A DNA stretch of 64,000 bases, taken from sequence record LR756508.1; one strand, written 5' to 3'. A model generated the notes under the pieces. It had not been told where the DNA came from. It saw only the letters and a list, made by a program, of their open reading frames with translations, and did not search any database. The position numbers and the translations under genes were made by a program. This document shows, piece by piece, positions 1 to 64,000 of the stretch (the first letter of the stretch is position 1; the number at the start of each line of letters is the position of its first letter).

Positions 1-224
1 AGGAAAGCTGGTCTTGGAAAGTATGTCGAGGAAACCCGTCTACCTGGAGTTCATGGCGTCTCCCAGGGAAGTTCTGCAAGCTCCGATCTATTGGAGTTCA
101 AGAGCTTTCATGTAGCTCGCGGAGTGGAAGTCACTGCAAGCTCAAACTTCTGCTAAGAACGCGAGAAAGATGCTTTGGAGATCTTGGAGCAGAATCTCCT
201 CGCTTTAGCGAGGGGAGACGTCAA
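1..224 (+). mobile_element. Partial non-autonomous IS200/IS605-type element (omegaRNA-like region plus right end), truncated by the window start
   Basis: Ends in GAAT-ctcctcgctttagcgaggggag-acg-TCAA, matching the IS608-type GAAT guide/TCAA cleavage pairing. Closely similar to about 40327-40541. Confidence 0.75.
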
Positions 225-260
225 TGGATAGGATGATTAAATAAAGAAGAGAACAAAAAA

Positions 261-1139
261 GTGTCGCTTACTAATCAAAAGTCTTCGAAGAGTATCCGAG
301 GCCAAAAGTTCGAAAGTTCAACTGGTACTCTTTCAAAAGTCATTTTGAGACTCGGATTTGTTTTTGGCGATCATGGAACTGTTGAATATATGTTTCCTGA
401 TCATCAAGGTTCTGATAAAGTTTATGACGCTAACAAATTCTTCAGAGTTATAGAAAACGGAAGACGGTTCAAAGCCTGGGTCAAATCCAACGAGAAGTCT
501 GCTAAAGAAGAGTTTGAAGAAAACGGCATAAAATACAATCAAAAAGCAAAACAGTTTGATAAAACAAATGTAGGTATCCTGCTTCCTGTGTTTCGTGGAG
601 AAATGAATGTCAGGCGAGGAGTGTTGTGGCATGAAGAGGCAGGAACAGATGTATCCTCTATTTGTGATGTGATGCCATCAATAAAGTCTTTTGTCTTAAA
701 CCAGCTTAAAAAGAAAGGTAGCATGAAGAGCAAAAAAAGAGACCGTTACAAAAAAGACGTCAAAGAAAAGAAAATTAGAGAAATAGTAAGGAGTGAGATT
801 AAAAAGCACTTGAACGAAGCTGATGATGTAGAAAACATTAATAATAAAGTTCATGAGTTTTGGAAAGAACTCACTGTTTTTAATACTAAGATTGCTGAAA
901 ACTATTTTCAAGATATTGCTACCGATTTAGATAAGATGCAGACGACTTGGGATAAATCTGGAAGGGTTAAAAAAGAGTGGATGCAACTCAAACAAGAATT
1001 CAATTCTTTTATCGAGGGTGTTAACCGTTACAAATCATTTTTTAAAGAGACCATGGACAGCCAGTCCATATCAAAGGTAGAAGATACAGAAGATGGATAC
1101 TATCGTGTAGAACGAGGTGGCGACTACCATGAAATGTAG
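261..1139 (+). CDS. Hypothetical protein with an internal copy of the leader motif (VKEKKIREIVRSEIKKHLNE)
   Basis: 292 aa ORF with GTG start; internal motif at nt 759-818. Confidence 0.7.
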   Translation: MSLTNQKSSKSIRGQKFESSTGTLSKVILRLGFVFGDHGTVEYMFPDHQGSDKVYDANKFFRVIENGRRFKAWVKSNEKSAKEEFEENGIKYNQKAKQFDKTNVGILLPVFRGEMNVRRGVLWHEEAGTDVSSICDVMPSIKSFVLNQLKKKGSMKSKKRDRYKKDVKEKKIREIVRSEIKKHLNEADDVENINNKVHEFWKELTVFNTKIAENYFQDIATDLDKMQTTWDKSGRVKKEWMQLKQEFNSFIEGVNRYKSFFKETMDSQSISKVEDTEDGYYRVERGGDYHEM

Positions 1140-1160
1140 TTTAAGACTAACTTAAACCAC

Positions 1161-1180
1161 TACTAAAGTCGACTTTAGTA
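1161..1180. promoter_or_regulatory. Perfect 20-bp palindrome TACTAAAGTCGACTTTAGTA
   Basis: Directly visible, intergenic, 20 nt upstream of the ATG at 1200; function unknown. Confidence 0.45.
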
Positions 1181-1199
1181 ATTCACAGTGAAAGATAAT

Positions 1200-1526
1200 A
1201 TGCAACTTTCCGAAGAAGAGCTTAGAAATATTGTAAGAGAAGAAGCAATTTACGGGGTCAAAGAAAAAGAGATTCTTGACTATTTGGAGGAAGAAATCTT
1301 GTCAATGTATGAGGACTATTCAACCGAGCGAAGCGGTGATCTTCTTCTCGTCAATGACGAAAAAGGAGAAACGTTTGAGATTGCGGTGAAAAAAGCTCTT
1401 GATGTGAACCCAACAGTAGAAGTTCGTTACAGTAAACTGGAAGACTCTAAGTATGCCAGTAGAAAAACGTTCTACCTAAGTCAAGTTGATGAGTTGAAGC
1501 ACACGTTGAAACACCGCCAGTTTTAA
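1200..1526 (+). CDS. Leader-bearing small protein (MQLSEEELRNIVREE)
   Basis: ORF 1188-1526; ATG at 1200 preferred because it starts the shared motif. Confidence 0.75.
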   Translation: MQLSEEELRNIVREEAIYGVKEKEILDYLEEEILSMYEDYSTERSGDLLLVNDEKGETFEIAVKKALDVNPTVEVRYSKLEDSKYASRKTFYLSQVDELKHTLKHRQF

Positions 1527-1558
1527 GCATTTAAAACTTTTTCTAAAAGAGATATCAC

Positions 1559-1828
1559 ATGAGGCTGAATAAAGAAATTATTAGGGGAGTAGTTGAGGAA
1601 GAACTTGCTGAAGTTAAACTTAGAAAGAAAGTAAGAGAGAAAGCTAAAGATATAATCAAGGAAAAAGAAAGAAGAAAAGCTGCTTCTCAGGCTCTTAATG
1701 GGATCCAGTCTAAAATCAAAGAGCAGAAGAAGAATATTCCAGATGAGTTTAAAGACTCTCTTGGTTCAGAACTTGATAAATTGAGTGAGAAAATTCAACA
1801 GTTGATGGGAGACTATAACCTAGAATAA
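1559..1828 (+). CDS. Leader-bearing small coiled-coil protein (MRLNKEIIRGVVEEELAE)
   Basis: 89 aa ORF with a variant of the shared motif. Confidence 0.7.
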   Translation: MRLNKEIIRGVVEEELAEVKLRKKVREKAKDIIKEKERRKAASQALNGIQSKIKEQKKNIPDEFKDSLGSELDKLSEKIQQLMGDYNLE

Positions 1829-1838
1829 AAAGAGTTAA

Positions 1839-3252
1839 TGAATGTCCAATAAATCCTGCGGCTTTAGCCGCAGGATGAATTGAACCACTTCTACATACAA
1901 CTAAGTTTTGTTTTTAGAATTTTCTTTTAAATCACATGAAACTGACGAAAACGTTGAAATTTAAGCTTGAAGACCTTTCAGGCCACGACAGGTACATTTT
2001 GAGTCAAACCCAGCTTCAGTTTCGGAAGTCCGTCAATTTCTATCTTCATCAAGTTGGAAATAGAGGTTCGACAAACGTAACTGATTACAAAGATGAGTAC
2101 GAGAAAGCGAGAGACATATTTCAACTAAATTCAGCTTTGATTCAGCAGTCGAAAAGGTTTGCGATAAACCAGTACAAGTCTTACAAGAACAACGAAAATA
2201 ATAAGAGCTTTCCACATTTTGAGTCTTTCGTTGACGTTCGGTATGATAACAGAACAATAACTTTCAAAGAAGAAAACGAAGAAACTTACGAGTTAAAAGT
2301 CACATTAGCTACAACCCAGAGCCGAGTTGAGGCCACGCTTCAAGGAGGCGAGTACTGTTTCGAGGAGTTTCAAGCTGGAGACTTTCAAGATGCTAGACTT
2401 TTTCGACAGGGTGGGGAATATTATCTGAACGTTCATATTCAAAGAGAAGCCGAAATTTCGAGAGCCAAAGAGTCTGAGTTCTACATCGGAATCGATCTTG
2501 GAGTTAACAACTTGGCGACGATTGCAGTTCAAAACAGGGATGGCGAGGTCGTTGAAACCAGGTTCTTCGACGGGTCTTATGTAAGCGAGAAGAAACGAAG
2601 ATTCAACGCCAAGCGCCGAGAATACATGCGAAAAGGTTTGTGGTCGAAGCTTCAAGAGACTCGCGGAAAGGAGAAGCGTTTTATCAAGGATGTTAACCAC
2701 AAAATCTCGAAATACGTCAAAGACTTATGCGAAAAATATGAAGACTCGACGGTTGTCATGGAGAACCTTGATGGCATTCGCAAGAGCATGAACTTTAGTT
2801 CTAAACAGAACAGAAGACTACACAACTGGAGCTTCGCGCAGCTTCAAGAGTTCATAATTTACAAAGCTCACGAAGCTGGAAGCTCCTACCGCAGAGTTCC
2901 ACCATTCAACACTTCTCAAGTTTGTGGGAGTTGCTTCAACTCCATTGATCGAAGTTCGAGAAACAAAGTTGTTGGAACTTGTGAAACCTGCAAGAAAGAG
3001 GTGTTGAACGTGGATCTCAACGCAGCAGTGAATATAATTCAACGTTTGTGGTATTACATAACTCGTGATTCTCACGAGAGCACTATACCAGAAACTGAGC
3101 TACGTGAATTTAGCTCGGAGGACTTGGAACCCACGTCCCATCAAGGAAGCGCCGACGGCAAAGCCGACACCGCTGCGGTTGATGCTACGCATCAACTCGT
3201 GTCGTCATTGAGTTTGAGCTTGCCTTGAAGCCTCCGTCTGGGGGTCATTCAC
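1839..3252 (+). mobile_element. IS200/IS605-family element carrying tnpB only (copy 1)
   Basis: Left end TTAA|tgaatgtccaat-AAAT-cctgcggctttagccgcagg hairpin; right end GAAG-cctccgtctggggg-tcat-TCAC; no tnpA. Confidence 0.85.
1936..3228 (+). CDS. tnpB: RNA-guided endonuclease TnpB
   Basis: RuvC-I YIGIDLGVNNLA, RuvC-II VVMENL, Zn finger CGSC..CETC, RuvC-III VDLNAAVNI; all catalytic residues are present. Confidence 0.93.
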   Translation: MKLTKTLKFKLEDLSGHDRYILSQTQLQFRKSVNFYLHQVGNRGSTNVTDYKDEYEKARDIFQLNSALIQQSKRFAINQYKSYKNNENNKSFPHFESFVDVRYDNRTITFKEENEETYELKVTLATTQSRVEATLQGGEYCFEEFQAGDFQDARLFRQGGEYYLNVHIQREAEISRAKESEFYIGIDLGVNNLATIAVQNRDGEVVETRFFDGSYVSEKKRRFNAKRREYMRKGLWSKLQETRGKEKRFIKDVNHKISKYVKDLCEKYEDSTVVMENLDGIRKSMNFSSKQNRRLHNWSFAQLQEFIIYKAHEAGSSYRRVPPFNTSQVCGSCFNSIDRSSRNKVVGTCETCKKEVLNVDLNAAVNIIQRLWYYITRDSHESTIPETELREFSSEDLEPTSHQGSADGKADTAAVDATHQLVSSLSLSLP

Positions 3253-3253
3253 A

Positions 3254-3634
3254 ATGAAAATAAAAGAAAAGAAGTTGAGGAAAATTATCAATGAAGAAAT
3301 TCATGCTGTTTTAGAGAATAGTAATGACTGTTACTGGCGGAGCATTTCAAAAGACACTTCTGATAGTTCTTCAAATACCCTGACCGTAAAAGCAGAGCGT
3401 ATTGATATTCTTGAAGACGTCCTAAAAAGAGATGATTTGAACTCTTTGCTTGAAAAAATAAAAGCTGGAAAGAGAGGCGCTTACTATCGGGTTGAATTAA
3501 CAGAAGAAGAATCCGAAAAGATTGCAAGTGCAATCAAAAGTTACTTGGATTACGATTTTGCTAATTTGAGTTATGCAGACCAGAGGGCACTGGAATCTAT
3601 CTTAAACAATTTGCCGTATTTGATGCGATACTAA
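3254..3634 (+). CDS. Leader-bearing small protein (MKIKEKKLRKIINEEIHAVLE)
   Basis: 126 aa ORF with the shared N-terminal motif. Confidence 0.78.
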   Translation: MKIKEKKLRKIINEEIHAVLENSNDCYWRSISKDTSDSSSNTLTVKAERIDILEDVLKRDDLNSLLEKIKAGKRGAYYRVELTEEESEKIASAIKSYLDYDFANLSYADQRALESILNNLPYLMRY

Positions 3635-3654
3635 AACTTAAAGACAGAAAAAAT

Positions 3655-3951
3655 ATGAGATTAACTGAAAGACGTCTGAAAAAAATTGTAAAAGAAGAAA
3701 TAGATAAAGTTCTTCAAGAGGGAAGTTTTAGCGAAGTAGAAGTAGCTCTTACTGCTCCAACTGAAGCCGATTATGAATTGGAGCGAGTTGAGCGCGGATA
3801 CACAATACATGAAGCGTTTCATCACCTTAAAAAATGGGCAGAGGATAATGGTTATTCAGTTGAGTTGACTGGCGATGGAACTTCCGTCTGGGATTATACT
3901 TTTAGTAAAAATGGATCTGAGCAGTTTCTCACGGTTCTTCACGGAAGGTAA
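3655..3951 (+). CDS. Leader-bearing small protein (MRLTERRLKKIVKEEIDKVLQE)
   Basis: 98 aa ORF with the shared motif. Confidence 0.78.
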   Translation: MRLTERRLKKIVKEEIDKVLQEGSFSEVEVALTAPTEADYELERVERGYTIHEAFHHLKKWAEDNGYSVELTGDGTSVWDYTFSKNGSEQFLTVLHGR

Positions 3952-3968
3952 ATTAAAGAGACTATAGT

Positions 3969-4265
3969 ATGGGTAATTCTATTCGAAAAGTTGTTAGGGA
4001 AGAAATCAAAAAAATGTTAAATGAACAAGAGCAAGACCTACCAGATTCAGTAGAGAGTTTTATCGGAACGTTTTCTGGTCTAGAAGTCAATGACGTTAAT
4101 ACTTATAATTTACTTCAATCTGGAAGCTCCAAAAATCTCTACGAGATTTATGTGGAGCCTGGAAGCCAGCTTGAGGTTCCAGTAAAAGATATTAAGGGAA
4201 TTTTTGAAATCGAGAAAGTAGCAAAGTATGGAGGTGAATTTTATATCTCCTTCTGGGGGCCTTAA
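3969..4265 (+). CDS. Leader-bearing small protein (MGNSIRKVVREEIKKMLNE)
   Basis: 98 aa ORF with the shared motif. Confidence 0.78.
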   Translation: MGNSIRKVVREEIKKMLNEQEQDLPDSVESFIGTFSGLEVNDVNTYNLLQSGSSKNLYEIYVEPGSQLEVPVKDIKGIFEIEKVAKYGGEFYISFWGP

Positions 4266-4290
4266 TAATTAAAAAGGTGTATGACATCGA

Positions 4291-4743
4291 ATGAAACTTA
4301 CCCAGACAAAACTCCAGAAATTAATTAAAGAAGAACTGAAAGAAGTTTTCAGTTCAGGAGAGAGGAAAAGCGTAGTCAAAAAACTGATCTCTTTTCTTAA
4401 ATCGGGTGGCCTTCAAGTAAGCACTTCACGTCATTCTCGTGGCCTTTTTGAGGTTGGGCCGAGTGGGTTTCGGGTCGTAATTGAAGACCTAAAAGACGGG
4501 ACGAATAGGTCGGAAACTGGAGTTGTAGCCAAGTTTCCATCGCTTCAAAGTCGCATGGGGAAAGAGAAAAGAACAATTTGGGCTGGCGATTTAAAGACTT
4601 TAGCCAAGAAAATAAAAAAATATTATAATGAGTTCAAGTCTGAGCACGAGGTGAGTGATAATCAATTTGAGGATTGGATTGATGTTCAAGTTCAGCAGTC
4701 CTCAGGAACTGTAAGAAAACCGGTTAACAAACAGAGCCTTTAA
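4291..4743 (+). CDS. Leader-bearing protein (MKLTQTKLQKLIKEELKE)
   Basis: 150 aa ORF with the shared motif. Confidence 0.78.
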   Translation: MKLTQTKLQKLIKEELKEVFSSGERKSVVKKLISFLKSGGLQVSTSRHSRGLFEVGPSGFRVVIEDLKDGTNRSETGVVAKFPSLQSRMGKEKRTIWAGDLKTLAKKIKKYYNEFKSEHEVSDNQFEDWIDVQVQQSSGTVRKPVNKQSL

Positions 4744-4856
4744 ATCGTAGTTGGTTTCAGGCTGGGATAAAACAACGAGTGATTTTTCAGCTTAAACTTC
4801 GAGTGGAGATAGATATATATTTTCGAGCTAAAAAAATAAAAATTAAGAAACCTATT

Positions 4857-5108
4857 ATGAAAATTTCTGAAAAGAAGCTAAGAGATATTGTAAGAGAAGA
4901 GATTCGGAACGTTGTAGGTGAAGATAGCGAAAAAAAACGCGTCGATGAACTAAACTCATTTCGAGAAGATAGGATGAGAGCATATCTTCAGAAAAATCCC
5001 GATATGTCTGAAAAGTTCCAGAGTAGTGGAATGGATATGAAAACGTTCTGGGACGTTCACGTTCATGGCAATGCTCGGAGAGAGCGCGAGTATAGTCACG
5101 CACTTTAA
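4857..5108 (+). CDS. Leader-bearing small protein (MKISEKKLRDIVREEIRNVVGE)
   Basis: Internal ATG at 4857 of ORF 4779-5108 begins the shared motif. Confidence 0.75.
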   Translation: MKISEKKLRDIVREEIRNVVGEDSEKKRVDELNSFREDRMRAYLQKNPDMSEKFQSSGMDMKTFWDVHVHGNARREREYSHAL

Positions 5109-5160
5109 GAGTCTTTGTATCTTCATTTTCTTTATAACTTAAAAAAATAACACTAATACT

Positions 5161-5451
5161 GTGTCTGAAATTGATTCTAAGGAAGAGTTTGAGCAGGAGA
5201 TTGAATCCGAAAAAATTCTTATCGACTATTATGCTCCATGGTGTTCGCCTTGCAGGCAGATGGAGCCTGTCGTTGAAGATTTGTCCGAAGATAAAAACGT
5301 AAAGAAAGTAAATATTGATGAACTTCCAGGTGTGGCTGAGAGCCAGGGGGTAATGGCATTACCAACTTTTGCAGTTTATGAAAATGGAGAAGAAGTTGAT
5401 CGAAAAACTGGCGCTATAAGCAAGACGAAAATTGAGAGTTTGTACGAATAG
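5161..5451 (+). CDS. trxA: Thioredoxin
   Basis: LIDYYAPWCSPCRQMEP (WCxxC), then VNIDE..GVMALPTF cis-Pro motif. Confidence 0.9.
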   Translation: MSEIDSKEEFEQEIESEKILIDYYAPWCSPCRQMEPVVEDLSEDKNVKKVNIDELPGVAESQGVMALPTFAVYENGEEVDRKTGAISKTKIESLYE

Positions 5452-5463
5452 TTCAGAACTATA

Positions 5464-5871
5464 GTGGACGATAACCAAAGGCTTCATAAAATTATAATAC
5501 AAGAGGCTCGCAAGCTTCTAGAAAAAAGAGATAAAAATCTCAAATCAATAGCTTATGATTTGGCAGAAGAGATGGGGCTTCGGAAAGCTTACTATGGGGC
5601 CATGAAAACTTTTGATGGAACGGTCGGAGATGTTGAAGTTTCAATTGAGTATCATGGCTCCGGAGACAGTCTAACAGTTTATGGTTCTCCAAAGAGTGAG
5701 CTTCCATCAGACGATAATACAGTTCGTTTAATGTTCAAGTCTAAAGGAGAGTATAAAGCTAATCTAAAAGACGGAAAAGACCTGGGCAGCTTCAGTTATT
5801 CATCTCCATCGAATTTGAAAAATAAATTGAAAGATCTTGTAAACCAGAACACAAGAATACTGCCAGAATGA
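5464..5871 (+). CDS. Leader-bearing protein (QRLHKIIIQEARKLLE)
   Basis: 135 aa ORF with a variant of the motif. Confidence 0.7.
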   Translation: MDDNQRLHKIIIQEARKLLEKRDKNLKSIAYDLAEEMGLRKAYYGAMKTFDGTVGDVEVSIEYHGSGDSLTVYGSPKSELPSDDNTVRLMFKSKGEYKANLKDGKDLGSFSYSSPSNLKNKLKDLVNQNTRILPE

Positions 5872-5923
5872 AGATGATTTTTTAGCCTTTTCAATTATTT
5901 TTTTTTTTAGATGAGCAATCAAA

Positions 5924-6676
5924 GTGAGCGTAAGATTTAAACAGCTACTTTTTGAGGTATCTTCGGCAAATGTAGTAGCTACCTCTCTAAAAAAAGAGTT
6001 GACTCCCCATCTATTTCCAAAACGCTCATATGAGATGGACGCACTGAGTGAGATGGAGGATTTTGACTATGAGGATTATGTTGATTTCATGTGGAAAGAT
6101 ATAATTGATATAGGAAGTAGATCTATAAAACTTAGAATTAGAAATTACAGCAGACTGCCAGAATTTGAGAGTTTAAAAGGAAGGTCAGATAGAAAATACA
6201 AGGAGACTGCAGTAGGTTACTTCAATGATATAGTAAAAGAAAATGGCTGGCATGTAAGTAGCGTAAATAAAAGAAAAGAATTAAAAGTAGTCTTTCGTAA
6301 AAATGAGGGGGAGCGAGTTGAGGTTGAAGGTCCTCTATATCATGTGACTTACAAAGATGCAGTTGATAAAATCCTGCAGAACGGTTTGAAGCCGAAAGAA
6401 GGAAAAAATACGTCTTTTCTCTATCCAGAGCGAATTTACCTATTTACCGAGTACAACGAGAGTTTGTTTGAGAGATTTGTTATTGAGAAGTCAAATACAA
6501 ATGTTTCTCCCCAAAAAAGAATGGCAGGTGGAATAGCGAAACCACCTTATTCCATCCTTAAAGTCGAGGATGTTAAAGACTACACGTTTTATAAGGATAA
6601 CGACATAAAAAACTCGGTGTGGACAAATCAAAGCATTCCGGATAACAAAATAGAGCACTTAAAGACGAAAGATTAA
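5924..6676 (+). CDS. ADP-ribosyltransferase-fold (Tpt1/KptA/DarT-like HxT) protein with short leader
   Basis: LYHVTYKDAVDKILQNGLKP..RIYLF motif; N-terminus MSVRFKQLLFE. Confidence 0.65.
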   Translation: MSVRFKQLLFEVSSANVVATSLKKELTPHLFPKRSYEMDALSEMEDFDYEDYVDFMWKDIIDIGSRSIKLRIRNYSRLPEFESLKGRSDRKYKETAVGYFNDIVKENGWHVSSVNKRKELKVVFRKNEGERVEVEGPLYHVTYKDAVDKILQNGLKPKEGKNTSFLYPERIYLFTEYNESLFERFVIEKSNTNVSPQKRMAGGIAKPPYSILKVEDVKDYTFYKDNDIKNSVWTNQSIPDNKIEHLKTKD

Positions 6677-7404
6677 TGTATAGACTAACGAAGATCCTGA
6701 GAGAAGAGGTAGCTCCAGCCGAAATCGAAGAGCTTGACGGTATTGGTGAGGTAAAGTCTTACCTGAATGAGCTGAATATAGAATACGACACCGAAAACGT
6801 GAATCAAAGTGAGGTAATGGTTGTTGGAGATCCGAAAAAATATATCGTAGAGTTTGATGGAAAGTTTCCCGTCGTTTCGGAGATTGAACGGTTTCTAAAA
6901 GAAAAAAGTCGACCAGGAGATTTCTACGAGTTCACAGGCGTAGATTTTAGAGAATATTACACTAATTTATTCTGGGATAACGTCGGAAAAATTTCCGAGT
7001 TCAATGAACTTTACCACGCTACTAAGGAACAACATGCAGATAGTATTCTGAAAAACGGGTTAGAAGCCAGAAAAGAATCGCGCATTCCGATGAGCAGAAT
7101 TCATCGGCCCGCAGTCTTCACAGTCAAGGACCTCGGGTATCTCGCCGATGAGACGTATGGCTCGGCGGTGATAGTAATTGATACGATGAAAATGAAAAAA
7201 GATAGCTTTACTCCAGATGTTGGAAGAGAAAAAGATTTTGAAAGAAAAGATATGGCAGCCTACCTAATTGATGAGTTAAACCTATATATTCCTGTTGAGC
7301 AGATAGTTCAGGCAGGAAAGAGAGGAACTGGAAGCTGGCGAGGCACAGTTGCTATCTATTCTGACGTCCCGCCTAAATATATTACTCAATTTGATGGAAG
7401 TTGA
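6676..7404 (+). CDS. ADP-ribosyltransferase-fold (HxT) protein with short leader
   Basis: LYHATKEQHADSILKNGLEAR..AVFTV..YGSAVIVID; N-terminus MYRLTKILREE. Confidence 0.65.
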   Translation: MYRLTKILREEVAPAEIEELDGIGEVKSYLNELNIEYDTENVNQSEVMVVGDPKKYIVEFDGKFPVVSEIERFLKEKSRPGDFYEFTGVDFREYYTNLFWDNVGKISEFNELYHATKEQHADSILKNGLEARKESRIPMSRIHRPAVFTVKDLGYLADETYGSAVIVIDTMKMKKDSFTPDVGREKDFERKDMAAYLIDELNLYIPVEQIVQAGKRGTGSWRGTVAIYSDVPPKYITQFDGS

Positions 7405-7442
7405 GTCTCACAAAATACTCTAAAGAAACTTAAAGACACAAG

Positions 7443-8267
7443 ATGGAAAACGCAAAGCATTATACTAGGATCGTTCAAAAGTTAAGAAGTTTTTTCTTAG
7501 AAAGAGATTTTGTTGAAGTTCCTGTCCAGTCGCAGGTAAAAATATTATCAGCCTGCGATGATCCAGAGACAATTATGACGACAGAGCTTGGTAGAAACAA
7601 GTGGCCACTACCTCAAACAGGTCAAATGCATCTTGAAGATTATTTTCTTAGCTATCCTGAAGAGGAGGGGTTTTTCTGTATCACTACGTCTTATAGAGAT
7701 GAACCGAACCCGATAGATGGTTGGCACGATAAGATTTTCCCTATTTTTGAGTTTGAAACTCATGGAAATATGGGAGATTTGATTGAGCTTGAATTCGAGC
7801 TAATGGATTACTTAGGTTTTAATGCTGAACCAAAAACAGTCGATTATGAGGACCTCTGCAAGATGTATGACACGAATTTGATTGGACCAGAGCACGAAAA
7901 AGAAATTCCGTATGCATTCTCTAATGTAGCGGCGATAAAGAATTTTCCTACTCGGTCTCATCCGTTTTTTAACGTTCGAAGAAAACCATTAGACTCTAAC
8001 AATTACAAAAAAGTTGACTTAATTTTACGTGGGAGAGAAACTATTGGATCAGCAGAAAGAGCAGTTAACGTCGAGCAGATGAGAGGAGATTTTTCTAAAT
8101 TTAAAGATGGGAAGTATGAACAATTTCTTACCAGAGAGTTTGGTGAACTGCGTGTGATGGAGGAACTCGAAAATTATCTTTCACACGACTTCATTGAGAG
8201 ATGCAGTGGAAGCATTGGAATAACAAGACTTCAACAAGGACTCATAGAAGAGGGAACTCTTGGGTAA
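7443..8267 (+). CDS. Class IIb aminoacyl-tRNA-synthetase-like stand-alone catalytic domain (AsnA2/EpmA-like)
   Basis: LPQTGQMHLE, motif 2 SYRDE..H..F..FEFE, KVDLILRGRETIGSAER, motif 3 GSIGITRL; no anticodon-binding domain. Confidence 0.75.
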   Translation: MENAKHYTRIVQKLRSFFLERDFVEVPVQSQVKILSACDDPETIMTTELGRNKWPLPQTGQMHLEDYFLSYPEEEGFFCITTSYRDEPNPIDGWHDKIFPIFEFETHGNMGDLIELEFELMDYLGFNAEPKTVDYEDLCKMYDTNLIGPEHEKEIPYAFSNVAAIKNFPTRSHPFFNVRRKPLDSNNYKKVDLILRGRETIGSAERAVNVEQMRGDFSKFKDGKYEQFLTREFGELRVMEELENYLSHDFIERCSGSIGITRLQQGLIEEGTLG

Positions 8268-8331
8268 GATTTAGTTTTTATATTTAAACTTGTAACCCAT
8301 CAAAATAACCAATAACTAAATTTTAAATATC

Positions 8332-8742
8332 ATGAGACTTTCAGAAAGAAAATTGCGAAGAATTGTTAAAGAAGAAATAAGCAGAGTTCTTAGAGAAGAT
8401 ATTGATACATCAATTCGCGCTGATGAGCCGTACGGTGTTGATGCTAAAGGAGGATATACCGTGTCCGTTACTGGAGGACCGGAAGCCGGTCGCTTGTATC
8501 TTGAAGTTGGACGGGGTAAGGTAGAAGATAAAGTAGAGCTTAGTGATACGGATGCTCTTAAACTCTCTACTGAGATTGAACGTATAGTTGGTGGTAGCGC
8601 TGGTGATCACAGAACCGTTAATGGCATTGAACTAGAAAGGAGCAGAGATGGCGTCTTCTTGCACCTTCCTAATGCTAGTGTATCTATGGATGTTTCTGCT
8701 GCGAAAAGACTTGCTGACCTCCTACATTCAAAGGCTGCCTAA
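8332..8742 (+). CDS. Leader-bearing protein (MRLSERKLRRIVKEEISRVLRE)
   Basis: 136 aa ORF with the shared motif. Confidence 0.8.
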   Translation: MRLSERKLRRIVKEEISRVLREDIDTSIRADEPYGVDAKGGYTVSVTGGPEAGRLYLEVGRGKVEDKVELSDTDALKLSTEIERIVGGSAGDHRTVNGIELERSRDGVFLHLPNASVSMDVSAAKRLADLLHSKAA

Positions 8743-8806
8743 AACACTTAAAAAAAAAAAAAAGACGAAAAACTAAATAAACTTTAAGATAAAAAAATGA
8801 AACACC

Positions 8807-9316
8807 ATGACTCTATCCGAAAGAAAGTTAAGAAGGATAGTCAAAGAGGAAATCAACAGAGTTTTAATGGAAGGCTGGGAAGATGAAACTGATAACCGTA
8901 GAGCAATAGGTTCAAAAGATACAGGGTCAGCAGTTACAGACAGGGAAGCGTATGATATTTCTAGGCAGTTTAGTTCTGCTTTCAATAAGCTAGATACGCT
9001 GCTGTATGATAAAAATAATAGACATTACGTAAAATCGAGCTCCGAACTAAAGAGAATGAAAAGTAAGATTCTCCGGGTTGCTAAGAAAGTTATTAATGGA
9101 GCGGAGAGTGCTCTTCGTGATGTGAAAAAGGCTGACGAAGGCCACTACCAGACGGAAGAAATCCGCGGAATGTTAGAAAAAATTATTGACAAAACCACGG
9201 ATTTGACTGGTTCACTTAAAGACAAATCTGGCGGTGATCCTCACGAAGCTGCAAGAGCAGTGCGGGCTAGCCATCAACACTACGACGAAATGAGCGGACC
9301 CGAATACTATAAATAA
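8807..9316 (+). CDS. Leader-bearing protein (MTLSERKLRRIVKEEINRVLME)
   Basis: 169 aa ORF with the shared motif. Confidence 0.8.
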   Translation: MTLSERKLRRIVKEEINRVLMEGWEDETDNRRAIGSKDTGSAVTDREAYDISRQFSSAFNKLDTLLYDKNNRHYVKSSSELKRMKSKILRVAKKVINGAESALRDVKKADEGHYQTEEIRGMLEKIIDKTTDLTGSLKDKSGGDPHEAARAVRASHQHYDEMSGPEYYK

Positions 9317-9338
9317 TTACGATAAGTGATGGGTCTGT

Positions 9339-12164
9339 TTAACTTTCTTCAAGAAGTTCTTTAATAAGACCTTTGGTTATATCACTTTCTTTTTCCAATT
9401 CGTTTAAGCCCTCCTCAGTAAGCGATTTTCCTGCGTTTACTTTGCTGGTTACTTTTCTTTTCTTTTCTATCAGCCTGTGAACTTTTTCATCAATAGTATC
9501 GTTTGCGAGAAGGTAATAAATATTCACGGCCTCCTCTTGTGATAACCTGTGTGCCCTCGCCTCCGCTTGATCAACTGCTGCCGGAGACCATGGAAGTTCA
9601 ATAAATGCGACGTGAGAAGCTGCCGTTAATGTAATTCCTTCACCTCCTGCAGCTATGTTTAGGATAATAAGCTGTTCGTTGGGGTCATTTTGAAACTTCT
9701 CGACAATCTCTTGCCTGTCTTCAGAGGGAACCTCCCCAGTTATTTTCAAACAGCCATATTTTTCTTCGATGGCATCGCAGACTGCCGTGTGGTGAGCAAA
9801 GAGTATAAGTTTTTCCTCGGACTTGAGGAAGTTATCAATCCAGTTCGTAATGGGTTTCAATTTTCCTTTGGCAGTTACTTTTCTAAGCTCCGCAAGTTTT
9901 ACCAAGTGTTCGGCCCCGATTGCCTTCGACATAGCCCTCGTAGCCCTCTGTTCTTTGAGCTTTTCTTTTTGGAAGTCGGGGAGGTTCTCAATTTTTTCTT
10001 GAAATTCTTCGTCCTCCAGTGCTTTATCACGGAAGTATTGGACGATGTTGTTTTCAACCTTCCTATACTCACTTCGGTTTTCAATATCAAACTTGACGAC
10101 TTTTCTGCTTTTCTCAGGAAGTTGATCGAGTACGTCTTCTTTGTTTCTGCGAATGTAGCAAGTCGAGATTAGTTTTTCGTGGAGCTCTTCGAGGTTTGAG
10201 GCTCCTGAAATATCCCAGCCCCAGTTATTGCGGTGTGCAGAGCAGAATCTGTTAACATACTCAAACCAGCCGCCAAACTCCTCTTCGAAGACGTCAAGAA
10301 TCTTCAGTTGAGAGATAAGCTCGGAAGGGCGGTTTGTGATGGGAGTTCCAGAAAGAAGAAGCTTGTATGGAACGTCTTCTGATATCTCTTTGAAGTTCTG
10401 CGCCCTAAGACTGTCCTCATTTTTGAGATAGTGGCTCTCGTCAGCCACAATCATTTCCCAGTCTTTATCAAGAAGAGTGTCTTTGTATTTTCTTAGAAGC
10501 GCGTAGTTTATAATAATAACTCTTCTTCGAAATGTTGGGTCGTCGTCGCTTGCGTTGATAATGTTGACAGATCTCTTGCTTGGAAGCCAGTCTTCAACTT
10601 CGTTTTTCCAGTTTTCTTTTAAGGAAGCGGGACAGACAATAAGAGCAGGATACTTTTCTAAGTGTTCTAACGCTCCGAGGGTCTCAATTGTGTTGTGGGT
10701 AAGAACAAAACCATCGGTTGCGTAGAGATTATCCTCCGTCTCAACTGATATGCACTGGACTTCTTCTCTTCCCACTTTTTCTATGGATCTAATGCTTCTT
10801 GAAGGTTCTCTGTTTTGAGGGTTTTTCAGTTTTTCTTTTTTTCTTTTTAACTTGAATGGTTCTATTTCGGATGGAAGCCTAGCATAGAGTCTATATGATC
10901 TTTTTCCTTCTCTTTTTTCTCCATTATGGGTATATTTTGTAACTCTATTCGACATTCTTGCCGTTCCTCCAAGTGACCATATGATTTCTTGGACGTCTTT
11001 AGCGAGCCTCTGAGAAGTTGATGTGTATTGGAACGCAGAGCCCGAAGGAGTTCCATCAGTGTCTAGAAGGCCCTGCAGTATTTCTACTCTCGTTTCAACA
11101 TTATTGAGCTTGTATTTTTTTGGAATAAATTTTTTATCGCTGATCTTATTTTTGAGTCCAAGGTCTCTTATTTTTCGGAAGATTTGATTTTTATAGGTGG
11201 TAGTAGTAACTGAGTAATCATAATCTTTCCAGGACTTACAGCTTTTAATTCTTACGTTTTTTGGTGTCCTGTTCCTGATTTCAGAAATTAAGTCGTCGTC
11301 TTTTGATGAAATTTTTAAATTGTTTTTAGATATCGAGCCGTCTCCAAGAATAGACCCAAGAACATATGGATCTACTGGAACATCTTTTTTCTTATAATTA
11401 ACAGGTTGGGAAATAATAGGAATAAACCATTTTCGATTTCCCATTGTATCTCTTAAATCATTTCTTAATTCTTTTGTTTTCTTAATTCTATGTCCACCGT
11501 TTCTAAATTTCTGATTTAAACGTTGAACTTGCCATAAATGATCTCCACTACATTTGACTGAAGTATCACTAAACTTTATTTCATAGACCTCTTTTTTTCC
11601 TCGTGGATACACTCCTGTAACTTCAGTTGATTTTCCATTGGAGCCTATTATCTCATTTCCAACTTCTATATCTTTCATCTTCTTCCACCCCGAGAGTGTG
11701 GCAAGTTTAGAACTTAGAGGCCCCGCCTTGCCGACCCCCATATGATCACCAATCAAGACCTTTTTATTTTCCTCCACGTATTCAACAGCCACCCGCTGAA
11801 ACGGATAAAGTGATTTTCCCCGCTTCAGCCCATAAACTTTATTAAGATCAGGCTCTTCTTTCGTAGCAAGTTCTTTATTCTTTTCGTACTTGTCGTACTT
11901 TTTTTGTGCCTTTTGTTTCACCGCACCTACCAGCTCTTTAACACTATCTTTCTTAATGGTTAAGTCGTACTTTTGACAGAAAGAGAGAAACTCGACCAGG
12001 TTTCTTTCATTTAGTTTTAGATGCCAGACTTCATTCGTATCATCGAACTGCCTGCCTGTTATATCTTTAACGTCTTCAAGAACTCCCCAGTCAAACTTGA
12101 AGTCAATTTCGAGTTCGTGTTTGTCGAAATCTGATACAGAGATCTCTATATTTTTAGAGGCCAT
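9339..12164 (-). CDS. SNF2/SWI2-family helicase containing an intein
   Basis: LYPFQ Q-motif, GDHMGVGK-[intein]-T Walker A, LIVCPASL, IVADESHYLKN, LLLSGTP, AGGEGITLTAA, QAEARAHRLSQ. Confidence 0.92.
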   Translation of the reverse strand: MASKNIEISVSDFDKHELEIDFKFDWGVLEDVKDITGRQFDDTNEVWHLKLNERNLVEFLSFCQKYDLTIKKDSVKELVGAVKQKAQKKYDKYEKNKELATKEEPDLNKVYGLKRGKSLYPFQRVAVEYVEENKKVLIGDHMGVGKAGPLSSKLATLSGWKKMKDIEVGNEIIGSNGKSTEVTGVYPRGKKEVYEIKFSDTSVKCSGDHLWQVQRLNQKFRNGGHRIKKTKELRNDLRDTMGNRKWFIPIISQPVNYKKKDVPVDPYVLGSILGDGSISKNNLKISSKDDDLISEIRNRTPKNVRIKSCKSWKDYDYSVTTTTYKNQIFRKIRDLGLKNKISDKKFIPKKYKLNNVETRVEILQGLLDTDGTPSGSAFQYTSTSQRLAKDVQEIIWSLGGTARMSNRVTKYTHNGEKREGKRSYRLYARLPSEIEPFKLKRKKEKLKNPQNREPSRSIRSIEKVGREEVQCISVETEDNLYATDGFVLTHNTIETLGALEHLEKYPALIVCPASLKENWKNEVEDWLPSKRSVNIINASDDDPTFRRRVIIINYALLRKYKDTLLDKDWEMIVADESHYLKNEDSLRAQNFKEISEDVPYKLLLSGTPITNRPSELISQLKILDVFEEEFGGWFEYVNRFCSAHRNNWGWDISGASNLEELHEKLISTCYIRRNKEDVLDQLPEKSRKVVKFDIENRSEYRKVENNIVQYFRDKALEDEEFQEKIENLPDFQKEKLKEQRATRAMSKAIGAEHLVKLAELRKVTAKGKLKPITNWIDNFLKSEEKLILFAHHTAVCDAIEEKYGCLKITGEVPSEDRQEIVEKFQNDPNEQLIILNIAAGGEGITLTAASHVAFIELPWSPAAVDQAEARAHRLSQEEAVNIYYLLANDTIDEKVHRLIEKKRKVTSKVNAGKSLTEEGLNELEKESDITKGLIKELLEES
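10692..11726 (-). mobile_element. Class 3 intein (345 aa) with LAGLIDADG homing endonuclease, inserted in Walker A
   Basis: Starts AGPL (Ala1) and ends VLTHN|T. WCT triplet present (HLW in block B, VQCI in block F, THN in block G). LAGLIDADG motifs PYVLGSILGDGSI and LQGLLDTDGT. Confidence 0.88.
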
Positions 12165-12298
12165 AAAATTTAATGGTGATTAGATGTTCCTATGTCTAAC
12201 ACAACTATACATATTGAGAAAAAGCTTCTGAGCTGGGTAAAAAAGATGATCATATTCTATTTATCGCTGAGTTTGCCATAAATTCTCCTTCTCTTTAC

Positions 12299-13717
12299 TA
12301 AGAGTTCAAGAAAGCCTCCGGCTTTAGCCGCAGGATGAATTGAACCGCTACTACTTATTAATAAGTGCTTTCATTGGAATTTTTGTTAAATCAAATGAGG
12401 CTGACGAAAACGCTTAAATTTAAACTCAAAGGTTTAACTGAGCACGAAAAGTACGTTTTAAACCAGACGAGACGTCAGTTTCGAAAGTCTGTCAACTTTT
12501 ATCTATATCAGATTCAAAAGAAGTGCTCCACGACACGAACCGACTATAAAGAAGAATATCAGGAGGCCAGAGACTTATTCCAACTGAACTCAGCTCTGGT
12601 ACAGCAGTCAGAAGCTTTTGCTATAAACCAGTACAAATCTTTTAGAAATAACGAAAATAACGACTGGTTCCCACATTTCAGTTCTTTCGTTGACGTTCGT
12701 TATGATAATAGAACCATAAGCTTCAAAGATAAGAACGAAGAAACAAGCGAAATTGAAGTTTCGCTCGCTACAACACAGAGCCGAGTTGAAGCCACGCTTC
12801 AAGGTGGCAAGTATTGTTTCGAAGAGTTTCAGGCTGGTGAGTTTTGCGATGCCAGGTTGCGACGTCAAGACGGCGATTGGTACCTGAAGATTCACGTCAA
12901 GCGTGAAGCTGAAATCCAAAACGCCCGAGAAGCTGAGTATTACATCGGCCTTGACCTGGGTGTCAACAACCTGGCGACAATTGCAGTTCAAAACAGGGAA
13001 GGCGAGGTCGTCGAGACAAAGTTTTTCGATGGTTCATACGTAAGCGAGAAAAAACGAAGATTCAACGCCAAACGACGTGAATACATGCGAAAAGGCTTGT
13101 GGTCGAAGCTTAAACAAACGAAGGGGAAAGAGAAACGCTTTATCAAAGACGTCAACCACAAGATCTCGAAATACATCAAAGATTTATGTGAGAAATACAA
13201 GAACTCAACGGTTGTCATGGAGAACTTGGATGGCATCCGACAGGGCATGAACTTTAACTCAAAACAAAATAGAAGACTTCATAATTGGAGTTTCGGACAG
13301 CTTCAAGAGTATATCATCTACAAAGCTCATGAGGCTGGAAGCTCCTACCGTCGAGTTCCACCCTTTAACACCTCCAAGGTTTGCGGGAGCTGCTTCGATC
13401 TTATTGATCGAAGCTCGGAAAATAAGATTGTTGGAGCTTGTGAAACCTGCAAGCAAGAGGTGTTGAACGTGGATCTCAACGCAGCAGTCAACATCGTTCA
13501 ACGTTTGTGGTATTACATAACTCAAGACTTTCTTGAGGACACTGCATCACAAACTGAGCTATGTGAATTTAGCTCGGAGGGTTCAAGCTTTGAACCCCAT
13601 CAAGGAAGCTTTGACGGCAGAGTCGACACCGCTGCGGTTGATTCGAAAAATCAGCTCGTGTCGTCATTGAGCTTGAGCTTGTCTTGAAGCCCCCGTCCTT
13701 GGACGGGGGTCATTCAC
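12299..13717 (+). mobile_element. IS200/IS605-family element carrying tnpB only (copy 2)
   Basis: TTAC|taagagttcaag-AAAG-cctccggctttagccgcagg left end; GAAG-cccccgtccttggacggggg-tcat-TCAC right end. Confidence 0.88.
12395..13687 (+). CDS. tnpB: RNA-guided endonuclease TnpB, close paralog of 1936-3228
   Basis: Same RuvC D/E/D and CGSC..CETC motifs; ATG at 12395 (MRLTKTLKFKL) aligns with the start of copy 1. Confidence 0.93.
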   Translation: MRLTKTLKFKLKGLTEHEKYVLNQTRRQFRKSVNFYLYQIQKKCSTTRTDYKEEYQEARDLFQLNSALVQQSEAFAINQYKSFRNNENNDWFPHFSSFVDVRYDNRTISFKDKNEETSEIEVSLATTQSRVEATLQGGKYCFEEFQAGEFCDARLRRQDGDWYLKIHVKREAEIQNAREAEYYIGLDLGVNNLATIAVQNREGEVVETKFFDGSYVSEKKRRFNAKRREYMRKGLWSKLKQTKGKEKRFIKDVNHKISKYIKDLCEKYKNSTVVMENLDGIRQGMNFNSKQNRRLHNWSFGQLQEYIIYKAHEAGSSYRRVPPFNTSKVCGSCFDLIDRSSENKIVGACETCKQEVLNVDLNAAVNIVQRLWYYITQDFLEDTASQTELCEFSSEGSSFEPHQGSFDGRVDTAAVDSKNQLVSSLSLSLS

Positions 13718-13739
13718 AAATCCTCTAAAAAGAGCTAGA

Positions 13740-14975
13740 ATGGCTAAAAAAATAAAATTCAATCCAGACCATCCAGATTTTGAAGATGAAGCTGCGGGTA
13801 ATACTCCTTTTGGCATATACGATAATGATCCTCAGTTTTTAAGGGATGCTCCCAAGGTAAGAGACTGGGTTGCGAGAAGACTTGGCTGGCCTGAAGTTGA
13901 TATCGAGATTAACGAGGAGGATATTTATGCAGCATTTGAAGAGGCAGTGATGGAGTACTCGAAACTTGTTAATGAGTATAATATTATCGATGATCTTTAC
14001 TCTGTAATTGGACAGCCGACCGATCAAGACTTGACGGCAAAGTATGTAAATGCCTCGCGAGTGCCATTTATGGTGAAAATGGCAACAGACTATGGTTCTG
14101 AGGTTGGGGCAGGGGGAGATGTTCATCTTCGAAAAGATTTTATTGAGATTGGGCCGAATCCCGAAAATCTAAATATAGATATGAGAAGGCCATACACTCA
14201 AGATGGCCAGACGTATGATCTGGTGGCCTACATGAAAGATAAGCTCGATACCGAGCGGAATGTAGTTATCAAGGACGTATATCATCACAGGCCGCCAAAG
14301 TGGAGCCTTTATCACTATCACGACAGTTTCGTGACTGGCTTTTTCGGCACGAATATGGCTCAAGCTTATGGGTACGATACGTCAAGCTACTATCTAATGT
14401 ATCCAGTGAATGAGACTCTCTTGAGAACCCAAGCACTTGAGTTTGATGATAAGATTAGAAGGTCTCATTACTCGTTTGAGTTAATAGGAGGAAGAGTTAA
14501 GATTCATCCAGTTCCAAAAGTAAAACAGAGGATGTGGTTTGAATATATGTTCGAGGATGAACTTCGTGGTGGGTCCTCTGAGGGACAGACTCCTACGGTT
14601 ACGAATGGAGTAACTGATGACGAAGGCGCGTTAATTAGCGATATTTCTAACATTCCATATGAAAACCTGCCCTATTTTCACCTTAATGATCACGCCAAAA
14701 GATGGATACTAAGGTATACGCTGGGGATTTCTATGCACAAGCTGGGAGTAGTAAGAAGTAAATACAGCGATATTCCTTCCCCAATTGATAACTTTAGCCT
14801 GGATGGAGATGAGCTACGAAGCGAGGGAGAAGAAATGATGCAGCAGCTCATAGACTCTCTTGAAGAAACGTTAGAGAAACTTTCTAAACAGAATATGCTA
14901 GAGCGTGCCAACCAGGAAGCAAATCAGCTACAAAATTATCTCGCTAAAATTCCGATGAAAATATACACTGGATAA
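13740..14975 (+). CDS. Neck protein (T4 gp13-like)
   Basis: VARRLGWPEVDIEINEE, YTLGISMHKLGVVRSKYSDIP, LDGDELRSEG..LEE, IPMKIYTG; first gene of the neck-sheath block. Confidence 0.8.
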   Translation: MAKKIKFNPDHPDFEDEAAGNTPFGIYDNDPQFLRDAPKVRDWVARRLGWPEVDIEINEEDIYAAFEEAVMEYSKLVNEYNIIDDLYSVIGQPTDQDLTAKYVNASRVPFMVKMATDYGSEVGAGGDVHLRKDFIEIGPNPENLNIDMRRPYTQDGQTYDLVAYMKDKLDTERNVVIKDVYHHRPPKWSLYHYHDSFVTGFFGTNMAQAYGYDTSSYYLMYPVNETLLRTQALEFDDKIRRSHYSFELIGGRVKIHPVPKVKQRMWFEYMFEDELRGGSSEGQTPTVTNGVTDDEGALISDISNIPYENLPYFHLNDHAKRWILRYTLGISMHKLGVVRSKYSDIPSPIDNFSLDGDELRSEGEEMMQQLIDSLEETLEKLSKQNMLERANQEANQLQNYLAKIPMKIYTG

Positions 14976-14985
14976 ATGAGATCTT

Positions 14986-15543
14986 GTGATGGCAGATGAT
15001 AATGGGCAGAGAATAGGAGAAGGGTTTTACATTGGAGATAATGACTTTGAGTTTTTTCAAAGTGTTAATCAGGAATTTATCGAGGAAATTGTCGAAGTTC
15101 CAGTTGGATACTTTAGGGTCTGCCCGTCCAAAACTGAAGTGAATATTTATGGAGAAAGCAAAGAGGGACGGAAACTTTACGAAAAACCTGTTAAGCTTTA
15201 TGCGATTATAAATCCCGAAGACCAGCAGACAGATCAAGGCGAGTTTACGTTTGACGTGGACCGAGACGTGACGTTCGGATTTCAGCGGGAGAGACTTAAA
15301 GACTTTGACTTGTATCCTCAACGAGGCGATCTCATTGAGTTTGATAACGATTATTATGAAATCGATGACGTAGTGGATAACCAGCTTCTTGGAAGCCAGT
15401 GGTTTTACAGGCACTCGGTTGTTGTTAACACTCACGTTGCTCGCCCGACGAATATTTCACTTGTTGACCCCGAGACGCTTGATGTGGTTGATACGATTAA
15501 CGAGGTCGATAATTCTTTTCCAAACAAAGATGATGAATCTTAA
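14986..15543 (+). CDS. Neck/head-completion protein (T4 gp14-like)
   Basis: NIYGES, LYPQRGDLIEFDNDYYEIDDV; synteny after the gp13-like gene. Confidence 0.72.
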   Translation: MMADDNGQRIGEGFYIGDNDFEFFQSVNQEFIEEIVEVPVGYFRVCPSKTEVNIYGESKEGRKLYEKPVKLYAIINPEDQQTDQGEFTFDVDRDVTFGFQRERLKDFDLYPQRGDLIEFDNDYYEIDDVVDNQLLGSQWFYRHSVVVNTHVARPTNISLVDPETLDVVDTINEVDNSFPNKDDES

Positions 15544-16460
15544 TGCGAGACTCTTTTGGAAAAAGAAATAGAGAAGACCCACAGTCTCCAGAAACAGAGG
15601 AGATAGAAGAAAACTCGTTGGACCGCCGAGTTGACCCCGAAAAGGTGAACGTTCCATTTCAGAACAACTTCGACAAAAGACAGATCAACCGAGCGTTCCA
15701 AAGAGACAAGAGGGATAACGACGACGAAAGAAACCCGATCTCAATTGGCCTTGAAGATATTGATAAAGCAATTGAGTATCAGTTCGAAAACAACTTCAAT
15801 TTTCACGTTTCCCAAAACGACGGAAGCGTGCAGGTTCCTATTATTTACGACTCAAGGGAAAGATGGGAGTGGGCGAGGAGAAACCAGGACCTCCGAACTG
15901 TTCACGATAAAGTGATATTCCCTTTAATCACATTCGAAAGAACTTCTGTATCCAGAGACAGCGATAGAGAAAACGCAAATACGTTAACGCAGAGAGTTTT
16001 AAACAGAAATGGAGCGAGCGAAGGAGTTTATCTGGCTTCAACGAGATATTCGAAAAGAAATCGATACGATAACTTTGTAGCTTTAAACAACAGGACTCCA
16101 CAGAGAAACTTTTATATTGTTTCATCTCCAAATTACGTGGAGGTGTCCTACGATTTTACGATTTTTACAGAGTACATGTATCAACTAAACTCGATTACAG
16201 AAGAAATCTCATATCTTTCTAACGAATACTGGGGGAATCCTGATAATAATCTTTTTAAAGTTTTTATTGATAATCTTGACTTAGACGTTCAGATCGAAAA
16301 CGAAGTAAGATATGCCACAGGTACTTTTAGTGCTAACGTCAAAGGCTACCTACTTCCAGAAGACGTCGCAGACGTAGCTACTAACAAGAAGGTTTATAGC
16401 ATTTCTGAAGTTCAATTTGAAGAAACGACTATTCAAGGCGATGAAATAGACAATATCTAA
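15543..16460 (+). CDS. Tail terminator/sheath stabiliser (T4 gp15-like)
   Basis: VQVPIIYDSRERW, FPLITFERTSV, PNYVEVSYDFTIFT, NVKGYLLP; lies between neck and sheath genes. Confidence 0.72.
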   Translation: MRDSFGKRNREDPQSPETEEIEENSLDRRVDPEKVNVPFQNNFDKRQINRAFQRDKRDNDDERNPISIGLEDIDKAIEYQFENNFNFHVSQNDGSVQVPIIYDSRERWEWARRNQDLRTVHDKVIFPLITFERTSVSRDSDRENANTLTQRVLNRNGASEGVYLASTRYSKRNRYDNFVALNNRTPQRNFYIVSSPNYVEVSYDFTIFTEYMYQLNSITEEISYLSNEYWGNPDNNLFKVFIDNLDLDVQIENEVRYATGTFSANVKGYLLPEDVADVATNKKVYSISEVQFEETTIQGDEIDNI

Positions 16461-16462
16461 TT

Positions 16463-18937
16463 ATGCTTACTTTAAACGACGCGACGGGTGATCCAAAGGT
16501 TCAAGTCCGAGGAGATATTGAGTTTGTCGACCAGCCTATCCAAGACAGGACGAACGCACTTATAATAGGTCCAACAGAACAAGGACCTGCATTTGTCCCC
16601 AAAACTCTTAGAAACGAGAGTGAACTGAAAACCATCTTTGGAATAGGAGAAACCTATGTCACGCATGCGGCAAGAAAAGCGTTGGAGGACACGGACAGAA
16701 TTAAGGTCCAAAGAGTCATGCACGAACGGGGGTGGACGGGTGATCCCATAGTTTTGAAGATCGACGTATCTCGAATTAAACCAGTCTCTATAGCAAATCA
16801 AGGACCAGTAGTACCTAATGATGAAGTGGTAGCTGCTGTTCTTAACTTATCCGAGGAGTATAAATCAAAGGTAGATCTGGCGAATACGAAGCTACTAGCT
16901 CCACCGACCCAAATGTCTCCTAATGTGGGTGAGTTTATTTTAGAGTTGAATGATACTAATGGAAACAAGGTCCGCTCGCATAACCTTTCTTTTGACCCAG
17001 CATCACGAAAGTATATTAAGACGGTCGCAGATGAAGAAAACGAGCTGAACCTTTATCTTAATTTTAAGGACACTCAGCAGGAGTTGTTTGGACTGCAGGA
17101 TAATCTTGAAGTAACTCAAAGCTCTACTTTTCAGAACTCTCCGCAAAACTTTTCAAATCAGAAGTGGAAAGAGGCGAGAACGCCTTGGATCGTTTCCCAG
17201 ACAATTGGCGGAAATAAAAGATTTCCTCTTTTTCGTTTTGTATCAAGAGGTGCAGGACAAAGCGAAAACGAACGTTTTAAAATTTCAATTAATCAAATAG
17301 GAGATTTCAGGGAAGATAGCGAATATGGTTTTTTTACGGTTTTAGTGAGGGCTTTTAACGATAATGACTTCAACCAGGAAGTATTAGAACGGTTTGAAGA
17401 TGTTACATTAGATCCGAGTCACGACAGATTTATTGGGAATGTAATTGGAGACAAGTTTGATAGAGCAGAAGGCGGAAAAATCAAACACCGTGGAAGATAT
17501 GAAAATAAATCTGATTATATTCGTGTCGTTTTACACCCTGACAGAAAAAAGGCTGGAGTTGAAGCTCTTCCATATGGGTTTGAACCTTATTCTCCGCCCG
17601 TTAGTAAAGATTTTTTAGACTCAGATATATTTTTCCAAAATATAAAGTATAGAAATGAGCAGTCTGTTGGAAAAATAACAGAGTATATCACCCTCAACAG
17701 GCCAGAATCGGGAGGAAGAGATTTTGAAAAAAATATTCATTTGGGGTTTGATTTTCAGCGGGAAGAAAACATTAGCTGGTTAAACCCAGTTTCGGACTAT
17801 TTTGATACGTGTTTCTGTTACGACTTTTTTAATGACTCAGTCAATCATAATTGTGAAAATGTAAAGGATTATATTGAGAATAGCACGAACCAGTCAGATT
17901 TTCATTTAGAAGATGCTGCAACTCAATCAAATGACTACAGGCCAGACAGCATAGAAAAAAGAAAATTTACAATTGCACTTCAAGGTGGTTTTGATGGAGC
18001 AAATCCGTACCGAAAAAAAGCAAAAGACATGGAAATAACTAGTAAAAATGTCTGGGGGTTTGATCTTTCAAAACAAAACACAACTGATTACAAGTCTTAT
18101 AAAAATGCTCTGGATGTCATTGACGAAAGGGTAGGTGGTTTTAGTTATAACTTACTTAGCTTACCAGGATTAAATCTTGATGACCATGAGTTGCTTCTTT
18201 CGGAGGTAGACAGTATCGCAAGAAAGCGTGGGGACTTTTTTCATGTAGCCGACATAACAGGTTTTGGATCTACGGTACCCCAGGCGATTAACACGAGAAA
18301 CAGATACGACACAAATTATACGGCAGGCTATCTTGGATGGTTGAACGTTGAAGACACTGATCAATTTCACGATCTTGTCCCCGCTTCAGCAGTTTTACCT
18401 GCAGTTTACGTAAGAAGCGATAATATTGACGCCCCCTGGTTTGCTCCTTCAGGTTACAACAGGGGAGTGGTTGAGGATGTTCAGGACGTCAACATAAGGC
18501 GAGGCACCCGAGCAAGAGATGAGTTGTATAATGAGGACATAAATTCAATCTCTTATTTTAATCCAGATCAGATTATTGTATGGGGACAAAAAACGCTCTC
18601 AACCCAGGATTCTGACCTGCATAGAATTAATATTCGGAGACTGCTTATAACAATTAAAACTCAGACTGCTGAAATAGCCAATGAATATTTATTTGAGCAA
18701 CAGAGTCGAGCTACAAAACAAAATTTTGAGAGAAGACTGAGAAGTTATTTAGCAGAAGTGAGATCCAATCAGGGAGTTCAAAACTTCGATCTTTCCTTGA
18801 AGTTTGGAGGGCAGAATTCAAATGAAAAACTATCTCCTTATACGATAGAGGGAAAGATGAGAATAGTGCCGATAGGAGTGGTAGAATATATCCTCATTAA
18901 TTTTACGGTAAGAGAAAACCAGATTATTTTTCAGTGA
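16463..18937 (+). CDS. Tail sheath protein paralog 1 (gp18-like)
   Basis: IIGPTEQGPAFVP, LQGGFDG, APWFAPSGYNRG, VWGQKTL, RINIRRLLI. Confidence 0.85.
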   Translation: MLTLNDATGDPKVQVRGDIEFVDQPIQDRTNALIIGPTEQGPAFVPKTLRNESELKTIFGIGETYVTHAARKALEDTDRIKVQRVMHERGWTGDPIVLKIDVSRIKPVSIANQGPVVPNDEVVAAVLNLSEEYKSKVDLANTKLLAPPTQMSPNVGEFILELNDTNGNKVRSHNLSFDPASRKYIKTVADEENELNLYLNFKDTQQELFGLQDNLEVTQSSTFQNSPQNFSNQKWKEARTPWIVSQTIGGNKRFPLFRFVSRGAGQSENERFKISINQIGDFREDSEYGFFTVLVRAFNDNDFNQEVLERFEDVTLDPSHDRFIGNVIGDKFDRAEGGKIKHRGRYENKSDYIRVVLHPDRKKAGVEALPYGFEPYSPPVSKDFLDSDIFFQNIKYRNEQSVGKITEYITLNRPESGGRDFEKNIHLGFDFQREENISWLNPVSDYFDTCFCYDFFNDSVNHNCENVKDYIENSTNQSDFHLEDAATQSNDYRPDSIEKRKFTIALQGGFDGANPYRKKAKDMEITSKNVWGFDLSKQNTTDYKSYKNALDVIDERVGGFSYNLLSLPGLNLDDHELLLSEVDSIARKRGDFFHVADITGFGSTVPQAINTRNRYDTNYTAGYLGWLNVEDTDQFHDLVPASAVLPAVYVRSDNIDAPWFAPSGYNRGVVEDVQDVNIRRGTRARDELYNEDINSISYFNPDQIIVWGQKTLSTQDSDLHRINIRRLLITIKTQTAEIANEYLFEQQSRATKQNFERRLRSYLAEVRSNQGVQNFDLSLKFGGQNSNEKLSPYTIEGKMRIVPIGVVEYILINFTVRENQIIFQ

Positions 18938-18954
18938 ACTAAAAAAGTGTAGTT

Positions 18955-19245
18955 ATGCCCGATAATATAAAAATGGATGAAAAGGATCTTCAGAAGCTTA
19001 ATGAGATCCAAAAAAGTTTTGACAAACTGACTTACGAGCTTGGCAAGACTCAGTTAAATATAATGCAGGCTCGCGAGCAGTTGGAAAATCATAAAGAAGA
19101 AAAAGACAGGATTCAAGAAGAAATGAACGAGCTAAGAAAAAAATATCAATCTGTTTCTCGGGAACTTCACAAAAAGTATGGTTCTGGAGTTTTTGATTCG
19201 GAGACGGGAGAATTAGTGCAGAGTCAAGACGAAATAACCTCGTAA
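18955..19245 (+). CDS. Small coiled-coil hypothetical protein
   Basis: 96 aa heptad-rich ORF ending KKYGSGVFDSETGE. Confidence 0.7.
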   Translation: MPDNIKMDEKDLQKLNEIQKSFDKLTYELGKTQLNIMQAREQLENHKEEKDRIQEEMNELRKKYQSVSRELHKKYGSGVFDSETGELVQSQDEITS

Positions 19246-19365
19246 ATGAATTTACAACAGGGTCTTTATATTTATCTGTGAAGTTTGGAAACATCTGAGT
19301 TTTGAGTTTGACCTATACTTATTAAATATCTCAAAAAGAGATTTTCGGGTATAGGTCTTATTTAT

Positions 19366-19739
19366 TAAATGTTCATGAAAGCCTGATGTTTTCGTCGCAG
19401 GATGAATGAACCGCTCTTATATCTAAACTTGAATTTTACGTAAGATTTTCTCCCTTTTGTGGGAGCTGCTTCAGCCTAAGCGGCTGTTGGAGCTTGTAAA
19501 ACCTGCAAGAAAGAACTTCAAGCGTGAAGTTCACATCAGCAGTTAACATCAAGTGTTTTTGGTATCAAAACCCGAGTTGACTCGGGAGTCCCTGTACCAG
19601 AAACCGAGCCACGTGAATCTGGCTCTGATCAAGGAAGCGTCGACGGCAAAGGTGACACTGCTGGAGCTTGAATTGTATTTAAGCTTGTGTCGCAGTTGAG
19701 CCTGAGTTTGCCTTGAAGCCCCCGACGGGGGTCGTTCAC
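19366..19739 (+). mobile_element. Non-autonomous derivative of the tnpB elements (left end, omegaRNA region and right end; no intact ORF)
   Basis: TTAT|taaatgttcatg-AAAG left end. The internal sequence aligns with the tnpB 3' ends (e.g. caaggaagcgtcgacggcaaag). Right end GAAG-cccccgacggggg-tcgt-TCAC. Confidence 0.82.
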
Positions 19740-19901
19740 GAGTACCGTCGAAATGGCGGGAGCACTCGAAAGTGTTTATGTCTGTTGGAGGATTCTTAAA
19801 ACTTCGTCTCGCTTCTATTAGGTTATCGAAGTTGATTTGTTGAAACAGAAAGTCTTTTCCGCGAGGAGGAAATCCTTCGGCTCATCGAGGGGAGTAGTTA
19901 G
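19740..19901 (+). mobile_element. Possible second omegaRNA/right-end remnant directly after the previous element
   Basis: Short GC hairpins at 19740-19775 and a right-end-like AAAT-ccttcggctcatcgagggg-agtag-TTAG. Confidence 0.4.
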
Positions 19902-19951
19902 ATAATCTCGAATGTCACTTAAAACACCTAAAAATCGTATAGAGAAATAAT

Positions 19952-22426
19952 ATGCCTGAAGAATTTGTAAGCCCCGGTGTTTTTACTGAGGAGAATGATC
20001 AAAGCTTTCTTCAACAGGGCGTTTCACAAATAAGTGGCGTATTCGTTGGTCCGACTCAGCGTGGTCCCGCATTTACACCTACGCTGGTTGAAAGCGTCGA
20101 TGAATATGAACGAATTTTTGGACTTGGAGACTTCTACACAGACTTTGCCGTCAAAAACTACCTTGAAGATGCAGGTTCTGCTTATGTAGTAAGACTTCTC
20201 GGAGAGGAAGGCCACACAAGTGAAACAATTGAACTGATCTTGGACGCCTCGTCAGCACCATTTTCTGGAGTAACCGACGACTTCTTGTTAGGTGTACTTG
20301 CACCTACACAAGCTATCGGAGATGATAAAGTTGTCACTGCCGATGTTTCAAACTCAAGAAATAGTGTTACCGATTTTGAATTGGACATTGGAATCGATAA
20401 TACTGGGAACGGAAATGCAGATAATACTGTAACATACGTTCTTTCTCTTAACCCTTCCGACCAGAATTACTTCCAAAAAGTATTCGGGACCTCCCCGCAA
20501 GGAGCGAGGGAAGTTTACGTTAAAGAAAACTACCCCGGACTGCACGAAGAAATTCTGGCGGAAGAGGGTGGTGGAGTAAGCCAGACCCTTCACGCTACTA
20601 CTCCTTCTGAAGACTTGATCCAGTTTGATGGCGAGCCATATAGCACAGCCGAAACCCCATGGATCAAATCTCAAGACCTTCTTCCAAACCAGCCAAATGT
20701 AACGGACCGAAGAAACCTTTTTAAGTTTGTTACTCTTTCCCATGGAAACGACGTGAACCGAAGGTTTAAGGTTGGAATTCGCGATGTAACACTTCCTGGA
20801 GATGTGCCGGGAACAGATTATGGAAACTTTGACGTTGTTGTTCGCGATATCGAAGATACCGACAGGAGGCCAGACATTCTTGAAATCTATAGCAACGTAA
20901 ATCTCAACCCGTCTTCTCCTCGATACCTGCCGAGAGTTATCGGAGATAGGTATACCGTGTTTACAGAAGAAGGGAAAGTCCAGAAGAAAGGAGACTGGCC
21001 GAATAACTCGGACTTGATTAGGGTAGAAATGAATCCTGATGTCGTTGACGCTAACGACGAAGGACTTAATGATCTTAGCAACTTGGTTCCATGGGGCTTT
21101 GGAGCTTACGAATTCCCGATTGAATATACAACTGCACCGTTCCACGGACTTCAAACCGTTACCAGCCAGGGAACGGTTGATAATTCCTCGCTTTATCCTC
21201 AGCGAGATCCAGGAAGCCCTGATCCTCCGTTTGACAACAGGACTTATCTTGGATTCGACTTTGATGCAGAGAGTAATCACAACTTCCTGGCTCCTGTTGG
21301 AAATAAAGATAATATTAGCCCAACCCTCGAAAATATGCTGGATGCGCTTGATACAGACTTTAGCATCGACGATGCTTATCCAGATGCATTTGGAGAATAC
21401 CAGGAAGACAATCAAGGCAACCGACTTTCAGGAACAGAAGAATCTGAGCGGAGATTTCTCGTAGGTTTCCAAGGAGGTTACGATGGAAAAGATCCTTCGA
21501 CTCCAATTGAGAAAGGCGAAGACATAACTGCTGGAAACACCCAGGGGTTTGACTGCTCAGGGCAGACTGCACCGGGTTCACAGGCGTATAACAAGGCGTT
21601 CGGTATTATGAGCAATACCGATCAATACGATATTAATCTTCTCGTAACGCCTGGAATTATTAAAAGCCTTCACTCCTCAGTCGTCGCCGATGGAATTGAT
21701 CTGGTTGAAGGTAGGCGAGATGCGTTCTATATTTTCGACTGCGTAGGAGTCGACGCGACCGTTTCGGAAGCAGCGAACTCAATCAATAACATTGACTCCA
21801 ATTACGCAGGAACGTATTATCCCTGGGTTCGGGCTATTGACAACAATACAAATAGGCTCAAGGACCTGCCGCCTTCCGTGGTGATGCCTCGCGTTTACGC
21901 CTTCAACGATCAGGTGGCAGCCGAGTGGTTTGCGCCTGCAGGATTGAACCGAGGTGGAATTCCGGAGGCTCGGGAGGCAGTGTCGAACCTCACGAAGGCA
22001 GAGCGAGATACGCTTTACGACGCTCGCGTAAACCCAATCGCCTCGTTCCCGGATGAAGGAATCGTCGCTTGGGGCCAGAAAACTACACAAGCCCTGCCGA
22101 GCGCACTTGATAGGATTAATGTTAGAAGGCTTCTTATTAGGGTTAAAAAGTTCATCGCTTCAGCCTCCAGGTTCCTCGTGTTCGAGCAAAACACTGCTCA
22201 AACTCGGGCGCAGTTTAGAAATATCGTTAATCCTTACCTGGACACGGTTCAGCAGAGGCAGGGGCTTTACGCCTTCAGGGTCAAAATGGACTCAGAAAAC
22301 AATCCTCCGGAGGTAATTGACAGAAATCAGCTTGTCGGCGAACTATTTTTACAGCCTAGTAGGGCAGCCGAATACGTCTCACTTACATTTAACATCCTCC
22401 CAACCGGAGCAACGTTCGGCGGCTAA
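19952..22426 (+). CDS. Major tail sheath protein paralog 2 (gp18-like)
   Basis: FVSPGVFTEENDQS, VFVGPTQRGPAF, AAEWFAPAGLNRGGI, WGQKT, DRINVRRLLI, ELFLQPSRAAEYV. Confidence 0.93.
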   Translation: MPEEFVSPGVFTEENDQSFLQQGVSQISGVFVGPTQRGPAFTPTLVESVDEYERIFGLGDFYTDFAVKNYLEDAGSAYVVRLLGEEGHTSETIELILDASSAPFSGVTDDFLLGVLAPTQAIGDDKVVTADVSNSRNSVTDFELDIGIDNTGNGNADNTVTYVLSLNPSDQNYFQKVFGTSPQGAREVYVKENYPGLHEEILAEEGGGVSQTLHATTPSEDLIQFDGEPYSTAETPWIKSQDLLPNQPNVTDRRNLFKFVTLSHGNDVNRRFKVGIRDVTLPGDVPGTDYGNFDVVVRDIEDTDRRPDILEIYSNVNLNPSSPRYLPRVIGDRYTVFTEEGKVQKKGDWPNNSDLIRVEMNPDVVDANDEGLNDLSNLVPWGFGAYEFPIEYTTAPFHGLQTVTSQGTVDNSSLYPQRDPGSPDPPFDNRTYLGFDFDAESNHNFLAPVGNKDNISPTLENMLDALDTDFSIDDAYPDAFGEYQEDNQGNRLSGTEESERRFLVGFQGGYDGKDPSTPIEKGEDITAGNTQGFDCSGQTAPGSQAYNKAFGIMSNTDQYDINLLVTPGIIKSLHSSVVADGIDLVEGRRDAFYIFDCVGVDATVSEAANSINNIDSNYAGTYYPWVRAIDNNTNRLKDLPPSVVMPRVYAFNDQVAAEWFAPAGLNRGGIPEAREAVSNLTKAERDTLYDARVNPIASFPDEGIVAWGQKTTQALPSALDRINVRRLLIRVKKFIASASRFLVFEQNTAQTRAQFRNIVNPYLDTVQQRQGLYAFRVKMDSENNPPEVIDRNQLVGELFLQPSRAAEYVSLTFNILPTGATFGG

Positions 22427-22474
22427 AGCAAATATGTAAAAGCTGCGAAAAATATTTGAACAAAAAAAGTAAAG

Positions 22475-22518
22475 AGTCCGTGTGCTACCTATGTGTAGCA
22501 CATGGACTTTTTTTTTTT
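22475..22518 (+). terminator. Rho-independent terminator after the sheath gene
   Basis: agtccgtgtgctac/gtagcacatggact stem followed by 11 T. Confidence 0.8.
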
Positions 22519-22537
22519 GGTTTAGCAACTCAAAGCT

Positions 22538-24307
22538 GTGGATTCAAATCTTTCAGACGACCAGATAAAAGAAATAGCAGAAGAGCACCCTTCGCACATC
22601 ACAATAAAGCTTAAAGCAGAAGACAGCGAGTTTTATAATCACATCGACCAAAAGTATGAGGCAGATAGATTCACAGAAAAACTCTATCAATATTTGTATG
22701 GAGAAGATGAAAAAACTTGTGACTTAGACGAATGTTCTAATACCTGTAACTTCCAAAGTTTTGGACTTGGATTTCAAAAGTATTGTTCATATGACTGTAG
22801 TGGAGCCGCTAAGAAAAACCGCGTAAAAAATGAGTGTGAGATATGCGAGAAAAACTTTGAAACTGTAGAATCAAGATCCCGCAGGTTTTGTAGTGAAGAG
22901 TGTAGAAGAAAATATAATAAGACTGAAGAGTGTAATAGAAAAAGAGTTGAGTCACATAAAAAAACAACACAAGAGAAGTATGGAGAAGATTTTTACTTCC
23001 AAACCGATGAGTTCAAAGAGAAAGCCAAAGAAACAAAGATAGAGAGATACGGTAAGAAGAATTATAAAAATGTTAAAAAGGCCAAAAAAACAAAAAAAGA
23101 AAGATATGGGGATCCAAACTACAACAATAAAGAAAAAATGCTTGAAACATTAAATCAGAGGTATGAGTCGAGAAACGGGCAGTTTATAGAAAACATTTCT
23201 CAAACACGTGAGTATAGAGAAACTCAGCGTCAAAATCAGATTGATGTTATTGACAAGAAACTTCCAAGTCATATTAGCAGGGGTTTTGGGGTTGAAGATT
23301 ATAATGGAGTCCGAAATTCCGAAGGAATGTTTTACTATAAATTTTTCTGCTCCAAGTGTGAGGAGACATTTATGGATAAATTTGATTATGGAAACTTCCC
23401 TTCCTGCCCGTCCTGCGATAGACCTTCGCAGGGAGTTTCTAAAATTGAAAATGAAGTTTGTGAATACGTAAAATCAATCTTACCAGACCAAACGGAAGTC
23501 TTTGAAAACGACAATGAACTTCTTGGCAGAAAAGAGATAGATATTTATGTTCCTGAAAAAAATGTCGCTATTGAATTCAATGGGATATACTGGCATAGCG
23601 AGAACGGCGGTGGAAAAGATAAAGATTATCACTTGAAAAAGACTGAAGCCTGCGAAGAAGCAGGCATTCAACTTATTCATATTTTCGAAAACGAGTGGAT
23701 TTTAAACAGAGATGTTGTCGAGAGAAAACTGGCCCATATTCTTAAAAGCTCTAGTGATGACGCAGTTCATGAAAGGAATTGCAGAGTTGAGACAATTACG
23801 AATGAAGAAGCCCAGGTATTTTTGGAAGAACATCACCTCCAAGGATCTTTTGAATGTACCTTTAACCTGGGACTATTTTTAGAGAATGAACTGGTCGGGG
23901 TTATGACATTTGAAAGATTTTTAACAGACAACTCCAACTCCTGGACGATAAAAAGATTTGCACTTTCAAAACGTGTTGAAGGTGCAGCAAAAAAACTGTT
24001 TACTGAATTCCGAAGAAGAAAAGGTCCTGATAAAGTTGTAATCCATCTAGATCGACGTCGGAGTTCAAAACTGGATAACGTTTATGATAATATTGGATTC
24101 GAACTAGAAATAACAGACCCAAACTATTATTATTTTAAGGAAAGCTCAGTTCAGCTTTACGATCAAAACAGTTTCAGAAAAGAAGTGCTAAACGAAAAAC
24201 TTGAAAACTTTGATTCTGACTTGACGGAATGGGAAAACATGCAGAGGCACGGTTATGACAGAATTTGGGACTGTGGACATTTGAAATACACTTGGACAAA
24301 AAATTAG
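22538..24307 (+). CDS. Zn-rich PD-(D/E)XK homing-endonuclease-like protein with C-terminal GNAT-like domain (paralog 1)
   Basis: CxxC/CSxxC clusters, KKTxxERYG repeats, EIDIYVPEKNVAIEFNGIYWHS, C-terminus LTEWENM..RIWDCG. Confidence 0.75.
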   Translation: MDSNLSDDQIKEIAEEHPSHITIKLKAEDSEFYNHIDQKYEADRFTEKLYQYLYGEDEKTCDLDECSNTCNFQSFGLGFQKYCSYDCSGAAKKNRVKNECEICEKNFETVESRSRRFCSEECRRKYNKTEECNRKRVESHKKTTQEKYGEDFYFQTDEFKEKAKETKIERYGKKNYKNVKKAKKTKKERYGDPNYNNKEKMLETLNQRYESRNGQFIENISQTREYRETQRQNQIDVIDKKLPSHISRGFGVEDYNGVRNSEGMFYYKFFCSKCEETFMDKFDYGNFPSCPSCDRPSQGVSKIENEVCEYVKSILPDQTEVFENDNELLGRKEIDIYVPEKNVAIEFNGIYWHSENGGGKDKDYHLKKTEACEEAGIQLIHIFENEWILNRDVVERKLAHILKSSSDDAVHERNCRVETITNEEAQVFLEEHHLQGSFECTFNLGLFLENELVGVMTFERFLTDNSNSWTIKRFALSKRVEGAAKKLFTEFRRRKGPDKVVIHLDRRRSSKLDNVYDNIGFELEITDPNYYYFKESSVQLYDQNSFRKEVLNEKLENFDSDLTEWENMQRHGYDRIWDCGHLKYTWTKN

Positions 24308-24312
24308 GTTTT

Positions 24313-26652
24313 ATGGATTTTAACTATTCAAAAGAAGACATAGAGAGAATAGCAGAAGAGTGTCCTTCACTCGTGACGAGAAAAATAAAAGCACATGATA
24401 AGAAACTATATGAGCATGTGAGCAAAAACTTTAAAGGAGAGAAATTCACAGAGAAGCTTTTCCGATTTATGTATGGCAATGAAGCTTCTGTGTGTGATAT
24501 GAGGGATTGCGAAAATACTGTAAGTTTTTTAAGTTTCACTAGAGGATTCAAAGAGTTTTGTTCACGATCATGTGGAGCCAGAAAAAAAGGTTCAAAAGAA
24601 AACATTAAATGTTCCTACTGCGAAAAAGAGATAGATGTGTATAAGTCTGAAGACAAAAAATACTGTTCTCATGAATGCTACATAAAACACAGAAATCAAA
24701 AAGATGATTTTGATGAGCAGTTGAGAAAAGCTAATAGGTTATTTTGGGATGATGATATTGATGGAGATGTTGATAAAAAAGACATTATGCCTAAAGAAGA
24801 TATTAAAAAAATTGCAGAAAAACATGAAACTCATTTGCTACGGAGAATTAAATCTGCCTCTCTTGAAACGAAAGCTTTTATCGATAACAATATTAGTGGA
24901 GAAACGTTTGTAGAGAAAGTATATCGATTTGTTTATAATGATATTACCGATGAGTGTGATATAGATGGCTGCGATAACACTTGCTCTTTTAAATCTTTTT
25001 CTGAAGGATATAAAGACTTCTGCTCAATAGATTGCGTCATTAAATCAAATGATTACTCGGCTATAAGAGATAAAGCTAAGTCTACGCTTCAAAAACGGTA
25101 TGGAGTCGACCATCCGGCTAAAATGGAAGATTATGAGGAAAAGGTAAAAAAGACGAAAGAAGAGCGATATGGTGATCCAAATTATAACAATATCGAGCAG
25201 ATGAAGAAGACTTGCCAAAACAAATATGGTGGCGTTGGTTTTGCCTCCGATAGACTAAAAGAAAAAGTGAGAGAGACATGTAGAGATGTATATGGTGATC
25301 CTGATTATAAAAACAGGAATAAAGCCATGAAGACTATTAGAGAAAGGTATGGTCAAAAAATTCCCCCTAAGGCTTTAGAAAAATTAAAAGAGAGGTTGGA
25401 AAAGGGTGAAGTTGGTTTTGGTTCAGATAATTATCTGAATTCAATACGCGAAAAATATGGGAGAGAAGATATTGAAAACATTTCGCAGGTTGAAGAGATT
25501 AAAAATAAAAAAAGGAGAAATCGTTTGAAGAAAAAATACAAAAAACTTTTCGAGAGCCCCAAATTTTCTGATAAGATAAAACCATTATTCTCCTTTGAAG
25601 ATTACGAAGGCGTTTACTTGGAAGATAATGAACAAACAACACCGAGATACCCATTCAAATGTAAAAAATGTGATACAGAGTTCGAGGACTATTTGAATTC
25701 TGGTCATGTTCCAAGATGTCCTGAGTGTGATCCGAAAATGTGTAAACGATCAAATGCAGAAGAAGAAATAACTGCTTTTATAGAGAAGATCTTACCAGAA
25801 GATCAAGAAGTAGTTAAAAACGATAAGTCGGTTCTAGACGGAAAAGAACTCGACATCTACACCCCTGGCAAAAATATAGCAATCGAGTATAACGGTTTAT
25901 ACTGGCACAGCGAGACCCAGGGAGGAAAAGACAGGTATTACCATTTAAACAAGACGGAAGAATGCGAAGACCAGGGAATCCAGCTTATTCACATTTTTGG
26001 AAACGAGTGGAGAGACAAACCTGATGTAATTAAAAGAAGGCTCCGTCACATTCTTGGATGCTCTAACCAAGATTCTATTTATGCCAGGAACTGCACAGTA
26101 AAAGAAATAGACAGGAAAGCGAAGTCCCGTTTCCTAAAAAAATATCACCTGCAGGGAGCAGGTGCTTCTCGCATAAAACTTGGGCTTTTTCACGGCGAGT
26201 TTTTTAACAGCGATTTGGTAGGTGTGATGACTTTTGGAACCCCAAGCGTTGCGCAGGGTCACAAGGAAAATAAAAGAAAACAGTGGGAAATGAAGCGTTT
26301 TGCCTTATCGAAACCTGTTGTGGGAGGAACGGGAAAGCTTTTTAAGCACTTTGTACGAAGCTACGATGCGCCGAGAGTGAAAACGTATGCCGATAGGCGT
26401 TGGAGCACGAAAATCGATAACGTGTATGAAAAGATTGGATTTGAGTATATTGGATCAAGCAATCCAAACTATTATTATTTTCACAAAGAAAATCCAATTT
26501 TGAAACACAGATTTAATTTTCGAAAAGACCAGTTGGACGACAAACTTAAAAACTTCGATCCAAACTTAACTGAATGGGAGAATATGCAGAGGCACGATTA
26601 CGACAGGATTTGGGACTGCGGCCACCTAAAATACATCTGGGAAGCTGACTAA
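24313..26652 (+). CDS. Same endonuclease family (paralog 2) with duplicated N-terminal Zn module
   Basis: ATG at 24313. Two copies of KEDI..IAE..GE.F.EK..RF.Y..C..C..F.SF..G.K.FCS..C; ELDIYTPGKNIAIEYNGLYWHS; YADRRWS. Confidence 0.75.
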   Translation: MDFNYSKEDIERIAEECPSLVTRKIKAHDKKLYEHVSKNFKGEKFTEKLFRFMYGNEASVCDMRDCENTVSFLSFTRGFKEFCSRSCGARKKGSKENIKCSYCEKEIDVYKSEDKKYCSHECYIKHRNQKDDFDEQLRKANRLFWDDDIDGDVDKKDIMPKEDIKKIAEKHETHLLRRIKSASLETKAFIDNNISGETFVEKVYRFVYNDITDECDIDGCDNTCSFKSFSEGYKDFCSIDCVIKSNDYSAIRDKAKSTLQKRYGVDHPAKMEDYEEKVKKTKEERYGDPNYNNIEQMKKTCQNKYGGVGFASDRLKEKVRETCRDVYGDPDYKNRNKAMKTIRERYGQKIPPKALEKLKERLEKGEVGFGSDNYLNSIREKYGREDIENISQVEEIKNKKRRNRLKKKYKKLFESPKFSDKIKPLFSFEDYEGVYLEDNEQTTPRYPFKCKKCDTEFEDYLNSGHVPRCPECDPKMCKRSNAEEEITAFIEKILPEDQEVVKNDKSVLDGKELDIYTPGKNIAIEYNGLYWHSETQGGKDRYYHLNKTEECEDQGIQLIHIFGNEWRDKPDVIKRRLRHILGCSNQDSIYARNCTVKEIDRKAKSRFLKKYHLQGAGASRIKLGLFHGEFFNSDLVGVMTFGTPSVAQGHKENKRKQWEMKRFALSKPVVGGTGKLFKHFVRSYDAPRVKTYADRRWSTKIDNVYEKIGFEYIGSSNPNYYYFHKENPILKHRFNFRKDQLDDKLKNFDPNLTEWENMQRHDYDRIWDCGHLKYIWEAD

Positions 26653-27179
26653 TGAGATTGAAAAAACTACTGGTTGAGTCAAATATCAAAAGTCTTAAAA
26701 AGAAAGTAAGCCAGGCAGATTTTGAATACCAGGTCAACATGTCTGGAAGAGACAATATTCAAGGCAAGCTAAATCGGACGTATCAACCCGAAACCATGCC
26801 TTCTCCAAACAAACCCGATAAAGGGCTGTGGACGGCTTTTCCTTATGTAAAAAATGGAAACCTTACAAATACGTGGAAAGCTTCCTCTCCCTCAAATCAG
26901 TTTGAGTACAACTACGAGTATTATCTAAAGGTAAGGGGAAATCCAAACGTTCTTGAGATCACTGAGAAGCACAAGTATGAGGACGTATACAACGAGTATG
27001 GAAAAAATGAAATGATGGGATTTTGGTTTTTGGATTATGAAAAGGTGGCAGAAGATTACGACTGCGTTTACGTTAGTAGAAGCGCCTTATCGGTTAAATC
27101 TCTCTGGGGATGGGACGTGCGTTCTGCCGTTTGGTTTGATACAAATTATTTGAGCTTGGTTTATACTAGAGAGATCTAA
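26652..27179 (+). CDS. Short-leader protein (MRLKKLLVE), possible ART fold
   Basis: KPDKGLWTA..W..YYLKV..VLEI..DYEKVAEDYDCV..LWGWDVRS pattern. Confidence 0.5.
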   Translation: MRLKKLLVESNIKSLKKKVSQADFEYQVNMSGRDNIQGKLNRTYQPETMPSPNKPDKGLWTAFPYVKNGNLTNTWKASSPSNQFEYNYEYYLKVRGNPNVLEITEKHKYEDVYNEYGKNEMMGFWFLDYEKVAEDYDCVYVSRSALSVKSLWGWDVRSAVWFDTNYLSLVYTREI

Positions 27180-27964
27180 TGGCCCAACTTAAAAAATTAT
27201 TGGTCGAGGAAAAGAAGTTAAACTTTTTTGAGAACGAACTAAACTCTGGCAACTGGTATTATCCGTCTCCCGATAAGCTGTTGTTTAGAGGTGAAGGGGG
27301 AATGGAAAATATTTGGGAGATAAAAGGGATAAGGAAAGATCGAGAACCGAGAGACACAAACCCTTTGATCCACGCGATAGTAGATGCTATAAATGAGGTA
27401 GAGCGCTACCGAGTTCCAAAAAGGAGCGAGGCTAAATTTGCTGGAGGATCGAATCGAGTAGATGACATGGAAGAATACGGAGATCTAACAGTTTGTTTTC
27501 CTGAAAAAAGTCAAAAAATATACTATCTTGAGGGAGACAGTTTTACGGATTTTATGTATGCCAATAAAAAATTGAAAGACATAACGTTTTTAAGTAATGA
27601 AGACATAGAGAATTTAAATGATGAATACCAGTACTTTAGTAATTTCTTTTATATTCTAAACCAGGTAAATGTAGATCTTAGCGTCCTCTATAATTTCATC
27701 AAAGAAACATATCGAGATACATTTAATCAAGCTAAGAAACTCTCTCAAACAATAAAATATGGTCCAGATATCAAATCTGCTGCTAAGTCAATGAAAAGAA
27801 TGTTTCAAATCATCGAGGATGAATACTATGAAAAGATTGATAGAGGTGTTAACCCGAATGCACATGAACATATTTTTGGCGGCGATCAATACCTTTCTAT
27901 AAAAAAGGAGGTTTTTGAAGAAAATTTCGAGTACGTTAAAGAAAATTGGAGGTTAAAAAGATAA
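27179..27964 (+). CDS. Short-leader protein (MAQLKKLLVEE), LFRG..REPRDT family, possible ART fold
   Basis: Paralog of 35584-36438: L[FY]RG, REPRDT, H, [VY]..FP motifs shared. Confidence 0.5.
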   Translation: MAQLKKLLVEEKKLNFFENELNSGNWYYPSPDKLLFRGEGGMENIWEIKGIRKDREPRDTNPLIHAIVDAINEVERYRVPKRSEAKFAGGSNRVDDMEEYGDLTVCFPEKSQKIYYLEGDSFTDFMYANKKLKDITFLSNEDIENLNDEYQYFSNFFYILNQVNVDLSVLYNFIKETYRDTFNQAKKLSQTIKYGPDIKSAAKSMKRMFQIIEDEYYEKIDRGVNPNAHEHIFGGDQYLSIKKEVFEENFEYVKENWRLKR

Positions 27965-27966
27965 AA

Positions 27967-28401
27967 ATGGTCAGGCTGTATAGAATACTAAAAGAGGTTA
28001 AAAAGCTTCCAGGTTATCTTTTTCACGTGACGGCTAAACAAAACCTGCCTAACATAAAGAAAGATGGATTAAAACCTGAACGGTCTGAGTCAAGCTCAGA
28101 TGGAGTATATTTAAGTAATGATGAATTTACTGCCGCAGATTATGCGAACATGCGGCCTTCCACCGACCACGTTCTTTTGAAAGTTGATACCTCCTATCTA
28201 AATAAAGAAAAGCTGTTTCCCGACGACTATGAACTCGTAGATTTTCTTGAGAGAAATGACTGGAAAGTTGGAGAAAAAAAGTATTACTCCGTCGAAAACG
28301 TGAGTTGGAAGGAAAGTCTAAAATACGTTAATCAGGTCATTTATAAAGATGTTATTCCATATGAAGCTATAGAAACTAAAAAGTCAAAATTCCTTCCATG
28401 A
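27967..28401 (+). CDS. ADP-ribosyltransferase-fold (HxT) protein with short leader MVRLYRILKE
   Basis: LFHVTAKQNLPNIKKDGLKP..GVYLSND..VLLKVD..IPYEAI; ATG at 27967. Confidence 0.68.
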   Translation: MVRLYRILKEVKKLPGYLFHVTAKQNLPNIKKDGLKPERSESSSDGVYLSNDEFTAADYANMRPSTDHVLLKVDTSYLNKEKLFPDDYELVDFLERNDWKVGEKKYYSVENVSWKESLKYVNQVIYKDVIPYEAIETKKSKFLP

Positions 28402-28414
28402 TAAGGGAATTTGA

Positions 28415-28951
28415 GTGAAAACTCCCTTTAGAGACTTTTTTCTTTTTTCTTTTTACATTTTTGTCCTTGTCTACATACTTCCCTTTCCTAGTTCGACCGA
28501 GGGTGAGAGTTACGCTGGTAGTCGGGACACAATAAACGTTAGGGTATCTGAAAAAGAAGCTTCTCAAATCTACAAGGTGCTCTGGGGGTATACAGACATT
28601 GAATTTGTAACGGGTGTGGTTGGAAGAAGGAACCTTCCTCTTTTGTTTGTGCACGGAAACAGGAATGGTAGCCTCTCAGTCTCGAAAGCGGTCCTGAGAA
28701 AAAAGTTAAAAACGTTAGATGTTGACAGGGTATTTATGGTTACTTGTTTTTTTGGGCGATACAAAAAAGGTGAAAGAGAGCTGGCTGGAGTTGAATTGAA
28801 CACTTTTTTTCAAAATCAAAATTATCCCGTAGTTGTTCGGATGAAAGAGCCAGTTAGTTCATTTTTCTTTTCATACAGGGAGCCCCAGATCATATCTTTG
28901 TTTCTTTCGATTCCAAAAACTACAAATAACGGCCCTGCGAGCGGTACTTAG
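28415..28951 (+). CDS. Hypothetical protein with N-terminal hydrophobic segment
   Basis: 178 aa ORF with GTG start; FFLFSFYIFVLVYILP stretch. Confidence 0.5.
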   Translation: MKTPFRDFFLFSFYIFVLVYILPFPSSTEGESYAGSRDTINVRVSEKEASQIYKVLWGYTDIEFVTGVVGRRNLPLLFVHGNRNGSLSVSKAVLRKKLKTLDVDRVFMVTCFFGRYKKGERELAGVELNTFFQNQNYPVVVRMKEPVSSFFFSYREPQIISLFLSIPKTTNNGPASGT

Positions 28952-28953
28952 TA

Positions 28954-29256
28954 TTGGTACATGTACCGAAGAATTCTCGCAGGAAGGTTAACCAAAGTGA
29001 GAAACCGATTATGAGTATGAGCGATAAAGAAGTGCGAGTTGTACGGAAGCACACAAAAGGACTTCCAAGACGCCTTTACGAACTCGTTCTTGAAAGGCTT
29101 GAAAAAGCTCTCAAAGACAGGCCGTTCTGGTTGAAGCTCGTTCATTTCCTTAAAGGAAATGCGAAGTGGATTGAAGAGACGGTCCGAGAGATTGTCGACA
29201 AAGTGAGAAGCGAGTTTGGCGACGAAGAGGGGTCTGAAGAAGAAGGAGGACAGTAA
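28954..29256 (+). CDS. Hypothetical protein
   Basis: 100 aa ORF with an acidic C-terminus; the true start may be later. Confidence 0.5.
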   Translation: MVHVPKNSRRKVNQSEKPIMSMSDKEVRVVRKHTKGLPRRLYELVLERLEKALKDRPFWLKLVHFLKGNAKWIEETVREIVDKVRSEFGDEEGSEEEGGQ

Positions 29257-29336
29257 AACGAAAATGAATCCCCTATGGGAGGTCTGGCTCGATGCCGGAC
29301 CTCCCAATTTTTTTCTCGAACCAAACGTGACATTCC

Positions 29337-29629
29337 ATGCCTAGAACTCTTTTTCCAGAGGATGACAAAAAAGATCTGGTTAAATCGAATCCAGAAGGTT
29401 CTGAGAGAAAAACGTTTATTATGACTATGACACGTTTGATGGAACTGTAACAAAAATATCGGAAAATGAAGCGGGTATTTTTGAGACGAATAATGGTAAC
29501 CTGTCTGGAACTACTGGAAACAACTCGGTTGTTACCGTTGGCGTAGACTCCAACAACGTGTATATTGAAAACCGAACTGCTTCTGATCCAAATACGATAA
29601 CATACACGAAATTGAATGCGAACGTGTAA
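29337..29629 (+). pseudogene. Cryptic frameshifted gene resembling a tail-fibre C-terminal beta domain
   Basis: MPRTLFPEDDKKDLVKSNPEGSE from 29337. In the -1 frame from about 29405: KNVYYDYDTFDGTVTKISENEAGIFETNNGNLSGTTGNNSVVTVGVDSNNVYIENRTASDPNTITYTKLNANV*. Absent from the ORF track because it has no in-frame start. Confidence 0.5.
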
Positions 29630-29757
29630 TCCGAGTCAAGAAAATATTGAGAAAGTATGAAGAAAACTGACTGGCCGTCTATGTATTGGTAGGAAACGAA
29701 GAAAAATGGTTACTTCGTGTTTTTCGAAACGAATGATAACAAATAGAGAGAAACCGA

Positions 29758-30246
29758 ATGGCTGTTCTCGAAGCAGATGAAATTTTCTACACGGAATTCG
29801 AGCCGAAGATGTCAAATCGTTTTGTGTTCCGTGTGGAAGGAATTCCAACGTTTTTGATCCGACAAGCCGACAGGCCGTCTTTTAGCTTCGGTGAAGTTGA
29901 GCTGCCTCACATTAATATCACCAGGAAGGTAAAAGGTAAGGTCAACCACGATACGGTGAGTCTTACCCTTTACGATCCTATCTCTCCAACTGGTTCACAG
30001 ATTGTTATGGAGTGGATTCGACAGCATCACGAATCAGTGACAGGAAGGGATGGATATGCAGATCTTTATAAAAAAGACGTCACCTACAACTCCCTTGATC
30101 CTGTAGGGGCTGAAATTGAGCAGTGGACTCTTAAAGGAGCGTTCGTTACTGACGTTGACTTTAGTGGTGGTGATTGGAGTGATGGTGATAGCGTCAAGAC
30201 CATAGATCTCACTTTAGCGTACAGTTATCCAGTGCAAGAATACTGA
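29758..30246 (+). CDS. Tail tube protein (T4 gp19-like)
   Basis: FEPKMSNRFVF, RPSFSFGEVELPHIN, LTLYDPI, LDPVGAEIEQWTLKGAFVTDVDF, LTLAYSY. Confidence 0.92.
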   Translation: MAVLEADEIFYTEFEPKMSNRFVFRVEGIPTFLIRQADRPSFSFGEVELPHINITRKVKGKVNHDTVSLTLYDPISPTGSQIVMEWIRQHHESVTGRDGYADLYKKDVTYNSLDPVGAEIEQWTLKGAFVTDVDFSGGDWSDGDSVKTIDLTLAYSYPVQEY

Positions 30247-30514
30247 TTTTCTGGGCTTGTTGGCTTAGATTTTTGCGGATTATGTCTTCTTGCGCCTAAA
30301 AATATGCTCTTTTTCTTACGAACGTGATCACTTCCGTTTATCAGGAGGAAACCGTCAACTTAAGCAGAATTCCTGTATACTACCCTTAAATTGGAAAGCG
30401 CGTCAGTATTTTTACTCAGTTTTCAAAAACAATTAGGCAAACTTTCTATTATAGACAACCATAAAAAGCTGTGGAATTTTGCCTATATTTTTTTAAAAAT
30501 AACGTTACATCTCC

Positions 30515-32035
30515 ATGGACTTGGAGTTACAAGAAGAAATCGAGAGTTTGGTCGAAGAGAACCCGAAGCACTTCTATTGGAAGATAAAGAGTAAACATAA
30601 CGAACTTTTTGAAGAAATCGAAAATCAGTATGAAGATAAAGACTCTTTTTCCGAGGGTCTTTATCTTTTTCTGTATGGGGACGAAAAAGAGAAGTGCAAT
30701 TTGAAGGGCTGCTCCAACCCCTGCGTTTTCAGATCGTTTACCGATGGATATCGGAGCTATTGCTCAAAAAAGTGTGGGTATAAAAGCCAGAAAAACAAAG
30801 AGACAAGGAAGTGTGAAGTCTGTGAGTCTGAATTTGAAGTGAGAGAGAGTAGATCTAAAAAACTTTGTTCCCGAGAGTGCTGGCGCGAATGGAACCGCAG
30901 GGAAGATGTTCAGAAAAAACGTGAGAGAGCCAGAAAAAACACACTTCAACAGAAGTATGGTAACGATACATACCGAAATGTCAAAAAAGCGAAGAACACA
31001 AAAGAAAAGCGGTATGGAAATCCAAATTACAACAACTTAGAGAAGATAAAGTCTACAATGGAAGAAAAGTATGGTGGGATGGGTTTTCAATCTGATCATA
31101 TTCTTCAAAAGGTAGGCTCAAGTCGTTTCCCTCCCAACCAGTCGAAGTTAGAAAAAGAGCTGCAGGAGTTCATTTCCTCAATCACAGACTTCGAAGTCAA
31201 AACAAACCATCGTGGGTTTTTAAAAGGAAACAGGGAGCTGGATGTTTTTATCCCAGAGAAAAATGTAGCTATCGAATTCAATGGAATCTACTGGCATAGC
31301 GAAAATGGAGGCGGGGAATGTGGCCGAAATTATCATTTAAAAAAAACCGAGGAGTGCGAAGACAAAAATATCCAACTTATTCACGTTTTCGAAAACGAGT
31401 GGGAGGAAAAGAAAGAGATAGTCAAAGAAAGGTTAAAATATATCCTTGGAGAGTACGACGGGAAAAGAGTTTATGGTAGAGACACCGAGGTAAAAGAAAT
31501 TGAAGCTAAGCGGAAGAACGAGTTTTTAAGCGAGCACCACCTTCAGGGAGAAGATCGGAGTAACGTGAAGCTCGGATTGTTTTATAAAGGCAGCCTCGTA
31601 TCAGTTATGACGTTTTCAGAAAGAAGAGTTTCTTTAGGCGGAAACCCTGAAGACAATAGCTGGGAGCTTTCTCGGTTTTGTATGTCTTGCTCTGTTGTGG
31701 GCGGCGCTTCAAAACTTTTTTCTCATTTCGTTGAAAACCAGAATCCAGAAAAGGTCGTAACCTATGCAGATCGTAGGTGGAGTTCTTTAGCGAGAGGCAC
31801 GTTTTACGAAAAAACTGGGTTCGACTTCGATGGATTTGTTCGGCCTTCGTATTTTTATTTTGAAGAAAACGACAAAACAAATCTAAAACACAGGTTCAGT
31901 TTTCGCAAAAACGTATTAGGCGAGAAGCTTAAGGACTTCGATCCAGACCTTACGGAGTGGGAGAACATGAAAATGAATGGTTTTGATAGGATTTGGGACT
32001 GCGGAAAACTGCGGTATGTTTGGAGCGAAAAGTAG
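30515..32035 (+). CDS. Endonuclease family paralog 3
   Basis: ELDVFIPEKNVAIEFNGIYWHS; WELSRFC; GGASKLF; YADRRWS; RIWDCG. Confidence 0.75.
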   Translation: MDLELQEEIESLVEENPKHFYWKIKSKHNELFEEIENQYEDKDSFSEGLYLFLYGDEKEKCNLKGCSNPCVFRSFTDGYRSYCSKKCGYKSQKNKETRKCEVCESEFEVRESRSKKLCSRECWREWNRREDVQKKRERARKNTLQQKYGNDTYRNVKKAKNTKEKRYGNPNYNNLEKIKSTMEEKYGGMGFQSDHILQKVGSSRFPPNQSKLEKELQEFISSITDFEVKTNHRGFLKGNRELDVFIPEKNVAIEFNGIYWHSENGGGECGRNYHLKKTEECEDKNIQLIHVFENEWEEKKEIVKERLKYILGEYDGKRVYGRDTEVKEIEAKRKNEFLSEHHLQGEDRSNVKLGLFYKGSLVSVMTFSERRVSLGGNPEDNSWELSRFCMSCSVVGGASKLFSHFVENQNPEKVVTYADRRWSSLARGTFYEKTGFDFDGFVRPSYFYFEENDKTNLKHRFSFRKNVLGEKLKDFDPDLTEWENMKMNGFDRIWDCGKLRYVWSEK

Positions 32036-32097
32036 TGAACCAAGGCCAGTTATACTATATTTAATATAGAGTTGAAGGGCTTAATTAATTTTATAGA

Positions 32098-32817
32098 ATG
32101 CCAATGCAAGAAAAACTTCGGTCTATTGTTAAAGAAGAACTCCAAAAACTTGCTGAGAGAGCTGGAGTTCACCCACACAGATTTCGTAAGATCCGAAAGC
32201 GGTTAGAGATGAAGCACGGCTTCGAAATCACCGACTGGGGCACAGCCGATAGAGGTCAGTATGTGGAGCTCGATGGAAGCCATCGGATTGAATTCTTTCT
32301 CCGTGGAAGCAACGCTGCGGAAATTATCGTTGATGGAGAGTCAATTGGAAGAACTCGCCTCAGTAGAATTACAGACGCTATTGAAAACGCCGTCGAATCA
32401 GGAACGGTATTGGACCCAGAATACCGCTCCGAGGAAAGTAAAATTAGAGAGATTATTCGTAGGGAGCTAAAAGAGTTTGACGTAGCTCAACTTCCTTCAG
32501 CGAACTCAGTAAGAGGTGGGTACAATAAAAAAGTAGAGAATAAAAAAGACTTGGACGAAGATCACCTTTCTGACGGAGACAAGAGAAGGCTCAACAGAAA
32601 ACTCCGAGAATTACTTCGAAGAGCAGAAGCCGTTGATGAATTTGTAGAGAAGTCTATGAATCTCTATGGCAGAAATGGAAAACATAGCCCAATGGTTCTT
32701 ACTACGTTGGATGACATGAAGTGCTTTAGCGACGTCCGTTCCCGACTTGACCGACTCGCAAATTACTTAAAGGACGAATATCCGAACTTCGAATGGACTT
32801 TTAAGGAATCAATTTAA
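32098..32817 (+). CDS. Protein with two leader copies (N-terminal and internal)
   Basis: QEKLRSIVKEELQKLAE at the start and EESKIREIIRRELKE at nt 32431-32475. Confidence 0.75.
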   Translation: MPMQEKLRSIVKEELQKLAERAGVHPHRFRKIRKRLEMKHGFEITDWGTADRGQYVELDGSHRIEFFLRGSNAAEIIVDGESIGRTRLSRITDAIENAVESGTVLDPEYRSEESKIREIIRRELKEFDVAQLPSANSVRGGYNKKVENKKDLDEDHLSDGDKRRLNRKLRELLRRAEAVDEFVEKSMNLYGRNGKHSPMVLTTLDDMKCFSDVRSRLDRLANYLKDEYPNFEWTFKESI

Positions 32818-32832
32818 ACTTGAGAAAATGAT

Positions 32833-33294
32833 ATGGAAAAAAGAATAGAAAAGTTTGTAGACTATATTCGAGATTATCTTCGAAGACAAGACGCTAACAG
32901 CACAAATAAAGGTAAAATTAATCGTTTGCTTAAAAATGAGTTTGGAAGTCAAGCTGTTCGCTCCCGAGATCCACAAAAAGTTGTTAACGTGCTAAAGAAG
33001 GATGGAATTTTAACTCACGACTCGGACTCCTTTGGAAGCTACGATTACTACGTTCATCTGAGCGAGCAGAACGGCCTCCGACAAATTGTTCGAGAGGAGC
33101 TAAAAAACATTCTATCCGAGCAGGGCCGAGGACATCTTCCTAGCCAAGCCCAGCAACACATTAAAGACGCTCAGTATAATCTCGATCAAGCGAAAGGGGA
33201 GCTTCTCGGAACCGATTTCGAAGACTCTCAAATCTACGACGACCTCGCAAAAGCAGACCGAATTCTCAAATCCTACATTGACCAAATGAGATAA
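32833..33294 (+). CDS. Protein with an internal leader copy
   Basis: GLRQIVREELKNILSE at nt 33073-33120. Confidence 0.72.
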   Translation: MEKRIEKFVDYIRDYLRRQDANSTNKGKINRLLKNEFGSQAVRSRDPQKVVNVLKKDGILTHDSDSFGSYDYYVHLSEQNGLRQIVREELKNILSEQGRGHLPSQAQQHIKDAQYNLDQAKGELLGTDFEDSQIYDDLAKADRILKSYIDQMR

Positions 33295-33297
33295 ATT

Positions 33298-33555
33298 ATG
33301 AGACTAAAAGAAAGCCAACTAAGAAACGTTATACGTCAGGAGATTCAAAACGCTTTGACCGAAGATGATGATGGAGCGCTAAACCCCTGCATGTACTGCG
33401 GCTCTTCTGCCGAAAGGGCCAGAGATTATGCGCGGTCGGGCAAAACCACGATGATGGTAAGGTGCTCGAACGTGAACGACTGTCCAAATTGGACGGCAGT
33501 TGGCGCAAAAACACGGAGCGAAGCAGGTCAAGCCTGGAATGAGCTTCACTCTTAA
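33298..33555 (+). CDS. Leader fused to a Lar/Ral-like restriction-alleviation Zn domain
   Basis: MRLKESQLRNVIRQEIQNALTE, then LNPCMYCG..VRC..C..EA..AWN, the Lar-family signature. Confidence 0.7.
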   Translation: MRLKESQLRNVIRQEIQNALTEDDDGALNPCMYCGSSAERARDYARSGKTTMMVRCSNVNDCPNWTAVGAKTRSEAGQAWNELHS

Positions 33556-33569
33556 TTTGAGATTTGAGC

Positions 33570-33812
33570 ATGAAAGTTTCTGCAGACACACTAAGAAAAA
33601 TAATTAAGGAGGAAACAAGAGACCTGCTTAACGAAAAAGACAAATTCGATGGGCAGTCTGGAAACACTCTTCGCGTAAAAAAGAGAGCTTATCGCCAGGG
33701 AAGTGGCGTTGGGGGGATAATGATAAGCATAGAAGATGGTGGCAGGCCAGTGTTTCTAACAACGGATCAAGCTGGGAAGCTGAAGAATGCTATTGAGATG
33801 AAAACAAATTAG
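33570..33812 (+). CDS. Leader-bearing small protein (MKVSADTLRKIIKEETRDLLNE)
   Basis: ATG at 33570 begins the shared motif. Confidence 0.75.
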   Translation: MKVSADTLRKIIKEETRDLLNEKDKFDGQSGNTLRVKKRAYRQGSGVGGIMISIEDGGRPVFLTTDQAGKLKNAIEMKTN

Positions 33813-33851
33813 ACTAACAAAGTTTTGAATTAATCAAAAAATTGATGTATT

Positions 33852-34025
33852 ATGAGGCTTACAGAAAACAGACTTAAAAAAATTGTGCAAGAGGAGCTTG
33901 CAGAGGTTCTTTTCGAAGATGATCCCTGCTGGGAGAATTATACTATGGTGGGAATGAAACAAAAAAATGGGAAACTGGTTCCTAACTGCGTTCCCGACGA
34001 TGACGTTGAAAATTATGAAGGCTAA
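33852..34025 (+). CDS. 57-aa leader-bearing miniprotein with CW..Y...G.K.K.G..VPNCVP module (not in the ORF track)
   Basis: Translated by hand: MRLTENRLKKIVQEELAEVLFEDDPCWENYTMVGMKQKNGKLVPNCVPDDDVENYEG*. Confidence 0.8.
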   Translation: MRLTENRLKKIVQEELAEVLFEDDPCWENYTMVGMKQKNGKLVPNCVPDDDVENYEG

Positions 34026-34077
34026 TCTAATAGTTAGCAGTTTGAAAAGACTGTTTTAATATAATAGGGAATCTCAT

Positions 34078-34647
34078 ATGAAGCTACAAAATATCTTATA
34101 TGAGTCTGAGATCGTAAAAGAAAAACACGATCTTTCTGGCGCACCAGAAGAATTTGAAGTTCCAGATGTTAGCTCTAGCGCTAACAAGTTTAAAAATCCA
34201 AACGAAGTTGATCTCGGAGCCGTGAACTTTCTGGATACTGGTCCAGAGGGATGGGAAGCAGATGCCAACTCAAAAACGGCGAGTGCAGTAACGCTCGTTG
34301 ACGTCAAGGACGCAAAAAAACTGGAGGGAAAAATGAGGGAAAACAGAAAGTGGCACAAAAGAGAAGGCGAATGGTGGTTTGGCAATTTTCCACTCAAGAG
34401 CGAGGATGAAAATGTAACAACCTGGCAAAAATTTGTGAATGACATAGCCGAAAATGGCCTGGACTGGCCTATTACTGTATCGGTAACAAAATGGGGTGAA
34501 GCATTTCTGAGAGAAGGAAACCATCGCCTGGCAGTTTATGATCTTCTCGATATTCAACAAATACCCACTCATATCTGGTGGTGGGGAAACGTCCAAGGAA
34601 CGAAGCGTGATCCAATGAAAGAATACTTCGAAAAGGCATTTGAGTAA
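34078..34647 (+). CDS. ParB/Sulfiredoxin-like N-terminal domain protein with short leader MKLQNILYE
   Basis: DIAENGLDWPITV..FLREGNHRLAVY..IP, the ParB/Srx GxxR motif. Confidence 0.7.
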   Translation: MKLQNILYESEIVKEKHDLSGAPEEFEVPDVSSSANKFKNPNEVDLGAVNFLDTGPEGWEADANSKTASAVTLVDVKDAKKLEGKMRENRKWHKREGEWWFGNFPLKSEDENVTTWQKFVNDIAENGLDWPITVSVTKWGEAFLREGNHRLAVYDLLDIQQIPTHIWWWGNVQGTKRDPMKEYFEKAFE

Positions 34648-34726
34648 GTTTTCTGTTCAAACTCGCCTCAAGGGCTTGATTCTATAGTCTAATTTGAAAA
34701 GTTCTCGGTCTCAAAAAACGTAGTGG

Positions 34727-35584
34727 ATGATGAAAAAAAATTCTTCAAAAAAGCTCCAAAGAATTATTCTGGAGGAGTTAAGAAAATATAATCGAGATCG
34801 AGAGCTACTAAGCGAGTCTGGATTTCAACCAAGAAGTTCCCTCAAAAACTTTCAAAGGCAACGCAAAGGGATGATGTCAAACCTCATGGGAGGCGGCCCG
34901 AGCAGACCATCTACTCCCATGGAACAAGACTTTGGATGGAACCCACCTGAAGTCGATGAGTTTGATGGAAAATACCAGCTTGCAGAGAGTAGCAGTTTCA
35001 CAAATGGAAAAAGTGTTATAACTGAAAACGAGTCTGGCGTCGAGTCGACCTCTGAAGCTCAAATTGTAATCAGCACAAGCGATGCGAAAAGCTGCAGGCG
35101 AGCAGAAAATCATAAAAATTTGTGGAGAATAGTTCAAGGAAAAGGCTGGTACTTCGGGAAATATCCGTTAAATGAACGCGAAGACGAAGAAGTTTACTCG
35201 TGGAGAAAAATAATAAATGAGTTGGCGGAAAATGGTCCAAAAAAGCCAATCGAAATCCACGTCTGGTATAACGGTGAAGCAAAACTTTATGAAAGTAAAT
35301 ACGGAGCTGCGGCCTACGACATGCTTGGAATTCCACAGGTTCCCGCTCACATCAAATGGTTTGGGGGATCAGGTGGAACCGAAAGAGACGAGTTAAAAGA
35401 ATATTACCAAAGAGCTTTCCTCCCTAAAAATGCCAATAGTTTAGATCAATATTTTGATGGCGTAGACGGAGTGAACTTCGTAAGTGATAAGAAAAGAGTG
35501 AACTGGGTTGATGGAGACTCCGAGGTTCCTACCAGCCCTGCCGAAGCTTTGAAGACAGGAAACTACAAGGAGGGAAATATCTAA
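34727..35584 (+). CDS. Tandem paralog of the previous gene with the catalytic motif lost; long leader
   Basis: Aligns over W[WY]FG.[FY]PL..W....[DE][IL]AENG...PI...GEA, but EGNHR is replaced by ESKYG; starts KKLQRIILEELRKY..LLSE. Confidence 0.65.
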   Translation: MMKKNSSKKLQRIILEELRKYNRDRELLSESGFQPRSSLKNFQRQRKGMMSNLMGGGPSRPSTPMEQDFGWNPPEVDEFDGKYQLAESSSFTNGKSVITENESGVESTSEAQIVISTSDAKSCRRAENHKNLWRIVQGKGWYFGKYPLNEREDEEVYSWRKIINELAENGPKKPIEIHVWYNGEAKLYESKYGAAAYDMLGIPQVPAHIKWFGGSGGTERDELKEYYQRAFLPKNANSLDQYFDGVDGVNFVSDKKRVNWVDGDSEVPTSPAEALKTGNYKEGNI

Positions 35585-36438
35585 TGGTAAAATTCAAGTC
35601 ACTTCTTTTTGAGTCAGATCGTTTTGATGACCTATCAAAACCTGAAAAAGATGAAAAAGTTGAAGACTTAAAAAACCAGTTGAATACTGGCAACTGGATT
35701 GTAAAGGAGCCACTTCTTTATCGGGGAAGAGAGTGGGATGGTTTAATGAAAGTAAAAGACTCCGAGCGCTACGAAAAAAGAGAGCCCAGAGACACCAAAC
35801 TGCACTACGATTATCTAATTCATCACTTCACAGTTAACTGTTATCCAAACCTTCCTGACAGAAGAAAAAGTCGCTTCGCTTTGACTCATTTCGGAGATAC
35901 AAACATTTTCGGCGATGAGACCTATGTAATTTTCCCTCATAAGGATGCTAAAATTGCTTACTCTTACATGGATCCTTATGATTTTATAGTTGACATGCCG
36001 AAAAGAAAACAGGGTTTCATAAAAGGGTTAAAACCTTTTTTTAAAGATGGCAAGGAAAAAACATCACTTTATAAGAAATACGAAGATCAGATTTCAAAAG
36101 AGGTTAAAAACCTTATGTCTGACCTTTATGACGTTTATAATGGCAGTGAAATGCCTCTTTCACGTTACGGATGTCCCGAAGAAATCCTTGAAATGCTGAA
36201 CAATGAGTTGGATAAATTCAACGGAGACGAGCCTGGAGAGATTCGAAAAGTTATTTCGGGACTTAGCAATCTGATATGGATTTTTGAATCTGTTGTTTTA
36301 GAATATTTCGAAATTTTTAATACTGGGTATCCAGAGAATAAAGATATGGGAGCGGGAGAGGTTCTATATCAAGGAAAGTACCTGCAGGTTCATCGAGACC
36401 TGTTTGTGTTCGCTAAAGAAGAAAACGAGATAACATAA
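35584..36438 (+). CDS. Short-leader protein (MVKFKSLLFE), LYRG..REPRDT family, possible ART fold
   Basis: Paralog of 27179-27964. Confidence 0.5.
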   Translation: MVKFKSLLFESDRFDDLSKPEKDEKVEDLKNQLNTGNWIVKEPLLYRGREWDGLMKVKDSERYEKREPRDTKLHYDYLIHHFTVNCYPNLPDRRKSRFALTHFGDTNIFGDETYVIFPHKDAKIAYSYMDPYDFIVDMPKRKQGFIKGLKPFFKDGKEKTSLYKKYEDQISKEVKNLMSDLYDVYNGSEMPLSRYGCPEEILEMLNNELDKFNGDEPGEIRKVISGLSNLIWIFESVVLEYFEIFNTGYPENKDMGAGEVLYQGKYLQVHRDLFVFAKEENEIT

Positions 36439-36469
36439 TTCAAAATTTTAACCAAGAAAGAGAAAATGA

Positions 36470-37075
36470 ATGGATTTTAATGTTTTAGCCAAAAATTTAT
36501 TCGTAGAGGTTCGGAAGCCAGACGTAGATTATAACGAGGAGTTTGTAGAAGATCAGCTTGATAAAGTTGTTGCAGTCCTGGAAGGAAAACAAGGGTCTTA
36601 TACAACTGCCCTGGCAAGAGAATACGATCAAGTAAACAATGAATATAAGGAACTAAAAGAAGAAAGAAAAGAACTACGTGGCGACTTGTTGGAGCACGCA
36701 GAGAGCCTTTTTGACGCGGAAGACGAGGTAGCTACAAGGATTATCGAAACTGTCGGTCTTACCCTACAGCTTGATAAGCCTGTTTCTTACGAGCGTGAAG
36801 ACTTCGATAAAGAGGGGTTTTTAAAGGAGCTAATGGATCTTGTGCCCGAGCTTGAGGAACAGATCGAGGAGCTAATCGAGAAGTATACAGAAGTCAAGCA
36901 GATTGAGCGGTCTTCGAGGGTAAGAGTAAAAGAGGAAGGAATGAAAGACAAAGTTCAGAAAGCCTGGAATAAAGTTTCCGATGTCCTTTACGGATTCTGG
37001 CAAAAAATTCGGCGCTGGGGTCAAAGCTATGATCGTCGACTGGAGAAAATTCGAGCCAAGTACCTTTCTTCCTAA
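36470..37075 (+). CDS. Coiled-coil hypothetical protein with short-leader variant (LAKNLFVE)
   Basis: 201 aa helical ORF. Confidence 0.65.
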   Translation: MDFNVLAKNLFVEVRKPDVDYNEEFVEDQLDKVVAVLEGKQGSYTTALAREYDQVNNEYKELKEERKELRGDLLEHAESLFDAEDEVATRIIETVGLTLQLDKPVSYEREDFDKEGFLKELMDLVPELEEQIEELIEKYTEVKQIERSSRVRVKEEGMKDKVQKAWNKVSDVLYGFWQKIRRWGQSYDRRLEKIRAKYLSS

Positions 37076-37148
37076 ATAATCTCAGGCAAGGTTAAAAACA
37101 GAAAGAGAAAGTCTGTCAAATCAGACTTTAAGATTTGAGACATTAATA

Positions 37149-38411
37149 ATGCAGAAACTGCAGGACTTACTTTTTGAGGCGGTTTCTCCACTTCTATATC
37201 ACGTTACCGATCTTGGAAGAGCAGTCAATATTTTAAAAGAAGATAAGTTCCGTCTAACGCCTGCTTTTGGAACTGGAAGTGACATGGAAAAACAAAAAGG
37301 CAAGCTTTACTTTCTTAGCACTTCGCGTATAAAGTATGGAGGATACACGAGAAGTCTATCAGACGAAGGATACGTGAATATGGAGCTAGATGGCCGAAAG
37401 TTAGGTCACAACTATCAATCTGTTAACGTTGATTACTGGGATGGAGAATTTAGAGATGTTGCCTGGCAGAAAGGAGACATGCAGCAGTTTTTAAGGTATG
37501 ATGAAAACGAAGAAAGAATTATCACCGACGACGCAGAAATTAAACCAGCCACAAAATATATTAAGTCGCTGCACGTAATAGTGGGAGAAGACGTCAAACA
37601 AAGAAAGAAAAAGAAATACAAGAAACTAGAAAAGTTAGCTAAGAAAAATAGAGTCGAAATACATTTCTACACAAATCCAAAGCACTGGAAAAGGCAGTGG
37701 GAAGAAAAAGCTGATAGTTCAGTTTCTGAAATGTTTGGAGAAATTGAAGGAGAGTATGAAGATGCTGGTACTCCGAGAGTTTATGGGACTCCGACTTATA
37801 TTACGGGTGCGGTAGAATTATTCAAAGCAGACAGCCTGGAAGACTTGCCTGAAGATGGGCAGGAAATGTTCAAAAAACTAAAGAATAGCACTCCTCATAA
37901 CTTTGAGAACGTTCTTAAGAACAAAATTCATAATAACAAGTCAAACCCGAAGGTTCTCGATGACATAAAGTTTCTGGCTGGAAAAATGAAGCAGGAAGGA
38001 AAAAACAGTATAAGTGGCCTTATTGAAATTCTTTCACAAGAGGTAAAAGAACTTCAAAAGCAAGACTTGGATGGGTTGAAAAGAAAATATGACAGTTTAG
38101 TTAAAGCTATTCTTGACTTCTATAACATAAAAGATAAACCTGAACCTTCGGAGAAGGACCTAAATAGAAAAGGGCACTTGGATGCTATAATCAAACACTT
38201 TTCTTTTGATAAGGGGAAGCCTAAAGAATGGGATAACCAGAGAACAAACAAAGCTCTGGAAGCTGTCAATGACATAGAAAGACTTCTTAGCGTTGGATTT
38301 TTTGATAATCTGCAGAAAGTTTTAGAGAAAGAAAACCGAGATCACGACCTGCTTAATTTCATTCATGAAGTCATTCAGCCAGTTGTGAGAAGGGTGATCG
38401 ATAATCTTTAA
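37149..38411 (+). CDS. ART-fold candidate (H-S-E type) with short leader MQKLQDLLFE and helical C-terminal half
   Basis: LLYHVT..NILKE..YFLSTSR..ELDG..ENEERI. Confidence 0.55.
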   Translation: MQKLQDLLFEAVSPLLYHVTDLGRAVNILKEDKFRLTPAFGTGSDMEKQKGKLYFLSTSRIKYGGYTRSLSDEGYVNMELDGRKLGHNYQSVNVDYWDGEFRDVAWQKGDMQQFLRYDENEERIITDDAEIKPATKYIKSLHVIVGEDVKQRKKKKYKKLEKLAKKNRVEIHFYTNPKHWKRQWEEKADSSVSEMFGEIEGEYEDAGTPRVYGTPTYITGAVELFKADSLEDLPEDGQEMFKKLKNSTPHNFENVLKNKIHNNKSNPKVLDDIKFLAGKMKQEGKNSISGLIEILSQEVKELQKQDLDGLKRKYDSLVKAILDFYNIKDKPEPSEKDLNRKGHLDAIIKHFSFDKGKPKEWDNQRTNKALEAVNDIERLLSVGFFDNLQKVLEKENRDHDLLNFIHEVIQPVVRRVIDNL

Positions 38412-38464
38412 TATGAAGCTTAAATTTTTTAAAGCAGTAGTTTTATAGTTTATCATATCTCAAA

Positions 38465-40198
38465 ATGGTCCCAAACCGAAAGCAGATCAAATTAATCATT
38501 GATCAAAACCCCTCGACTTTCTACTGGAAAATTAAGTCTAAATACCCTGATTTCTTTGAGAGTGTTAAAAATAGATCAACTGGCGAGAGTTTTTCCGAAA
38601 AACTTTACCTCGAATTAAACGAAAAAGGTCAAAGATTTTGTAACATTAAAGGCTGCTCTGGTATATGCGAATTTCAAACTATAAACCACGGGTATGATAA
38701 TTTTTGCTCTAAAAACTGTAGTAGTGAACACTGGTCAAATTCTCGTAGTAGGACTCAAAAATCTTTAGTCTGCGAAAAAGAGTTTGAGCTTCGAGAGTGT
38801 GAAAATCAAAAATTATGTTCCATTGAGTGCAGAAATGAGTGGCTTTCGAAAGAAGAAGTGGTTAAAAAAAGAGTTGAAAAGGCAGAAGAAACATTAAATG
38901 AAAAATATGGAGACTCAACTTTTAGAAATGTGGAAAAAATCAAAAAGACAAAAAAAGATCGTTATGGCGATTCTAACTATAACAACTTAGAAAAAATGAA
39001 AGCCACGAAAGAAAAGCGTCACGGCGATCCTTTTTATGCGAACCTTAAAGAAATGAGGAGAAAAAACAAAGAAAAGTACGGAAATAGACAGATATCAAAG
39101 ACAGAATATTATAGCAGTAAGAGAGAAAAAACAGACTTTAAAAAGTTTTTCAACAAACTGGTAAATTTAGACAGGTTATCAGATAAAGTTGAGCCTTTGT
39201 TTTCTCTCGATGAATATGAGGGAGTGCGTTACTACAAAGAATACGAATTTAAGTGTCTTGAATGTAATGCTAAATTCGAGGATCATTTAATGAGTGGCCA
39301 TGTTCCTCGATGTCCGAGCTGTTATCCAATCAAAGATTACTCCTCTAAAGCCGAAAAAGAGATATTTGAATATGTATCCAAGTTGTTAGACGTGGAGGTT
39401 CAGCGAAATGTAGAGAACGTTCTTGAACAAAAAGAACTGGATATATTTGTTCTTGAGAAAAATTTAGCTATTGAATTTAACGGTCTATACTGGCATTCGG
39501 AAAATGCTGGAGATAAAAGTAAAGAGTACCATCTACAAAAAACTAATCAGTGTGAAGAGAAAGAAATTCATTTAGTTCATATTTTTGAGGACGAATGGAT
39601 TGATAAACAGAATATTGTCAAGAACAGGTTGAAGCACCTCCTTGATAAAAATCATCAGAGGCTTTGTGGAAGAGACTGCAGTTTAAAAGAAGTAACTACC
39701 AAAAAGAAAAATGAATTTTTAAATCAGCATCATCTTCAAGGTCCAGTTAGCGACAAAGTTTGTTATGGACTCTATTATCAGAATGATCTCGTTTCTTTAA
39801 TGTCTTTTGGAAAGACGAGATATGACAACGGATGGGAAATTTATCGGTTTTGTAACTCAAACGTTTCGGTTGTAGGTGGAGCAAGTAAACTGCTTCATAA
39901 ATTTACTGAAGACTATAATCCTGATAGAATTGTAAGTTATGCTGATAGGCGGTGGTCTATGAAAGGAAATACATTTTATAACAAAATTGGATTCGAGTTT
40001 GAAAATGCTACTGATCCGAACTATTGGTATATGAAAGATTATCGCGAAAGAGAATATCGATTCAAGTATAGAAAAAGTCAGTTAGAGAATATATTAGAAG
40101 AGTTTGATTCAAGTTTGACCGAGTGGGAAAACATGCAGATGAATGGTTACGACCGAATTTGGGATTGTGGAAACTTGAAATTTGTGTGGAGGAAATGA
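38465..40198 (+). CDS. Endonuclease family paralog 4
   Basis: YEFKCLEC..GHVPRCPSC, ELDIFVLEKNLAIEFNGLYWHS, VSYADRRWS, RIWDCG. Confidence 0.75.
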   Translation: MVPNRKQIKLIIDQNPSTFYWKIKSKYPDFFESVKNRSTGESFSEKLYLELNEKGQRFCNIKGCSGICEFQTINHGYDNFCSKNCSSEHWSNSRSRTQKSLVCEKEFELRECENQKLCSIECRNEWLSKEEVVKKRVEKAEETLNEKYGDSTFRNVEKIKKTKKDRYGDSNYNNLEKMKATKEKRHGDPFYANLKEMRRKNKEKYGNRQISKTEYYSSKREKTDFKKFFNKLVNLDRLSDKVEPLFSLDEYEGVRYYKEYEFKCLECNAKFEDHLMSGHVPRCPSCYPIKDYSSKAEKEIFEYVSKLLDVEVQRNVENVLEQKELDIFVLEKNLAIEFNGLYWHSENAGDKSKEYHLQKTNQCEEKEIHLVHIFEDEWIDKQNIVKNRLKHLLDKNHQRLCGRDCSLKEVTTKKKNEFLNQHHLQGPVSDKVCYGLYYQNDLVSLMSFGKTRYDNGWEIYRFCNSNVSVVGGASKLLHKFTEDYNPDRIVSYADRRWSMKGNTFYNKIGFEFENATDPNYWYMKDYREREYRFKYRKSQLENILEEFDSSLTEWENMQMNGYDRIWDCGNLKFVWRK

Positions 40199-40223
40199 CT
40201 TTTTCTGCTTTTCGTATACTTAC

Positions 40224-40541
40224 ACATGACGTTCAAGAAAGCCTCTGTGGCTTTAACCGCAGGATAAATTGTACTAATAAGAACAATAAAATGAAGACAG
40301 AAAACGACCAGATACAGTGGCAAGAACGCTGGTTTTGGAAAGTATGTCGGGGAAACCCGTCTACCTGGAGTCCATGGCGTCTCCCAGGAAAGCTCGGCAA
40401 GCTCAAGCGAGTTCAAGAGTTTTCATGTAGCTCGCGGAGTGGAAACCTCTGCAGGTCAAGTTTCTGCTAAGAACGCGAGAAAGATTGTTTTGAAGATAAC
40501 CGAGACAAGAATCTCTTCCCTTTGGCGAAGAGAGGCGTCAA
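40224..40541 (+). mobile_element. Complete non-autonomous IS200/IS605-type element (no tnpA or tnpB), second copy of the 1-224 type
   Basis: TTAC|acatgacgttcaag-AAAG-cctctgtggctttaaccgcagg left end; GAAT-ctcttccctttggcgaagagag-gcg-TCAA right end. Confidence 0.8.
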
Positions 40542-40618
40542 CCTTTTGTATACTTAAAAAAGGAATGATTGAAGAGAAAACTGTTATTTTCTAAATCTAA
40601 ATTAAAAAGAACAACATA

Positions 40619-41383
40619 ATGCAAAATACAACTGTTATTGATTTGCCTTCCGAAGGTAGGTTTTATCCTTCAGAACACCCGCTTTCAAACGGCGAAATAG
40701 AAGTTCGTTATATGACCGCAGCAGATGAAGATATCTTGACAGATCAGAACTTACTTCGCAAAGGAAAGGCTCTGGACCGCCTCCTTGAAAATGTGATTGT
40801 AGAAGACGGGGTTACACTTGATGACTTGCTAGTAGGCGATAAAGGAGCTATTGTTCTTGCTACCCGAATCCTCGCTTATGGACCTAACTACGCTTACGAA
40901 ATTGATTGTCCGAGGTGCAACGAAACTCAAGAAGAAAGTGTTGATCTCCGAGAAATTGAATCAAAAGAACTTCCAGAAGACGTAGATGAGGGATCTCGCG
41001 AGTTTACATTCAATCTACCAGTCTCGGAAGAGACTGTAAAAATTGAACTTCTTACTCACCGAGAAAACCAGCAAATTCAAGAAGAACTAAGAAACACGAG
41101 AAGGGGGGCGAACAAGAAAAAGCTCGGTGGACCTTCTATTTCCAAAGGTGTTACGACCAGACTTAAGCACCTAATCAAAGAGGTGGATGGCGAATCAGAC
41201 AGGACGGAAATTAATAAATTTGTTGAGCAAATGCCTGCTCGCGATTCACATGAACTTCGCAAATTCGTGCGGGAAGTTAACCCAGATCTCGACCTTACAC
41301 AAAGCTTTCTATGCGACTGGTGTGGGCACGAGGAGGTGATGCGCATCCCGTTGGATGCGAACTTTCTATTCCCTACCGAGTGA
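40619..41383 (+). CDS. Baseplate hub assembly / tail assembly chaperone (T4 gp26-like)
   Basis: IDLPSEGRFYP, EVRYMTAADEDIL, ATRILAYG, CPRC..CDWC; upstream of the tape measure gene. Confidence 0.8.
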   Translation: MQNTTVIDLPSEGRFYPSEHPLSNGEIEVRYMTAADEDILTDQNLLRKGKALDRLLENVIVEDGVTLDDLLVGDKGAIVLATRILAYGPNYAYEIDCPRCNETQEESVDLREIESKELPEDVDEGSREFTFNLPVSEETVKIELLTHRENQQIQEELRNTRRGANKKKLGGPSISKGVTTRLKHLIKEVDGESDRTEINKFVEQMPARDSHELRKFVREVNPDLDLTQSFLCDWCGHEEVMRIPLDANFLFPTE

Positions 41384-41642
41384 TTATAGCGGAAAGCTGC
41401 AGCAGGAGATTCAGCAGCTTATCTATTATAGTAATGGTGGGTATTCCTGGTATAACGTTTATCACCACATGCCTGTCCACCACAGGAAATTTCACCTAAG
41501 AAAACTACAAGAAATAAAAGACGAAGAAGCCAAGCAGATAGAGCAACAAAAGAAAGGAAAAACTCCAGCAGGCGGGGGAGCGAAAGGCAGTCAGGACTTC
41601 AACATTCCATCTTCTGTTAAAGGTTCTATGCAGGACAGTTGA
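41355..41642 (+). CDS. Small ORF overlapping the chaperone in the +1 frame (gpT-like candidate)
   Basis: 95 aa, 29-nt overlap; GGYSWYNVYHHMPVHHRKFHLRKL. Confidence 0.6.
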   Translation: MRTFYSLPSDYSGKLQQEIQQLIYYSNGGYSWYNVYHHMPVHHRKFHLRKLQEIKDEEAKQIEQQKKGKTPAGGGAKGSQDFNIPSSVKGSMQDS

Positions 41643-41648
41643 TAATTC

Positions 41649-41668
41649 GGGAGTGCGGGAGCACTCCC
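41649..41668 (+). promoter_or_regulatory. 8-bp GC stem with GNRA loop (GGGAGTGC-GGGA-GCACTCCC)
   Basis: Perfect intergenic hairpin with no U-tract; TATAAT follows at 41674. Confidence 0.4.
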
Positions 41669-41693
41669 ATTCGTATAATAAGAGAGTTTTGAT

Positions 41694-41924
41694 ATGAGTG
41701 ATAAAAAGCAGCTTAAAGAAGGAAGAATCCGAAGATTTGTAGACTGGATTTTTTATAGCCTTTTAAACGGAATCAACGATTCTATTATCAATGCCCTACG
41801 GGATGACCCTGAAATTGACAAGGCTATCGAGGACTTCGAGGAGTCTCAGGAAGAACTTAAGTCAGCTCTTCGGGATATTGGCGAGAATCCGCAGAAATAT
41901 ATCGATGCGATGGACAAAAAATAA
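41694..41924 (+). CDS. Small hypothetical protein before the tape measure gene
   Basis: 76 aa helical ORF. Confidence 0.65.
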   Translation: MSDKKQLKEGRIRRFVDWIFYSLLNGINDSIINALRDDPEIDKAIEDFEESQEELKSALRDIGENPQKYIDAMDKK

Positions 41925-41949
41925 CTTGAACTTTTAACCGTGAACTTTA

Positions 41950-44900
41950 ATGGCAAATGGGGAAGAAGAAAATCAAGATCCATTTGGCGAAGATCCCTTT
42001 GGGGATCTTGAAGCCTCAATAACCGATTCTTTTAGTCGCCTCCAGCAGTCCATCGATGCGCACACAGATCAAATGAACGAAATGCAGGGAGGTGCTGCCG
42101 ATACTCTATTCTCTTCTGACTTTCTCAATTCTCTCAACGAAAACCTTTCAAGGGTAGCAGATAATCAAGAGCAGATTCTTCAGCAGCAGGAAGACTTAAA
42201 AACTGAGTATGAACAGCTAAATTCAAATCTTACTACAGTTAATACTTCTCTATCTGACCTGCAGGATAATATAAATAGCTTTTCCCTGCCGGGAACAAGT
42301 TTTGACTTCTCTCCAGTCCGTTCTTCAATTCAACGTCTGCAGTCTGTCTTTCAAGAAAGACTTCAAGTTCTGTCTCAAAAAATTGACGGCATATCAATGC
42401 CTAATGAAGTTGAGGCAGACTTTGATATAAACTTAGAATCCTTGCGTTCTCCTATACGAAGCCTGCAGTCTGTTTTTCAAGGTGGGTTTCAGGTTTTATC
42501 CCAAAAAATTGAGGACATCTCTATTCCAGAAGACTTGGAGGCCAATGTCGAATTTGACGAGAGTTCTGTAGTTTTAGCTATTGAAAACCTTAGAACATCT
42601 CTTAACAGAAAAACACAAGAATTCATAAATCGATTTGGAGACTTTGCAGAACTCGAAAACACTCTTGAGTTTTCTAATAATAATTTTGAACCTGTCATAT
42701 CCTCGATCAGAAGTCTCCAATCTGTAGTTCAAGGAGGATTTCAAAGTTTTTCTGAAAAACTTTCCGAGATTTCTTTTCCAACTGAAACTGAGACAAATAT
42801 ACACTTTAACGAAGACCGTCTCATTTCTGCTATTGAGAGCGTAAGAGCTACGTTTCGAAATGAGATTCAAAGACTTTCTGCAGACTTGAGTGGAGTATCC
42901 AACATTGAAAATGTTGAATCGGAAACTGACGTTGATTCAATCAGGTCCGCAGTCTCGGAAGGCGTAACTGAAGCCATGGTCAGAATCGAGCAGCAGAGGT
43001 TAATGCAGAGAGGGAGGAGTGAAAATCAGGCTAATGAGACTCAACGAACAACAACTCCCACTCCAGTCCAAACGAGCGTTTCTATTGGAGATATTTCAGT
43101 TCCAAACATAGGAACGGGAGGAATTCCACGAATTTCGAACCTTCTTTCTGGAAATGTAACCTTAAATCAAGAATTCCCCGAATTTCTTTCTGAACTTGAG
43201 GCCAGAAATAAAACGTTGTCCGAAGCTATAAGCGTTACTAACCGGGAGTTAACTGGCTTCCAGGGAAGCTTGTCTGATCTCATTGAGACTGGTGAAGACG
43301 TTGAAGAAATTGATCTTGGAGATGCTCTCGGAGGAAATCTTAAAAAGAACGTGGAAGGATATCAACAAGCTATTGATGGGTTGTTTGATAAATTTACGAA
43401 TGTGATCGGGGATCAAGGCGAAAAGCTAGTTTCAACTACAAGAAATATAATTAAAGAAACTGGCGAACAGCTTAGATTTGAGCAGATCCAACCCGATAAT
43501 CTTGTAGGGCTCGTTTCAAGAGACCTTGGTTATGAAGAGGTTTACGAGCAGCTTGAAACGATGGCTCAAAATATCGAAAACGAGTTTATTTCATCTGCCG
43601 CAAATATAGCTGCTGGAGTTGAAGATCAAGAAATGCTTCAAAAAATGAACCAGCAGATAGCTGGCTCGATGAACCAGATATTTGAGGTTTATCAGCAGCT
43701 TGAGCAGCAGGATCTGAACCGGATGGAAATTAAGCAAGGTCTTGTAACCGCTACTGAGCAGATTAAGGAGGAATCTCAAGAACTACGAGAAACAAACGAA
43801 CAGTTTGCCGATCAACAAGACGCAGTTCTCTCCCAGCTTGTAGAAAGCGTTGATCAAGTTGAAAAAATAAAACAAAAAAGAGAGGCTCAAAACGAGGTTT
43901 ATTCGCGTTACTTTGGAATGCTAGAGAGCGTCCAGGACAGATATGAGGATATGCAGACTCTGCTTTCTGGCATTGGAGAAATGATGAGTAGCCCAAAAAT
44001 GTGGGGACTTGCTGCTTTGAACGGGGCTCTGGCCCTTGGATATCAAATCTACGACCAGATATTGGATATTGATGAGAGCCTTCTTGGAGTCGCCGATAGC
44101 ACTGGATTAGTGCAGGAAAACTTATCGGAGGTAAGGAATGTTGTAATGGACATTCAAGGTCCTCTTATGGCAAGAGGTGCTACTCTAGAGCAGATTGCCC
44201 AGTCGGTGGGAATGATTAGATCTCAAATGCAGGGGGCAAACGTTACGACCGAGCGGCTAGGCATGAACACCGAAGAGCTTTCAAGTGCAATTGTCGACGT
44301 GGCAACTGGATTTAATGTTTCTAACGAGGCGGCAGCAGAAGTTCTCTCTACAATGCAGGTGATCACTGACGCTACGGGCTCTGCACTTGAGGATACATTG
44401 ATTATGACTCAGCAGCTTGCGACCCAGCGCGAAGTAGCTCCACAAGCTGTGTTTAGTGATATTCGAAATGCGTCCGAAGAAATAGCAGAATACGGAGAAA
44501 TAAATGCAAGAAATATAGCGAATGCCGCTGTTAGCGCAAGAGAACTTGGGACGAACTTAAACGAAGTTCTTGGTATAGCGAAAAACTTTAGAAATGATAT
44601 TGTGGGTTCTGTTCAGTCTCTCCAGCAGGCAGAGCTTATGCTCGGGCAGCGCATTCCCGCAGAAGAGCTTGTTAGTGCATCCTTTGAGTCTCCCGAGGCA
44701 TTTACACGGGAGCTACGAAATACGATAGAAAATCTTAACTTAGATCTGGATGGACCTCTTGCCACGTATAGACTACAATCTCTTTCCGATGCGTTTGGAG
44801 TTTCCGTGCAGAGACTGCGTGAGATGGCCGAATCCGCCGAGGCAGCGGAAAAAGCTCTTGAGTCGGTTCCTGCCGGAGAACGCTTCGGAGTTTTGAACGA

Positions 44901-46758
44901 TAAAATTTTGGCGAGCCAGACTAGGTTCGAAGCAGTTACAAACAGAGTGACTGGTTTCGGAAAAGCACTTCTTAATCTTTTTGCGGAGCCAGTGATTAAC
45001 ACTATTGAGCCGATAATGAGCGAGTTATCACTCCTCCTTAGAAATATCATGGATCGGTTCGGGAACTTGACTGACCAGTATGAAAATGTAAAAAATAAAT
45101 CTCTTCAGGTTGGAGAAGCCTTTGGCGTCGTTCAAAATGAACTTAACAAATTTGGAGAAGGAGCGACGGGGACAAAGGCCAAAACTGCTAGCTTAGCAGA
45201 TACTGTAATAAGTTTTGCGGAGAGCGCTTACCATGCCGGTAAAACCTTAGTGGGTTTAACGGATGACATAGTAACAATTGTTGACGCAGTTACTCCACTT
45301 TTTGAGGCGGTTAATTCTGTAATTCAAACATTTGAAAGTCTCGGCGAGACTTTAGGAATTGGTGGGGGAACTGGTGTTATTGTTGGACTTGCTTCTCTCT
45401 ACGGTGGGTTTAAAGGTTTAAGTGCAATTGTGCGAGGCGGAGTGATTCCAGCAGTTAGCAGTTTCTTACCGTCTCTGGCCTCTATGGGTTCTTACCTTGA
45501 TGATGCAATACCCCTTACAACTAGGTTTAGCAGCACTTTATCTACCACCTCTTCTACAATGGGATCTGCCTCTAAAGCAGCAGGTACTGCTGGAAGTGCA
45601 TTAAGTGGATTAGGAACTCAGCTAGCATTAACTGCAGGTGCTGTGTACATCGCCTCCGAAGCTATGCAGAACTTTGCAGAACTTTCTTGGGGCGAAATTA
45701 CTAAAGGAATCTTTGGAATGGCCGGGGCACTTGGAACTATGACTTTGGCTTTACGAGGCATGAATACAGTCCTTTCTACCGTTAACTGGGCGACGATGGC
45801 CGCTGCGGGTGGAACAATGATTGCATTTGCCGGAGCAACGTGGATTTTAGCCGATGCAATGAAAGGATTTGCCGAGGCAGGATCTGAAGGACTCGGAGTC
45901 ATGGCTGGTGCGGTTGGTATATTAAGTGCATTTGGAGGCACCTTGACTGCCTTGATAGGGGGAACTGGAGGAATTGGAGCTGGAGCTGCTTTAGCTGCGG
46001 CGGGGGTTGTTGGTGCATTCGGCTTAGCACTTTATGGCGTGGCTGAAGCAGTAGAAACATTCGCAGACTCTGCAATGAAGATTGGAGATGCCGCCGAGCA
46101 GATCGGGAAACTTGAAAACACCGAAGAAATAGCCCGTAAAATTTCAACATTAACTGATGCTCTAAGCAGCATGTCTTCAATTTCTATAAGTAATATCTTT
46201 GCGGGGCTAGTAGGGGAAGGTGTAGCCGATCAAATTCAAATGATCGTTGAACTAGGCAGGCAGGCAGACCCCCTTGCTGAAGTCGCGAATTCTGTAAACC
46301 AGATAGCAGATGCGGCTGAGAGGCTTGCAGATGCTGAAATTTCAGGAACACTTTCACAGATTGAAGATGTAACGTCACAGTCGTTTGGAGAAGCGGCGGG
46401 TGGTGCAGTTCAAAGCATAACCTCTTACGTTTCGGATATCTTTTCGGGAGGGCAGCCTGAACCTACGGCAGCTCAACCAACTGATAATATGAATATTCAA
46501 ACTCAGGCGACAACTGGAGCAGTTAGTGTCGATCCTGCGCGAGATGAGGAAGAAACATCGAGGACTGCTGATAACCAGAGATTGACCGAAAACGTTCAAA
46601 ACCAAGAAGAAATGATTGGTTTACTTCAGCAAATAGCTCAAAATGAAAATGAACTTCTTAGTGCACTTAGAAATGGGGAGGTGGCAGTATATATGGATAG
46701 TGATGAAATAACAGATAAGGTTGCTAAACGATCAGCGCAGCGGAACTCAGTTAGATAA
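41950..46758 (+). CDS. Tail tape measure protein
   Basis: 1602 aa, helical Q/E-rich, followed by a Gly/Ala-rich hydrophobic region; canonical position after the chaperones. Confidence 0.85.
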   Translation: MANGEEENQDPFGEDPFGDLEASITDSFSRLQQSIDAHTDQMNEMQGGAADTLFSSDFLNSLNENLSRVADNQEQILQQQEDLKTEYEQLNSNLTTVNTSLSDLQDNINSFSLPGTSFDFSPVRSSIQRLQSVFQERLQVLSQKIDGISMPNEVEADFDINLESLRSPIRSLQSVFQGGFQVLSQKIEDISIPEDLEANVEFDESSVVLAIENLRTSLNRKTQEFINRFGDFAELENTLEFSNNNFEPVISSIRSLQSVVQGGFQSFSEKLSEISFPTETETNIHFNEDRLISAIESVRATFRNEIQRLSADLSGVSNIENVESETDVDSIRSAVSEGVTEAMVRIEQQRLMQRGRSENQANETQRTTTPTPVQTSVSIGDISVPNIGTGGIPRISNLLSGNVTLNQEFPEFLSELEARNKTLSEAISVTNRELTGFQGSLSDLIETGEDVEEIDLGDALGGNLKKNVEGYQQAIDGLFDKFTNVIGDQGEKLVSTTRNIIKETGEQLRFEQIQPDNLVGLVSRDLGYEEVYEQLETMAQNIENEFISSAANIAAGVEDQEMLQKMNQQIAGSMNQIFEVYQQLEQQDLNRMEIKQGLVTATEQIKEESQELRETNEQFADQQDAVLSQLVESVDQVEKIKQKREAQNEVYSRYFGMLESVQDRYEDMQTLLSGIGEMMSSPKMWGLAALNGALALGYQIYDQILDIDESLLGVADSTGLVQENLSEVRNVVMDIQGPLMARGATLEQIAQSVGMIRSQMQGANVTTERLGMNTEELSSAIVDVATGFNVSNEAAAEVLSTMQVITDATGSALEDTLIMTQQLATQREVAPQAVFSDIRNASEEIAEYGEINARNIANAAVSARELGTNLNEVLGIAKNFRNDIVGSVQSLQQAELMLGQRIPAEELVSASFESPEAFTRELRNTIENLNLDLDGPLATYRLQSLSDAFGVSVQRLREMAESAEAAEKALESVPAGERFGVLNDKILASQTRFEAVTNRVTGFGKALLNLFAEPVINTIEPIMSELSLLLRNIMDRFGNLTDQYENVKNKSLQVGEAFGVVQNELNKFGEGATGTKAKTASLADTVISFAESAYHAGKTLVGLTDDIVTIVDAVTPLFEAVNSVIQTFESLGETLGIGGGTGVIVGLASLYGGFKGLSAIVRGGVIPAVSSFLPSLASMGSYLDDAIPLTTRFSSTLSTTSSTMGSASKAAGTAGSALSGLGTQLALTAGAVYIASEAMQNFAELSWGEITKGIFGMAGALGTMTLALRGMNTVLSTVNWATMAAAGGTMIAFAGATWILADAMKGFAEAGSEGLGVMAGAVGILSAFGGTLTALIGGTGGIGAGAALAAAGVVGAFGLALYGVAEAVETFADSAMKIGDAAEQIGKLENTEEIARKISTLTDALSSMSSISISNIFAGLVGEGVADQIQMIVELGRQADPLAEVANSVNQIADAAERLADAEISGTLSQIEDVTSQSFGEAAGGAVQSITSYVSDIFSGGQPEPTAAQPTDNMNIQTQATTGAVSVDPARDEEETSRTADNQRLTENVQNQEEMIGLLQQIAQNENELLSALRNGEVAVYMDSDEITDKVAKRSAQRNSVR

Positions 46759-46763
46759 CAATT

Positions 46764-49700
46764 ATGGGTAAAATATTTGAAGACATTGATGACTTAGCGG
46801 AAGAAGGTGGGAAGTATGACATCCCTGAATCGAGTCCGCGTCAGCACGAGGCAGGTGAAAACGTTCAACCTGACCATAACCAGCCATATCAACACCAAGA
46901 GCAGGCTAGTCAAACGCCACAAGAGTCTCCAACATTTCAGCACGAAAAAAAGCAGGAAAGCCAGGTTCCTGAAAGCGCTGAACCCATCGAAAATTTTCCA
47001 GATCCCGAGGACCTGCAGTTACCAGACGCTCCAAATGAAGCAGAAAGGCCATCTAACCAGGAAAATAAAAATAAAGAAAAGATAGAACCATTTGACCATT
47101 TGAGTAGAGAAGAGAACGTCCCTGATAATGCTGAAAGATTTGATCACACGTCTGTGGCAGATCAAGGCGAGATAGAAAAAACGGAGCCCTATTCACACGT
47201 CCAGGATAAAAGTCTACAGCCTGATCAAGACCAGGAGTTTCAACATGAGGCGAGGTCTAATAGACCCGACTCAACTTCTTCGTATACTCACTCTGCCGAT
47301 GAAAGTCTTACGCCATCTGAAGATTCGCCATTTCAGCATGAAGATAAAAATCGGTTAAACGTTCCCGGTGAAGCTGAGACGAAAAGTCATAACTTTGATG
47401 ATAATTTAGAGCCAAGTGAAAACAACCCATTTTCGCACATTGAAGAAGAAAGTCGCGTTCCGAGCGAAAACCAGCCATTTGATCATACCGACGAGAAAAC
47501 TGATGTTCCCGAGCGCGATGAGCCGTTTCTTCACGAAAATAATGAAGAATTAAAGCCGGGTGGAGATGAAGCGTTTGATCATACTGGCGATGAAAAAGAA
47601 ATTCCGCCAAGTGATGAAACTTTCGATCACACTACTGGAAAAAGTGAAGTTCCGGCCCAAAATGAAACGTTTGATCAGCAGAGTGCAAATGAGCTAAACG
47701 TTCCCGAAGAAACTGAGACTTTTGATCATTCTGATGATGAAACTGATGTTTCAACGAGAAGTCAGGCTTTAAATCAGAGGGAAGTAAATGAAACAGAAGT
47801 GCCAGAAGAAGACGAGACCTTTGACCATACTGCCGAAGAAAGTGATATTCCGAGTGAAGATGAAGTCTTGAACCAGCAGAATGTAAATGAATTGGAGATT
47901 CCAAATGAAGATGATGTATTGAATCAGAAGGGTGCGAATGAGTCTGAGGTTCCAGGGGGCGACGAAGAATTTGAACATACTTCCCAAGAAAGTAGCGTTC
48001 CAACCGAGGATGAAGCGTTTGAACACGAAGCTAAAGAAGAAACCGTTCCAAGTGAAGAAGATGCCTATGACCATACAACTGGCAGGAGTGAAATACCTGG
48101 TGAGAGCGTGGAGTTTGATCATACTTCCGAAGCGAGCAACGTTCCTGAAAAAGATGAAGCTTACGAACACGAGGCAGAGTCAGAAATAGTTCCTGAAGAA
48201 GAGGAAGAGTTTGAACATCGCGAAGAAAATCAGTCAGAATTCCCTGCACTAAACGAAACTTTCCAGCACGAAGCTGATAGAGAATTGCAACCTGAAGGTG
48301 ATGAGGCTATCAGTCAAAGAGAACAAAATGAGTCTGAGGTTCCTGAAAAAAACGCAACCTTTGAACATGAGGAAAAGAATGAGTTGAGTGAGGTAACTGG
48401 AGGTCAAACATTTGAGCACAAATCAGATGAAGAAATAGTTCCTAGTGATGACGAAATTTTTGATCACGAGGCAGATCAAAATCTGCGGCCCGAAGATGAG
48501 GAAAGTTTTGCCCATGTAGAAGAAAATGAGCCTCAAACTCCTGTAGGCGGGACCGCTTTTGAGCATGAAGAGAGAAATGAACTGGAGGAAGTAGAAGACG
48601 ATGAAAGATACCAACATCAAGCTGATGAAGATTTGAGGCCAGAAGACGAAGAGACCTTCAGTCACAAAGAACAAAATGAGTCGGAAGTTCCAGATGAGGA
48701 TGCTTCTTTTGATCACGAAGAAGGAAATGAGGTAGAAGAAGTGCCAGAAGATGAGACATTTCAACATACAGAATCTAATGATTTGGAAGTACCTGGAAGT
48801 GATGATGTCTTCCCACAGCAAGAAAATAATGAGAGTCAGGTTCCTGATGAAGATCAACCCTTTCAACATATTGAAAGAAACGAGTCGGAAGTTCCCGGTA
48901 CAGGTGAGTTGATTGATCACGAAAGTGAGAACGATATAGAAGAAATAAAAGAAGACGAAGTTTTTTTGCAGAGGAACAGTAACGAGAGCCAAGTGCCAGA
49001 TGAAGACGAAGTGTTTTCTGCTGAGGAAGAAAATGAGTCTTCGGTTCCAGGTGAAGATGAGGTTTTTTCACAAACAGATAATAATGAGAGCCAAGTGCCA
49101 GATGAAGACGAAGTGTTTTCTGCTGAGGAAGAAAATGAGTCTACAGTGCCTGGAGAAGATGAGGTGCTCGATGCCACGGAGGAAAATGAGTCCATTATCC
49201 CTGAAGAGGCAGGAATATTTTCCACACAGGAAGAAAACGAGTCTTTAGTTCCTGAAGAAGATGAAGTGTTTTCTGCCCAGGAAGAAAATCGTTCAAAAGT
49301 GCCAGAAGAAAGTGAAGCATTTGCTACGGAAGAAGAAAATGAATCTGAAATTCCAGAGGAAGATGAAAGTTATGATCATGCAGAAGATAGGGACATACGG
49401 GAACCAGAAGAAGAGGTACCTGGACACGAGAGAGCGATAGAACTTAATAGAGAGGGATTAGTATTTGATAAAACTGCAAGTGGTGAGCAGATGAAACCAT
49501 TTGGGTTCGATGCTCCTGCTTCACAGGCGCAGACTGACACCACGGACTTTCTTCAAAAAAATGCAGCTATTCGGACCGAGCAGTTTGATAGGTTATTTAA
49601 CATTGTTGATAATCCACCTTATATATTAATTAGGCCAGACTCCGATAGAGCTGATCAAAAATCTGGAGACAGCAGGGCATTCCCGAGAGGAGCTGCCATG

Positions 49701-51503
49701 CAAGACCAGCAGCGTTTAGCTGAATTTTTCTCTTCGCCGAAAGGAATTACGTTTTTAGCTAAACAGCAGGCGCTGCAGTACATGAATCCGAGAAAACGCA
49801 CGAGATTTTTAGATCCTACCTCACTGCAAGCTTCCGCACTTCCTGGAGTTCACAGGACAAGGCATGTAGATGCTTCAGAGTCGACACTTAGCACACTGAT
49901 AAGTCAAGCTGGTTTTGGATTTATTAAAAGCTCGAAATATAGCGATGAGATCGAGGACTCTACAACTGGAATCGTCTCGGATGAAGATGCAGGACGAGGA
50001 GATGGTTATCTTGTTTATCAAATCCCGAACTTAGATCAGCTTCAGCAGGATAGTGGAGAGTCTTTTGCTCAAAACGTCTCTAATATTATAGCTACGAGAA
50101 TTGAAAACGTGAGTTACAGGTATGATTCGAGTGATAGGATGGGCGCTCAACTTGAAAGAATAAAAGACGCTGCCCTCTCGCGACTTGGAATAGGTGGCGG
50201 TGACGTGGGTGGAAGATTTAAATATTTTCTCGGTACAAACCCAAACGACGGATTTTACACAAGAGATGGCGTTAGCCTAAAAAGAACGGGGAGAAGAGAG
50301 TTTTTGGACTATAACATGACAAACCCTTATGTTGAAAATACGGCTACTTTAAATTATCCAGTTGGGGGCGAAAGAATTACTCCTGAGTTTAGTTACGGCG
50401 ATGCATTTGAAAAGTTATCCCAAGAGCAGACGAGAAATCCCACAGGATTTTCTGGCCTCAGTGCTGGATTGGGTCCGCAGTTGAGCGGAGAACTGCGACA
50501 AAAGTTGGATGGCGCAAGCGAGGACATTCGGTCCTCAAAAAACGTCGCTAGAGCTTGGAATGCCGCAGATAATAATCCCGCGATAGCAGAATATGAGAAT
50601 CTTCCAAAACAGGCTGACCATCCAACAATAGGGACCGACGAGCCTGTGGGAGGAATGAGGACAAATGACGATGGCGACGAAGAATTTTTTCAAAATGAGC
50701 TTGAAGAAGAAACTCAGTTGAGTGAAAAAGATCACGGAAAAAAAGTGTTCTTATCAAGAGGAATTCCCTCCGGGCAGAACCAAAAAAGTTATGGAATGCC
50801 GAATTATGGAATTGAAGGGAAGAATGCAGATCTTATCGATGAGCTTCCTGTTATTGACTTGTCAGACGGTAACAATGAGTTGGCCAACACGTCGGGAGAT
50901 GATGGTTCTAAATTGAGTGATGTTTATAAAGACGACGAGTCCTCGGAAGAATATGAAGACCTGGTCCCAATGAAGCTGGTTGATAAAGAAAATGAAAAAC
51001 TTGTCGTTTTTCGGTCCTTTATTAATAGCATTCAAATGAATACTAGTGTAAGTTGGGACTCACAGAGGTATCTTGGAAGACCGGAGCTATTTCACATTTA
51101 TACAGGAGCTGACAGGGAGCTTACAATTGACTTCGAGGTTCATCCTTTTTCCCATGACGGACTGGTGGCCCAGTATGAAAAAATAAATTACCTTCAAGGC
51201 ATGGTTTATCCTTCAAAGTTCCAATTTCTTGGATCTGAGCAGGGAGGAAATACTGGAGCTTACATGGTTCCTCCATTCATGGAGATTACAGTAGGAGACT
51301 TGTATAGAAGAGTACCAGGATTTATCTCTGCTCTTAACATCACGCCCGAAGCCGACTCCACTTGGAGCTTGGTAAAAGGGGAAAAGCTCCCTGAGCATAT
51401 TGAGGTAAACGTAAGCTATACGATTATTGAAGAAGGGTTGCCAGTTACTGGACAAAAGTTTATTGACTCGGAAGCTATTGAGGCTCAAAATCCACAGATA
51501 TAA
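46764..51503 (+). CDS. Baseplate tube-initiator-like protein (gp48/gp54/CIS-tube-like C-terminus) with a very long acidic repeat N-terminus
   Basis: C-terminal VFRSFI..WDSQRYLGRPE..YTGADRELTIDF..PPFMEITVGDLYRRVPGFISALNIT..LPEHIEVNVSYTII; lies between the tape measure and LysM genes. Confidence 0.72.
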   Translation: MGKIFEDIDDLAEEGGKYDIPESSPRQHEAGENVQPDHNQPYQHQEQASQTPQESPTFQHEKKQESQVPESAEPIENFPDPEDLQLPDAPNEAERPSNQENKNKEKIEPFDHLSREENVPDNAERFDHTSVADQGEIEKTEPYSHVQDKSLQPDQDQEFQHEARSNRPDSTSSYTHSADESLTPSEDSPFQHEDKNRLNVPGEAETKSHNFDDNLEPSENNPFSHIEEESRVPSENQPFDHTDEKTDVPERDEPFLHENNEELKPGGDEAFDHTGDEKEIPPSDETFDHTTGKSEVPAQNETFDQQSANELNVPEETETFDHSDDETDVSTRSQALNQREVNETEVPEEDETFDHTAEESDIPSEDEVLNQQNVNELEIPNEDDVLNQKGANESEVPGGDEEFEHTSQESSVPTEDEAFEHEAKEETVPSEEDAYDHTTGRSEIPGESVEFDHTSEASNVPEKDEAYEHEAESEIVPEEEEEFEHREENQSEFPALNETFQHEADRELQPEGDEAISQREQNESEVPEKNATFEHEEKNELSEVTGGQTFEHKSDEEIVPSDDEIFDHEADQNLRPEDEESFAHVEENEPQTPVGGTAFEHEERNELEEVEDDERYQHQADEDLRPEDEETFSHKEQNESEVPDEDASFDHEEGNEVEEVPEDETFQHTESNDLEVPGSDDVFPQQENNESQVPDEDQPFQHIERNESEVPGTGELIDHESENDIEEIKEDEVFLQRNSNESQVPDEDEVFSAEEENESSVPGEDEVFSQTDNNESQVPDEDEVFSAEEENESTVPGEDEVLDATEENESIIPEEAGIFSTQEENESLVPEEDEVFSAQEENRSKVPEESEAFATEEENESEIPEEDESYDHAEDRDIREPEEEVPGHERAIELNREGLVFDKTASGEQMKPFGFDAPASQAQTDTTDFLQKNAAIRTEQFDRLFNIVDNPPYILIRPDSDRADQKSGDSRAFPRGAAMQDQQRLAEFFSSPKGITFLAKQQALQYMNPRKRTRFLDPTSLQASALPGVHRTRHVDASESTLSTLISQAGFGFIKSSKYSDEIEDSTTGIVSDEDAGRGDGYLVYQIPNLDQLQQDSGESFAQNVSNIIATRIENVSYRYDSSDRMGAQLERIKDAALSRLGIGGGDVGGRFKYFLGTNPNDGFYTRDGVSLKRTGRREFLDYNMTNPYVENTATLNYPVGGERITPEFSYGDAFEKLSQEQTRNPTGFSGLSAGLGPQLSGELRQKLDGASEDIRSSKNVARAWNAADNNPAIAEYENLPKQADHPTIGTDEPVGGMRTNDDGDEEFFQNELEEETQLSEKDHGKKVFLSRGIPSGQNQKSYGMPNYGIEGKNADLIDELPVIDLSDGNNELANTSGDDGSKLSDVYKDDESSEEYEDLVPMKLVDKENEKLVVFRSFINSIQMNTSVSWDSQRYLGRPELFHIYTGADRELTIDFEVHPFSHDGLVAQYEKINYLQGMVYPSKFQFLGSEQGGNTGAYMVPPFMEITVGDLYRRVPGFISALNITPEADSTWSLVKGEKLPEHIEVNVSYTIIEEGLPVTGQKFIDSEAIEAQNPQI
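46857..49403 (+). repeat. About 50 coding repeats of 14-18 aa, consensus VPxEDExF[DES][HQ]xxxNExx
   Basis: Counted by hand in the translation; includes an exact 57-nt duplication (48984-49040 = 49086-49142). Confidence 0.85.
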
Positions 51504-51513
51504 TTAAAAAAAC

Positions 51514-51822
51514 ATGGCAGAAAGATACAGGTATACTGATCCTAAAAAAGATGAAGATGGAAATAGAGTTTATAAGACGACTCTTTATCCAGATTTAAAC
51601 TCGAAAAATACTGATGATATATTTGTCGAGACTGAAACTGGAAGGCGGCTCGACAGATTAGCCGAGGAGTATTATAACGATCCAAAAGAATGGTGGGTTA
51701 TCGCCGAGGCAAATGACATAGGAAGAGGAAGCATGTATGTTGAGGCCGGGACCAGACTTCGAATTCCAACGAACCTTTCAAACGTGTATAACCAGCTTAG
51801 ACAGAAAAATACGGACAGGTAA
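51514..51822 (+). CDS. LysM/gp53-like baseplate protein
   Basis: RRLDRLAEEYYNDPKEWWVIAEAN..GTRLRIP. Confidence 0.85.
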   Translation: MAERYRYTDPKKDEDGNRVYKTTLYPDLNSKNTDDIFVETETGRRLDRLAEEYYNDPKEWWVIAEANDIGRGSMYVEAGTRLRIPTNLSNVYNQLRQKNTDR

Positions 51823-53987
51823 TGGCCGGATACTCTGATATTTATCGCACTATTCCTGGATGGGTTCAAGGCGAGCTTGACCGTAGAGCCAGTAGAGACT
51901 ACGTCCAGCAAACGAGAAGCGCCTGGGTACGGGCTACCTCTGGATTTGAAAATTCTAATGGAGAAAGAAAAATCCTCATGGGAGGTGATATTTCAAAAAA
52001 TAACGCACTCCAGTTTGGATTTTCTGAGCTATATGATGCTCCCAACGCCATACCACCGAAGAGGCCAGTTCCTGGAATAACGAGTATCGATATTACTGAG
52101 TCAAAACGAACGGCGGAAGGGACGATTAAATGGAAAGCGTGGTCATTGGACCAGTTGGAAGAGTTGCAGCCATTTTTTATGAATCCAGCTACCACAATGT
52201 TTATCGAGATTGGTTGGTCGGACATGGACCCATCTGTGGTCGTTGATCCTCTTGACACAGACACGATAGCACAGTTTTATAAAGGATTAGCGGAAGGTCC
52301 TGAAGGAAGCGATGAAACAAATAACAGAAATTACAAGGACCACCCACGGTTTTCCAGAATGAGGGATGGGAATGGGATGTACTTTATTTTTCCTGCAAAA
52401 ATCAGCGATTTTTCTTTTAATATGAATAATCAAGGCGGTTTTGATTGTTCAACTTCAGTTATCGCATTAGCTGAGGCGATGTATAAACTTTCGGTCGCAG
52501 CTAATAATTACCCGAGAGTTCATGCGCCAGACAAGAAAAACTCAAAAACAATATTAGAACGAATCCGAGATGATTTAGAGTTCGAAAACCCTGACGCTTC
52601 TGAGGCCAGGTCTACTGGATCGTCAAGATCGGGACAACGGGGCCTACGTCCAGGACCGCAGGGATCAGGCAGTGGAGGTGGGCAGGAGGAAATTACGGGG
52701 GGTAGCCCAGATACTCCGAAAGTACATGGAGGAGAAAATTATCCATCAAGCAGAAGACTTGGGCCAAATCATTATTATTCCTGGGCGCAGATTGAGAAAG
52801 TTTTTAATCAAGCTTTTCAACTTGCAAAAGATGGGGATGTAAATTCTGTGAGCTCTACCTGGAGAATTCATTCGGGAGATACCGAGGTTGCTTATTTCCG
52901 AGATGAGATTGGGTTAAAGAGCAGAGACTTGGATGTTTGTGTCGTCAATGCAGGAGAAGGAACTGGACAGTTGCCTCCAAAGTTTGATAAGCCAGAAAAT
53001 GCAGATGGCGCGAAGTTGGAGATGACGGACGGAAGGGCTGGCTGGCTTTATCATTTATATGTCTCTACGAAGTTATTTAAACAAGCCTTAAAAGTAAACA
53101 ATAAATACTACGAGGCCCTTAAGCACATGCTCGAAGAGTGCTCAAAAGCTTGTTATGGGATCTGGGATTTTGAGTTGACTGTCGAAAGAGAGCACAACTC
53201 AATGCAGGTTATAGATAGAAATCATTTATTTGCCAGAACTGCTAAAAAAGTAAGAGAAAACGATAGCAATTTTTATACATTCCAGGTGTTTAGTGAAAAC
53301 TCTCAAGTAAGAGACTTTACGCTATCGAGCGATCTTACCGATAAGTTCGTAAGTATTTTTGCTGCAAAAAACTTGAACGTACCGGATAAAAACAAACCCA
53401 TCGTCAACTCTCGTTCTGACGTTGAAGGGCAGTTTTTTCAGCGGTTTCAGGGAAGCGATAAGATCTGGCAAGGACTCAGAAAAATACAAGAAGCAAAAAG
53501 CGAAGAGCATACTTCAGTATTTGACGAGGTTAAAAGAGAGCAGAACGAAAAGAAGCTGGGGCTTTCTAATGCCCACTATGCTCCTTTAAATGTTCCAAAA
53601 GAAACGGAGCTTTCGCAGCTAAAAGATAAAAGAAAAGAAGAAAAAGCGGATTGGGGGGATGCCAGTTTTGATTCAATTTTTCCGGACGCCTGGGAGATTC
53701 TCGAAATCGAAAGGGATATAAATGCCGATCAGGACGAAGGGAGCGCTATTAATGCGAATGCACTAATAAATGTTGACGTAAGTGTTACTCTTAATGGCAT
53801 AGCGGGACTCCGAAGATATCAAGTTTTCAAAGTGGCTCACGTTCCAGAGTTCTATAGGGTTCATGGGTTTTTTGTTATTACTTCGGTTCGCCATTCAGTT
53901 CAAAATGACGATTGGGTTACAGAGGTAAAGGGTAAGTTTTACGTAGGAAACATGCTTAAGTTGAACATTGAAAACCCCGATGGTTAA
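51822..53987 (+). CDS. Baseplate hub protein (gp27/VgrG-like)
   Basis: PVPGITSIDI, IKWKAWSLDQLEEL..F..P..EIGW, C-terminal GIAG..F.V..V.H.V..W.T.V.G. Confidence 0.7.
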   Translation: MAGYSDIYRTIPGWVQGELDRRASRDYVQQTRSAWVRATSGFENSNGERKILMGGDISKNNALQFGFSELYDAPNAIPPKRPVPGITSIDITESKRTAEGTIKWKAWSLDQLEELQPFFMNPATTMFIEIGWSDMDPSVVVDPLDTDTIAQFYKGLAEGPEGSDETNNRNYKDHPRFSRMRDGNGMYFIFPAKISDFSFNMNNQGGFDCSTSVIALAEAMYKLSVAANNYPRVHAPDKKNSKTILERIRDDLEFENPDASEARSTGSSRSGQRGLRPGPQGSGSGGGQEEITGGSPDTPKVHGGENYPSSRRLGPNHYYSWAQIEKVFNQAFQLAKDGDVNSVSSTWRIHSGDTEVAYFRDEIGLKSRDLDVCVVNAGEGTGQLPPKFDKPENADGAKLEMTDGRAGWLYHLYVSTKLFKQALKVNNKYYEALKHMLEECSKACYGIWDFELTVEREHNSMQVIDRNHLFARTAKKVRENDSNFYTFQVFSENSQVRDFTLSSDLTDKFVSIFAAKNLNVPDKNKPIVNSRSDVEGQFFQRFQGSDKIWQGLRKIQEAKSEEHTSVFDEVKREQNEKKLGLSNAHYAPLNVPKETELSQLKDKRKEEKADWGDASFDSIFPDAWEILEIERDINADQDEGSAINANALINVDVSVTLNGIAGLRRYQVFKVAHVPEFYRVHGFFVITSVRHSVQNDDWVTEVKGKFYVGNMLKLNIENPDG

Positions 53988-54495
53988 AAAAGTGGCTTTA
54001 TCAAAGACTCAAAAGTTTAAACTGGCTTTTAACTTCACCGTTTCTAACACTCAAACGGCGGTTATCGAGGATTACTATGGAAATGTAGAAAATTATGGGA
54101 TTAACACTGGAGTTTTTGAAAACTTAGAAAACGTCATTAATTTTGAGTCTCTGTCAGAGGGAAAAGCAAAAGACCTCCATACAAAACTCGTCTGGGAAAA
54201 GTATAACCTCTATGAAATAAATGATGTTGAGGTCATGATTAAAGTTTATGACTTGTTTTTTACTTATGGAAGTGAAGTCGTTACTGATCTTGTAAGAGAC
54301 ATTCTTTTTGATTTAGCCAGGCCAACTCCAGAGTTTGGACAGGGTACATTTGGAAGAAAAGAGATAAAGTTGATAAACGACTTATTTGATCAAGGAAAAA
54401 TAGAGACGTTTTTGTCTCGTCTAATTCGAGATGCGAAAACCCGAACAACGAAAGTAGGAACTAAAAAAAGAATAGAAAAACTACCTACACTTTAA
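53980..54495 (+). CDS. Hypothetical protein
   Basis: ATG at 53980 overlaps the hub stop codon. Confidence 0.55.
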   Translation: MVKKVALSKTQKFKLAFNFTVSNTQTAVIEDYYGNVENYGINTGVFENLENVINFESLSEGKAKDLHTKLVWEKYNLYEINDVEVMIKVYDLFFTYGSEVVTDLVRDILFDLARPTPEFGQGTFGRKEIKLINDLFDQGKIETFLSRLIRDAKTRTTKVGTKKRIEKLPTL

Positions 54496-54498
54496 CCG

Positions 54499-54906
54499 AT
54501 GTTTTCTGACTATGTAACATCTAAAGGATCTACAAAAAGTGAGCATGGCCCAGAAGACCCCGAGCTGTTTACGCCTAAACCCACCGAATACGACTACGAG
54601 AGGGGGTATATCACTCGCTATTTTGCCCAGAAGAAGCGAGGAACAAAAAAAATCACCGAAATTAGCGAAAATCAGTTCGAGACTCACAAACTTAGTTATC
54701 GCGGCCTGAACAACAAACTTTATGAGGTATTCTCAATAGAGTGGGAAATCGCAGGGCCAGAAAATGATATCTATAAGGGAAAGGTGCCAGTTACTACAGG
54801 AGTGAAAACCACAAACTTAAATCTTTTAAAACTTGAAGAAGAGGAGCATCCTGGTATCATGAAGTATCTTGATGATCCTTTAGAGTTTTGGGAGGGAAAA
54901 ATGTAA
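54499..54906 (+). CDS. Hypothetical protein (baseplate-associated by position)
   Basis: PKPTEYDYERGYITRYFAQK; 135 aa. Confidence 0.6.
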   Translation: MFSDYVTSKGSTKSEHGPEDPELFTPKPTEYDYERGYITRYFAQKKRGTKKITEISENQFETHKLSYRGLNNKLYEVFSIEWEIAGPENDIYKGKVPVTTGVKTTNLNLLKLEEEEHPGIMKYLDDPLEFWEGKM

Positions 54907-54918
54907 ATAAATCAAAAA

Positions 54919-56277
54919 ATGGTTACAATTGTTGAGAGTGAAAAGGAACTGGAGGAGGTTGTAGGTCTACTAAGCAAGTCTCCTAAAAAACCAGTTCTAA
55001 TCCCATATTGGAACGACGGTAATAAGCACGTAAAAGAAGACTCGCTTCTTGCTTTAGTCATATCTTTTTCGCATGAGTCGTCCTTTTTCCTGCCTGTAAG
55101 GCATTCAGAGGTAAATTATACATTTGATGAATTTGAGGTTTTAGAAAAGACCAGCTTCTACTCTATTCGAAAAAAAGAGATTTTACAGGAGGAAAGACTT
55201 CAAGGCTTAGATCTTGATCTTACGGACATCGACCTCATGAAGTGGTTTCACTCTAATGATAAATTGGAAGCTGACTTTTTACCTCTCTATTTTAAAACAT
55301 TTCCCAGGTCTGGTCCAGAAGTCAAAAACTGCCATATTCCTGTTTATCAGTTTTGCGAAAAGTTAGATAACACACTTCCTACGTTGAGAAAACGGATTAG
55401 TGAGTTTGAAAACGTTGAAAAGAGTTCAGCGTTTGAAGAATATAATAGCGTCGTAATTAGCGTGTTTTCTAATGTTGAATCAAATGGACTCGCCGTCCAA
55501 AATGATCTCTTTGAAAACACGTTTGAAGAAAAAATAGATAGAGAATTTGAGGATTTAGTATACACTGATTACGATTTGTATACCTCTACTGGCAGACCTT
55601 CGAACTCCTCGTATAATATTAATTTTGCTGCGTTAGATCCTTCGAAAAACCAGAAAGATCCGTTTGTTTCTCGCTTTGAGAACGGAATTCTTCTTCAGTG
55701 CGATTATGACGCTTTTCACTTGAGGCTGATTGGAAACTTAATAGGCTACGATCTTCCAAATGAAAGTTTTCATAGCTATTTAGGCAAGAAATATTTTGAT
55801 AAGAATACACTTACCGACGAAGAATACGAGGACTCGAAGAAAATTACATTTCAGTTTTTGTATGGAAAGGATATCGAAGAAGCAAGAAATGTAAAATATT
55901 TCGATAAAACATTTGATTTTCGAGATAAACTCTGGAATGCTTTTAAAACTGAAAACCAATTGATTACGCCTGTCTATAAAAGAAAAATTCCGAGTAAAAA
56001 TATACCAGAGGTAAATCCTGGAAAAGCATTTTCTTATCTTATTCAAAGTTTTGAGACGGAATTTAATGTAAAGGTGATGAGGGACTTAATTGATCTTTTG
56101 GAGGATTATAGAACTGAGCTTGTGCTATATACTTATGATGCGTTCTTATTTGACTTCTGCTTAGAAGATGGAAAGAATCTTATAAAGAAAATTAAAAACC
56201 AAATGGAAAGAAAAAACATGAAAGTGAAAGCATCAATTGGAAAGTCGTATGGAAAGATGGATGACCTTGGTTTTTGA
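54919..56277 (+). CDS. Compact family A DNA polymerase-like protein
   Basis: TSTGRPSN, motif A CDYDAFHLRL, motif B SKKITFQFLYG, motif C LYTYDAFLFD. Confidence 0.75.
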   Translation: MVTIVESEKELEEVVGLLSKSPKKPVLIPYWNDGNKHVKEDSLLALVISFSHESSFFLPVRHSEVNYTFDEFEVLEKTSFYSIRKKEILQEERLQGLDLDLTDIDLMKWFHSNDKLEADFLPLYFKTFPRSGPEVKNCHIPVYQFCEKLDNTLPTLRKRISEFENVEKSSAFEEYNSVVISVFSNVESNGLAVQNDLFENTFEEKIDREFEDLVYTDYDLYTSTGRPSNSSYNINFAALDPSKNQKDPFVSRFENGILLQCDYDAFHLRLIGNLIGYDLPNESFHSYLGKKYFDKNTLTDEEYEDSKKITFQFLYGKDIEEARNVKYFDKTFDFRDKLWNAFKTENQLITPVYKRKIPSKNIPEVNPGKAFSYLIQSFETEFNVKVMRDLIDLLEDYRTELVLYTYDAFLFDFCLEDGKNLIKKIKNQMERKNMKVKASIGKSYGKMDDLGF

Positions 56278-56335
56278 AGATGTTGAGTTTTTCTCCTGTA
56301 CATATCAGTGGTTTCAATAACAGATTTGATGGAAA

Positions 56336-57412
56336 ATGGACGTAGATTTAAATAAAATACTTCTTGAATGGTCTTACAGGGTTGACAAGGGCTACCCGAG
56401 GATTACAAAAGAAGAAGACCTTCGGGTTCTAAATAATATTATTACCGAATGGTACGATAAAAAAATAGCCGATGCACTTCTTGAAAACATCGAAAGTTCT
56501 ATTTCGGAAGTTTCGCTCGGGTTAAATAATTCCTCGCTCCGACACGAAAACGAGCACAAAAAGTATACAAAAAGGCTAATAAAGAAGCTCAAGTCTGGAG
56601 GAACCCTCACACTTGAGCGAAAAGTTCAGTATACTGAAGAAAGCGAGGAAGATAGTAATGTAATCACGATTCCTGAAGGAGCGGAGGTAAAAGTTGATGT
56701 TAGCGACGATTTGATTGGAAAGCTCGTTGCTGGACTTCGCGGCGTTCTAAAGCACGGACCTGATTTTCCAGAAGAGAGTGAGAAAGCCCAGAAGGCACTT
56801 AAAAAAGCAGAAAAGGTCTTTACAAAAGACGACGGGTCATATAGAAGGATCATTCCCGTAAAGTATAAAGATTCAAAGGTTTTGATTAAACTAAGTGACG
56901 TGTCGAAAAGCACTGTTACAGACGAAGATGAAGGTCAAGATACGGATTTTTCCCCAAGTGAAGAGGAAGGTGGTGAAGATGAGAATCAGGGGGGAGACCA
57001 GCCTAAAGAAGATTCTGAAGGAGAAAAAAAGGTTTCAGAAAACGAAAACTCAAACGAAGACGAAGAATTTAGACTTCCAGATGGAGTAGTCGAGTATTTT
57101 GGCGACTCGTATTCAGATGGCCCAGAAAATCCTGATGTTATGGAAGAAGACGACGATGATCCATCGAAATATGTGGATCGTAGAGACGACGGCAAGGATG
57201 ACAAATATCCAGATAGAGGGTATAAAGAGTTTGATCCGAAAAGCGACGAAGAGGAAGAAGAAAGCGATGATGATTATCGGCACGATAAGGGCAGCGAAGA
57301 AAGCCCACCTCAAGACGAAGAGGCTGCTGAGCAGGATGCAGAAGAGACTACAGAAGAGTTGAATAGGATCGCAGAGAAACGTGAAGTTTATAAATTTAAT
57401 ATTAAAGTTTAG
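56336..57412 (+). CDS. Hypothetical protein with short-leader variant (LNKILLE) and acidic low-complexity C-terminus
   Basis: 358 aa ORF. Confidence 0.65.
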   Translation: MDVDLNKILLEWSYRVDKGYPRITKEEDLRVLNNIITEWYDKKIADALLENIESSISEVSLGLNNSSLRHENEHKKYTKRLIKKLKSGGTLTLERKVQYTEESEEDSNVITIPEGAEVKVDVSDDLIGKLVAGLRGVLKHGPDFPEESEKAQKALKKAEKVFTKDDGSYRRIIPVKYKDSKVLIKLSDVSKSTVTDEDEGQDTDFSPSEEEGGEDENQGGDQPKEDSEGEKKVSENENSNEDEEFRLPDGVVEYFGDSYSDGPENPDVMEEDDDDPSKYVDRRDDGKDDKYPDRGYKEFDPKSDEEEEESDDDYRHDKGSEESPPQDEEAAEQDAEETTEELNRIAEKREVYKFNIKV

Positions 57413-57423
57413 CGAGAAAACTC

Positions 57424-57738
57424 ATGAGACTGACAGAGTCTAAATTGAAAAAACTGGTTTTAAATGAACTTCAGCGATACCTGACCGAAGACGAAGCCAT
57501 TGATTCAAAATATCTGCGTGACCACCTCGATTATTTTATCGAAGGTGATTTTACCAATGAAGACGAGAAAAAATACTTGAAGTGGTTGAAAAGTTTAATT
57601 CAACAGTTGCATCCCGACGACGACCTAACAAAAGAAGATGTTTTTGAACTAACTCGCACCGACTTTCGTTTTCCGAACGAAGTTGTAGAAAAGGTCGACT
57701 ACTATACACTGATTAATCAGATCTGGAAACAAATTTAG
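57424..57738 (+). CDS. Leader-bearing small protein (MRLTESKLKKLVLNELQRYLTE)
   Basis: Isolated leader gene inside the replication block. Confidence 0.78.
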   Translation: MRLTESKLKKLVLNELQRYLTEDEAIDSKYLRDHLDYFIEGDFTNEDEKKYLKWLKSLIQQLHPDDDLTKEDVFELTRTDFRFPNEVVEKVDYYTLINQIWKQI

Positions 57739-57783
57739 TTACTTTTGTAGCAAGAATTTTAACGTTTAAATGAGAGAAACGCG

Positions 57784-58173
57784 GTGGAAACCCAACTACT
57801 TTGCACCTTTACCGAAAAAGACTCGGTGGATGAGACTCTTGAAAAAATTGAGGAGGCGTATGAGATTGCATTCGATAAAATTTTTGTCCTCCAAAATGAA
57901 GAAAAAGAAGACAAACTTTTTTGCACTTACAACATCGACACGAGTGTAAATAATTCTGTCCTTCCAAAAACAATCTCTATCCACCGTAAAAAGAAGACCA
58001 ACACGCTTTATACCATTAATGCTCTAAACGAGCTTATTAAAAACCTAAACGATGGGGTACTTGATAAGACCTACCAAATCCCGTGGGAAGATTACCAGAA
58101 CTCACTTCTTGTTACTCACAATGGCGATTATAAGCGAATTGACACCGAACTCTTCGATATTGTTGAAGTATAG
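57784..58173 (+). CDS. Hypothetical protein upstream of SSB
   Basis: QLLCTFT..TISIHRKKKTNTLYTINALN; 129 aa. Confidence 0.7.
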   Translation: METQLLCTFTEKDSVDETLEKIEEAYEIAFDKIFVLQNEEKEDKLFCTYNIDTSVNNSVLPKTISIHRKKKTNTLYTINALNELIKNLNDGVLDKTYQIPWEDYQNSLLVTHNGDYKRIDTELFDIVEV

Positions 58174-58313
58174 TTTTTTGTTAAGAACTGCTAAATCAAC
58201 TCTCATTCACACAATCCCCATAAAATCCGTAATACGTATTAGTGCGATTGATTGAGAAAATCAGAAAATTCCAAGTCTAAAACAACAACCAAAAAACAAG
58301 TTACGTTTATTTT

Positions 58314-59046
58314 ATGTCTATTAACATCGACAAAGTCAAGAAGAAGCTTAACAAAATGAAAAGCCAGAATAACGGCGGGGCGAGCCGCCTACAGGTTTAA
58401 TAAGGATTATCCGTTTATTGAGTTGTATTTTCATTACGACCTTCCGGGACGTTCTTTTCTTTCTCCTAAGTCTTTTGGAGATGCAGACCCAATTGTTGAA
58501 TTTGCCGATGAGCTAAAGAGGAAGGGTGGAGACGAAAATTATCAACTCGCTAAGAAGCTTGAGCCTACTCTTCGCATTTACGCTCCAATTGTTGAACGTG
58601 GCGTCGAGGACGAAGGCGTTAAGTTCTGGGGGTTTAGTAGAACGATTTATGAAGAGCTTCTCGGCTACCTCGCAGACGAAGAGTGGGGGAATTTCTTTGA
58701 TCTCGAAGAGGGACGCGACCTGAAAATTGATAGGACGCCAGCCGAAAAATCAGAAACAAATTTCCCTCAAACCGACGTTCGCCCTTCTCCTACGAAAACC
58801 CCACTGGCAGAATCCAAGGATGAGATGAAAGATATTCTCGATACTCAGGTCAAGGTCACGGAGATCTTTGACGTTCCTTCTTACGACGAGCTACAAGACC
58901 GTCTTGATGATTATCTTGAGCCTGACGAGGAAGAAAGCAGTAGTAGTAATGAATCTGCATCAGCCTCCGATGGTTTCGAGGACGAAGACGAAGGCGTAGA
59001 TGTGGATGAGGTAACGAACGAGTTCTCGGAAATTTTTGACGAGTAA
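58314..59046 (+). pseudogene. T4 gp32-like single-stranded DNA-binding protein, interrupted near the 5' end
   Basis: MSINIDKVKKKLNKMKSQNNGG.. stops at 58400. YRFNKDYPFIELYFHY..LSP.SFG..DPI..GVKFWGF..GRDLKI..acidic tail continues in the +1 frame. Confidence 0.7.
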
Positions 59047-59092
59047 GTTCTGAATTCATAGTAAGTTTTGCATTTTAAAATAAAAAGGTTAT

Positions 59093-60268
59093 ATGTCAGA
59101 GTCTGATCAGTTGGCTGAAACACTAGCCGATTCTCTAAACGACAATTCAGATCGGAAGATTGCCTATTTCATGGATGACGACGATTCGCCATCCGATGTA
59201 GACCAGTGGGTCTCAACTGGTTCTTCCGTTCTTGATCTCCTAATTTCAAATAAAACTAACGGGGGCGTTCCAGTTGGCCGCATCGTGGAACTATTTGGCT
59301 CCGAGGGAGCAGGAAAATCTCTATTAGCTTCTCATATTGTTGCTAATACCCAAAAAGAAGGTGGCATTTCGGTTTACATTGATACTGAAAACGCTCTCAA
59401 GTTTGATTTTCTTGAGACAATAGGTGTAGACAGGGAGAGCAAAAGTTTTATCTACGTTCCTGAAAATCGTCTTGAGAAGATTTTCGAGATTATGGAGGAT
59501 ATAATTGTCAAGGTAAAGAATAGTAGCGATGAAGATAGATTTATCACTATTGTTCTTGATTCTGTAGCAGGAGCTACTACCCAAAAAGAGTATGAAGCAG
59601 ATTATACGAAAGATGGGTATGCAACCGATAAAGCAATCATTTTCTCCAAGGCGCTCCGTAAAATCACAAATATGGTTGGACGAGAGAAAGTCTTGCTCGT
59701 TCTTACAAACCAGATTAGAGATAACGTAGGTGGCGGCCCATGGACGAAAGATTGGAGAACTCCTGGAGGTAATGCTATTCCACATCACACTTCCGTCCGA
59801 ATTCAAATGAAGGGGACGAAAAAGATTAAAGCCGCTGGCCCGAGAGGAAAGCAGATCGTTGGAGCCAAGCTCCGACCATTTATTCAAAAAAATCGCTTGG
59901 GTCCTCCGAAGCGTGGGTGTGAGTTTGACCTACTTTTTGATCGAGGTATTGACGATGTGGGTTCAATTTTAGCTGAATTAAAAAACATCGAAGCGGTTCA
60001 GCACAAGGGAGCAGGATGGTATAATCTTTACCTTCCCAATGATAACGGCGAATATGAAGAAAAATGGTCACATCCTGATGAAGAAGGTGATGATCCGTTT
60101 TCTTTTCGGGAAGATGATTTTCGGGAAGCTATGAAAAACGATGAGGCTTTTCGAGAGGTTGTTTTTGAAAATCTCCACCGAGGAATTATTGTCGACTATG
60201 ACGACAACTGGGCTGATACTTCAGAAACTGAGTATGTGGAGAACGGCGAGGAGACCGAAAAAGAATAA
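59093..60268 (+). CDS. recA: RecA/UvsX recombinase
   Basis: STGSSVLD, GRIVELFGSEGAGKS, YIDTENAL, IVLDSVA, LTNQIR, TPGGNAIPHHTSVRI, KNRLGPP. Confidence 0.92.
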   Translation: MSESDQLAETLADSLNDNSDRKIAYFMDDDDSPSDVDQWVSTGSSVLDLLISNKTNGGVPVGRIVELFGSEGAGKSLLASHIVANTQKEGGISVYIDTENALKFDFLETIGVDRESKSFIYVPENRLEKIFEIMEDIIVKVKNSSDEDRFITIVLDSVAGATTQKEYEADYTKDGYATDKAIIFSKALRKITNMVGREKVLLVLTNQIRDNVGGGPWTKDWRTPGGNAIPHHTSVRIQMKGTKKIKAAGPRGKQIVGAKLRPFIQKNRLGPPKRGCEFDLLFDRGIDDVGSILAELKNIEAVQHKGAGWYNLYLPNDNGEYEEKWSHPDEEGDDPFSFREDDFREAMKNDEAFREVVFENLHRGIIVDYDDNWADTSETEYVENGEETEKE

Positions 60269-60292
60269 AGATAAAAATAATGGTTGTTTTTT

Positions 60293-60325
60293 GGCCGGGG
60301 TCAGCTCTGACCTCGGTCTTTTTTT
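60293..60325 (+). terminator. Intrinsic terminator after recA
   Basis: ggccggggtcag-ctc-tgacctcggtc stem followed by 7 T. Confidence 0.7.
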
Positions 60326-60445
60326 ATCGATGCCCAACGTTTGTGTCATCCGATAAAGTATCGCGATTCTAAATTAAATAGGTTCTGTTTTCATCATACG
60401 TATGTTCACAATGAAGTCCAGTGAATCTAAAATAACAAATTCATT

Positions 60446-61498
60446 ATGAAGAAAGAAACATTTGATAAGATAAAAAAGTCGCTGGAGGAAAGAAAAAAGT
60501 CTCGCGAACAAGAAGAGAAAAATAGCAGAGTTCTTATTGTAGATGGCCTGAATCTCTTTCTTCGCTGCTTTGTTATGAGTCCCGCCATGAACAAAGATGG
60601 CACTCACATTGGAGGAATATCTGGTTCGTTAAAGTCAATGGGGAAGGCGATTCGTAAAATCGAGCCCACACGTTGTATTGTTGTGTTCGATGGAAAAGGT
60701 GGTTCACAAAGAAGACGAGACATCTATCCTGAGTATAAGAAAGGCCGAAAATCCAAAAGGAATCTGAATCGGCAGTATGAGGGTATGGAAGACCCCGATG
60801 AAGCAATGAATCGTGAAATTCACAAATTAGCCAGGTATTTAAAAGCTCTGCCGCTTACTGTCATCACCCTTGATAGAATTGAAGCAGACGACGTAATAGG
60901 GTATTTGACAAAGCAGGTTTTTGATGGGGAGGACGAAGAAACTTATATTATGTCTTCTGATAAAGATTTTCTGCAGCTTGTAGATGAAACTATAAAAGTC
61001 TGGGCTCCAAAGAAAGAAAAAATTTATGATGTCGAAAAGGTTGTTGAAGACCACGGATTTCCACCCGAAAACTACCTTTTGACGAGGCTTATAGAAGGCG
61101 ACTCTTCAGATAATATTGATGGGGTATATGGAATAGGAGAGAAAAAAATCGAGAAAAAGTTTGGTGATTTTTTGAAGTGTGAAAAATCTCGGAATGTAGA
61201 TGACCTGATCTCATATGCACAAGAAAACAAGGAAAAGTCGAGTACCTATAAACGACTTCTTGATAACAAAGACGTGCTTAGAAGAAATTGGAAGCTCATG
61301 CAGCTTAAAAAAGTAAATATCTCTGGAGGAAAAAAACTGCGCATAGAAGAACTTGTCGAAAAACCTTGTGGAAAACTGAACAGAACCAAGTTCCAAAAAC
61401 ATTTCATGGAAGATAAACTTTGGAGTGCATTTCCGTCTGTGAATACGTGGCTTACAGACACTTTTTCGAAGATAAATGATTATGCCGTTGAAGAGTAA
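60446..61498 (+). CDS. 5'-3' exonuclease / flap endonuclease (T4 RNase H / PolI N-terminal-like)
   Basis: VLIVDGLNLF, VVFDGKGG..RR..YP.YK..R, IEADDVIG, MSSDKDFLQLV, GDSSDNIDGVYGIGEK. Confidence 0.92.
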   Translation: MKKETFDKIKKSLEERKKSREQEEKNSRVLIVDGLNLFLRCFVMSPAMNKDGTHIGGISGSLKSMGKAIRKIEPTRCIVVFDGKGGSQRRRDIYPEYKKGRKSKRNLNRQYEGMEDPDEAMNREIHKLARYLKALPLTVITLDRIEADDVIGYLTKQVFDGEDEETYIMSSDKDFLQLVDETIKVWAPKKEKIYDVEKVVEDHGFPPENYLLTRLIEGDSSDNIDGVYGIGEKKIEKKFGDFLKCEKSRNVDDLISYAQENKEKSSTYKRLLDNKDVLRRNWKLMQLKKVNISGGKKLRIEELVEKPCGKLNRTKFQKHFMEDKLWSAFPSVNTWLTDTFSKINDYAVEE

Positions 61499-61520
61499 AC
61501 AATTCTAAAACGAAAGTGGT

Positions 61521-62984
61521 ATGGATCAAAAAATTGACACGTTAAGTCGATATGGAAAAGAATTTCAAGAAAAGACAATTGCACTTCTTATTACAGACAA
61601 GTCGTTTCTGGACCAAATCATCGATGCTCTTTCAATCAACTTCTACGATTCAGAAGCCAAAAAATGGATTGTAGAGAAGACGGTCGAGTATTACCAGGAG
61701 TATAAAAAGTCTCCAAGTCAGAGCTACTTCAAATCTGAGTTTCAGTCATTAGAGAGTCAGACGCTTCGCGTCTCGGTTTTAGATGAGTTGAGGAAAGCGT
61801 GGAATAAAAAAGATGATGAAGATTTAGAGTACGTGAAAGACGAGTTTCTCAACTTTGCTAAAAACCAGCGTGTAAAGCAGGCAATTTTGGATGCGGTCCC
61901 ACTTCTTAAAGAAGGAAACTACGAGAAAATTAAGCAGGAAGTTTCCGATGCTTTAAATTCAGGCGTCTCAAGAGATATAGGACATGTATATAAAAAAGAA
62001 ATAGAAAGCAGGCTGTCCGAGTCTTCAAGAAAAACAGTTCCTAGTGGCTGGAGAGTCATCAATGAAGTTATTGATGGAGGACTAGGACCTGGTGAGCTTG
62101 GTGTCGTCGTGGCACCGAGTGGCGCGGGAAAATCGTGGACGTTGTGCCACTTAGGTTTATCTGCAGTTAAGCAGGGATTTAACGTTTTGCATTATACTTT
62201 GGAGCTTGATGAAGATCAAACTGGCCTCCGCTACGATTCAATTCTGAGCGGATATTCTCCAACCGAGGTAAGAGAGCACAAAGAAGAACTGATGGAAGTG
62301 ATAGAAGGTTTAAATGGAAACCTAAACATTAAGCAGTTCCCAACAAAGTCTGCTTCCGTGCAAACTTTAAGTTCTCACTTTGAGAAAGTTCAAGCTATCG
62401 AGGGAAGGCCAGATGTAATTTTAGTTGACTATGCAGACCTGCTTTCAACTATTACAAAGAAAAATAAAAACAGCGAAAACACTTACCTGCAGATGGGGAA
62501 CATTTATACGCAGATCCGAAAAATGGCTGGCGAACTTCAAGTTCCAGTCTGGACCGTTTCACAGTCGAGAAGAGATTCTATCGATAAAGAAGTCATCCAA
62601 GCGGACATGATAGCTGACTCTTATAAAAAGATTATGATCTCCGATGTGGTTCTTTCACTCTCTAGAACCAAGTCGGATAAGTTATCGAACACAGCGAGAT
62701 TTCACTTCATTAAGAACCGTTTTGGTCAAGATGGCTTAACCTTCCCTTCGATTATGGATACAGAGAGTGGCACAATTGAGGTTTACGATCCCGAAAGCCA
62801 GTATGGAGCGGAGGTCAAAGATAAAATGAGCAAGTCAGAGGGACAAGCCGAGATGGAGGCCCTCCGAGACCAGTATAATGATTATAAGAAAAGGACCAAT
62901 GGCGAAGCAGATTCCCCTTCGACCTCGGTCGAAGATCTTTTAGAGAGCAAAAAAGAAGAAAAGAAAACAAACATTTCTGTTTAA
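61521..62984 (+). CDS. dnaB: Replicative DNA helicase (DnaB/T4 gp41-like)
   Basis: GGLGPGELGVVVAPSGAGKS, TLEL, VDYADLL, WTVSQSRR, IKNRFG. Confidence 0.9.
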   Translation: MDQKIDTLSRYGKEFQEKTIALLITDKSFLDQIIDALSINFYDSEAKKWIVEKTVEYYQEYKKSPSQSYFKSEFQSLESQTLRVSVLDELRKAWNKKDDEDLEYVKDEFLNFAKNQRVKQAILDAVPLLKEGNYEKIKQEVSDALNSGVSRDIGHVYKKEIESRLSESSRKTVPSGWRVINEVIDGGLGPGELGVVVAPSGAGKSWTLCHLGLSAVKQGFNVLHYTLELDEDQTGLRYDSILSGYSPTEVREHKEELMEVIEGLNGNLNIKQFPTKSASVQTLSSHFEKVQAIEGRPDVILVDYADLLSTITKKNKNSENTYLQMGNIYTQIRKMAGELQVPVWTVSQSRRDSIDKEVIQADMIADSYKKIMISDVVLSLSRTKSDKLSNTARFHFIKNRFGQDGLTFPSIMDTESGTIEVYDPESQYGAEVKDKMSKSEGQAEMEALRDQYNDYKKRTNGEADSPSTSVEDLLESKKEEKKTNISV

Positions 62985-63029
62985 CTTTCGAGTCTAATTT
63001 TTTGAACTTTTAAACCAGGAGCTAATAGA

Positions 63030-64000
63030 ATGAGTGATAGAGTAACGGAGTATTTTAATGGGTCATTTTTGCCGTCTGACGTCTGGAAAGAAAAGTACCA
63101 GCTTACCACAATAGACGGTGAACCGAAGGAGGAAACTCCCGAGGACATGCACAGGAGAATGGCCGAGCATTTTGGAAGAATTGAGGAAAGTTATAGGTCC
63201 GAGCGCACGTCGGTTTTGAAAAATAAACCCGAATTGCTTAGCAAGTATGGAAGGAGTAGGGATGAACTCTATGAAGATAAAGTTTTTGAGTTGTTCGATG
63301 AATTTGAGTATATTGTTCCTCAGGGGTCAATTATGTCCATGCTCGGGAATCCGTATCAAACCGGATCTCTGAGCAACTGTATTGTTCTTGACGATGTGAA
63401 GGATTCCTACGGTGCGATAATGTATGCTGATCAACAGCTTGCACAGCTTTTCAAGAGACGCTGCGGAGCCGGAATTGATGTATCGCGATTACGACCAGAA
63501 GGCGCTGGCGTCCGAAATGCCGCCAGAAGTTCAACTGGCGCTGTGAGCTTTATGCACAGGTTCAGTGACACAACAAATGAGGTTGCTCAGGATGGAAGAA
63601 GGGGGGCATTGATGCTAACGCTGGACTGCCGTCACCCGGACATGACTCGATTTGTAGAGGAAAAAGATGATCCGACAACCATGACCGGAGCGAATATCTC
63701 TGCTAAGTGGACCGATGATTTTCTTGAAGCTGTAGAAAATGATGAAAGTTATACGCTTCGGTTCCCCGTAGATGTTTCTCCCGATGAAGCTGATATTACC
63801 AAAGAGGTGAATGCACGAGAGCTCTTTAAGACTGCATCCGAAAATGCCCATATTCATGGCGGAGATCCAGGATGTCTGTATATTGGCCGAATGGAAAATT
63901 ATTCTACTGGCTGTGGATACCCTGATGTTCGCATCGTCTCAACTAACCCCTGCGGAGAAATCCCTATGTCTGAAGATGCTTGCAGATTGATTGCAATGAA
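63030..64000 (+). CDS. nrdJ: Ribonucleotide reductase, class II (NrdJ)-type, truncated by the window end (not in the ORF track)
   Basis: Translated by hand: VWKEKY, PQGSIM, SLSNC, RRCGAGID..LRP, VAQDGRRGALM, HPD, GANIS, DPG, STNPCGEIP. Confidence 0.85.
   Translation, partial: MSDRVTEYFNGSFLPSDVWKEKYQLTTIDGEPKEETPEDMHRRMAEHFGRIEESYRSERTSVLKNKPELLSKYGRSRDELYEDKVFELFDEFEYIVPQGSIMSMLGNPYQTGSLSNCIVLDDVKDSYGAIMYADQQLAQLFKRRCGAGIDVSRLRPEGAGVRNAARSSTGAVSFMHRFSDTTNEVAQDGRRGALMLTLDCRHPDMTRFVEEKDDPTTMTGANISAKWTDDFLEAVENDESYTLRFPVDVSPDEADITKEVNARELFKTASENAHIHGGDPGCLYIGRMENYSTGCGYPDVRIVSTNPCGEIPMSEDACRLIAM

What the first reader, a model, noticed from the sequence alone, without database searches (positions are those of the whole stretch)
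1200..57738. Shared leader peptide on about 28 unrelated ORFs: candidate capsid-targeting code for virion-packaged effectors
Seen: 18 ORFs carry a motif like M[RK][LI][TS]Ex[KR]L[RK]x[IV][VI][KR]EE[IL]xxxLxE (261 internal, 1200, 1559, 3254, 3655, 3969, 4291, 4857, 5464, 8332, 8807, 32098, 32833 internal, 33298, 33570, 33852, 34727, 57424). Ten more begin with a shorter [KR]LxxLLxE form. The sequence after the motif is unrelated between genes. The codons differ synonymously (8332 vs 8807), so conservation is at the peptide level. Known: T4 internal proteins are packaged via a 10-aa capsid-targeting sequence, and the gp21 prohead protease cuts after (I/L)-x-E. Inference: this phage has a large, modular leader-plus-cargo repertoire that is packaged in the head, trimmed at LxE and injected with the DNA.
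Basis: partly seen in the sequence, partly recalled or inferred. Interest (0 to 1): 0.92.

Follow-up and report, generated by a model that had tools for sequence, protein, structure and literature searches.

The report
Shared N-terminal helix on phage ORFs
A 484-kb T4-related phage puts the same 22-residue N-terminal helix on about 29 otherwise unrelated small proteins, many beside its head-maturation protease gene, which fits a T4-style capsid-loading tag, though nothing yet shows that these proteins are packaged.

Summary
The motif is real and far beyond chance. A profile built from it finds 29 copies in the whole genome (LR756508.1, 484 kb; 16 in the window), none in reversed or shuffled translations. 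Conservation is at the peptide level, and the sequence after the motif shows no BLAST similarity. Two of the 18 listed ORFs (1559, 5464) fail. The short form is also real (42 N-termini against 1.4 expected), but 16 of its bearers genome-wide are one paralogous family.

The leader is not private to this phage. 765 protein clusters and at least 94 viral contigs carry it, all seen in one uncultured T4-related lineage near Flavobacterium phage immuto and Microcystis phage Mel-JY01. Cargo is hypervariable: 176 of 208 are singletons.

Support for the capsid-loading reading:
- A gp21-type protease lies 30 kb upstream of the window.
- Twelve of 29 leaders flank it, in 6.5% of the genome.
- The capsid protein's LLKE|A aligns with T4's cleavage site.
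- Both leader forms share the same hydrophobic-hydrophobic-x-Glu core.

Against it: no virion data exist, many leader genes sit elsewhere, and no cargo looks like an effector.

Best reading is a T4-type targeting propeptide of a new sequence family and on a larger scale, at about 0.42 confidence.

The parts
1200..1526 (+). Long-form leader ORF (108 aa); leader = first 22 codons, 1200-1265
   Evidence: HMM 31.4 bits, i-E 6e-8; no Pfam family
3254..3634 (+). Long-form leader ORF (126 aa)
   Evidence: HMM 32.5 bits; no Pfam or PHROG family
3655..3951 (+). Long-form leader ORF (98 aa)
   Evidence: HMM 34.8 bits. AF2 gives a helix at residues 5-22, a low-confidence stretch at 23-49, then a small alpha/beta domain; mean pLDDT 58
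3969..4265 (+). Long-form leader ORF (98 aa), N-terminally shortened leader
   Evidence: HMM 18.1 bits, i-E 1e-3
4291..4743 (+). Long-form leader ORF (150 aa)
   Evidence: HMM 30.9 bits
4857..5108 (+). Long-form leader ORF (83 aa from the ATG at 4857; an upstream GTG at 4779 is less likely to be the start)
   Evidence: HMM 39.1 bits, the best in the genome
8332..8742 (+). Long-form leader ORF (136 aa)
   Evidence: HMM 32.8 bits; 11 synonymous codon differences from the 8807 leader
8807..9316 (+). Long-form leader ORF (169 aa)
   Evidence: HMM 32.6 bits
32098..32817 (+). Weak long-form leader ORF (239 aa), shortened N-terminus
   Evidence: HMM 13.1 bits, i-E 0.036
32833..33294 (+). ORF (153 aa) with an internal copy of the motif at about 33055-33120
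   Evidence: HMM 21.6 bits at residues 82-96
33298..33555 (+). Long-form leader ORF (85 aa)
   Evidence: HMM 36.6 bits; sub-threshold Lar-like Pfam hit, E 0.007
33570..33812 (+). Long-form leader ORF (80 aa)
   Evidence: HMM 34.1 bits
33852..34025 (+). Long-form leader ORF (57 aa): leader plus a 30-aa Cys motif
   Evidence: HMM 36.0 bits; the C-terminal motif hits 8 PHROGs of unknown function, best 1.3e-9
34727..35584 (+). Very weak leader-like N-terminus (285 aa)
   Evidence: HMM 11.2 bits, i-E 0.14
57424..57738 (+). Long-form leader ORF (104 aa)
   Evidence: HMM 32.5 bits
261..1139 (+). ORF (292 aa) with a weak internal copy at about 753-818
   Evidence: HMM 13.0 bits at residues 167-186
5924..6676 (+). 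Short-form N-terminus (FKQLLFE) on a Tpt1/ART-like protein (250 aa)
   Evidence: Regex hit; weak Pfam PTS_2-RNA hit
6676..7404 (+). Looser short-form N-terminus (LTKILREE) on a Tpt1/ART-like protein (242 aa)
   Evidence: Seen by eye; weak Pfam PTS_2-RNA hit, E 0.016
26652..27179 (+). Short-form N-terminus (LKKLLVE), 175 aa
   Evidence: Regex hit
27179..27964 (+). Short-form N-terminus (LKKLLVE) on a member of the 16-copy paralog family (261 aa)
   Evidence: only 4 database relatives; AF2 failed, pLDDT 39
27967..28401 (+). Short-form-like N-terminus (LYRILKE) directly before a Tpt1/ART-type domain (144 aa)
   Evidence: Pfam PTS_2-RNA 6e-5, ART-PolyVal 0.011, PARP 0.011
34078..34647 (+). Short-form N-terminus (LQNILYE), 189 aa
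   Evidence: Regex hit
35584..36438 (+). Short-form N-terminus (FKSLLFE) on a member of the 16-copy paralog family (284 aa)
37149..38411 (+). Short-form N-terminus (LQDLLFE), 420 aa
   Evidence: Regex hit

Best explanation
The leader is a lineage-specific N-terminal targeting propeptide of the T4 kind.

Proposed mechanism:
1. An amphipathic helix (residues about 5-22, basic first half, acidic second half) docks the newly made protein onto the scaffolding core of the prohead. The short form is the same core motif placed nearer the N-terminus.
2. The gp21-type head-maturation protease then cuts after a hydrophobic-hydrophobic-x-Glu site inside or at the end of the leader: I-[IV]-[KR]-E14 and/or [VL]-L-x-E22 in the long form, L-L-x-E9 in the short form.
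3. This frees a small, fast-evolving cargo protein inside the head.

Shown: the motif and its N-terminal position, selection at the peptide level, hypervariable cargo, the protease gene, clustering around that gene, and a conserved cleavage-type motif in capsid protein, putative scaffold and protease.

Inferred: binding to the core, cleavage, presence in virions, and any ejection into or function in the host.
For: 1. The window is part of LR756508.1. That genome has T4-like TerL, portal, gp21-type protease and gp23.
2. 12 of 29 leader genes lie in the TerL-to-MCP interval, which is 6.5% of the genome (binomial p 1e-7). Six sit just upstream and four just downstream of the protease gene. This is where T4 keeps its core genes 67 and 68.
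3. The same arrangement (leader ORF, gp21, leader ORFs, acidic scaffold, gp23) recurs in related marine contigs.
4. T4's gp23 site LTE65|A aligns with LLKE|A here and with [LI]-x-E|[AS] in relatives. The 5-mer LLKEA occurs only twice in the genome, in the MCP and in the acidic putative scaffold. The protease has VIKES at residue 20. The most conserved part of both leader forms has the same hydrophobic-hydrophobic-x-E shape.
5. Cargo is extremely diverse under a constant leader: 208 leader ORFs fall into 189 clusters, 176 of them singletons. Reviews describe this for T4 internal proteins, with propeptides of 10-19 residues removed at L/I-x-E. They also report that Alt has a C-terminal propeptide as well, which would accommodate the C-terminal copies seen here.
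6. Where the cargo has a recognisable domain, the leader is an add-on in front of it: Tpt1/ART-like at window 27967, and a P-loop ATPase in L040.
7. AF2 places a helix at residues 5-22 followed by a low-confidence linker.
Against: - No proteomic or biochemical data exist for any leader protein. No cultured phage with the full leader was found.
- 17 of 29 leader genes lie outside the head module. In relatives, leader arrays sit next to the primase gene.
- Much of the head-gene association in public contigs is a detection bias of short viral contigs: 75% for contigs under 15 kb, but only 25% for slices of contigs of 30 kb or more.
- The residue after the putative cut is Glu or Asp/Gly in the leaders, but Ala/Ser in MCP, scaffold and protease.
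- The leader is conserved over 22 residues, more than T4's 10-residue signal needs.
- It shows no detectable similarity to T4's head-region proteins.
- Cargo is mildly acidic like other small ORFs, not basic like T4's internal proteins.
- ORFs directly upstream of TerL often carry the leader. If these are small terminase subunits, a head-interior destination would not fit them.
- About 56 tagged genes is a very large load.
Confidence: 0.42

Rival explanations
1. The helix is a shared interaction or oligomerisation module of a fast-evolving, lineage-specific family of small cytoplasmic accessory proteins, for example host take-over or anti-defence proteins that all bind one common partner or pair with each other. 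The proteins are not packaged and the helix is not removed.
For: - The genes come in tandem arrays, as expected from duplication and divergence.
- Most leader genes lie outside the head module, and in relatives they sit next to replication genes.
- A few copies are internal or C-terminal.
- The helix is dipolar, basic then acidic, and amphipathic, which suits antiparallel pairing.
- 22 residues are conserved, more than a cleavable tag needs.
Against: - It does not explain the sevenfold enrichment around the protease gene.
- It does not explain the match of the conserved core to the MCP and scaffold cleavage-type motif.
- It does not explain the strict start at Met in 153 of 155 copies.
- It does not explain the restriction to a lineage with a gp21-type protease.
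Confidence: 0.3
2. The leader proteins are disposable prohead-core or scaffold-accessory components, like T4 gp67, gp68 and gp22. They co-assemble through the helix, are chopped up by the protease and leave the head before DNA enters. Under this reading there is no delivered cargo and no effector function.
For: - The genes sit where T4 has genes 67 and 68, between portal and protease, and in front of the scaffold gene.
- No cargo has a recognisable domain.
- Cargo is poorly constrained.
- T4 core proteins are cut into fragments that leave the head.
Against: - There is no sequence similarity to T4 gp67, gp68 or gp22.
- Some cargoes are predicted to fold or carry enzyme-like domains.
- Close orthologues keep the cargo at 83-94% identity.
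- Dozens of different filler proteins per genome seem unnecessary.
Confidence: 0.15
3. The conservation is at the DNA or RNA level (a repeated promoter, a translation-start element or a recombination site), and the peptide motif is a by-product.
For: At the DNA level the leader regions are 61-80% identical (families D6, D9, D15). Three leader genes share TTAATATT about 29 nt upstream.
Against: - Synonymous sites are nearly saturated: 44.9% same codon against 39.1% expected.
- Upstream DNA is not conserved.
- Leu and Arg use all their codon families.
- The promoter-motif searches gave nothing specific.
Confidence: 0.02

Closest known systems
Capsid targeting sequences (CTS) of T4 internal proteins IPI, IPII, IPIII and of the varied internal proteins of other T-even phages
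   Same: - N-terminal tag on otherwise unrelated, fast-evolving small proteins.
- Host genome encodes a gp21-family protease.
- The tag contains or ends in L/I-x-E.
- Genes are partly in and partly outside the head module.
   Different: - The long form is a 22-residue conserved helix, against 10-19 residues in T4. Only the short form has T4-like length.
- No sequence relation to T4 head-region proteins was found. T4's own CTS letters were not compared.
- The scale is about 29 plus about 27 genes per genome, against 3-4 in T4.
- Cargo is not basic.
- Packaging and cleavage are untested.
T4 Alt, an ADP-ribosyltransferase carried in the head with N- and C-terminal propeptides removed by gp21
   Same: Several short-form ORFs have weak ART/Tpt1-type matches. 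Some proteins here have a C-terminal copy of the motif, echoing Alt's two propeptides.
   Different: phmmer with T4 Alt finds nothing in this genome. The ART-like hits are of the Tpt1/PARP type and lie below Pfam thresholds.
T4 prohead core proteins gp67 and gp68
   Same: Small genes between the portal and protease genes.
   Different: No detectable homology. There are many more genes here, and they are not conserved between related phages.
Propeptides and ejection proteins of giant phiKZ-like phages such as SPN3US
   Same: A large head with many internal proteins, several of them processed by the prohead protease (abstracts of PMC7411985 and PMC10052503).
   Different: It is a different phage lineage. 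I know of no shared N-terminal tag across many proteins reported there, and none was found in the papers searched.
Cargo-loading peptides of encapsulins (own knowledge, not tested here)
   Same: A short conserved peptide directs varied cargo to the interior of an HK97-fold shell.
   Different: They are usually C-terminal, are not cleaved, and there is no protease step.

Membership tests
T4-type capsid targeting propeptide (CTS) | Sits at the extreme N-terminus of the precursor | tested here: met
   Most copies in this genome (21 of the 29 printed) and 153 of 155 in related contigs have Met at profile position 1. Four copies are internal or C-terminal.
T4-type capsid targeting propeptide (CTS) | Short propeptide, 10-19 residues in T4 internal proteins (7-65 over all gp21 substrates) | tested here: inconclusive
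   The short form would give 9-11 residues. The long form would give 14 residues if cut after E14, or 22 if cut after E22. The real cut site is unknown.
T4-type capsid targeting propeptide (CTS) | Ends at a gp21 site, L/I-x-E | tested here: met
   I12-x-E14 is present in 73% of this genome's copies by E14 (E15 95%) and 97-98% in relatives. L20-x-E22 is present in 65-69% of this genome's copies, and E22 in 43% of an unbiased set. This holds at the motif level only; cleavage is not shown.
T4-type capsid targeting propeptide (CTS) | Genome encodes a gp21-family prohead protease whose specificity is kept | tested here: met
   Protease at record 156,480-158,204. The MCP site LLKE|A aligns with T4's LTE65|A. 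LLKEA also occurs in the putative scaffold and VIKES in the protease.
T4-type capsid targeting propeptide (CTS) | Conserved tag on divergent cargo | tested here: met
   Leader identity is 38.5% against 5.8% downstream. 176 of 208 cargoes are BLAST singletons.
T4-type capsid targeting propeptide (CTS) | Sequence similarity to the T4 CTS itself | not tested
   T4 internal-protein sequences were not fetched or compared. The leader HMM finds nothing in T4's head-gene region.
T4-type capsid targeting propeptide (CTS) | Protein found in prohead and virion with the tag removed; tag sufficient to load a foreign protein | not testable with these tools
   Needs virion mass spectrometry and fusion experiments.
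T4 prohead core proteins gp67, gp68 and scaffold gp22 | Sequence homology | tested here: not met
   phmmer with T4 gp67, gp68 and gp22 gives no hit at E up to 1 in this genome or in 120 related loci.
T4 prohead core proteins gp67, gp68 and scaffold gp22 | Gene position between portal and protease, or between protease and MCP | tested here: met
   Record 152.4-155.8 kb and 160.5-162.8 kb flank the protease gene. The same holds in L068 and other contigs.
T4 Alt-type packaged ADP-ribosyltransferase | Homology to Alt | tested here: not met
   phmmer with T4 Alt gives no hit. There are only weak Tpt1, PARP and ART-PolyVal Pfam hits for window 5924, 6676 and 27967.
Sec or Tat secretion signal peptide | Hydrophobic core of about 10-20 residues after a basic N-region | tested here: not met
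   The consensus alternates charged and hydrophobic residues and has no uninterrupted hydrophobic stretch. This was judged by inspection; no predictor was run.

The most novel reading that the evidence does not exclude
A whole lineage of T4-related marine phages uses a modular capsid-loading code. It has two classes: a 22-residue helix and a roughly 10-residue short form with the same hydrophobic-hydrophobic-x-Glu core. In a 484-kb member it has expanded to about 56 genes, about 9% of its ORFs. Under this reading the leader alone would identify the packaged, and perhaps injected, protein repertoire of uncultured phages from sequence. It would also offer a new tag for loading foreign proteins into large capsids.
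Probability: 0.3. Interest if true: 0.85.

Novelty: new variant of a known kind. Interest (0 to 1): 0.68.

Why it matters
Proteins carried inside phage heads and delivered with the DNA are the first weapons a phage uses against host defences. They are known in only a few cultured phages and cannot be recognised from sequence.

If this leader is a capsid-loading tag, it would mark such proteins directly in metagenomes. It would show that huge phages devote a sizeable share of their genes to head cargo. It would extend the T4 targeting principle to a distant lineage with a different, longer signal.

A cultured relative, Flavobacterium phage immuto, carries a shortened version of the motif on at least five proteins. 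The idea can therefore be tested at the bench now.

If the tag turns out not to be for packaging, an unexplained, strongly conserved 22-residue module on hundreds of otherwise unrelated viral proteins still needs a function.

Tried and rejected
- Chance or low complexity: rejected. Reversed and shuffled controls give 0 hits.
- A DNA-level element: rejected by codon analysis.
- Promoter hunt: 8-mer enrichment and TTTAATATTAA-like or TATAAATA searches upstream of ORFs gave nothing that separates leader or structural genes from the rest.
- Pfam and PHROGs on leader ORFs of the window, of relatives and of 148 public leader proteins: no family covers the leader, and almost none covers the cargo.
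- tblastn of 23-residue consensus leaders against 50,697 phage records: only the source record, or nothing. Short queries are insensitive.
A hand-made degenerate DNA pattern replaced it.
- Scan of bacterial and archaeal genomes with that pattern: the first 120 hits are almost all an internal stretch of a conserved Flavobacteriia protein that looks like the queuosine-pathway enzyme QueD (my reading of the sequence), not the leader. Only L171 and L232 are real leaders, probably phage contigs binned into MAGs.
- Word-indexed protein search restricted to residues 1-40: returned only three orthologues.
- AF2 of the short-form paralog family: pLDDT 39, unusable.
- AF2 of the 3655 ORF: pLDDT 58. Foldseek against viral models gave no match with E at or below 0.001 and TM below 0.5.
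- T4 Alt, gp67, gp68 and gp22 as phmmer queries: no relatives.
- Cargo charge and composition: not different from other small ORFs.
- A 'second viral group' with leader arrays next to the primase gene: it is the same lineage seen in another genome region.
- Literature: no paper holds the leader strings or the accession number.

Full report
**Where the window comes from**

A RecA/UvsX-like protein of the window is 100% identical to part of LR756508.1, an unannotated 484,177-bp 'uncultured phage' assembly. The window is record positions 186,001-250,000. The window itself holds:
- tail sheath (two paralogs), tail tube and baseplate hub;
- gp32-like, UvsX-like, RNase H-like and DnaB-like genes;
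- two TnpB elements and several homing-endonuclease-like genes.

Yes. A profile HMM seeded with nine window N-termini and iterated on six-frame translations of the genome converges on 17, 23 and 29 domains at i-E below 1e-5, 1e-3 and 0.1. Reversed and shuffled translations give none, and all hits are on the + strand.

- 11 are strong, at 31-39 bits;
- 2 are moderate;
- 3 are weak;
- 2 (1559 and 5464) are not supported.

Most copies start at Met. A few are internal (window 753 and 33055) or C-terminal (record 152,773 and 182,597).

The consensus is M-[KR]-[LI]-[TS]-E-x-[KR]-L-[RK]-x-[ILV]-[VI]-[RK]-E-E-[IL]-x-x-[VLI]-L-x-E, followed by an acidic, Gly/Pro-rich stretch.

Selection acts on the peptide:
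- Identical residues share a codon in 44.9% of pairs, against 39.1% expected from codon usage.
- The 8332 and 8807 leaders differ at 11 synonymous codons.
- The DNA upstream of the start codons is not conserved.

Leader identity averages 38.5% and falls to 5.8% in the next 21 residues. The 27 post-leader regions show no blastp similarity to one another.

**The short form**

The pattern [LFIMV][KRQ]x[LIV][LIV]xE starting at residues 2-8 occurs in 42 of 608 ORFs, against 1.35 expected from its internal frequency. 29 of these are not long-form members. So it is a real N-terminal feature.

Its bearers are not unrelated, however:
- 16 form one BLAST-linked family of 240-285 residues with several conserved blocks.
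- That family has relatives only in two close relatives of this phage.
- Window 5924, 6676 and 27967 share weak Tpt1, PARP and ART-PolyVal hits.

The short motif is the same core as the centre of the long one: L-K-x-I-I-x-E against F-K-x-L-L-x-E.

**The leader is not private to this phage**

A 32-column profile of 11 window leaders, run against 1.84 billion representative proteins, finds 765 at E of 0.001 or better. The best hits are hypothetical proteins from marine metagenomes (GOS, Tara, ENA, JGI) with consensus MKITKSQLKQIIKEEL..VL.E. Many have two or three modules fused in one ORF. None of 148 of them matches a Pfam family.

- 94 were confirmed by the HMM.
- 41 had two or more copies, up to five per slice of about 10 kb.
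- 153 of 155 copies start at Met.

In bacterial and archaeal genomes the same pattern hit, almost exclusively, an unrelated conserved Flavobacteriia protein that looks like QueD. Only two loci carried true leaders.

By portal similarity these contigs belong with Microcystis phage Mel-JY01, Flavobacterium phage immuto, this huge phage and, more distantly, Rhodothermus phage RM378. Contigs that at first looked like a second virus type (tail-like genes, RuvC-like gene, primase, then leader arrays) are the same lineage seen in another genome region.

Across 208 leader ORFs from this genome and the contigs, cargo falls into 189 blastp clusters, 176 of them singletons. Even genes at the same position next to the protease gene are not conserved.

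Cultured immuto has only a shortened, weaker version: gp176 MKKSQLREIIRKEL at E 0.005, and also gp175, gp190, gp156 and gp198. T4's head region has none. No paper in the library contains the motif strings or the accession number.

**Tests of the capsid-targeting idea**

1. Protease. phmmer with T4 head proteins finds the following in this genome:
   - TerL at 141,950;
   - portal at 147,044;
   - a gp21-type protease at 156,480-158,204, at E 3e-18. PHROG 'head maturation protease' matches at 1.8e-49 in two stretches, so the gene appears to be interrupted;
   - gp23-type MCP at 171,904.

   All of these lie upstream of the window.
2. Position. 12 of 29 leaders lie between TerL and MCP, which is 6.5% of the genome (p 1e-7). 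Six are just upstream and four just downstream of the protease gene. The same layout recurs in marine contigs. In L068 the order is leader ORF, gp21, three leader ORFs, acidic scaffold, gp23.

   Caveat: in public data the link to head genes is inflated by how short viral contigs are recognised. It is 75% for contigs under 15 kb, and 25% for slices of contigs of 30 kb or more. I estimate roughly 13% by chance.
3. Cleavage motif.
   - T4's gp23 maturation site LTE65|A aligns with LLKE|A in this MCP and with [LI]-x-E|[AS] in seven relatives.
   - LLKEA occurs only twice in the genome: there, and at residue 25 of the very acidic ORF just upstream of the MCP, which is the likely scaffold.
   - The protease has VIKES at residue 20.
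   - The invariant centre of the long leader (I-[IV]-[KR]-E-E), its end ([VL]-L-x-E) and the short form (L-L-x-E) have the same shape. The following residue differs, though: Glu or Asp/Gly in the leaders, Ala/Ser in the canonical substrates.
4. Known biology. Reviews state that T4 internal proteins have 10-19-residue N-terminal propeptides. These target them to the scaffolding core and are removed by gp21 at L/I-x-E. The mature parts are highly diverse. Alt has propeptides at both ends.
5. Structure. AF2 of the 3655 ORF gives a helix at residues 5-22, a low-confidence stretch at 23-49 and a small alpha/beta domain. Mean pLDDT is only 58. The helix is amphipathic and dipolar.
6. Add-on character. 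Where a domain is recognisable, the leader lies in front of it.

**What speaks against it**

- Nothing shows packaging, cleavage or injection.
- Most leader genes are outside the head module.
- Some copies are internal.
- ORFs directly upstream of TerL, the usual place of the small terminase, often carry the leader and match no family.
- Cargo is not basic and shows no effector-type domain.
- There is no homology to T4 gp67, gp68, gp22 or Alt.
- The promoter searches could not tell whether leader genes are expressed with the late genes.

**Conclusion**

The best-supported reading is a T4-type targeting propeptide of a new sequence family, used on a much larger scale, at confidence about 0.42. 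The main rival is a shared interaction helix on non-packaged accessory proteins, at 0.3. A third possibility is disposable core components, at 0.15.

'Effector' is not supported by anything found here. The feature is a new variant of a known kind. It appears to be undescribed, and it is testable in a cultured relative.

Noticed in passing
window 1834-3238 and 12294-13697; remnant ends at 19361-19407 and 19625-19726: Two TnpB (OrfB_IS605 / Cas12f-like TNB) elements, 71-86% identical. They share a hairpin-bearing left end (CCTGCGGCTTTAGCCGCAGG) and a conserved right end. A third site keeps only the two ends, between the two tail sheath genes.
   Followed up: partly
window 3-179 and 40324-40493: A non-coding element of about 180 nt is repeated at 85-91% identity. 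It has no Rfam match. One copy follows a homing-endonuclease-like ORF; the other sits downstream of a terminase-like fragment at record 184,952. It may be part of an intron or another mobile element.
   Followed up: partly
window 22538-24307, 24265-26652, 30515-32035, 38465-40198: Four paralogous large ORFs with DUF7487 and Mom-like Pfam hits and shared DNA blocks are scattered among tail genes. An ORF that starts similarly at record 158,244 matches PHROG 'homing endonuclease' at 7e-134.
   Followed up: partly
window 9339-12164 (- strand): The only large minus-strand gene is a 941-aa SNF2-type helicase-like ORF. It appears to carry an intein-like insertion (Cys...His-Asn boundaries seen by reading the sequence). 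Not tested with a family search.
   Followed up: no
record 147,044-149,923 and 156,480-158,204 (outside the window, L003/L004): The portal (959 aa) and prohead protease (574 aa) are much longer than their T4 counterparts. The protease matches its family in two separated stretches, which suggests inteins or other insertions in essential head genes.
   Followed up: partly
window 16463-18937 and 19952-22426: Two tail sheath paralogs of identical length (824 aa) sit side by side.
   Followed up: no
window 46764-51503: A 1579-aa ORF contains at least 13 diverged copies of a 51-nt (17-residue) acidic repeat. A 1602-aa ORF lies next to it at 41950-46758.
   Followed up: no
window 33852-34025: After its leader, the 57-aa ORF consists of a Cys-Trp...Val-Pro-Asn-Cys-Val-Pro motif. 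That motif matches the C-terminal parts of eight PHROG families of unknown function, best E 1.3e-9.
   Followed up: no
window 27179-27964, 35584-36438, and 14 more copies across LR756508.1: A family of at least 16 paralogs of 240-285 aa has conserved blocks ([YFW]-R-G; R-x-P-R-D-T; P-x-R-x-x-S-x-F-A; C-terminal E-V-x-x-x-G-x-x-Y-L). It has no Pfam or PHROG match and was found only in this phage and two close relatives.
   Followed up: partly
window 5924-7404 and 27967-28401: Three ORFs have weak Tpt1/KptA, PARP and ART-PolyVal matches. They are candidate ADP-ribosyltransferase-fold or RNA 2'-phosphotransferase-fold proteins.
   Followed up: partly
whole window, upstream of start codons: No Shine-Dalgarno-like sequence is visible upstream of the leader genes; the spacers are A/T-rich. 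Together with the closest cultured relatives infecting Flavobacterium, this hints at a Bacteroidota host.
   Followed up: no
L068 4374-4604; Mel-JY01 record 22,183-22,410: Relatives carry a ribosomal protein S21-like gene inside the head-assembly module, between the protease and scaffold genes.
   Followed up: no
L040 11861-14114 (- strand): A related marine contig also has three ORFs starting MIKLKDL[IL]xE (short form) next to five long-form leader ORFs. One of the three is a P-loop ATPase/kinase. The two leader forms therefore travel together outside this genome too.
   Followed up: partly

Follow-up and report, generated by a model that had tools for sequence, protein, structure and literature searches.

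Four very divergent, leader-bearing genes of a T4-related huge phage look like His-type ADP-ribosyltransferase-fold proteins

Results and Discussion

ORFs 5924, 6676, 27967 and 37149 (named by their first nucleotide) from LR756508.1, an unannotated, 484,177-bp uncultured phage that belongs to the T4-related huge phages, look like four very divergent, single-domain-type proteins of the ADP-ribosyltransferase (ART) fold, from the His-type branch that comprises Tpt1/KptA, DarT and PARP. The window analyzed here is a stretch of 64,000 nucleotides without N, corresponding to positions 186001–250000 of the record; all coordinates refer to the window, and all genes described are on the plus strand. 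It belongs to the tail/replication region and not to the head module, a point against the packaging proposed below. The explanation that we favor as a whole, and regard as somewhat probable, is that these proteins are NAD+-using enzymes with a His-type ART fold, packaged into the head by means of an N-terminal leader and released at infection. Support for the fold is unequal: it comes from sequence comparisons for 27967 and from structure for 37149, the assignment is only probable for 6676 and 5924, and there is none for a fifth frame, 26652. The original prediction of a set of leader-tagged ART genes stands in part: the motif and the presence of the leader on every candidate hold, and the inclusion of 26652 does not. 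The leader is not specific to ART genes.

The strict motif [LYF][YF]HxT.{3,12}I...GL.[PA] has exactly three matches in all six frames of the window, at nt 6335 (ORF 5924–6676), nt 7009 (ORF 6676–7404) and nt 28018 (ORF 27967–28401), as had been noticed originally; when the residues of the called proteins were shuffled 2000 times, the strict form had on average 0.0 matches and a looser form 0.035. Because this pattern was drawn up after the data had been seen, the independent support is that of phmmer, in which the three proteins match each other (E 1e-3 to 8e-3) and nothing else among the 426 ORFs of the window. Profile comparisons with hhalign relate their families at 87–92%. Each of these small families keeps, down to 54–59% identity, an invariant HX[S/T] strand, GL.P turn and aromatic beta2 residue. 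The HX[S/T] strand, which contacts the NAD+ ribose, is present in all four candidates, and the pair it forms with the beta2 residue is His + Tyr in 27967 and 5924 and His + Phe in 6676; a catalytic acid could not be placed in any of these three proteins. A joint profile of the three families retrieved Tpt1 from the PDB first (eight different chains with E-values between 4.5e-4 and 8.5e-3), followed by DarT1 from E. coli (0.014), ahead of any unrelated protein.

ORF 27967 (27967..28401, 144 aa) encodes a minimal ART domain, with the NAD+ lobe only: the leader (MVRLYRILKE) is followed almost directly by LFHVT (aa 18–22), GLKP, GVYLS, HVLLKVD and YVNQVIY..IP. Four independent libraries agree and support its identification as a Tpt1/KptA-like NAD+ lobe: Pfam (PF01885 6.1e-5; ART-PolyVal and PARP 0.011, the ART-PolyVal score being 16.9 bits against a cut-off of 31.2 bits), PHROGs (PHROG 5470, RNA 2'-phosphotransferase, 1.4e-5), NCBIfam (NF002013, 1e-6) and PDB Tpt1 (7e-4 with the single sequence, 4.8e-5 with the family profile). 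Precomputed annotations of its relatives include PF01885, and in one of them also PF00644.

ORF 6676 (6676..7404, 242 aa), whose ATG overlaps the stop codon of 5924 by one base, begins with the leader MYRLTKILREE and carries LYHAT at aa 112–116 and AVFTV at the beta2 position, with Phe replacing Tyr/His. Tpt1 is its best ART-related match in four libraries: Pfam (0.016), PHROG 5470 (0.029), NCBIfam NF002014 (0.0093, outranked by a NifW model with 0.005) and PDB (9ld4, 0.027 over Tpt1 residues 47–131). Its family aligns with that of 27967 at 90% over 71 columns (hhalign), and a weak similarity continues upstream into some of the N lobe of Tpt1, with one Arg in register. The relatives are six proteins only, all from sister huge phages. 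We consider 6676 a probable Tpt1-like ART, with a best E-value against a known ART (0.0093) that is not significant alone. Directly downstream, at 7443–8267, lies a gene resembling class II aminoacyl-tRNA synthetases.

ORF 5924 (5924..6676, 250 aa, GTG start) comprises the leader VSVRFKQLLFE, an N-terminal part of ~130 aa and a C-terminal lobe with LYHVT (aa 138–142), GL.P, PERIY and FYKD..SVWT..IP. This lobe is probably a Tpt1/DarT-like ART, its best E-value (0.053, Pfam PF01885) not being significant alone. Neither the sequence nor the own profile of 5924 matched anything in the PDB, and its AF2 model is poor (pLDDT 47), with meaningless Foldseek matches; hhalign against the 37149 family gives 3%. 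These results would fit a motif that arose by chance or convergence in a protein that is not an ART, a possibility that we consider improbable for this one ORF. Against it, hhalign scores of 88–92% to the 27967 family (87–88% to that of 6676) span the His strand and the next strand, and both His and the Tyr of beta2 are in register; the reciprocal phmmer matches are limited to these three proteins; and the gene is in tandem and translationally coupled with 6676. Distant relatives of about 30% identity, which occur in a Lak phage and in a phage of 735 kb, preserve precisely the residues expected for an NAD+ site, namely LYHxT, GL.P, PERxY, D and T. The C-terminal ..VWT..IP..IE also aligns with the lobe ends of 27967 and 6676, a stretch not significant alone, and the matching segment of the joint profile aligns to the Tpt1 C-terminus.

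ORF 37149 (37149..38411, 420 aa) consists of a leader (MQKLQDLLFE), an ART domain (aa ~12–145, about nt 37180–37585), an alpha/beta segment (aa ~150–200) and an all-helical region (aa ~215–420), for which no known structure was matched. The original prediction listed it as an H..S..E variant, which is indeed present and was under-described: beta1 contains the same kind of strand, LLYHVT (residues 15–20, with H18 and T20), beta2 contains Y54, S57, T58, S59 and R60, and E119-x-E121-x-R123 stands at the entry to a later strand. Judging from the alignment, His, the STS-like strand and ExE look like a complete catalytic set, which is kept over 61 family members at a mean column identity of 20% (S57 and R60 of LSTSR near-invariant; E119, E121 and R123 invariant; H18 invariant or nearly so). 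The AF2 model built from these 61 sequences (pLDDT 93.9, pTM 0.88) supports an ART fold with DarT and Tpt1 as the nearest structures: the top 8 Foldseek matches in the PDB are all DarT or Tpt1 (prob 0.90–1.00, target TM up to 0.70, ninth CC0527), and as their E-values are modest (0.02–0.24), the argument is carried by ranking, probabilities and motif geometry only. The family (at least 1411 representative clusters) has no match in Pfam, PHROGs, PDB sequences or PADLOC, and its BFVD relatives are all uncharacterized proteins of large myoviruses. Homologs are carried by Dickeya phages JA11/JA29, Pseudomonas phage Lu11 and Alishewanella phage Slickus.

ORF 26652 (26652..27179, 175 aa, leader MRLKKLLVE), the first gene of a tight cluster with 27179 and 27967, had been proposed as a weaker ART candidate. 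We dropped it, as it lacks the HxT motif, is not similar to any of the other candidates and has no match in Pfam, PHROGs, PADLOC or NCBIfam. Between it and 27967 lies 27179 (27179..27964, 261 aa), which together with 35584 (35584..36438, 284 aa, leader MVKFKSLLFE) represents in the window a family of leader-tagged paralogs with about 26 members, delineated by an iterated HMM search of the genome and alignments. Conserved residues in 27179 are R37 (YRG), R82/S85 (PKRSxS) and E230; it matches phrog_11975 of unknown function (8.9e-11), and nothing related to ARTs in PDB or Pfam.

Comparison with known ADP-ribosyltransferases

The comparison with Tpt1/KptA and DarT, suggested originally, is valid at the level of the fold and fails at the level of family membership. 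Among named families, only Tpt1/KptA (PF01885; PDB 6EDE, 9LD4, 7YW4) is related in sequence to 27967, 6676 and the joint profile; it is also among the top structural matches of 37149. With 27967 and 6676 it has in common the HX[S/T] strand and the helix with GL.P that follows, then the second strand, and a C-terminal strand of the form ..V....IP..I. However, the candidates score under every family cut-off (e.g. 23.6 vs 26 bits in Pfam, 28 vs 231 bits in NCBIfam), 27967 is entirely devoid of the RNA lobe with its winged helix, none conserves the RH-R-R tetrad, by which Tpt1 catalyzes its reaction (PMC8120803), and Tyr or Phe takes the place of His as the second residue of the triad. We rejected all four as true Tpt1, given the missing RNA lobe and tetrad. 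All four carry a leader, with which Tpt1 proteins have not been described.

The ART domain of 37149 has its best structural match in DarT (PDB 7OMW, 7OMV, 7YK3, 8BAQ), the toxin of DarTG that ADP-ribosylates DNA at thymidine or guanosine; both have a first strand of the His type and, at the entry to a later strand, an acidic residue. DarT is also the first non-Tpt1 match of the joint profile. No DarT sequence model in Pfam or PADLOC was matched, and no macrodomain or NADAR antitoxin gene is adjacent; with the DarG partner absent, all four were rejected as true DarT. Unlike DarT, the candidates are phage-encoded with a leader rather than half of a bacterial toxin-antitoxin pair, and 37149 shows STS and ExE, a signature ascribed to cholera-toxin-type ARTs (PMC8120803).

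T4 Alt, named in the original prediction, offers a functional analogy: this ART carries a short targeting peptide at its N-terminus, is head-packaged and is injected, while here packaging is only predicted. The protease and capsid protein families are shared with T4. Alt, ModA and ModB, however, are R-S-E enzymes, and our four candidates have His where Arg stands; Alt and Mod families appeared in no sequence or structure search, and an Alt-like enzyme was rejected for all four, the R-S-E triad being absent. A parallel in genome content is that of jumbo myoviruses, in which several fast-evolving, head-packaged ARTs are common (Iyer et al. 2022, PMC9503650; ART-PolyVal PF18760; published families include N4-like, p0068, ORF28 and PART) and packaging is predicted from context, as here. 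Like their polyvalent ARTs, the 37149-type domain also occurs inside giant multi-effector phage proteins, adjoining ART-PolyVal and NUDIX domains. The proposed packaging signal differs, being a short shared leader here and MuF/portal fusion or polyvalent-protein membership there.

Two further readings concern function, and both seem rather unlikely to us. According to one, 27967, 6676 and 5924 are cytoplasmic KptA-kind enzymes of RNA repair or RNA-end processing, not injected effectors, which remove or cap phosphates where host nucleases have damaged the ends of tRNA or RNA. RNA 2'-phosphotransferases are indeed the only named matches, the 6676 alignment enters the Tpt1 N lobe, a synthetase-like gene is the downstream neighbor, and tRNA-repair KptA homologs are known in jumbo phages (PMC9503650, PMC7824862); the scores well below the family cut-offs, the missing RNA lobe of 27967, the unconserved tetrad and the altered triad stand against this reading, as does the leader, which all three share with the genes around the prohead protease. 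According to the other, equally doubtful reading, an ART-like fold has lost its activity and serves in internal head or scaffold-like proteins or in NAD+/ADP-ribose binders, evolving fast since only bulk or binding matters. The unplaceable acidic residue in the same three proteins, the Phe of 6676 and the dozens of small leader-bearing proteins without recognizable function would suit it. Such relaxed evolution is at odds with the invariance of HX[S/T], GL.P and the beta2 aromatic within families (~30% identity in the case of 5924) and with the H/STS/ExE set that the 37149 family retains; moreover, active phage ARTs with only His conserved exist, e.g. AcrIF11 (PMC8120803).

The leader peptide and predicted head packaging

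The leaders of the four candidates cover about 10 codons each (5924–5956, 6676–6708, 27967–27996 and 37149–37178) and end in hydrophobic-hydrophobic-x-Glu at residues ~9–15. Genome-wide, the pattern M.{1,9}[KRQ].hh.E starts 55 ORFs on the plus strand, where 6.2 would be expected, and none on the minus strand; the window holds about 21 of the 55. The statement that the set is "all leader-tagged" is true for all candidates, but the leader is not ART-specific. It comes in two flavors and is conserved as protein, since synonymous sites vary freely and the upstream DNA is unconserved. The genome also encodes the gp23 capsid protein and a T4-type prohead protease (gp21-type, Peptidase_S77, 5e-26) whose gene is flanked by at least twelve leader genes, and the capsid protein has LL.E motifs within the ~72 residues preceding its gp23 match. 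The prohead proteases of T4-type and giant phages cleave x-X-E motifs behind the Glu, and the targeting peptides of T4 are N-terminal propeptides of 10–20 residues (PMC5694885). T4 internal proteins and giant-phage ejection proteins resemble the present set in the short N-terminal peptide ending at an after-Glu site, in the many paralogous cargo proteins and in the clustering of their genes near the prohead protease (PMC5694885); the ~55 leader genes and two flavors are particular to this phage lineage.

From the hh-x-Glu ending and the T4-type protease surrounded by leader genes, we reasonably infer that the leader proteins are packaged in the head. On this model the leader would be a T4-type capsid-targeting and cleavage peptide: the ARTs that bear it would be loaded into the prohead core, trimmed after Glu by the Peptidase_S77 protease and would exit the head with the DNA, and hence would act in the first moments of infection. 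They would then bind NAD+ and move ADP-ribose onto a host or phage macromolecule; the Tpt1-like ones may instead modify a phosphorylated nucleic-acid end. Delivery at infection we only infer, from the T4-like leader and the T4-type protease in the genome.

Alternatively, the leader may be a common N-terminal helix with another role (other localization, tagging for assembly into some other structure, signaling in degradation or translation), and the ARTs ordinary intracellular phage proteins; we find this less probable, though the most plausible of the alternatives considered. As 37149-family members of unrelated phages likewise start with M.KL..LL.EG.SP.LYH.T, running straight into beta1, the leader could be a structural element of this conserved N-terminus rather than a signal. 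In the model of 37149, residues 4–7 form a helix, at the lower confidence of the first ten residues (pLDDT 70), and about 55 cargo proteins would make a very large head load. Yet the hh-x-Glu ending is always present and has the form of a cut-after-Glu site, the genome has a protease of the matching type with leader genes crowded around it, the capsid protein extension contains similar motifs, and heads of giant phages that hold some 50 species of protein, of which many are ejected, are documented (PMC7411985, PMC10052503).

Conclusions

Head-packaged ARTs of jumbo phages have already been described (PMC9503650). With four divergent ART-like genes whose leader probably sends the proteins into the head, LR756508.1 would be a rich example of this known phage strategy.

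A phage protein family with a predicted DarT/Tpt1-like fold

ORF 37149 (37149-38411, + strand, 420 aa) has no match in Pfam, PHROGs, PADLOC or NCBIfam. An exhaustive HMMER search retrieved 1,411 representative clusters, of which 785 reach E<=1e-10, mostly of proteins of ~300 aa, and the family likewise finds no match in Pfam, in PHROGs or, by sequence, in the PDB. In an alignment of 61 members (20% mean column identity) residues G82, Y96, E119, E121 and R123 are invariant, while H18, T20, I28, S57, R60, G64, D95 and W97 are nearly so. The "H..S..E" variant that the original prediction had read in 37149 corresponds to H18, S57 and E119/E121; overlooked at that time was the first strand itself, LLYHVT (residues 15-20), which is the same strand as in the three ORFs with the HxT motif (5924, 6676 and 27967).

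AlphaFold2 modeling of 37149 with the 61-member alignment gave a confident structure (pLDDT 93.9, pTM 0.88). The proposed comparison with ADP-ribosyltransferase (ART) structures came out in favor of an ART fold: in a Foldseek search of the PDB the eight best matches of the model are all DarT/DarTG or yeast Tpt1 (probability 0.90-1.00, target TM-score up to 0.70), with E-values of only 0.02-0.24. DarT/DarTG accounts for seven of these eight (probability 0.90-0.99, E 0.02-0.24, target TM-score 0.23-0.47), and the ninth match is CC0527, which has been placed together with Tpt1 among the divergent ARTs (PMC8120803). The ART fold is recognized by a split beta-sheet core in which strand 1 bears an NAD+-contacting HX[S/T] motif and strand 2 an aromatic residue or STS, while a later strand opens with an acidic residue (PMC8120803). 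In the model, strand 15-21 carries H18 and T20, strand 54-59 carries Y54 and the segment S57-T58-S59-R60, and E119-x-E121 enters strand 121-126, so that the predicted structure agrees with the ART fold and has the conserved residues where an ART needs them. Tpt1-like ARTs contact the ribose through HX[S/T], and the cholera-toxin group is marked by STS together with the catalytic Glu (PMC8120803); as read from its alignment, the 37149 family unites the two sets of features.

Relatives of 37149 in BFVD are uncharacterized proteins of large myoviruses, including Dickeya phage JA11, Agrobacterium phage Atu_ph07 and Bacillus phage SP-15, followed by weaker matches to several proteins of Bacillus phage G and to baculovirus, iridovirus and giant-virus proteins. 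Among cultured phages, TBLASTN revealed 37149-type genes in 33 records, invariably annotated as "hypothetical" and frequently with 2-5 copies each. Cultured carriers include phages of Dickeya (JA11, JA29), Pseudomonas (Lu11, HRDY3), Vibrio (6E35.1a), Alishewanella (Slickus01), Salicola (SCTP-2), Salmonella and Microcystis (Mel-JY01). The domain also occurs within giant phage proteins alongside ART-PolyVal, NUDIX and GNAT domains: in P0025 it spans residues 673-814 and ART-PolyVal 971-1128, in P0147 it spans 1629-1758 and ART-PolyVal 1003-1146, with additional NUDIX and GNAT domains, and in P0162 it is accompanied by NUDIX. Giant proteins of this kind (P0025, P0147, P0162; L016:8001-14855; 1376-2284 aa) come from phage-like metagenomic contigs. 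P0025 and P0147 each combine two distinct ART domains in one polyvalent effector protein, the 37149-type domain being separate from ART-PolyVal in the proteins that hold both; the "polyvalent protein" context has been linked to injected effectors (PMC9503650).

A minimal Tpt1-related lobe and its tandem relatives

Among the candidates, ORF 27967 (27967-28401, + strand, 144 aa) offers the best evidence from sequence for a relationship to ARTs. It matches Tpt1/KptA in Pfam (PF01885, E 6.1e-5), PHROGs (5470, "RNA 2'-phosphotransferase", E 1.4e-5), NCBIfam (NF002013, E 1e-6) and the PDB (Tpt1, E 7e-4 with the single sequence and 4.8e-5 with the family profile), and, more weakly, the PARP and ART-PolyVal families of Pfam (E 0.011). 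Precomputed PF01885 assignments accompany six relatives in sister huge phages, one of which has PF00644 in addition. Tpt1/KptA consists of an N-terminal winged-helix RNA lobe and a C-terminal NAD+ lobe (PMC8120803), and the alignments of 27967 reach only the latter (~residues 90-155): the HxT strand begins at most 7 residues after the leader, a ~10-residue N-terminal peptide discussed below, and aligns to Tpt1 residue ~95. SSSDG lies opposite the last Tpt1 Arg preceding the second strand, and the second strand reads GVYLS versus VHVS or VHLS in the aligned solved Tpt1 chains. These alignments cover strands 1 and 2 of the ART fold. Because there is no room for the RNA lobe, and because of SSSDG and GVYLS, we regard 27967 as a minimal ART domain of the His-Tyr type, related to but distinct from Tpt1. 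TBLASTN searches of cultured phages with 27967 and 6676 yielded no usable annotated relative; a match to Pantoea phage Phynn (E 0.07) proved spurious on inspection.

The HxT motif reported for 5924, 6676 and 27967 is real. The strict pattern [LYF][YF]HxT.{3,12}I...GL.[PA] occurs three times in the six frames of the window, at nt 6335, 7009 and 28018, i.e. inside ORFs 5924-6676, 6676-7404 and 27967-28401, respectively; shuffled proteins gave 0.0 matches, and 0.035 with a looser form. Since the pattern was derived from the same three genes, an independent check weighs more. In phmmer searches of the 426 window ORFs each of the three retrieves the other two and nothing further, and they retrieve one another again in an HMM search extended to the 2,370 ORFs of the whole genome. 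Profile-profile comparison with hhalign gave 90% over 71 columns for the 27967 and 6676 families, 87-88% for 6676 and 5924, and 88% for 27967 and 5924 (92% once two distant relatives were included), the last alignment spanning the His strand and the next one (ERIYLF opposite DGVYLS). A single profile built jointly from the three lobes matched eight distinct Tpt1 chains in the PDB (E 4.5e-4 to 8.5e-3) and then E. coli DarT1 (8BAQ, E 0.014), with unrelated proteins appearing only below. A bridge from the 37149 family to these small families was tried with hhalign and rejected: the value is 53% for 27967, where the His and the YLS strand line up, 7% for 6676 and 3% for 5924.

ORF 6676 (242 aa) adjoins ORF 5924 (250 aa), its ATG overlapping the stop codon of the latter, and each has six or seven relatives, exclusively from sister phages. 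For 6676 the best ART-related match is Tpt1 in every library (E 0.016 in Pfam, 0.029 in PHROGs, 0.0093 in NCBIfam, where a NifW model at 0.005 outranks it, and 0.027 with the profile against the PDB). The weak PDB alignment covers Tpt1 residues 47-131 and takes in part of the N lobe; the invariant R92 of the family lies opposite one Tpt1 Arg and is the sole Arg so aligned, and the invariant columns contain no conserved Arg-His pair. ORF 5924 has a single library match, in Pfam (E 0.053), and its family profiles, with and without the two distant relatives, found nothing relevant in the PDB. TBLASTN detected distant relatives of 5924 in Lak phages and in LR756501.1, a phage of 735 kb; LYHxT, I, GL.P, N, PERxY, D and T are precisely what these relatives retain. 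Matches in Lak-A and Lak-B2 were set aside, as they form no single open frame, and a scan of IMG/VR added no further relatives. An AlphaFold2 model of 5924 from a 6-sequence alignment (pLDDT 47) was discarded together with its meaningless Foldseek matches (reverse transcriptase, Argonaute; probability <=0.2). Fold-level support for both proteins comes from profile-profile comparison only; on this basis an ART lobe like that of 27967 is probable in 6676 and likely in 5924, each time preceded by an N-terminal domain of unrecognized type, which in 5924 takes up ~130 aa. A catalytic acidic residue was sought in 27967, 6676 and 5924 and could be placed in none of them.

ORF 26652 (26652-27179), which had been proposed as a weaker candidate, drops out: it has no HxT motif, no similarity to the other candidates and no family match in Pfam, PHROGs, PADLOC or NCBIfam. 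The predicted set of ART-fold genes is thus well supported for 27967 by its Tpt1 matches and for 37149 by its model, and is probable for 6676 and 5924. Outside the window we found two weak HxT-type candidates, neither with a meaningful Pfam match: L006:263-1018 (genome 298263-299018), with E 0.015 against the 27967 profile, which sits between two members of a family of ~26 paralogs, and L001:34909-35271, an ORF of 121 aa with VYHWSPSENRKSIMQDGL.

Comparison with named ART families

The likeness to Tpt1/KptA and DarT that had been proposed holds at the level of fold for 27967 with Tpt1 and probably for 37149 with DarT and Tpt1, but not at the level of family membership. Against the curated Tpt1/KptA cut-offs of 26 bits in Pfam (PF01885) and 231-239 bits in NCBIfam (PRK00819), 27967 scores 23.6 and 28.4 bits, 6676 reaches 15.7 and 15.8 bits, 5924 has 14.0 bits in Pfam and 37149 has no match. 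The two-lobe architecture of Tpt1/KptA is absent from 27967, which lacks the N lobe, and of the Tpt1 H-H-h triad all four proteins have the first His, while the second His is replaced by Tyr in 27967 (GVYLS) and in 5924 (ERIYL), and by Phe in 6676 (AVFTV). The RH-R-R tetrad responsible for Tpt1 catalysis (PMC8120803) is conserved in none of 27967, 6676 and 5924. In Pfam and PADLOC the five candidates have no match to a DarT sequence model, nor do the 61 members of the 37149 family in Pfam. A DarTG toxin would be expected next to its antitoxin gene, and the neighbors of 37149 (36470-37075 and 38465-40198) show no match to a macrodomain, as in DarG, or to NADAR. T4 Alt, ModA and ModB are enzymes of the R-S-E type with Arg on strand 1, where the four candidates have His, and the Alt/Mod family was matched neither in Pfam, PHROGs and PDB sequence searches nor by Foldseek. 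For ART-PolyVal (PF18760, cut-off 31.2 bits), 27967 reaches 16.9 bits. The four proteins therefore fall outside Tpt1/KptA, DarT, Alt/Mod and ART-PolyVal; within the ART superfamily, 37149 and 27967 can be placed securely at fold level.

Genomic context

LR756508.1 is a 484,177-bp "uncultured phage" assembly without annotation; the window is identical to its positions 186001-250000, contains zero N and has nearly every gene on the + strand. The rest of the genome was covered in the paralog searches as separate, unjoined pieces. Two tail-sheath paralogs (16463-18937 and 19952-22426, exactly 824 aa each, with ~1 kb between them), very large proteins of the tail/baseplate region, a RecA/UvsX-like gene, a 5'-3' exonuclease and a gp41-type helicase are encoded in the window, and Microcystis phage Mel-JY01 shows the same order of tail-sheath, tail, RecA, exonuclease and helicase genes. 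The tandem 5924/6676 pair is flanked upstream by a thioredoxin gene (5161-5451, E 1e-22) and directly downstream by a class II aminoacyl-tRNA-synthetase-like protein of 274 aa (7443-8267), whose tRNA-synt_2 match (E 7e-9) covers the catalytic core alone.

Several other paralogous sets share this region. Four large ORFs of 506-795 aa (22538-24307, 24265-26652, 30515-32035 and 38465-40198) have similar N-termini (..EE.P..FYWKIKSK....C.LKGCS..) and a weak zinc-ribbon match for 38465 as their sole match; their scatter among other genes would be in keeping with a mobile or selfish family. Two ORFs of ~430-440 aa (1936-3228 and 12365-13687) with near-identical N-termini (M[KR]LTKTLKFKL..L..H..Y.L.QT..QFRKSVNFYL.Q) look, from their sequences, like a repeated mobile-element gene. 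Two adjoining leader-tagged paralogs (34078-34647 and 34727-35584) both end in a C-terminal module W.K..N...ENG...P........GEA.L.E......A.D.L.I...P.HI.W.G, and their single match is a faint ParB-like PHROG (E 0.028).

A putative head-targeting leader

All five ORFs named in the original prediction start with the leader, as it claimed, but so do many other genes. The leader ends hydrophobic-hydrophobic-x-Glu (h-h-x-E) and comes in two flavors, M[KR]L[ST]E.KLR.I[IV].EE in small proteins of 80-170 aa (flavor A) and M.[KR][LF]K.LL.E in larger proteins, the ART candidates included (flavor B); in the four ART candidates h-h-x-E ends at residues 10-11. Genome-wide, the pattern M.{1,9}[KRQ].hh.E occurs near the start of 55 plus-strand ORFs, versus 6.2 in shuffles, and of 0 minus-strand ORFs.

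We considered and rejected a reading of the leader as a conserved nucleotide element such as a promoter, a ribosome-binding site or a recombination cassette. It is conserved as protein: its Leu, Lys and Glu residues are encoded by freely interchanged codons, and the DNA upstream shows no likeness between genes. A targeting-and-cleavage peptide is what the leader fits, given its h-h-x-E ends, a gp21-type prohead protease in the genome, the leader genes that flank the protease gene, and L-L-x-E motifs in the capsid protein. The prohead proteases of T4, phiKZ and SPN3US all cleave after Glu in short x-X-E motifs, and the capsid-targeting sequences of T4 are N-terminal propeptides of 10-20 residues (PMC5694885). 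The protease (Peptidase_S77, E 5.4e-26), encoded at L004:9480-11201 (genome 156480-158201), is interrupted by an intein that carries a LAGLIDADG homing-endonuclease domain. At least 12 flavor-A leader genes surround it at genome 152-163 kb (L004:5300-16200), outside the window, an arrangement that resembles T4, where genes for internal and core proteins lie around gene 21. In the gp23 capsid protein (E 2.7e-82), the ~72 residues ahead of the match to the gp23 model contain four L-L-x-E motifs. The likeness of the leader itself to a T4-type targeting peptide is one of sequence pattern only. Similar small leader genes fill 1188-5108, 8332-9316, 32098-33812 and 57424-57738 of the window.

Members of the 37149 family from many phages start alike (M.KL..LL.EG.SP.LYH.T), which means either that the signal is widespread in related myoviruses or that this is a mere domain start. 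If the leader does act as a targeting-and-cleavage peptide, then by analogy with T4 it is plausible that the ART candidates are delivered at infection.

A family of ~26 leader-bearing paralogs

Two members of a family of ~26 paralogs (240-285 aa) lie in the window (27179-27964 and 35584-36438, + strand), and others occur e.g. at L004:30696-36572, L005:6039-15082, L006:29376-39230 and L008:44732-45529; every copy is on the + strand and bears a leader (M.[KR][LF]K.LL.E), and they are often arranged in tandem arrays. The conserved residues are R37-G38 (YRG), R55, P80/R82/S85 (PKRSxSxF) and E230 (EV..DG.YL), an Arg...Ser...Glu pattern reminiscent of R-S-E ARTs. In PHROGs the family matches only models of unknown function (11975 and 15932), and its profile finds no ART in the PDB or Pfam. 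The R-S-E reading stays an idea, because the profile matched only coiled-coil and designed helical proteins, through a helical insert, and single members gave only scattered, weak matches in Pfam.

Implications

ARTs have been reported in >40% of jumbo phages, with at least 10 in Bacillus phage G; they are strongly enriched in myoviruses, ~44% of them stand in contexts that suggest head packaging, and KptA homologs serve tRNA repair in some jumbo phages (PMC9503650). As packaged jumbo-phage ARTs are already on record, our finding is a new instance of a known theme: several fast-evolving, often packaged ARTs per jumbo myovirus are in the literature, and the value here is in the detail, not the concept. 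A bolder scenario, to which we give rather low credence, is that this lineage uses the leader as a general ticket to the head and loads it with an arsenal of NAD+-using enzymes, namely the four His-type ARTs and ~26 Alt-like R-S-E paralogs. Were it true, a single virus would inject a set of ARTs larger by far than any seen so far.

Enzymes carried in the phage head show which capabilities precede any gene expression. The window adds four very divergent candidate His-type ART domains, as well as structural grounds for calling the 37149 family, with its 1,411 representative clusters, an ART family; the phage records and BFVD entries examined annotate it just as hypothetical or uncharacterized. 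The leader may provide a simple sequence rule for predicting head cargo in this huge-phage lineage. We consider the structural assignment of the 37149 family, which finds no match among Pfam, PHROGs and PADLOC models, and this testable rule to be the most useful products of the analysis.

Follow-up and report, generated by a model that had tools for sequence, protein, structure and literature searches.

The closest described counterparts of the leaders treated here are the capsid-targeting sequences (CTS) and propeptides of phage T4, carried by IPI, IPII, IPIII, Alt and gp24 and cleaved by gp21 (Mullaney and Black, 1996, as reviewed in PMC9026906, PMC3012670 and PMC5694885). They are likewise N-terminal, measure about 10 residues (19 in IPI) and, like both kinds of leader in the present phage, end in L/I-x-Glu, after which an S77 protease cuts, a cut that here is predicted. 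In T4, as here, a single tag is common to unrelated, fast-evolving cargos, one of which is an ADP-ribosyltransferase (Alt), comparable to the ADP-ribosyltransferase (ART)-fold candidates discussed below. The giant phages phiKZ, 201phi2-1 and SPN3US share with this giant phage a gp21-related protease cutting after Glu (PMC5694885; PMC9026906), many internal or ejected head proteins, as we propose for our case, and large families of head paralogues (20 members in family B of SPN3US), whose diverged members similarly keep conserved N-termini. Finally, ARTs and polyvalent effectors joined to a MuF or portal domain have been predicted to be head-loaded and injected in myoviruses (Iyer et al., 2022, PMC9503650); like the candidates here, they are assigned to the ART superfamily and their genes lie near those of head morphogenesis.

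Record LR756508.1 corresponds to an uncultured phage of 484 kb, and the window, the whole stretch of 64,000 nt that was analysed, covers bases 186001-250000 of it. The initial annotation had proposed that a short and a long helical leader sort there with the type of cargo, and had listed ten short-leader strings. All ten are found where they had been placed, within the first 13 residues of plus-strand ORFs, and the long leader is present on 17 ORFs (Table 1); genome-wide, 37 ORFs carry the short leader and 35 the long one, more than 70 tagged proteins. The short leader has 9-13 residues, and in eight of the ten window ORFs it takes the canonical form of M, 0-3 residues and then [KRQ][LF]x[KDNQ][LI]LxE, the other two being variants; a 13-residue variant, MD[FY]xx[LF]AK[ND]L[FL]xE, is borne by 36470-37075 and record ORF 449541 and, in looser form, by the family member P0021. 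The two classes are separable, as had been claimed: the cut-site positions are bimodal (8-13 in the short leader, 18-29 in the long one, the sites being located by the motif that defines them), and each profile scores the leaders of the other class low. Several ORFs also have the long motif at an internal position or at the C-terminus.

Table 1. Window ORFs with a short or long leader (positions in the window; bits, score of the long-leader profile).
Position	Strand	Leader class	Protein (aa)	Leader	Cargo and remarks
723..1139	+	long-type motif	138	aa 13-32	motif would lie inside the longer ORF 261-1139, should that be the true gene
1200..1526	+	long	108	17.7 bits	
1559..1828	+	long, weak	89	6.8 bits	
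3254..3634	+	long	126	40.3 bits; predicted cut after aa 21	
3655..3951	+	long	98	41.5 bits; predicted cut after aa 22 (LQE)	
3969..4265	+	long, without first 4-5 residues	98	18.5 bits; predicted cut after aa 19	
4291..4743	+	long	150	40.8 bits	
4857..5108	+	long	83	44.3 bits	read from ATG at 4857; longest ORF, starting at 4779, probably mis-started
5464..5871	+	long, weak	135	7.3 bits	
5924..6676	+	short	250	11 aa, ending LFE	GTG start; LYHVT motif; weak match to Tpt1/KptA (ART clan)
6676..7404	+	short	242	10 aa, ending LRE	LYHAT motif; weak match to Tpt1/KptA
8332..8742	+	long	136	41.5 bits	
8807..9316	+	long	169	40.6 bits	
26652..27179	+	short	175	9 aa, ending LVE	paralogue at record 330978
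27179..27964	+	short	261	10 aa, ending LVE	expanded LYRG family; modelled ART-like fold
27967..28401	+	short	144	10 aa, ending LKE	Tpt1/KptA match, E 6e-5 (23.6 bits; cut-off 26); weak ART-PolyVal and PARP matches
32104..32817	+	long	237	17 bits	second, internal motif copy near aa 113-126
33298..33555	+	long	85	40.8 bits	Cys-rich; weak Lar restriction-alleviation match (E 0.007, below cut-off)
33570..33812	+	long	80	17 bits	
33852..34025	+	long	57	42.4 bits	
34078..34647	+	short	189	9 aa, ending LYE	ParB N-terminal-domain-like (language-model lead only)
34730..35584	+	long	284	about 29 aa	ParB-like
35584..36438	+	short	284	10 aa, ending LFE	second LYRG member of the window
36470..37075	+	short, variant	201	13 aa, ending FVE	coiled coil; weak matches to phiKZ internal-head-protein families (PF12699 sub-threshold)
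37149..38411	+	short	420	10 aa, ending LFE	LLYHVT motif directly after the leader, as in the Tpt1-like trio; family search without match
56336..57412	+	short, atypical	358	LNKILLE	leader status doubtful
57424..57738	+	long	104	40.0 bits	

It could be thought that these motifs match by chance or through low complexity where starts were mis-called, as several starts are GTG, TTG or ambiguous and a handful of leaders (1559-1828, 5464-5871 and 56336-57412) are weak. However, matches to the short profile of at least 5 bits number 22 at the N-terminus and 0 internally, those to the long profile of at least 10 bits 25 and 6, the long-leader scores reach 44 bits for a motif of 23 residues, and orthologues and many distant family members have kept the leaders, so that this explanation is effectively refuted and we give it almost no credence. 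In a relative about 85% identical in protein all the leaders are retained. In 56336-57412, the N-terminal 39 residues are conserved in gene 192 of the Flavobacterium phage immuto, and this conservation continues across the putative cut site for 35 residues.

In both classes the leader terminates in hydrophobic-x-Glu, that is, in a protease site of the T4 gp21 type; every leader of either class has L, I, V or F at P3, the Glu at P1 being part of the definition of the cut site. The conserved positions of the short leader are P7, P4 and P3, all hydrophobic, and P1, which correspond to residues 4, 7, 8 and 10 of the IPIII CTS, those of targeting and processing (PMC9026906), where the T4 CTS likewise has hydrophobic residues and a final Glu. 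The long leader, an amphipathic helix of some 22 residues, includes a clear short-like unit (residues 7-14) followed by another, weaker unit (15-22), and the two codes are thus nested, not independent. Identical leader residues use the same codon in 45% of comparisons, when 38-39% would be expected from codon usage, which indicates that selection acts on the leader peptide and not on the DNA; upstream of the leader genes no enrichment of a T4-type late promoter was found. The T4 internal-protein leaders gave no score with either profile and, among the T4 propeptides, that of gp24 alone resembles the short leader, scoring weakly (PSSM 6.8); the profiles therefore do not establish common descent with the T4 CTS.

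The genome encodes a prohead protease (Peptidase_S77, E 5.4e-26), close to Flavobacterium and cyanophage relatives and interrupted in its gene by an intein, together with a gp23-type capsid protein (E 4e-82) and a gp22-like scaffold with homologues in two cultured phages; the N-terminus of this scaffold and the likely cut site of the capsid protein resemble the short unit. Conserved proteins flanking the protease bear long-type leaders, the one directly upstream likewise in a cultured Flavobacterium phage, and the terminase-to-capsid module holds 16 of the 35 long-leader genes but 1 of the 37 short-leader genes (p 1.3e-5). Two metagenome contigs unrelated to this phage offer a similar picture: on L019, an S77 protease adjoins five ORFs of 60-164 aa with the long leader and two of 240 and 288 aa with the short one; on L036, the short leader is borne by ten ORFs of 220-296 aa and, in a longer variant of 13 residues, by an additional one of 267 aa, and the long leader by one of 78 aa.

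The S77 protease, the hydrophobic-x-Glu ends, the IPIII CTS positions and the presence of the leader on many unrelated cargos fit a role as a capsid address, and the leader set resembles the T4 capsid-loading system, expanded and in two tiers. It is thus reasonably probable that the short and the long leader alike serve as N-terminal propeptides for capsid targeting, of the T4 kind, arranged in two tiers according to cargo. If so, we infer the packaging, cleavage, binding partner and copy number of these proteins as follows: during head assembly, the leaders would dock the proteins to the scaffolding core, the gp21-type S77 protease would cut after the terminal hydrophobic-x-Glu, leaving the mature protein within the capsid, and the mature cargos would be ejected together with the DNA. 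The short leader is a single T4-CTS-like unit tagging larger passengers, presumably enzymes of lower copy number, and the long-leader proteins would be core-integrated components, possibly in high copy number, one or more of which may bind nucleic acid. The model of 8332-8742 has a helix at 5-21, disorder at 22-32, where the cut is predicted, and then two beta-beta-beta-beta-alpha repeats, a predicted cargo resembling the PUR/Whirly fold, of nucleic-acid binder type.

Alternatively, the leaders might not be capsid addresses, but autoinhibitory or regulatory helices (for instance, keeping toxic enzymes silent), oligomerisation helices, or signals to the membrane, to secretion or to the host. 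Many cargos resemble potentially toxic enzymes, and AF2 models 27179-27964 with the leader as the first part of one unbroken helix (residues 2-21) integral to the fold. Even so, this explanation is very improbable: the leaders are charged and amphipathic, unlike hydrophobic signal peptides; the terminal protease motif is repeated at the probable cut sites of capsid protein and scaffold; small non-enzymatic proteins bear leaders too; the leader genes cluster with head genes and, on unrelated contigs, adjoin S77 proteases; and the format matches that of experimentally proven T4 propeptides (PMC9026906).

Among the enzyme-like cargos, the LYRG family has no Pfam or PDB profile match. Its model (pLDDT 96) finds its best structural match in 2aua_B (Z 7.0 over 134 residues), followed by Arr, diphtheria toxin, exotoxin A, AvrPphF-ORF2, PARP domains and a KptA-like entry, and a Foldseek search with it gave no matches. 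The BC2332 (DUF2441-like), Arr and diphtheria-toxin-type ART folds are thus its nearest likenesses, and Arg, Ser and Glu columns are conserved in the family; unlike those ARTs, it has a helical insert of about 95 residues and no Q/E-x-E motif ahead of the conserved Glu, with all Z values below 8. The LYRG core is a candidate ART-like fold, the ART assignments resting on modest Z values of at most 7.0 and on sub-threshold HMM matches.

The leader class tracks the size and kind of cargo in this genome and on contigs L019 and L036. Short-leader proteins have a median of 259 aa vs 108 aa for long-leader proteins in the genome (p 4.5e-11), and 246 vs 108 aa in the window (p 3.6e-4); with BLAST families collapsed, 249 vs 108 aa (15 vs 34 families, p 3.6e-7), 15 families being short-only, 34 long-only and one, a ParB-like pair, of both classes. 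The short cargos are largely ART-fold candidates, accompanied by a Zeta-toxin-like kinase, a ParB-like protein, a coiled-coil protein and unknowns. That eight of the ten in the window are enzyme-like was a somewhat generous estimate: there are leads for seven, all below cut-off or based on fold or language model. On the other hand, the absence of catalytic motifs attributed to the long class holds, as none of the 29 long-leader cargos scanned reaches the Pfam cut-off, the ParB-like 34730-35584 being the exception; the 34 long-leader families are mutually unrelated, uniformly small and mostly acidic.

This sorting could nevertheless be historical: the leaders would be capsid tags inherited with expanding gene families, and either of them could serve any cargo. 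About 22 of the ~41 short-leader genes, around half of the class (37 to ~41 genes), are copies of the LYRG family, in which 112 of 153 proteins (149 library representatives and 4 close copies) keep the short leader, which is ancestral to the family; the members of the Tpt1-like trio are also related to one another, and once superfamilies are collapsed the enzyme association in the window falls to p 0.04. The short-like unit inside the long leader points the same way, as do the ParB-like neighbours 34078-34647 and 34730-35584, paralogues with 41% identity over 124 aa that bear different leaders and amount to a natural leader swap. We consider this history rather unlikely as the explanation, because the size difference persists after family collapse, the short leader is also found on the unrelated kinase, coiled-coil, ParB-like and unknown cargos, the long-leader cargos share no relationship with one another yet are all of small size, distant contigs show this split again, and the classes differ in genomic location.

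Thus, the proposal of two address codes stands in part. The classes are separable, with low cross-scores, and correlate with cargo, an association that recurs on both contigs. Against it, the codes are nested, the ParB-like paralogues bear different leaders, and a single family with an ancestral leader makes up about half of the short class. Separate address codes are plausible, and the head-module bias, the long leaders of the protease neighbours and the short-like scaffold and capsid sites are circumstantial arguments in favour of different core partners.

Returning to the T4-kind capsid-targeting reading, its relation to the known systems can be specified as follows: (i) this phage has more than 70 tagged genes, as opposed to about five in T4, and, unlike T4, two distinct leader classes correlated with cargo size, the 22-residue, two-unit helical leader being without a described T4 counterpart; in T4, moreover, the small abundant internal proteins bear the short 10-residue CTS, so the leader-size rule is not general; (ii) in phiKZ, 201phi2-1 and SPN3US the motif is S/A/G-x-Glu, the propeptides often exceed 100 residues and no two-class short-leader system has been described, whereas the present phage, with its gp23-type capsid and S77 protease, is T4-like, not phiKZ-like; (iii) for the MuF- or portal-associated ARTs, packaging was deduced from the fusion or from a T4-like gene context (PMC9503650), unlike here, where a cleavable tag of 9-13 residues is proposed, on some 22 stand-alone paralogues without a Pfam model. 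What is new here is the two-class, expanded form of what is probably a capsid-targeting system of the T4 kind.

The window comes from a 484,177-bp unannotated "uncultured phage" record (LR756508.1, with which it is identical over bases 186001–250000), and the leaders were counted over the entire record, read in genetic code 11 throughout, leader ORFs being found by scoring small coordinate-derived profiles at every possible start. The ten short strings that the initial annotation had read as protein leaders all lie within residues 1–13 of plus-strand ORFs, at the coordinates claimed. By profile scoring, 37 ORFs genome-wide have the short leader and 35 the long one, 10 and 17 of them inside the window, and about four further short-leader genes came from a later search with the LYRG family, a family of large short-leader cargos. 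The first 12 residues represent only about 6% of all residues, and against this baseline the short-profile matches of at least 5 bits in the whole genome are 22 N-terminal and none internal, and the long-profile matches of at least 10 bits are 25 N-terminal and six internal. The separation of the leaders into two classes also held: they do not merge into a single model, because each profile scores the other class poorly, and the predicted lengths are bimodal (short, 8–13 aa, mostly 9–10; long, 18–29 aa, mostly 18–22). At the same time the classes are nested, in that the canonical long leaders, when scored with a short-unit matrix, give their highest values at residues 7–14 (+1.4 vs. a background of −19.7 ± 6.9), with a second, weaker peak at residues 15–22.

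Counting back from the predicted cut, the short leader has basic residues at P8 and P6, hydrophobic ones at P7 (86%), P4 (91%) and P3 (100%), and a terminal Glu at P1, while the hydrophobic positions of the long leader (P15, P11/12, P7, and P3/4) form an amphipathic helix. All 66 leaders with a predicted site, a site that is read from sequence only, have L, I, V, or F at P3, and the Glu at the P1 so predicted is kept in 35/37 short and 31/35 long leaders. The AF2 single-sequence model of the long-leader protein at 8332–8742, for which only one of five models was confident, has a helix at residues 5–21, disorder at 22–32, exactly at the predicted cut, and then a folded domain. Where different leaders have identical residues, these share the codon in 45% of comparisons vs. 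the 38–39% expected from codon usage, and therefore selection acts on the leader peptide, not on the DNA or RNA. With respect to a relative of 85% identity, the leaders are 83–85% and the cargos 75–85% conserved; the leaders are thus not clearly more conserved, a comparison that is uninformative because the relative is too close. The T4-type late promoter TATAAATA was not enriched upstream of leader genes (0/72 vs. 5/577), which is likewise uninformative.

The record contains a prohead protease of the T4 gp21 type (Peptidase_S77, PF03420, E 5.4e-26), a gp23-type capsid protein (PF07068, E 3.8e-82), and a gp22-like scaffold (record 170157–171836) that has homologues in Microcystis phage Mel-JY01 and Flavobacterium phage immuto. 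The protease gene is split by a LAGLIDADG intein, with LAGLIDADG_3 and Intein_splicing matches between two Peptidase_S77 halves, and no relatives of this intein-containing protease were found in IMG/VR. The capsid identity of the ORFs at record 164547–166193 and 166282–168375 was dropped in favor of the gene given in the table. With the short-unit matrix the scaffold N-terminus scores 7.6, and a segment of the capsid protein ending in LLKE (aa 55–62), a probable maturation site, scores 9.9. The genes between the terminase and the capsid gene include 16 of the 35 long-leader genes vs. one of the 37 short-leader genes (p 1.3e-5). Two long-leader proteins adjoining the protease (record 153401–153910 and 161027) are conserved in other phages: the former matches Mel-JY01 and immuto proteins at the position of T4 gp67/68, the immuto homologue having a long-type leader and the Mel-JY01 homologue an N-terminus that is only loosely similar, and the latter matches, at 46% identity, a protein of L019, a metagenome contig unrelated to LR756508.1.

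A ribosomal protein S21 gene lies just 5′ of the scaffold and capsid genes, and it is similarly placed in Mel-JY01 and L019; bS21 genes occupy a like position in phages infecting Bacteroidota (PMC9723584). This placement and the lack of Shine-Dalgarno sequences before the leader genes together point to a host among the Bacteroidota.

The two classes differ in cargo. Genome-wide, short-leader ORFs have a median length of 259 aa vs. 108 aa for the long-leader ones (p 4.5e-11), a difference that persists when families are collapsed (249 vs. 108 aa, p 3.6e-7) and in the window alone (p 3.6e-4). The association claimed initially extends, as regards size, beyond this phage, since six independent contigs pooled give 264.5 vs. 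105 aa (p 1.2e-4). In L019 (6.8 kb) an intein-free S77 protease is followed by five long-leader ORFs (60–164 aa) and by two with the short leader (240 and 288 aa), and L036, from another unrelated contig of 179 kb, carries ten short-leader ORFs of 220–296 aa, a kinase included, as well as one ORF with a 13-residue variant leader (267 aa) and one long-leader ORF (78 aa). As regards catalysis, the initial annotation had counted eight of the ten short-leader cargos in the window as enzyme-like; leads were found in seven, none of them proven, vs. one of the 17 long-leader cargos (p 9e-4, or p 0.04 once superfamilies are collapsed), and its view that the long-leader cargos mostly have no recognisable catalytic motif was borne out, in that none of the 29 scanned reaches a Pfam cut-off.

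Part of this pattern is explained by inheritance within expanded families, the mature parts of the short-leader proteins falling by BLAST into families of 18, 4, and 2 with 12 singletons. Furthermore, the adjacent paralogues at 34078–34647 and 34730–35584 have a common ParB-like domain (41% identity, E 2e-30) and carry a short and a long leader, respectively; therefore, the leader is not dictated by the type of cargo. The leader of the ORF at 56336–57412 is probably not typical. The long-leader motif is also found in internal positions or at the very C-terminus of several ORFs; such copies may represent gene fusions, modules for internal cleavage, or propeptides at the C-terminus.

The largest of the short-leader families, LYRG, comprises proteins of about 250–285 aa with conserved LYRG and PKRSESKFA motifs and a late Glu, those at 27179–27964 and 35584–36438 being its members in the window. 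The genome matches the family 23 times, the halves of one broken copy accounting for two of the matches, and the family has 325 representative clusters in a library of 1.84 billion proteins, with the short leader kept in 112 of the 153 family proteins examined. A tblastn search of cultured and deposited phages matched LR756508.1 alone, and neither Mel-JY01 nor immuto has a member of the family. Exhaustive alignment (VIA-align) of its AF2 model (pLDDT 96.2) placed BC2332 first (Z 7.0), with Arr (5.2) and diphtheria toxin and exotoxin A (4.3) behind it, and AvrPphF-ORF2, several PARP domains, and a KptA-like entry lower down, all at Z <8. Only this aligner showed ART folds: Foldseek found no match to the model in the PDB, Pfam gave none for the family, curated ART models included, and a profile of the 18 paralogues of LR756508.1, searched against the PDB, returned only helical-bundle noise, from a variable insert. 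In the Atlas the nearest named family is DUF2441. R37, R82, and E230, candidate ART catalytic residues, are conserved at ≥90% in 97 sequences, and S85 reaches ≥90% only among those 18 paralogues. The modeled protein would thus combine a core of the ART type with a helical insert, though every Z is below 8.

Among the other short-leader cargos, three mutually related Tpt1/KptA-like proteins (5924, 6676, and 27967) fall short of the PF01885 gathering score, the last also matching the PHROG RNA 2′-phosphotransferase (E 1.4e-5), and the protein at 37149 has the same N-terminal motif. The short-leader member of the ParB-like pair resembles a ParB_N cluster of the ESM Atlas (feature score 0.94, 172 shared features), and Pfam gave no match at E ≤0.1, ParB_N (PF02195) included, for either member. 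The long-leader cargos have a median mature length of 88 aa and are mostly acidic; the model of that at 8332–8742 matches a PUR/Whirly nucleic-acid-binding fold (E 4e-4, TM 0.48). IPI* is an anti-restriction internal protein of T4, and the weak Lar match of another long-leader cargo (33298–33555), if real, would parallel it.

Features of the window and of the whole record LR756508.1, by coordinates
Coordinates	Frame	Feature	Observation
261–1139; 32104–32817; 32833–33294	window	Internal or C-terminal long motif	Also record 152404–152838 and L019:3118–3408
1936–3228; 12365–13687	window	Paralogous TnpB-type ORFs	OrfB_IS605 and Cas12f1-like TNB domain; amid structural and internal-protein genes
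5161–5451	window	Thioredoxin-like by eye	WCxPC motif only; mid leader-gene array, no leader
5924–6676; 6676–7404; 27967–28401	window	Tpt1/KptA-like, short leader	PF01885 at 14.0, 15.7, 23.6 bits (gathering score 26)
7443–8267	window	Class II tRNA-synthetase-like ORF	PF00152, E 7e-9; mid leader-gene array, no leader
9339–12164 (− strand)	window	SNF2-family helicase, 941 aa	LAGLIDADG domain within SNF2 domain, probably an intein; − strand genes few
16463–18937; 19952–22426	window	Tandem tail-sheath paralogues, 824 aa	Phage_sheath_1 matches on orthologues in L013, another sequence stretch
22538–24307; 24265–26652; 30515–32035; 38465–40198	window	DUF7487 and Mom-like repeated family, 500–800 aa	Cys-rich N-terminal block; also record 158244–159944; scattered among structural and leader-bearing genes, one directly after protease; may be mobile or homing-type
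33298–33555	window	Zinc-ribbon-like, long leader	Cys-rich; Lar restriction alleviation, E 0.007, below cut-off
36470–37075	window	Short-leader cargo	phiKZ-like internal head protein PF12699, 16.4 bits (cut-off 27, not reached); PHROG internal head protein, E 0.0014
41950–46758; 46764–51503	window	Adjacent giant ORFs, 1602 and 1579 aa	No Pfam match; 5′ of baseplate-like genes
145763–149923	record	Portal ORF, 1386 aa	About twice the length of relatives (617–621 aa); may also bear an intein
156480–158204	record	Prohead protease	L004:6480–8204 (L004, a stretch of the record)
169713–169952	record	Ribosomal protein S21	E 3.5e-10; L004:19713–19952
171904–173538	record	Capsid gene	
180899–181604	record	Broken LYRG copy, in L004	Two ORFs, stops between, two TGA inside match; a decaying paralogue
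330235	record	Zeta-toxin/AAA_33 kinase, short leader	Above cut-off

The best reading of these sequences is that the leaders would be a variant of the T4 capsid-targeting propeptide system that is expanded and has two classes; most likely, the long leader would mark small proteins integrated into the core, and the short one enzyme passengers; we infer that the two could be functionally distinct address codes. If they are capsid addresses, they would provide (i) a sequence-only list of the packaged and injected proteins of otherwise opaque uncultured huge phages, here of about 70 proteins with unusually many ART-like enzymes, which presumably serve host takeover or counter-defense; and (ii) a pair of ready-made tags with which foreign proteins could be loaded into phage heads. 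A further step, which we consider rather improbable, is that a T4-related clade, probably with Bacteroidota hosts, uses a two-tier capsid address coded by valency, with a bivalent 22-residue helix at high copy and a monovalent 9–10-residue tag at low copy. The helix would load small nucleic-acid-binding or anti-defense proteins into the core, and the tag an injected arsenal of more than 20 ART-like paralogues, kinases, and ParB-like proteins. Were this so, the whole ejected proteome of these phages (at least 10% of genes) would be readable from sequence, and the choice of leader could program cargo dosage. To our knowledge, the binding partner of the T4 capsid targeting sequence (CTS) and the determinant of internal-protein copy number are an old open question, on which the natural occurrence of tags of two lengths, each with its own cargos, would bear.

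In the literature searched, precedents were found in T4 and in phiKZ/SPN3US, the two-class system was not described, and no virion proteome was found for this phage or its cultured relatives. In T4 a 10-residue tag is found on the small internal proteins, which are abundant, and therefore the cargo-size rule would be clade-specific. IPI, IPII, IPIII, and Alt of T4 score negatively with both leader profiles and the PSSM, with no detectable CTS homology; the gp24 propeptide is the only T4 leader that scores (6.8, which exceeds the 95th percentile of the null), and an internal segment of gp67 was rejected as a long-leader match (score 0.4). The T4 propeptides (AF158101) have about 10 residues and, as here, end in hydrophobic-x-Glu (FIAE in IPII and IPIII, LLRE in gp24, LIAE in gp22); those on non-shell proteins span about 7–20 residues (PMC9026906, PMC5694885), and the leader lengths of both classes are those of short propeptides of the gp21 system. 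The C-terminal long motifs recall the C-terminal propeptide of Alt (PMC9026906). As in T4, one tag is found on unrelated cargos (15 BLAST families are short-only and 34 long-only, the ParB-like pair being mixed), in a genome that also has an S77 protease and T4-like scaffold and capsid proteins. Finally, the first 10 residues of IPIII are enough for packaging, residues 4 and 7 being important in targeting and 8 and 10 in processing (PMC9026906), and it is at these same positions that the short leader is conserved.
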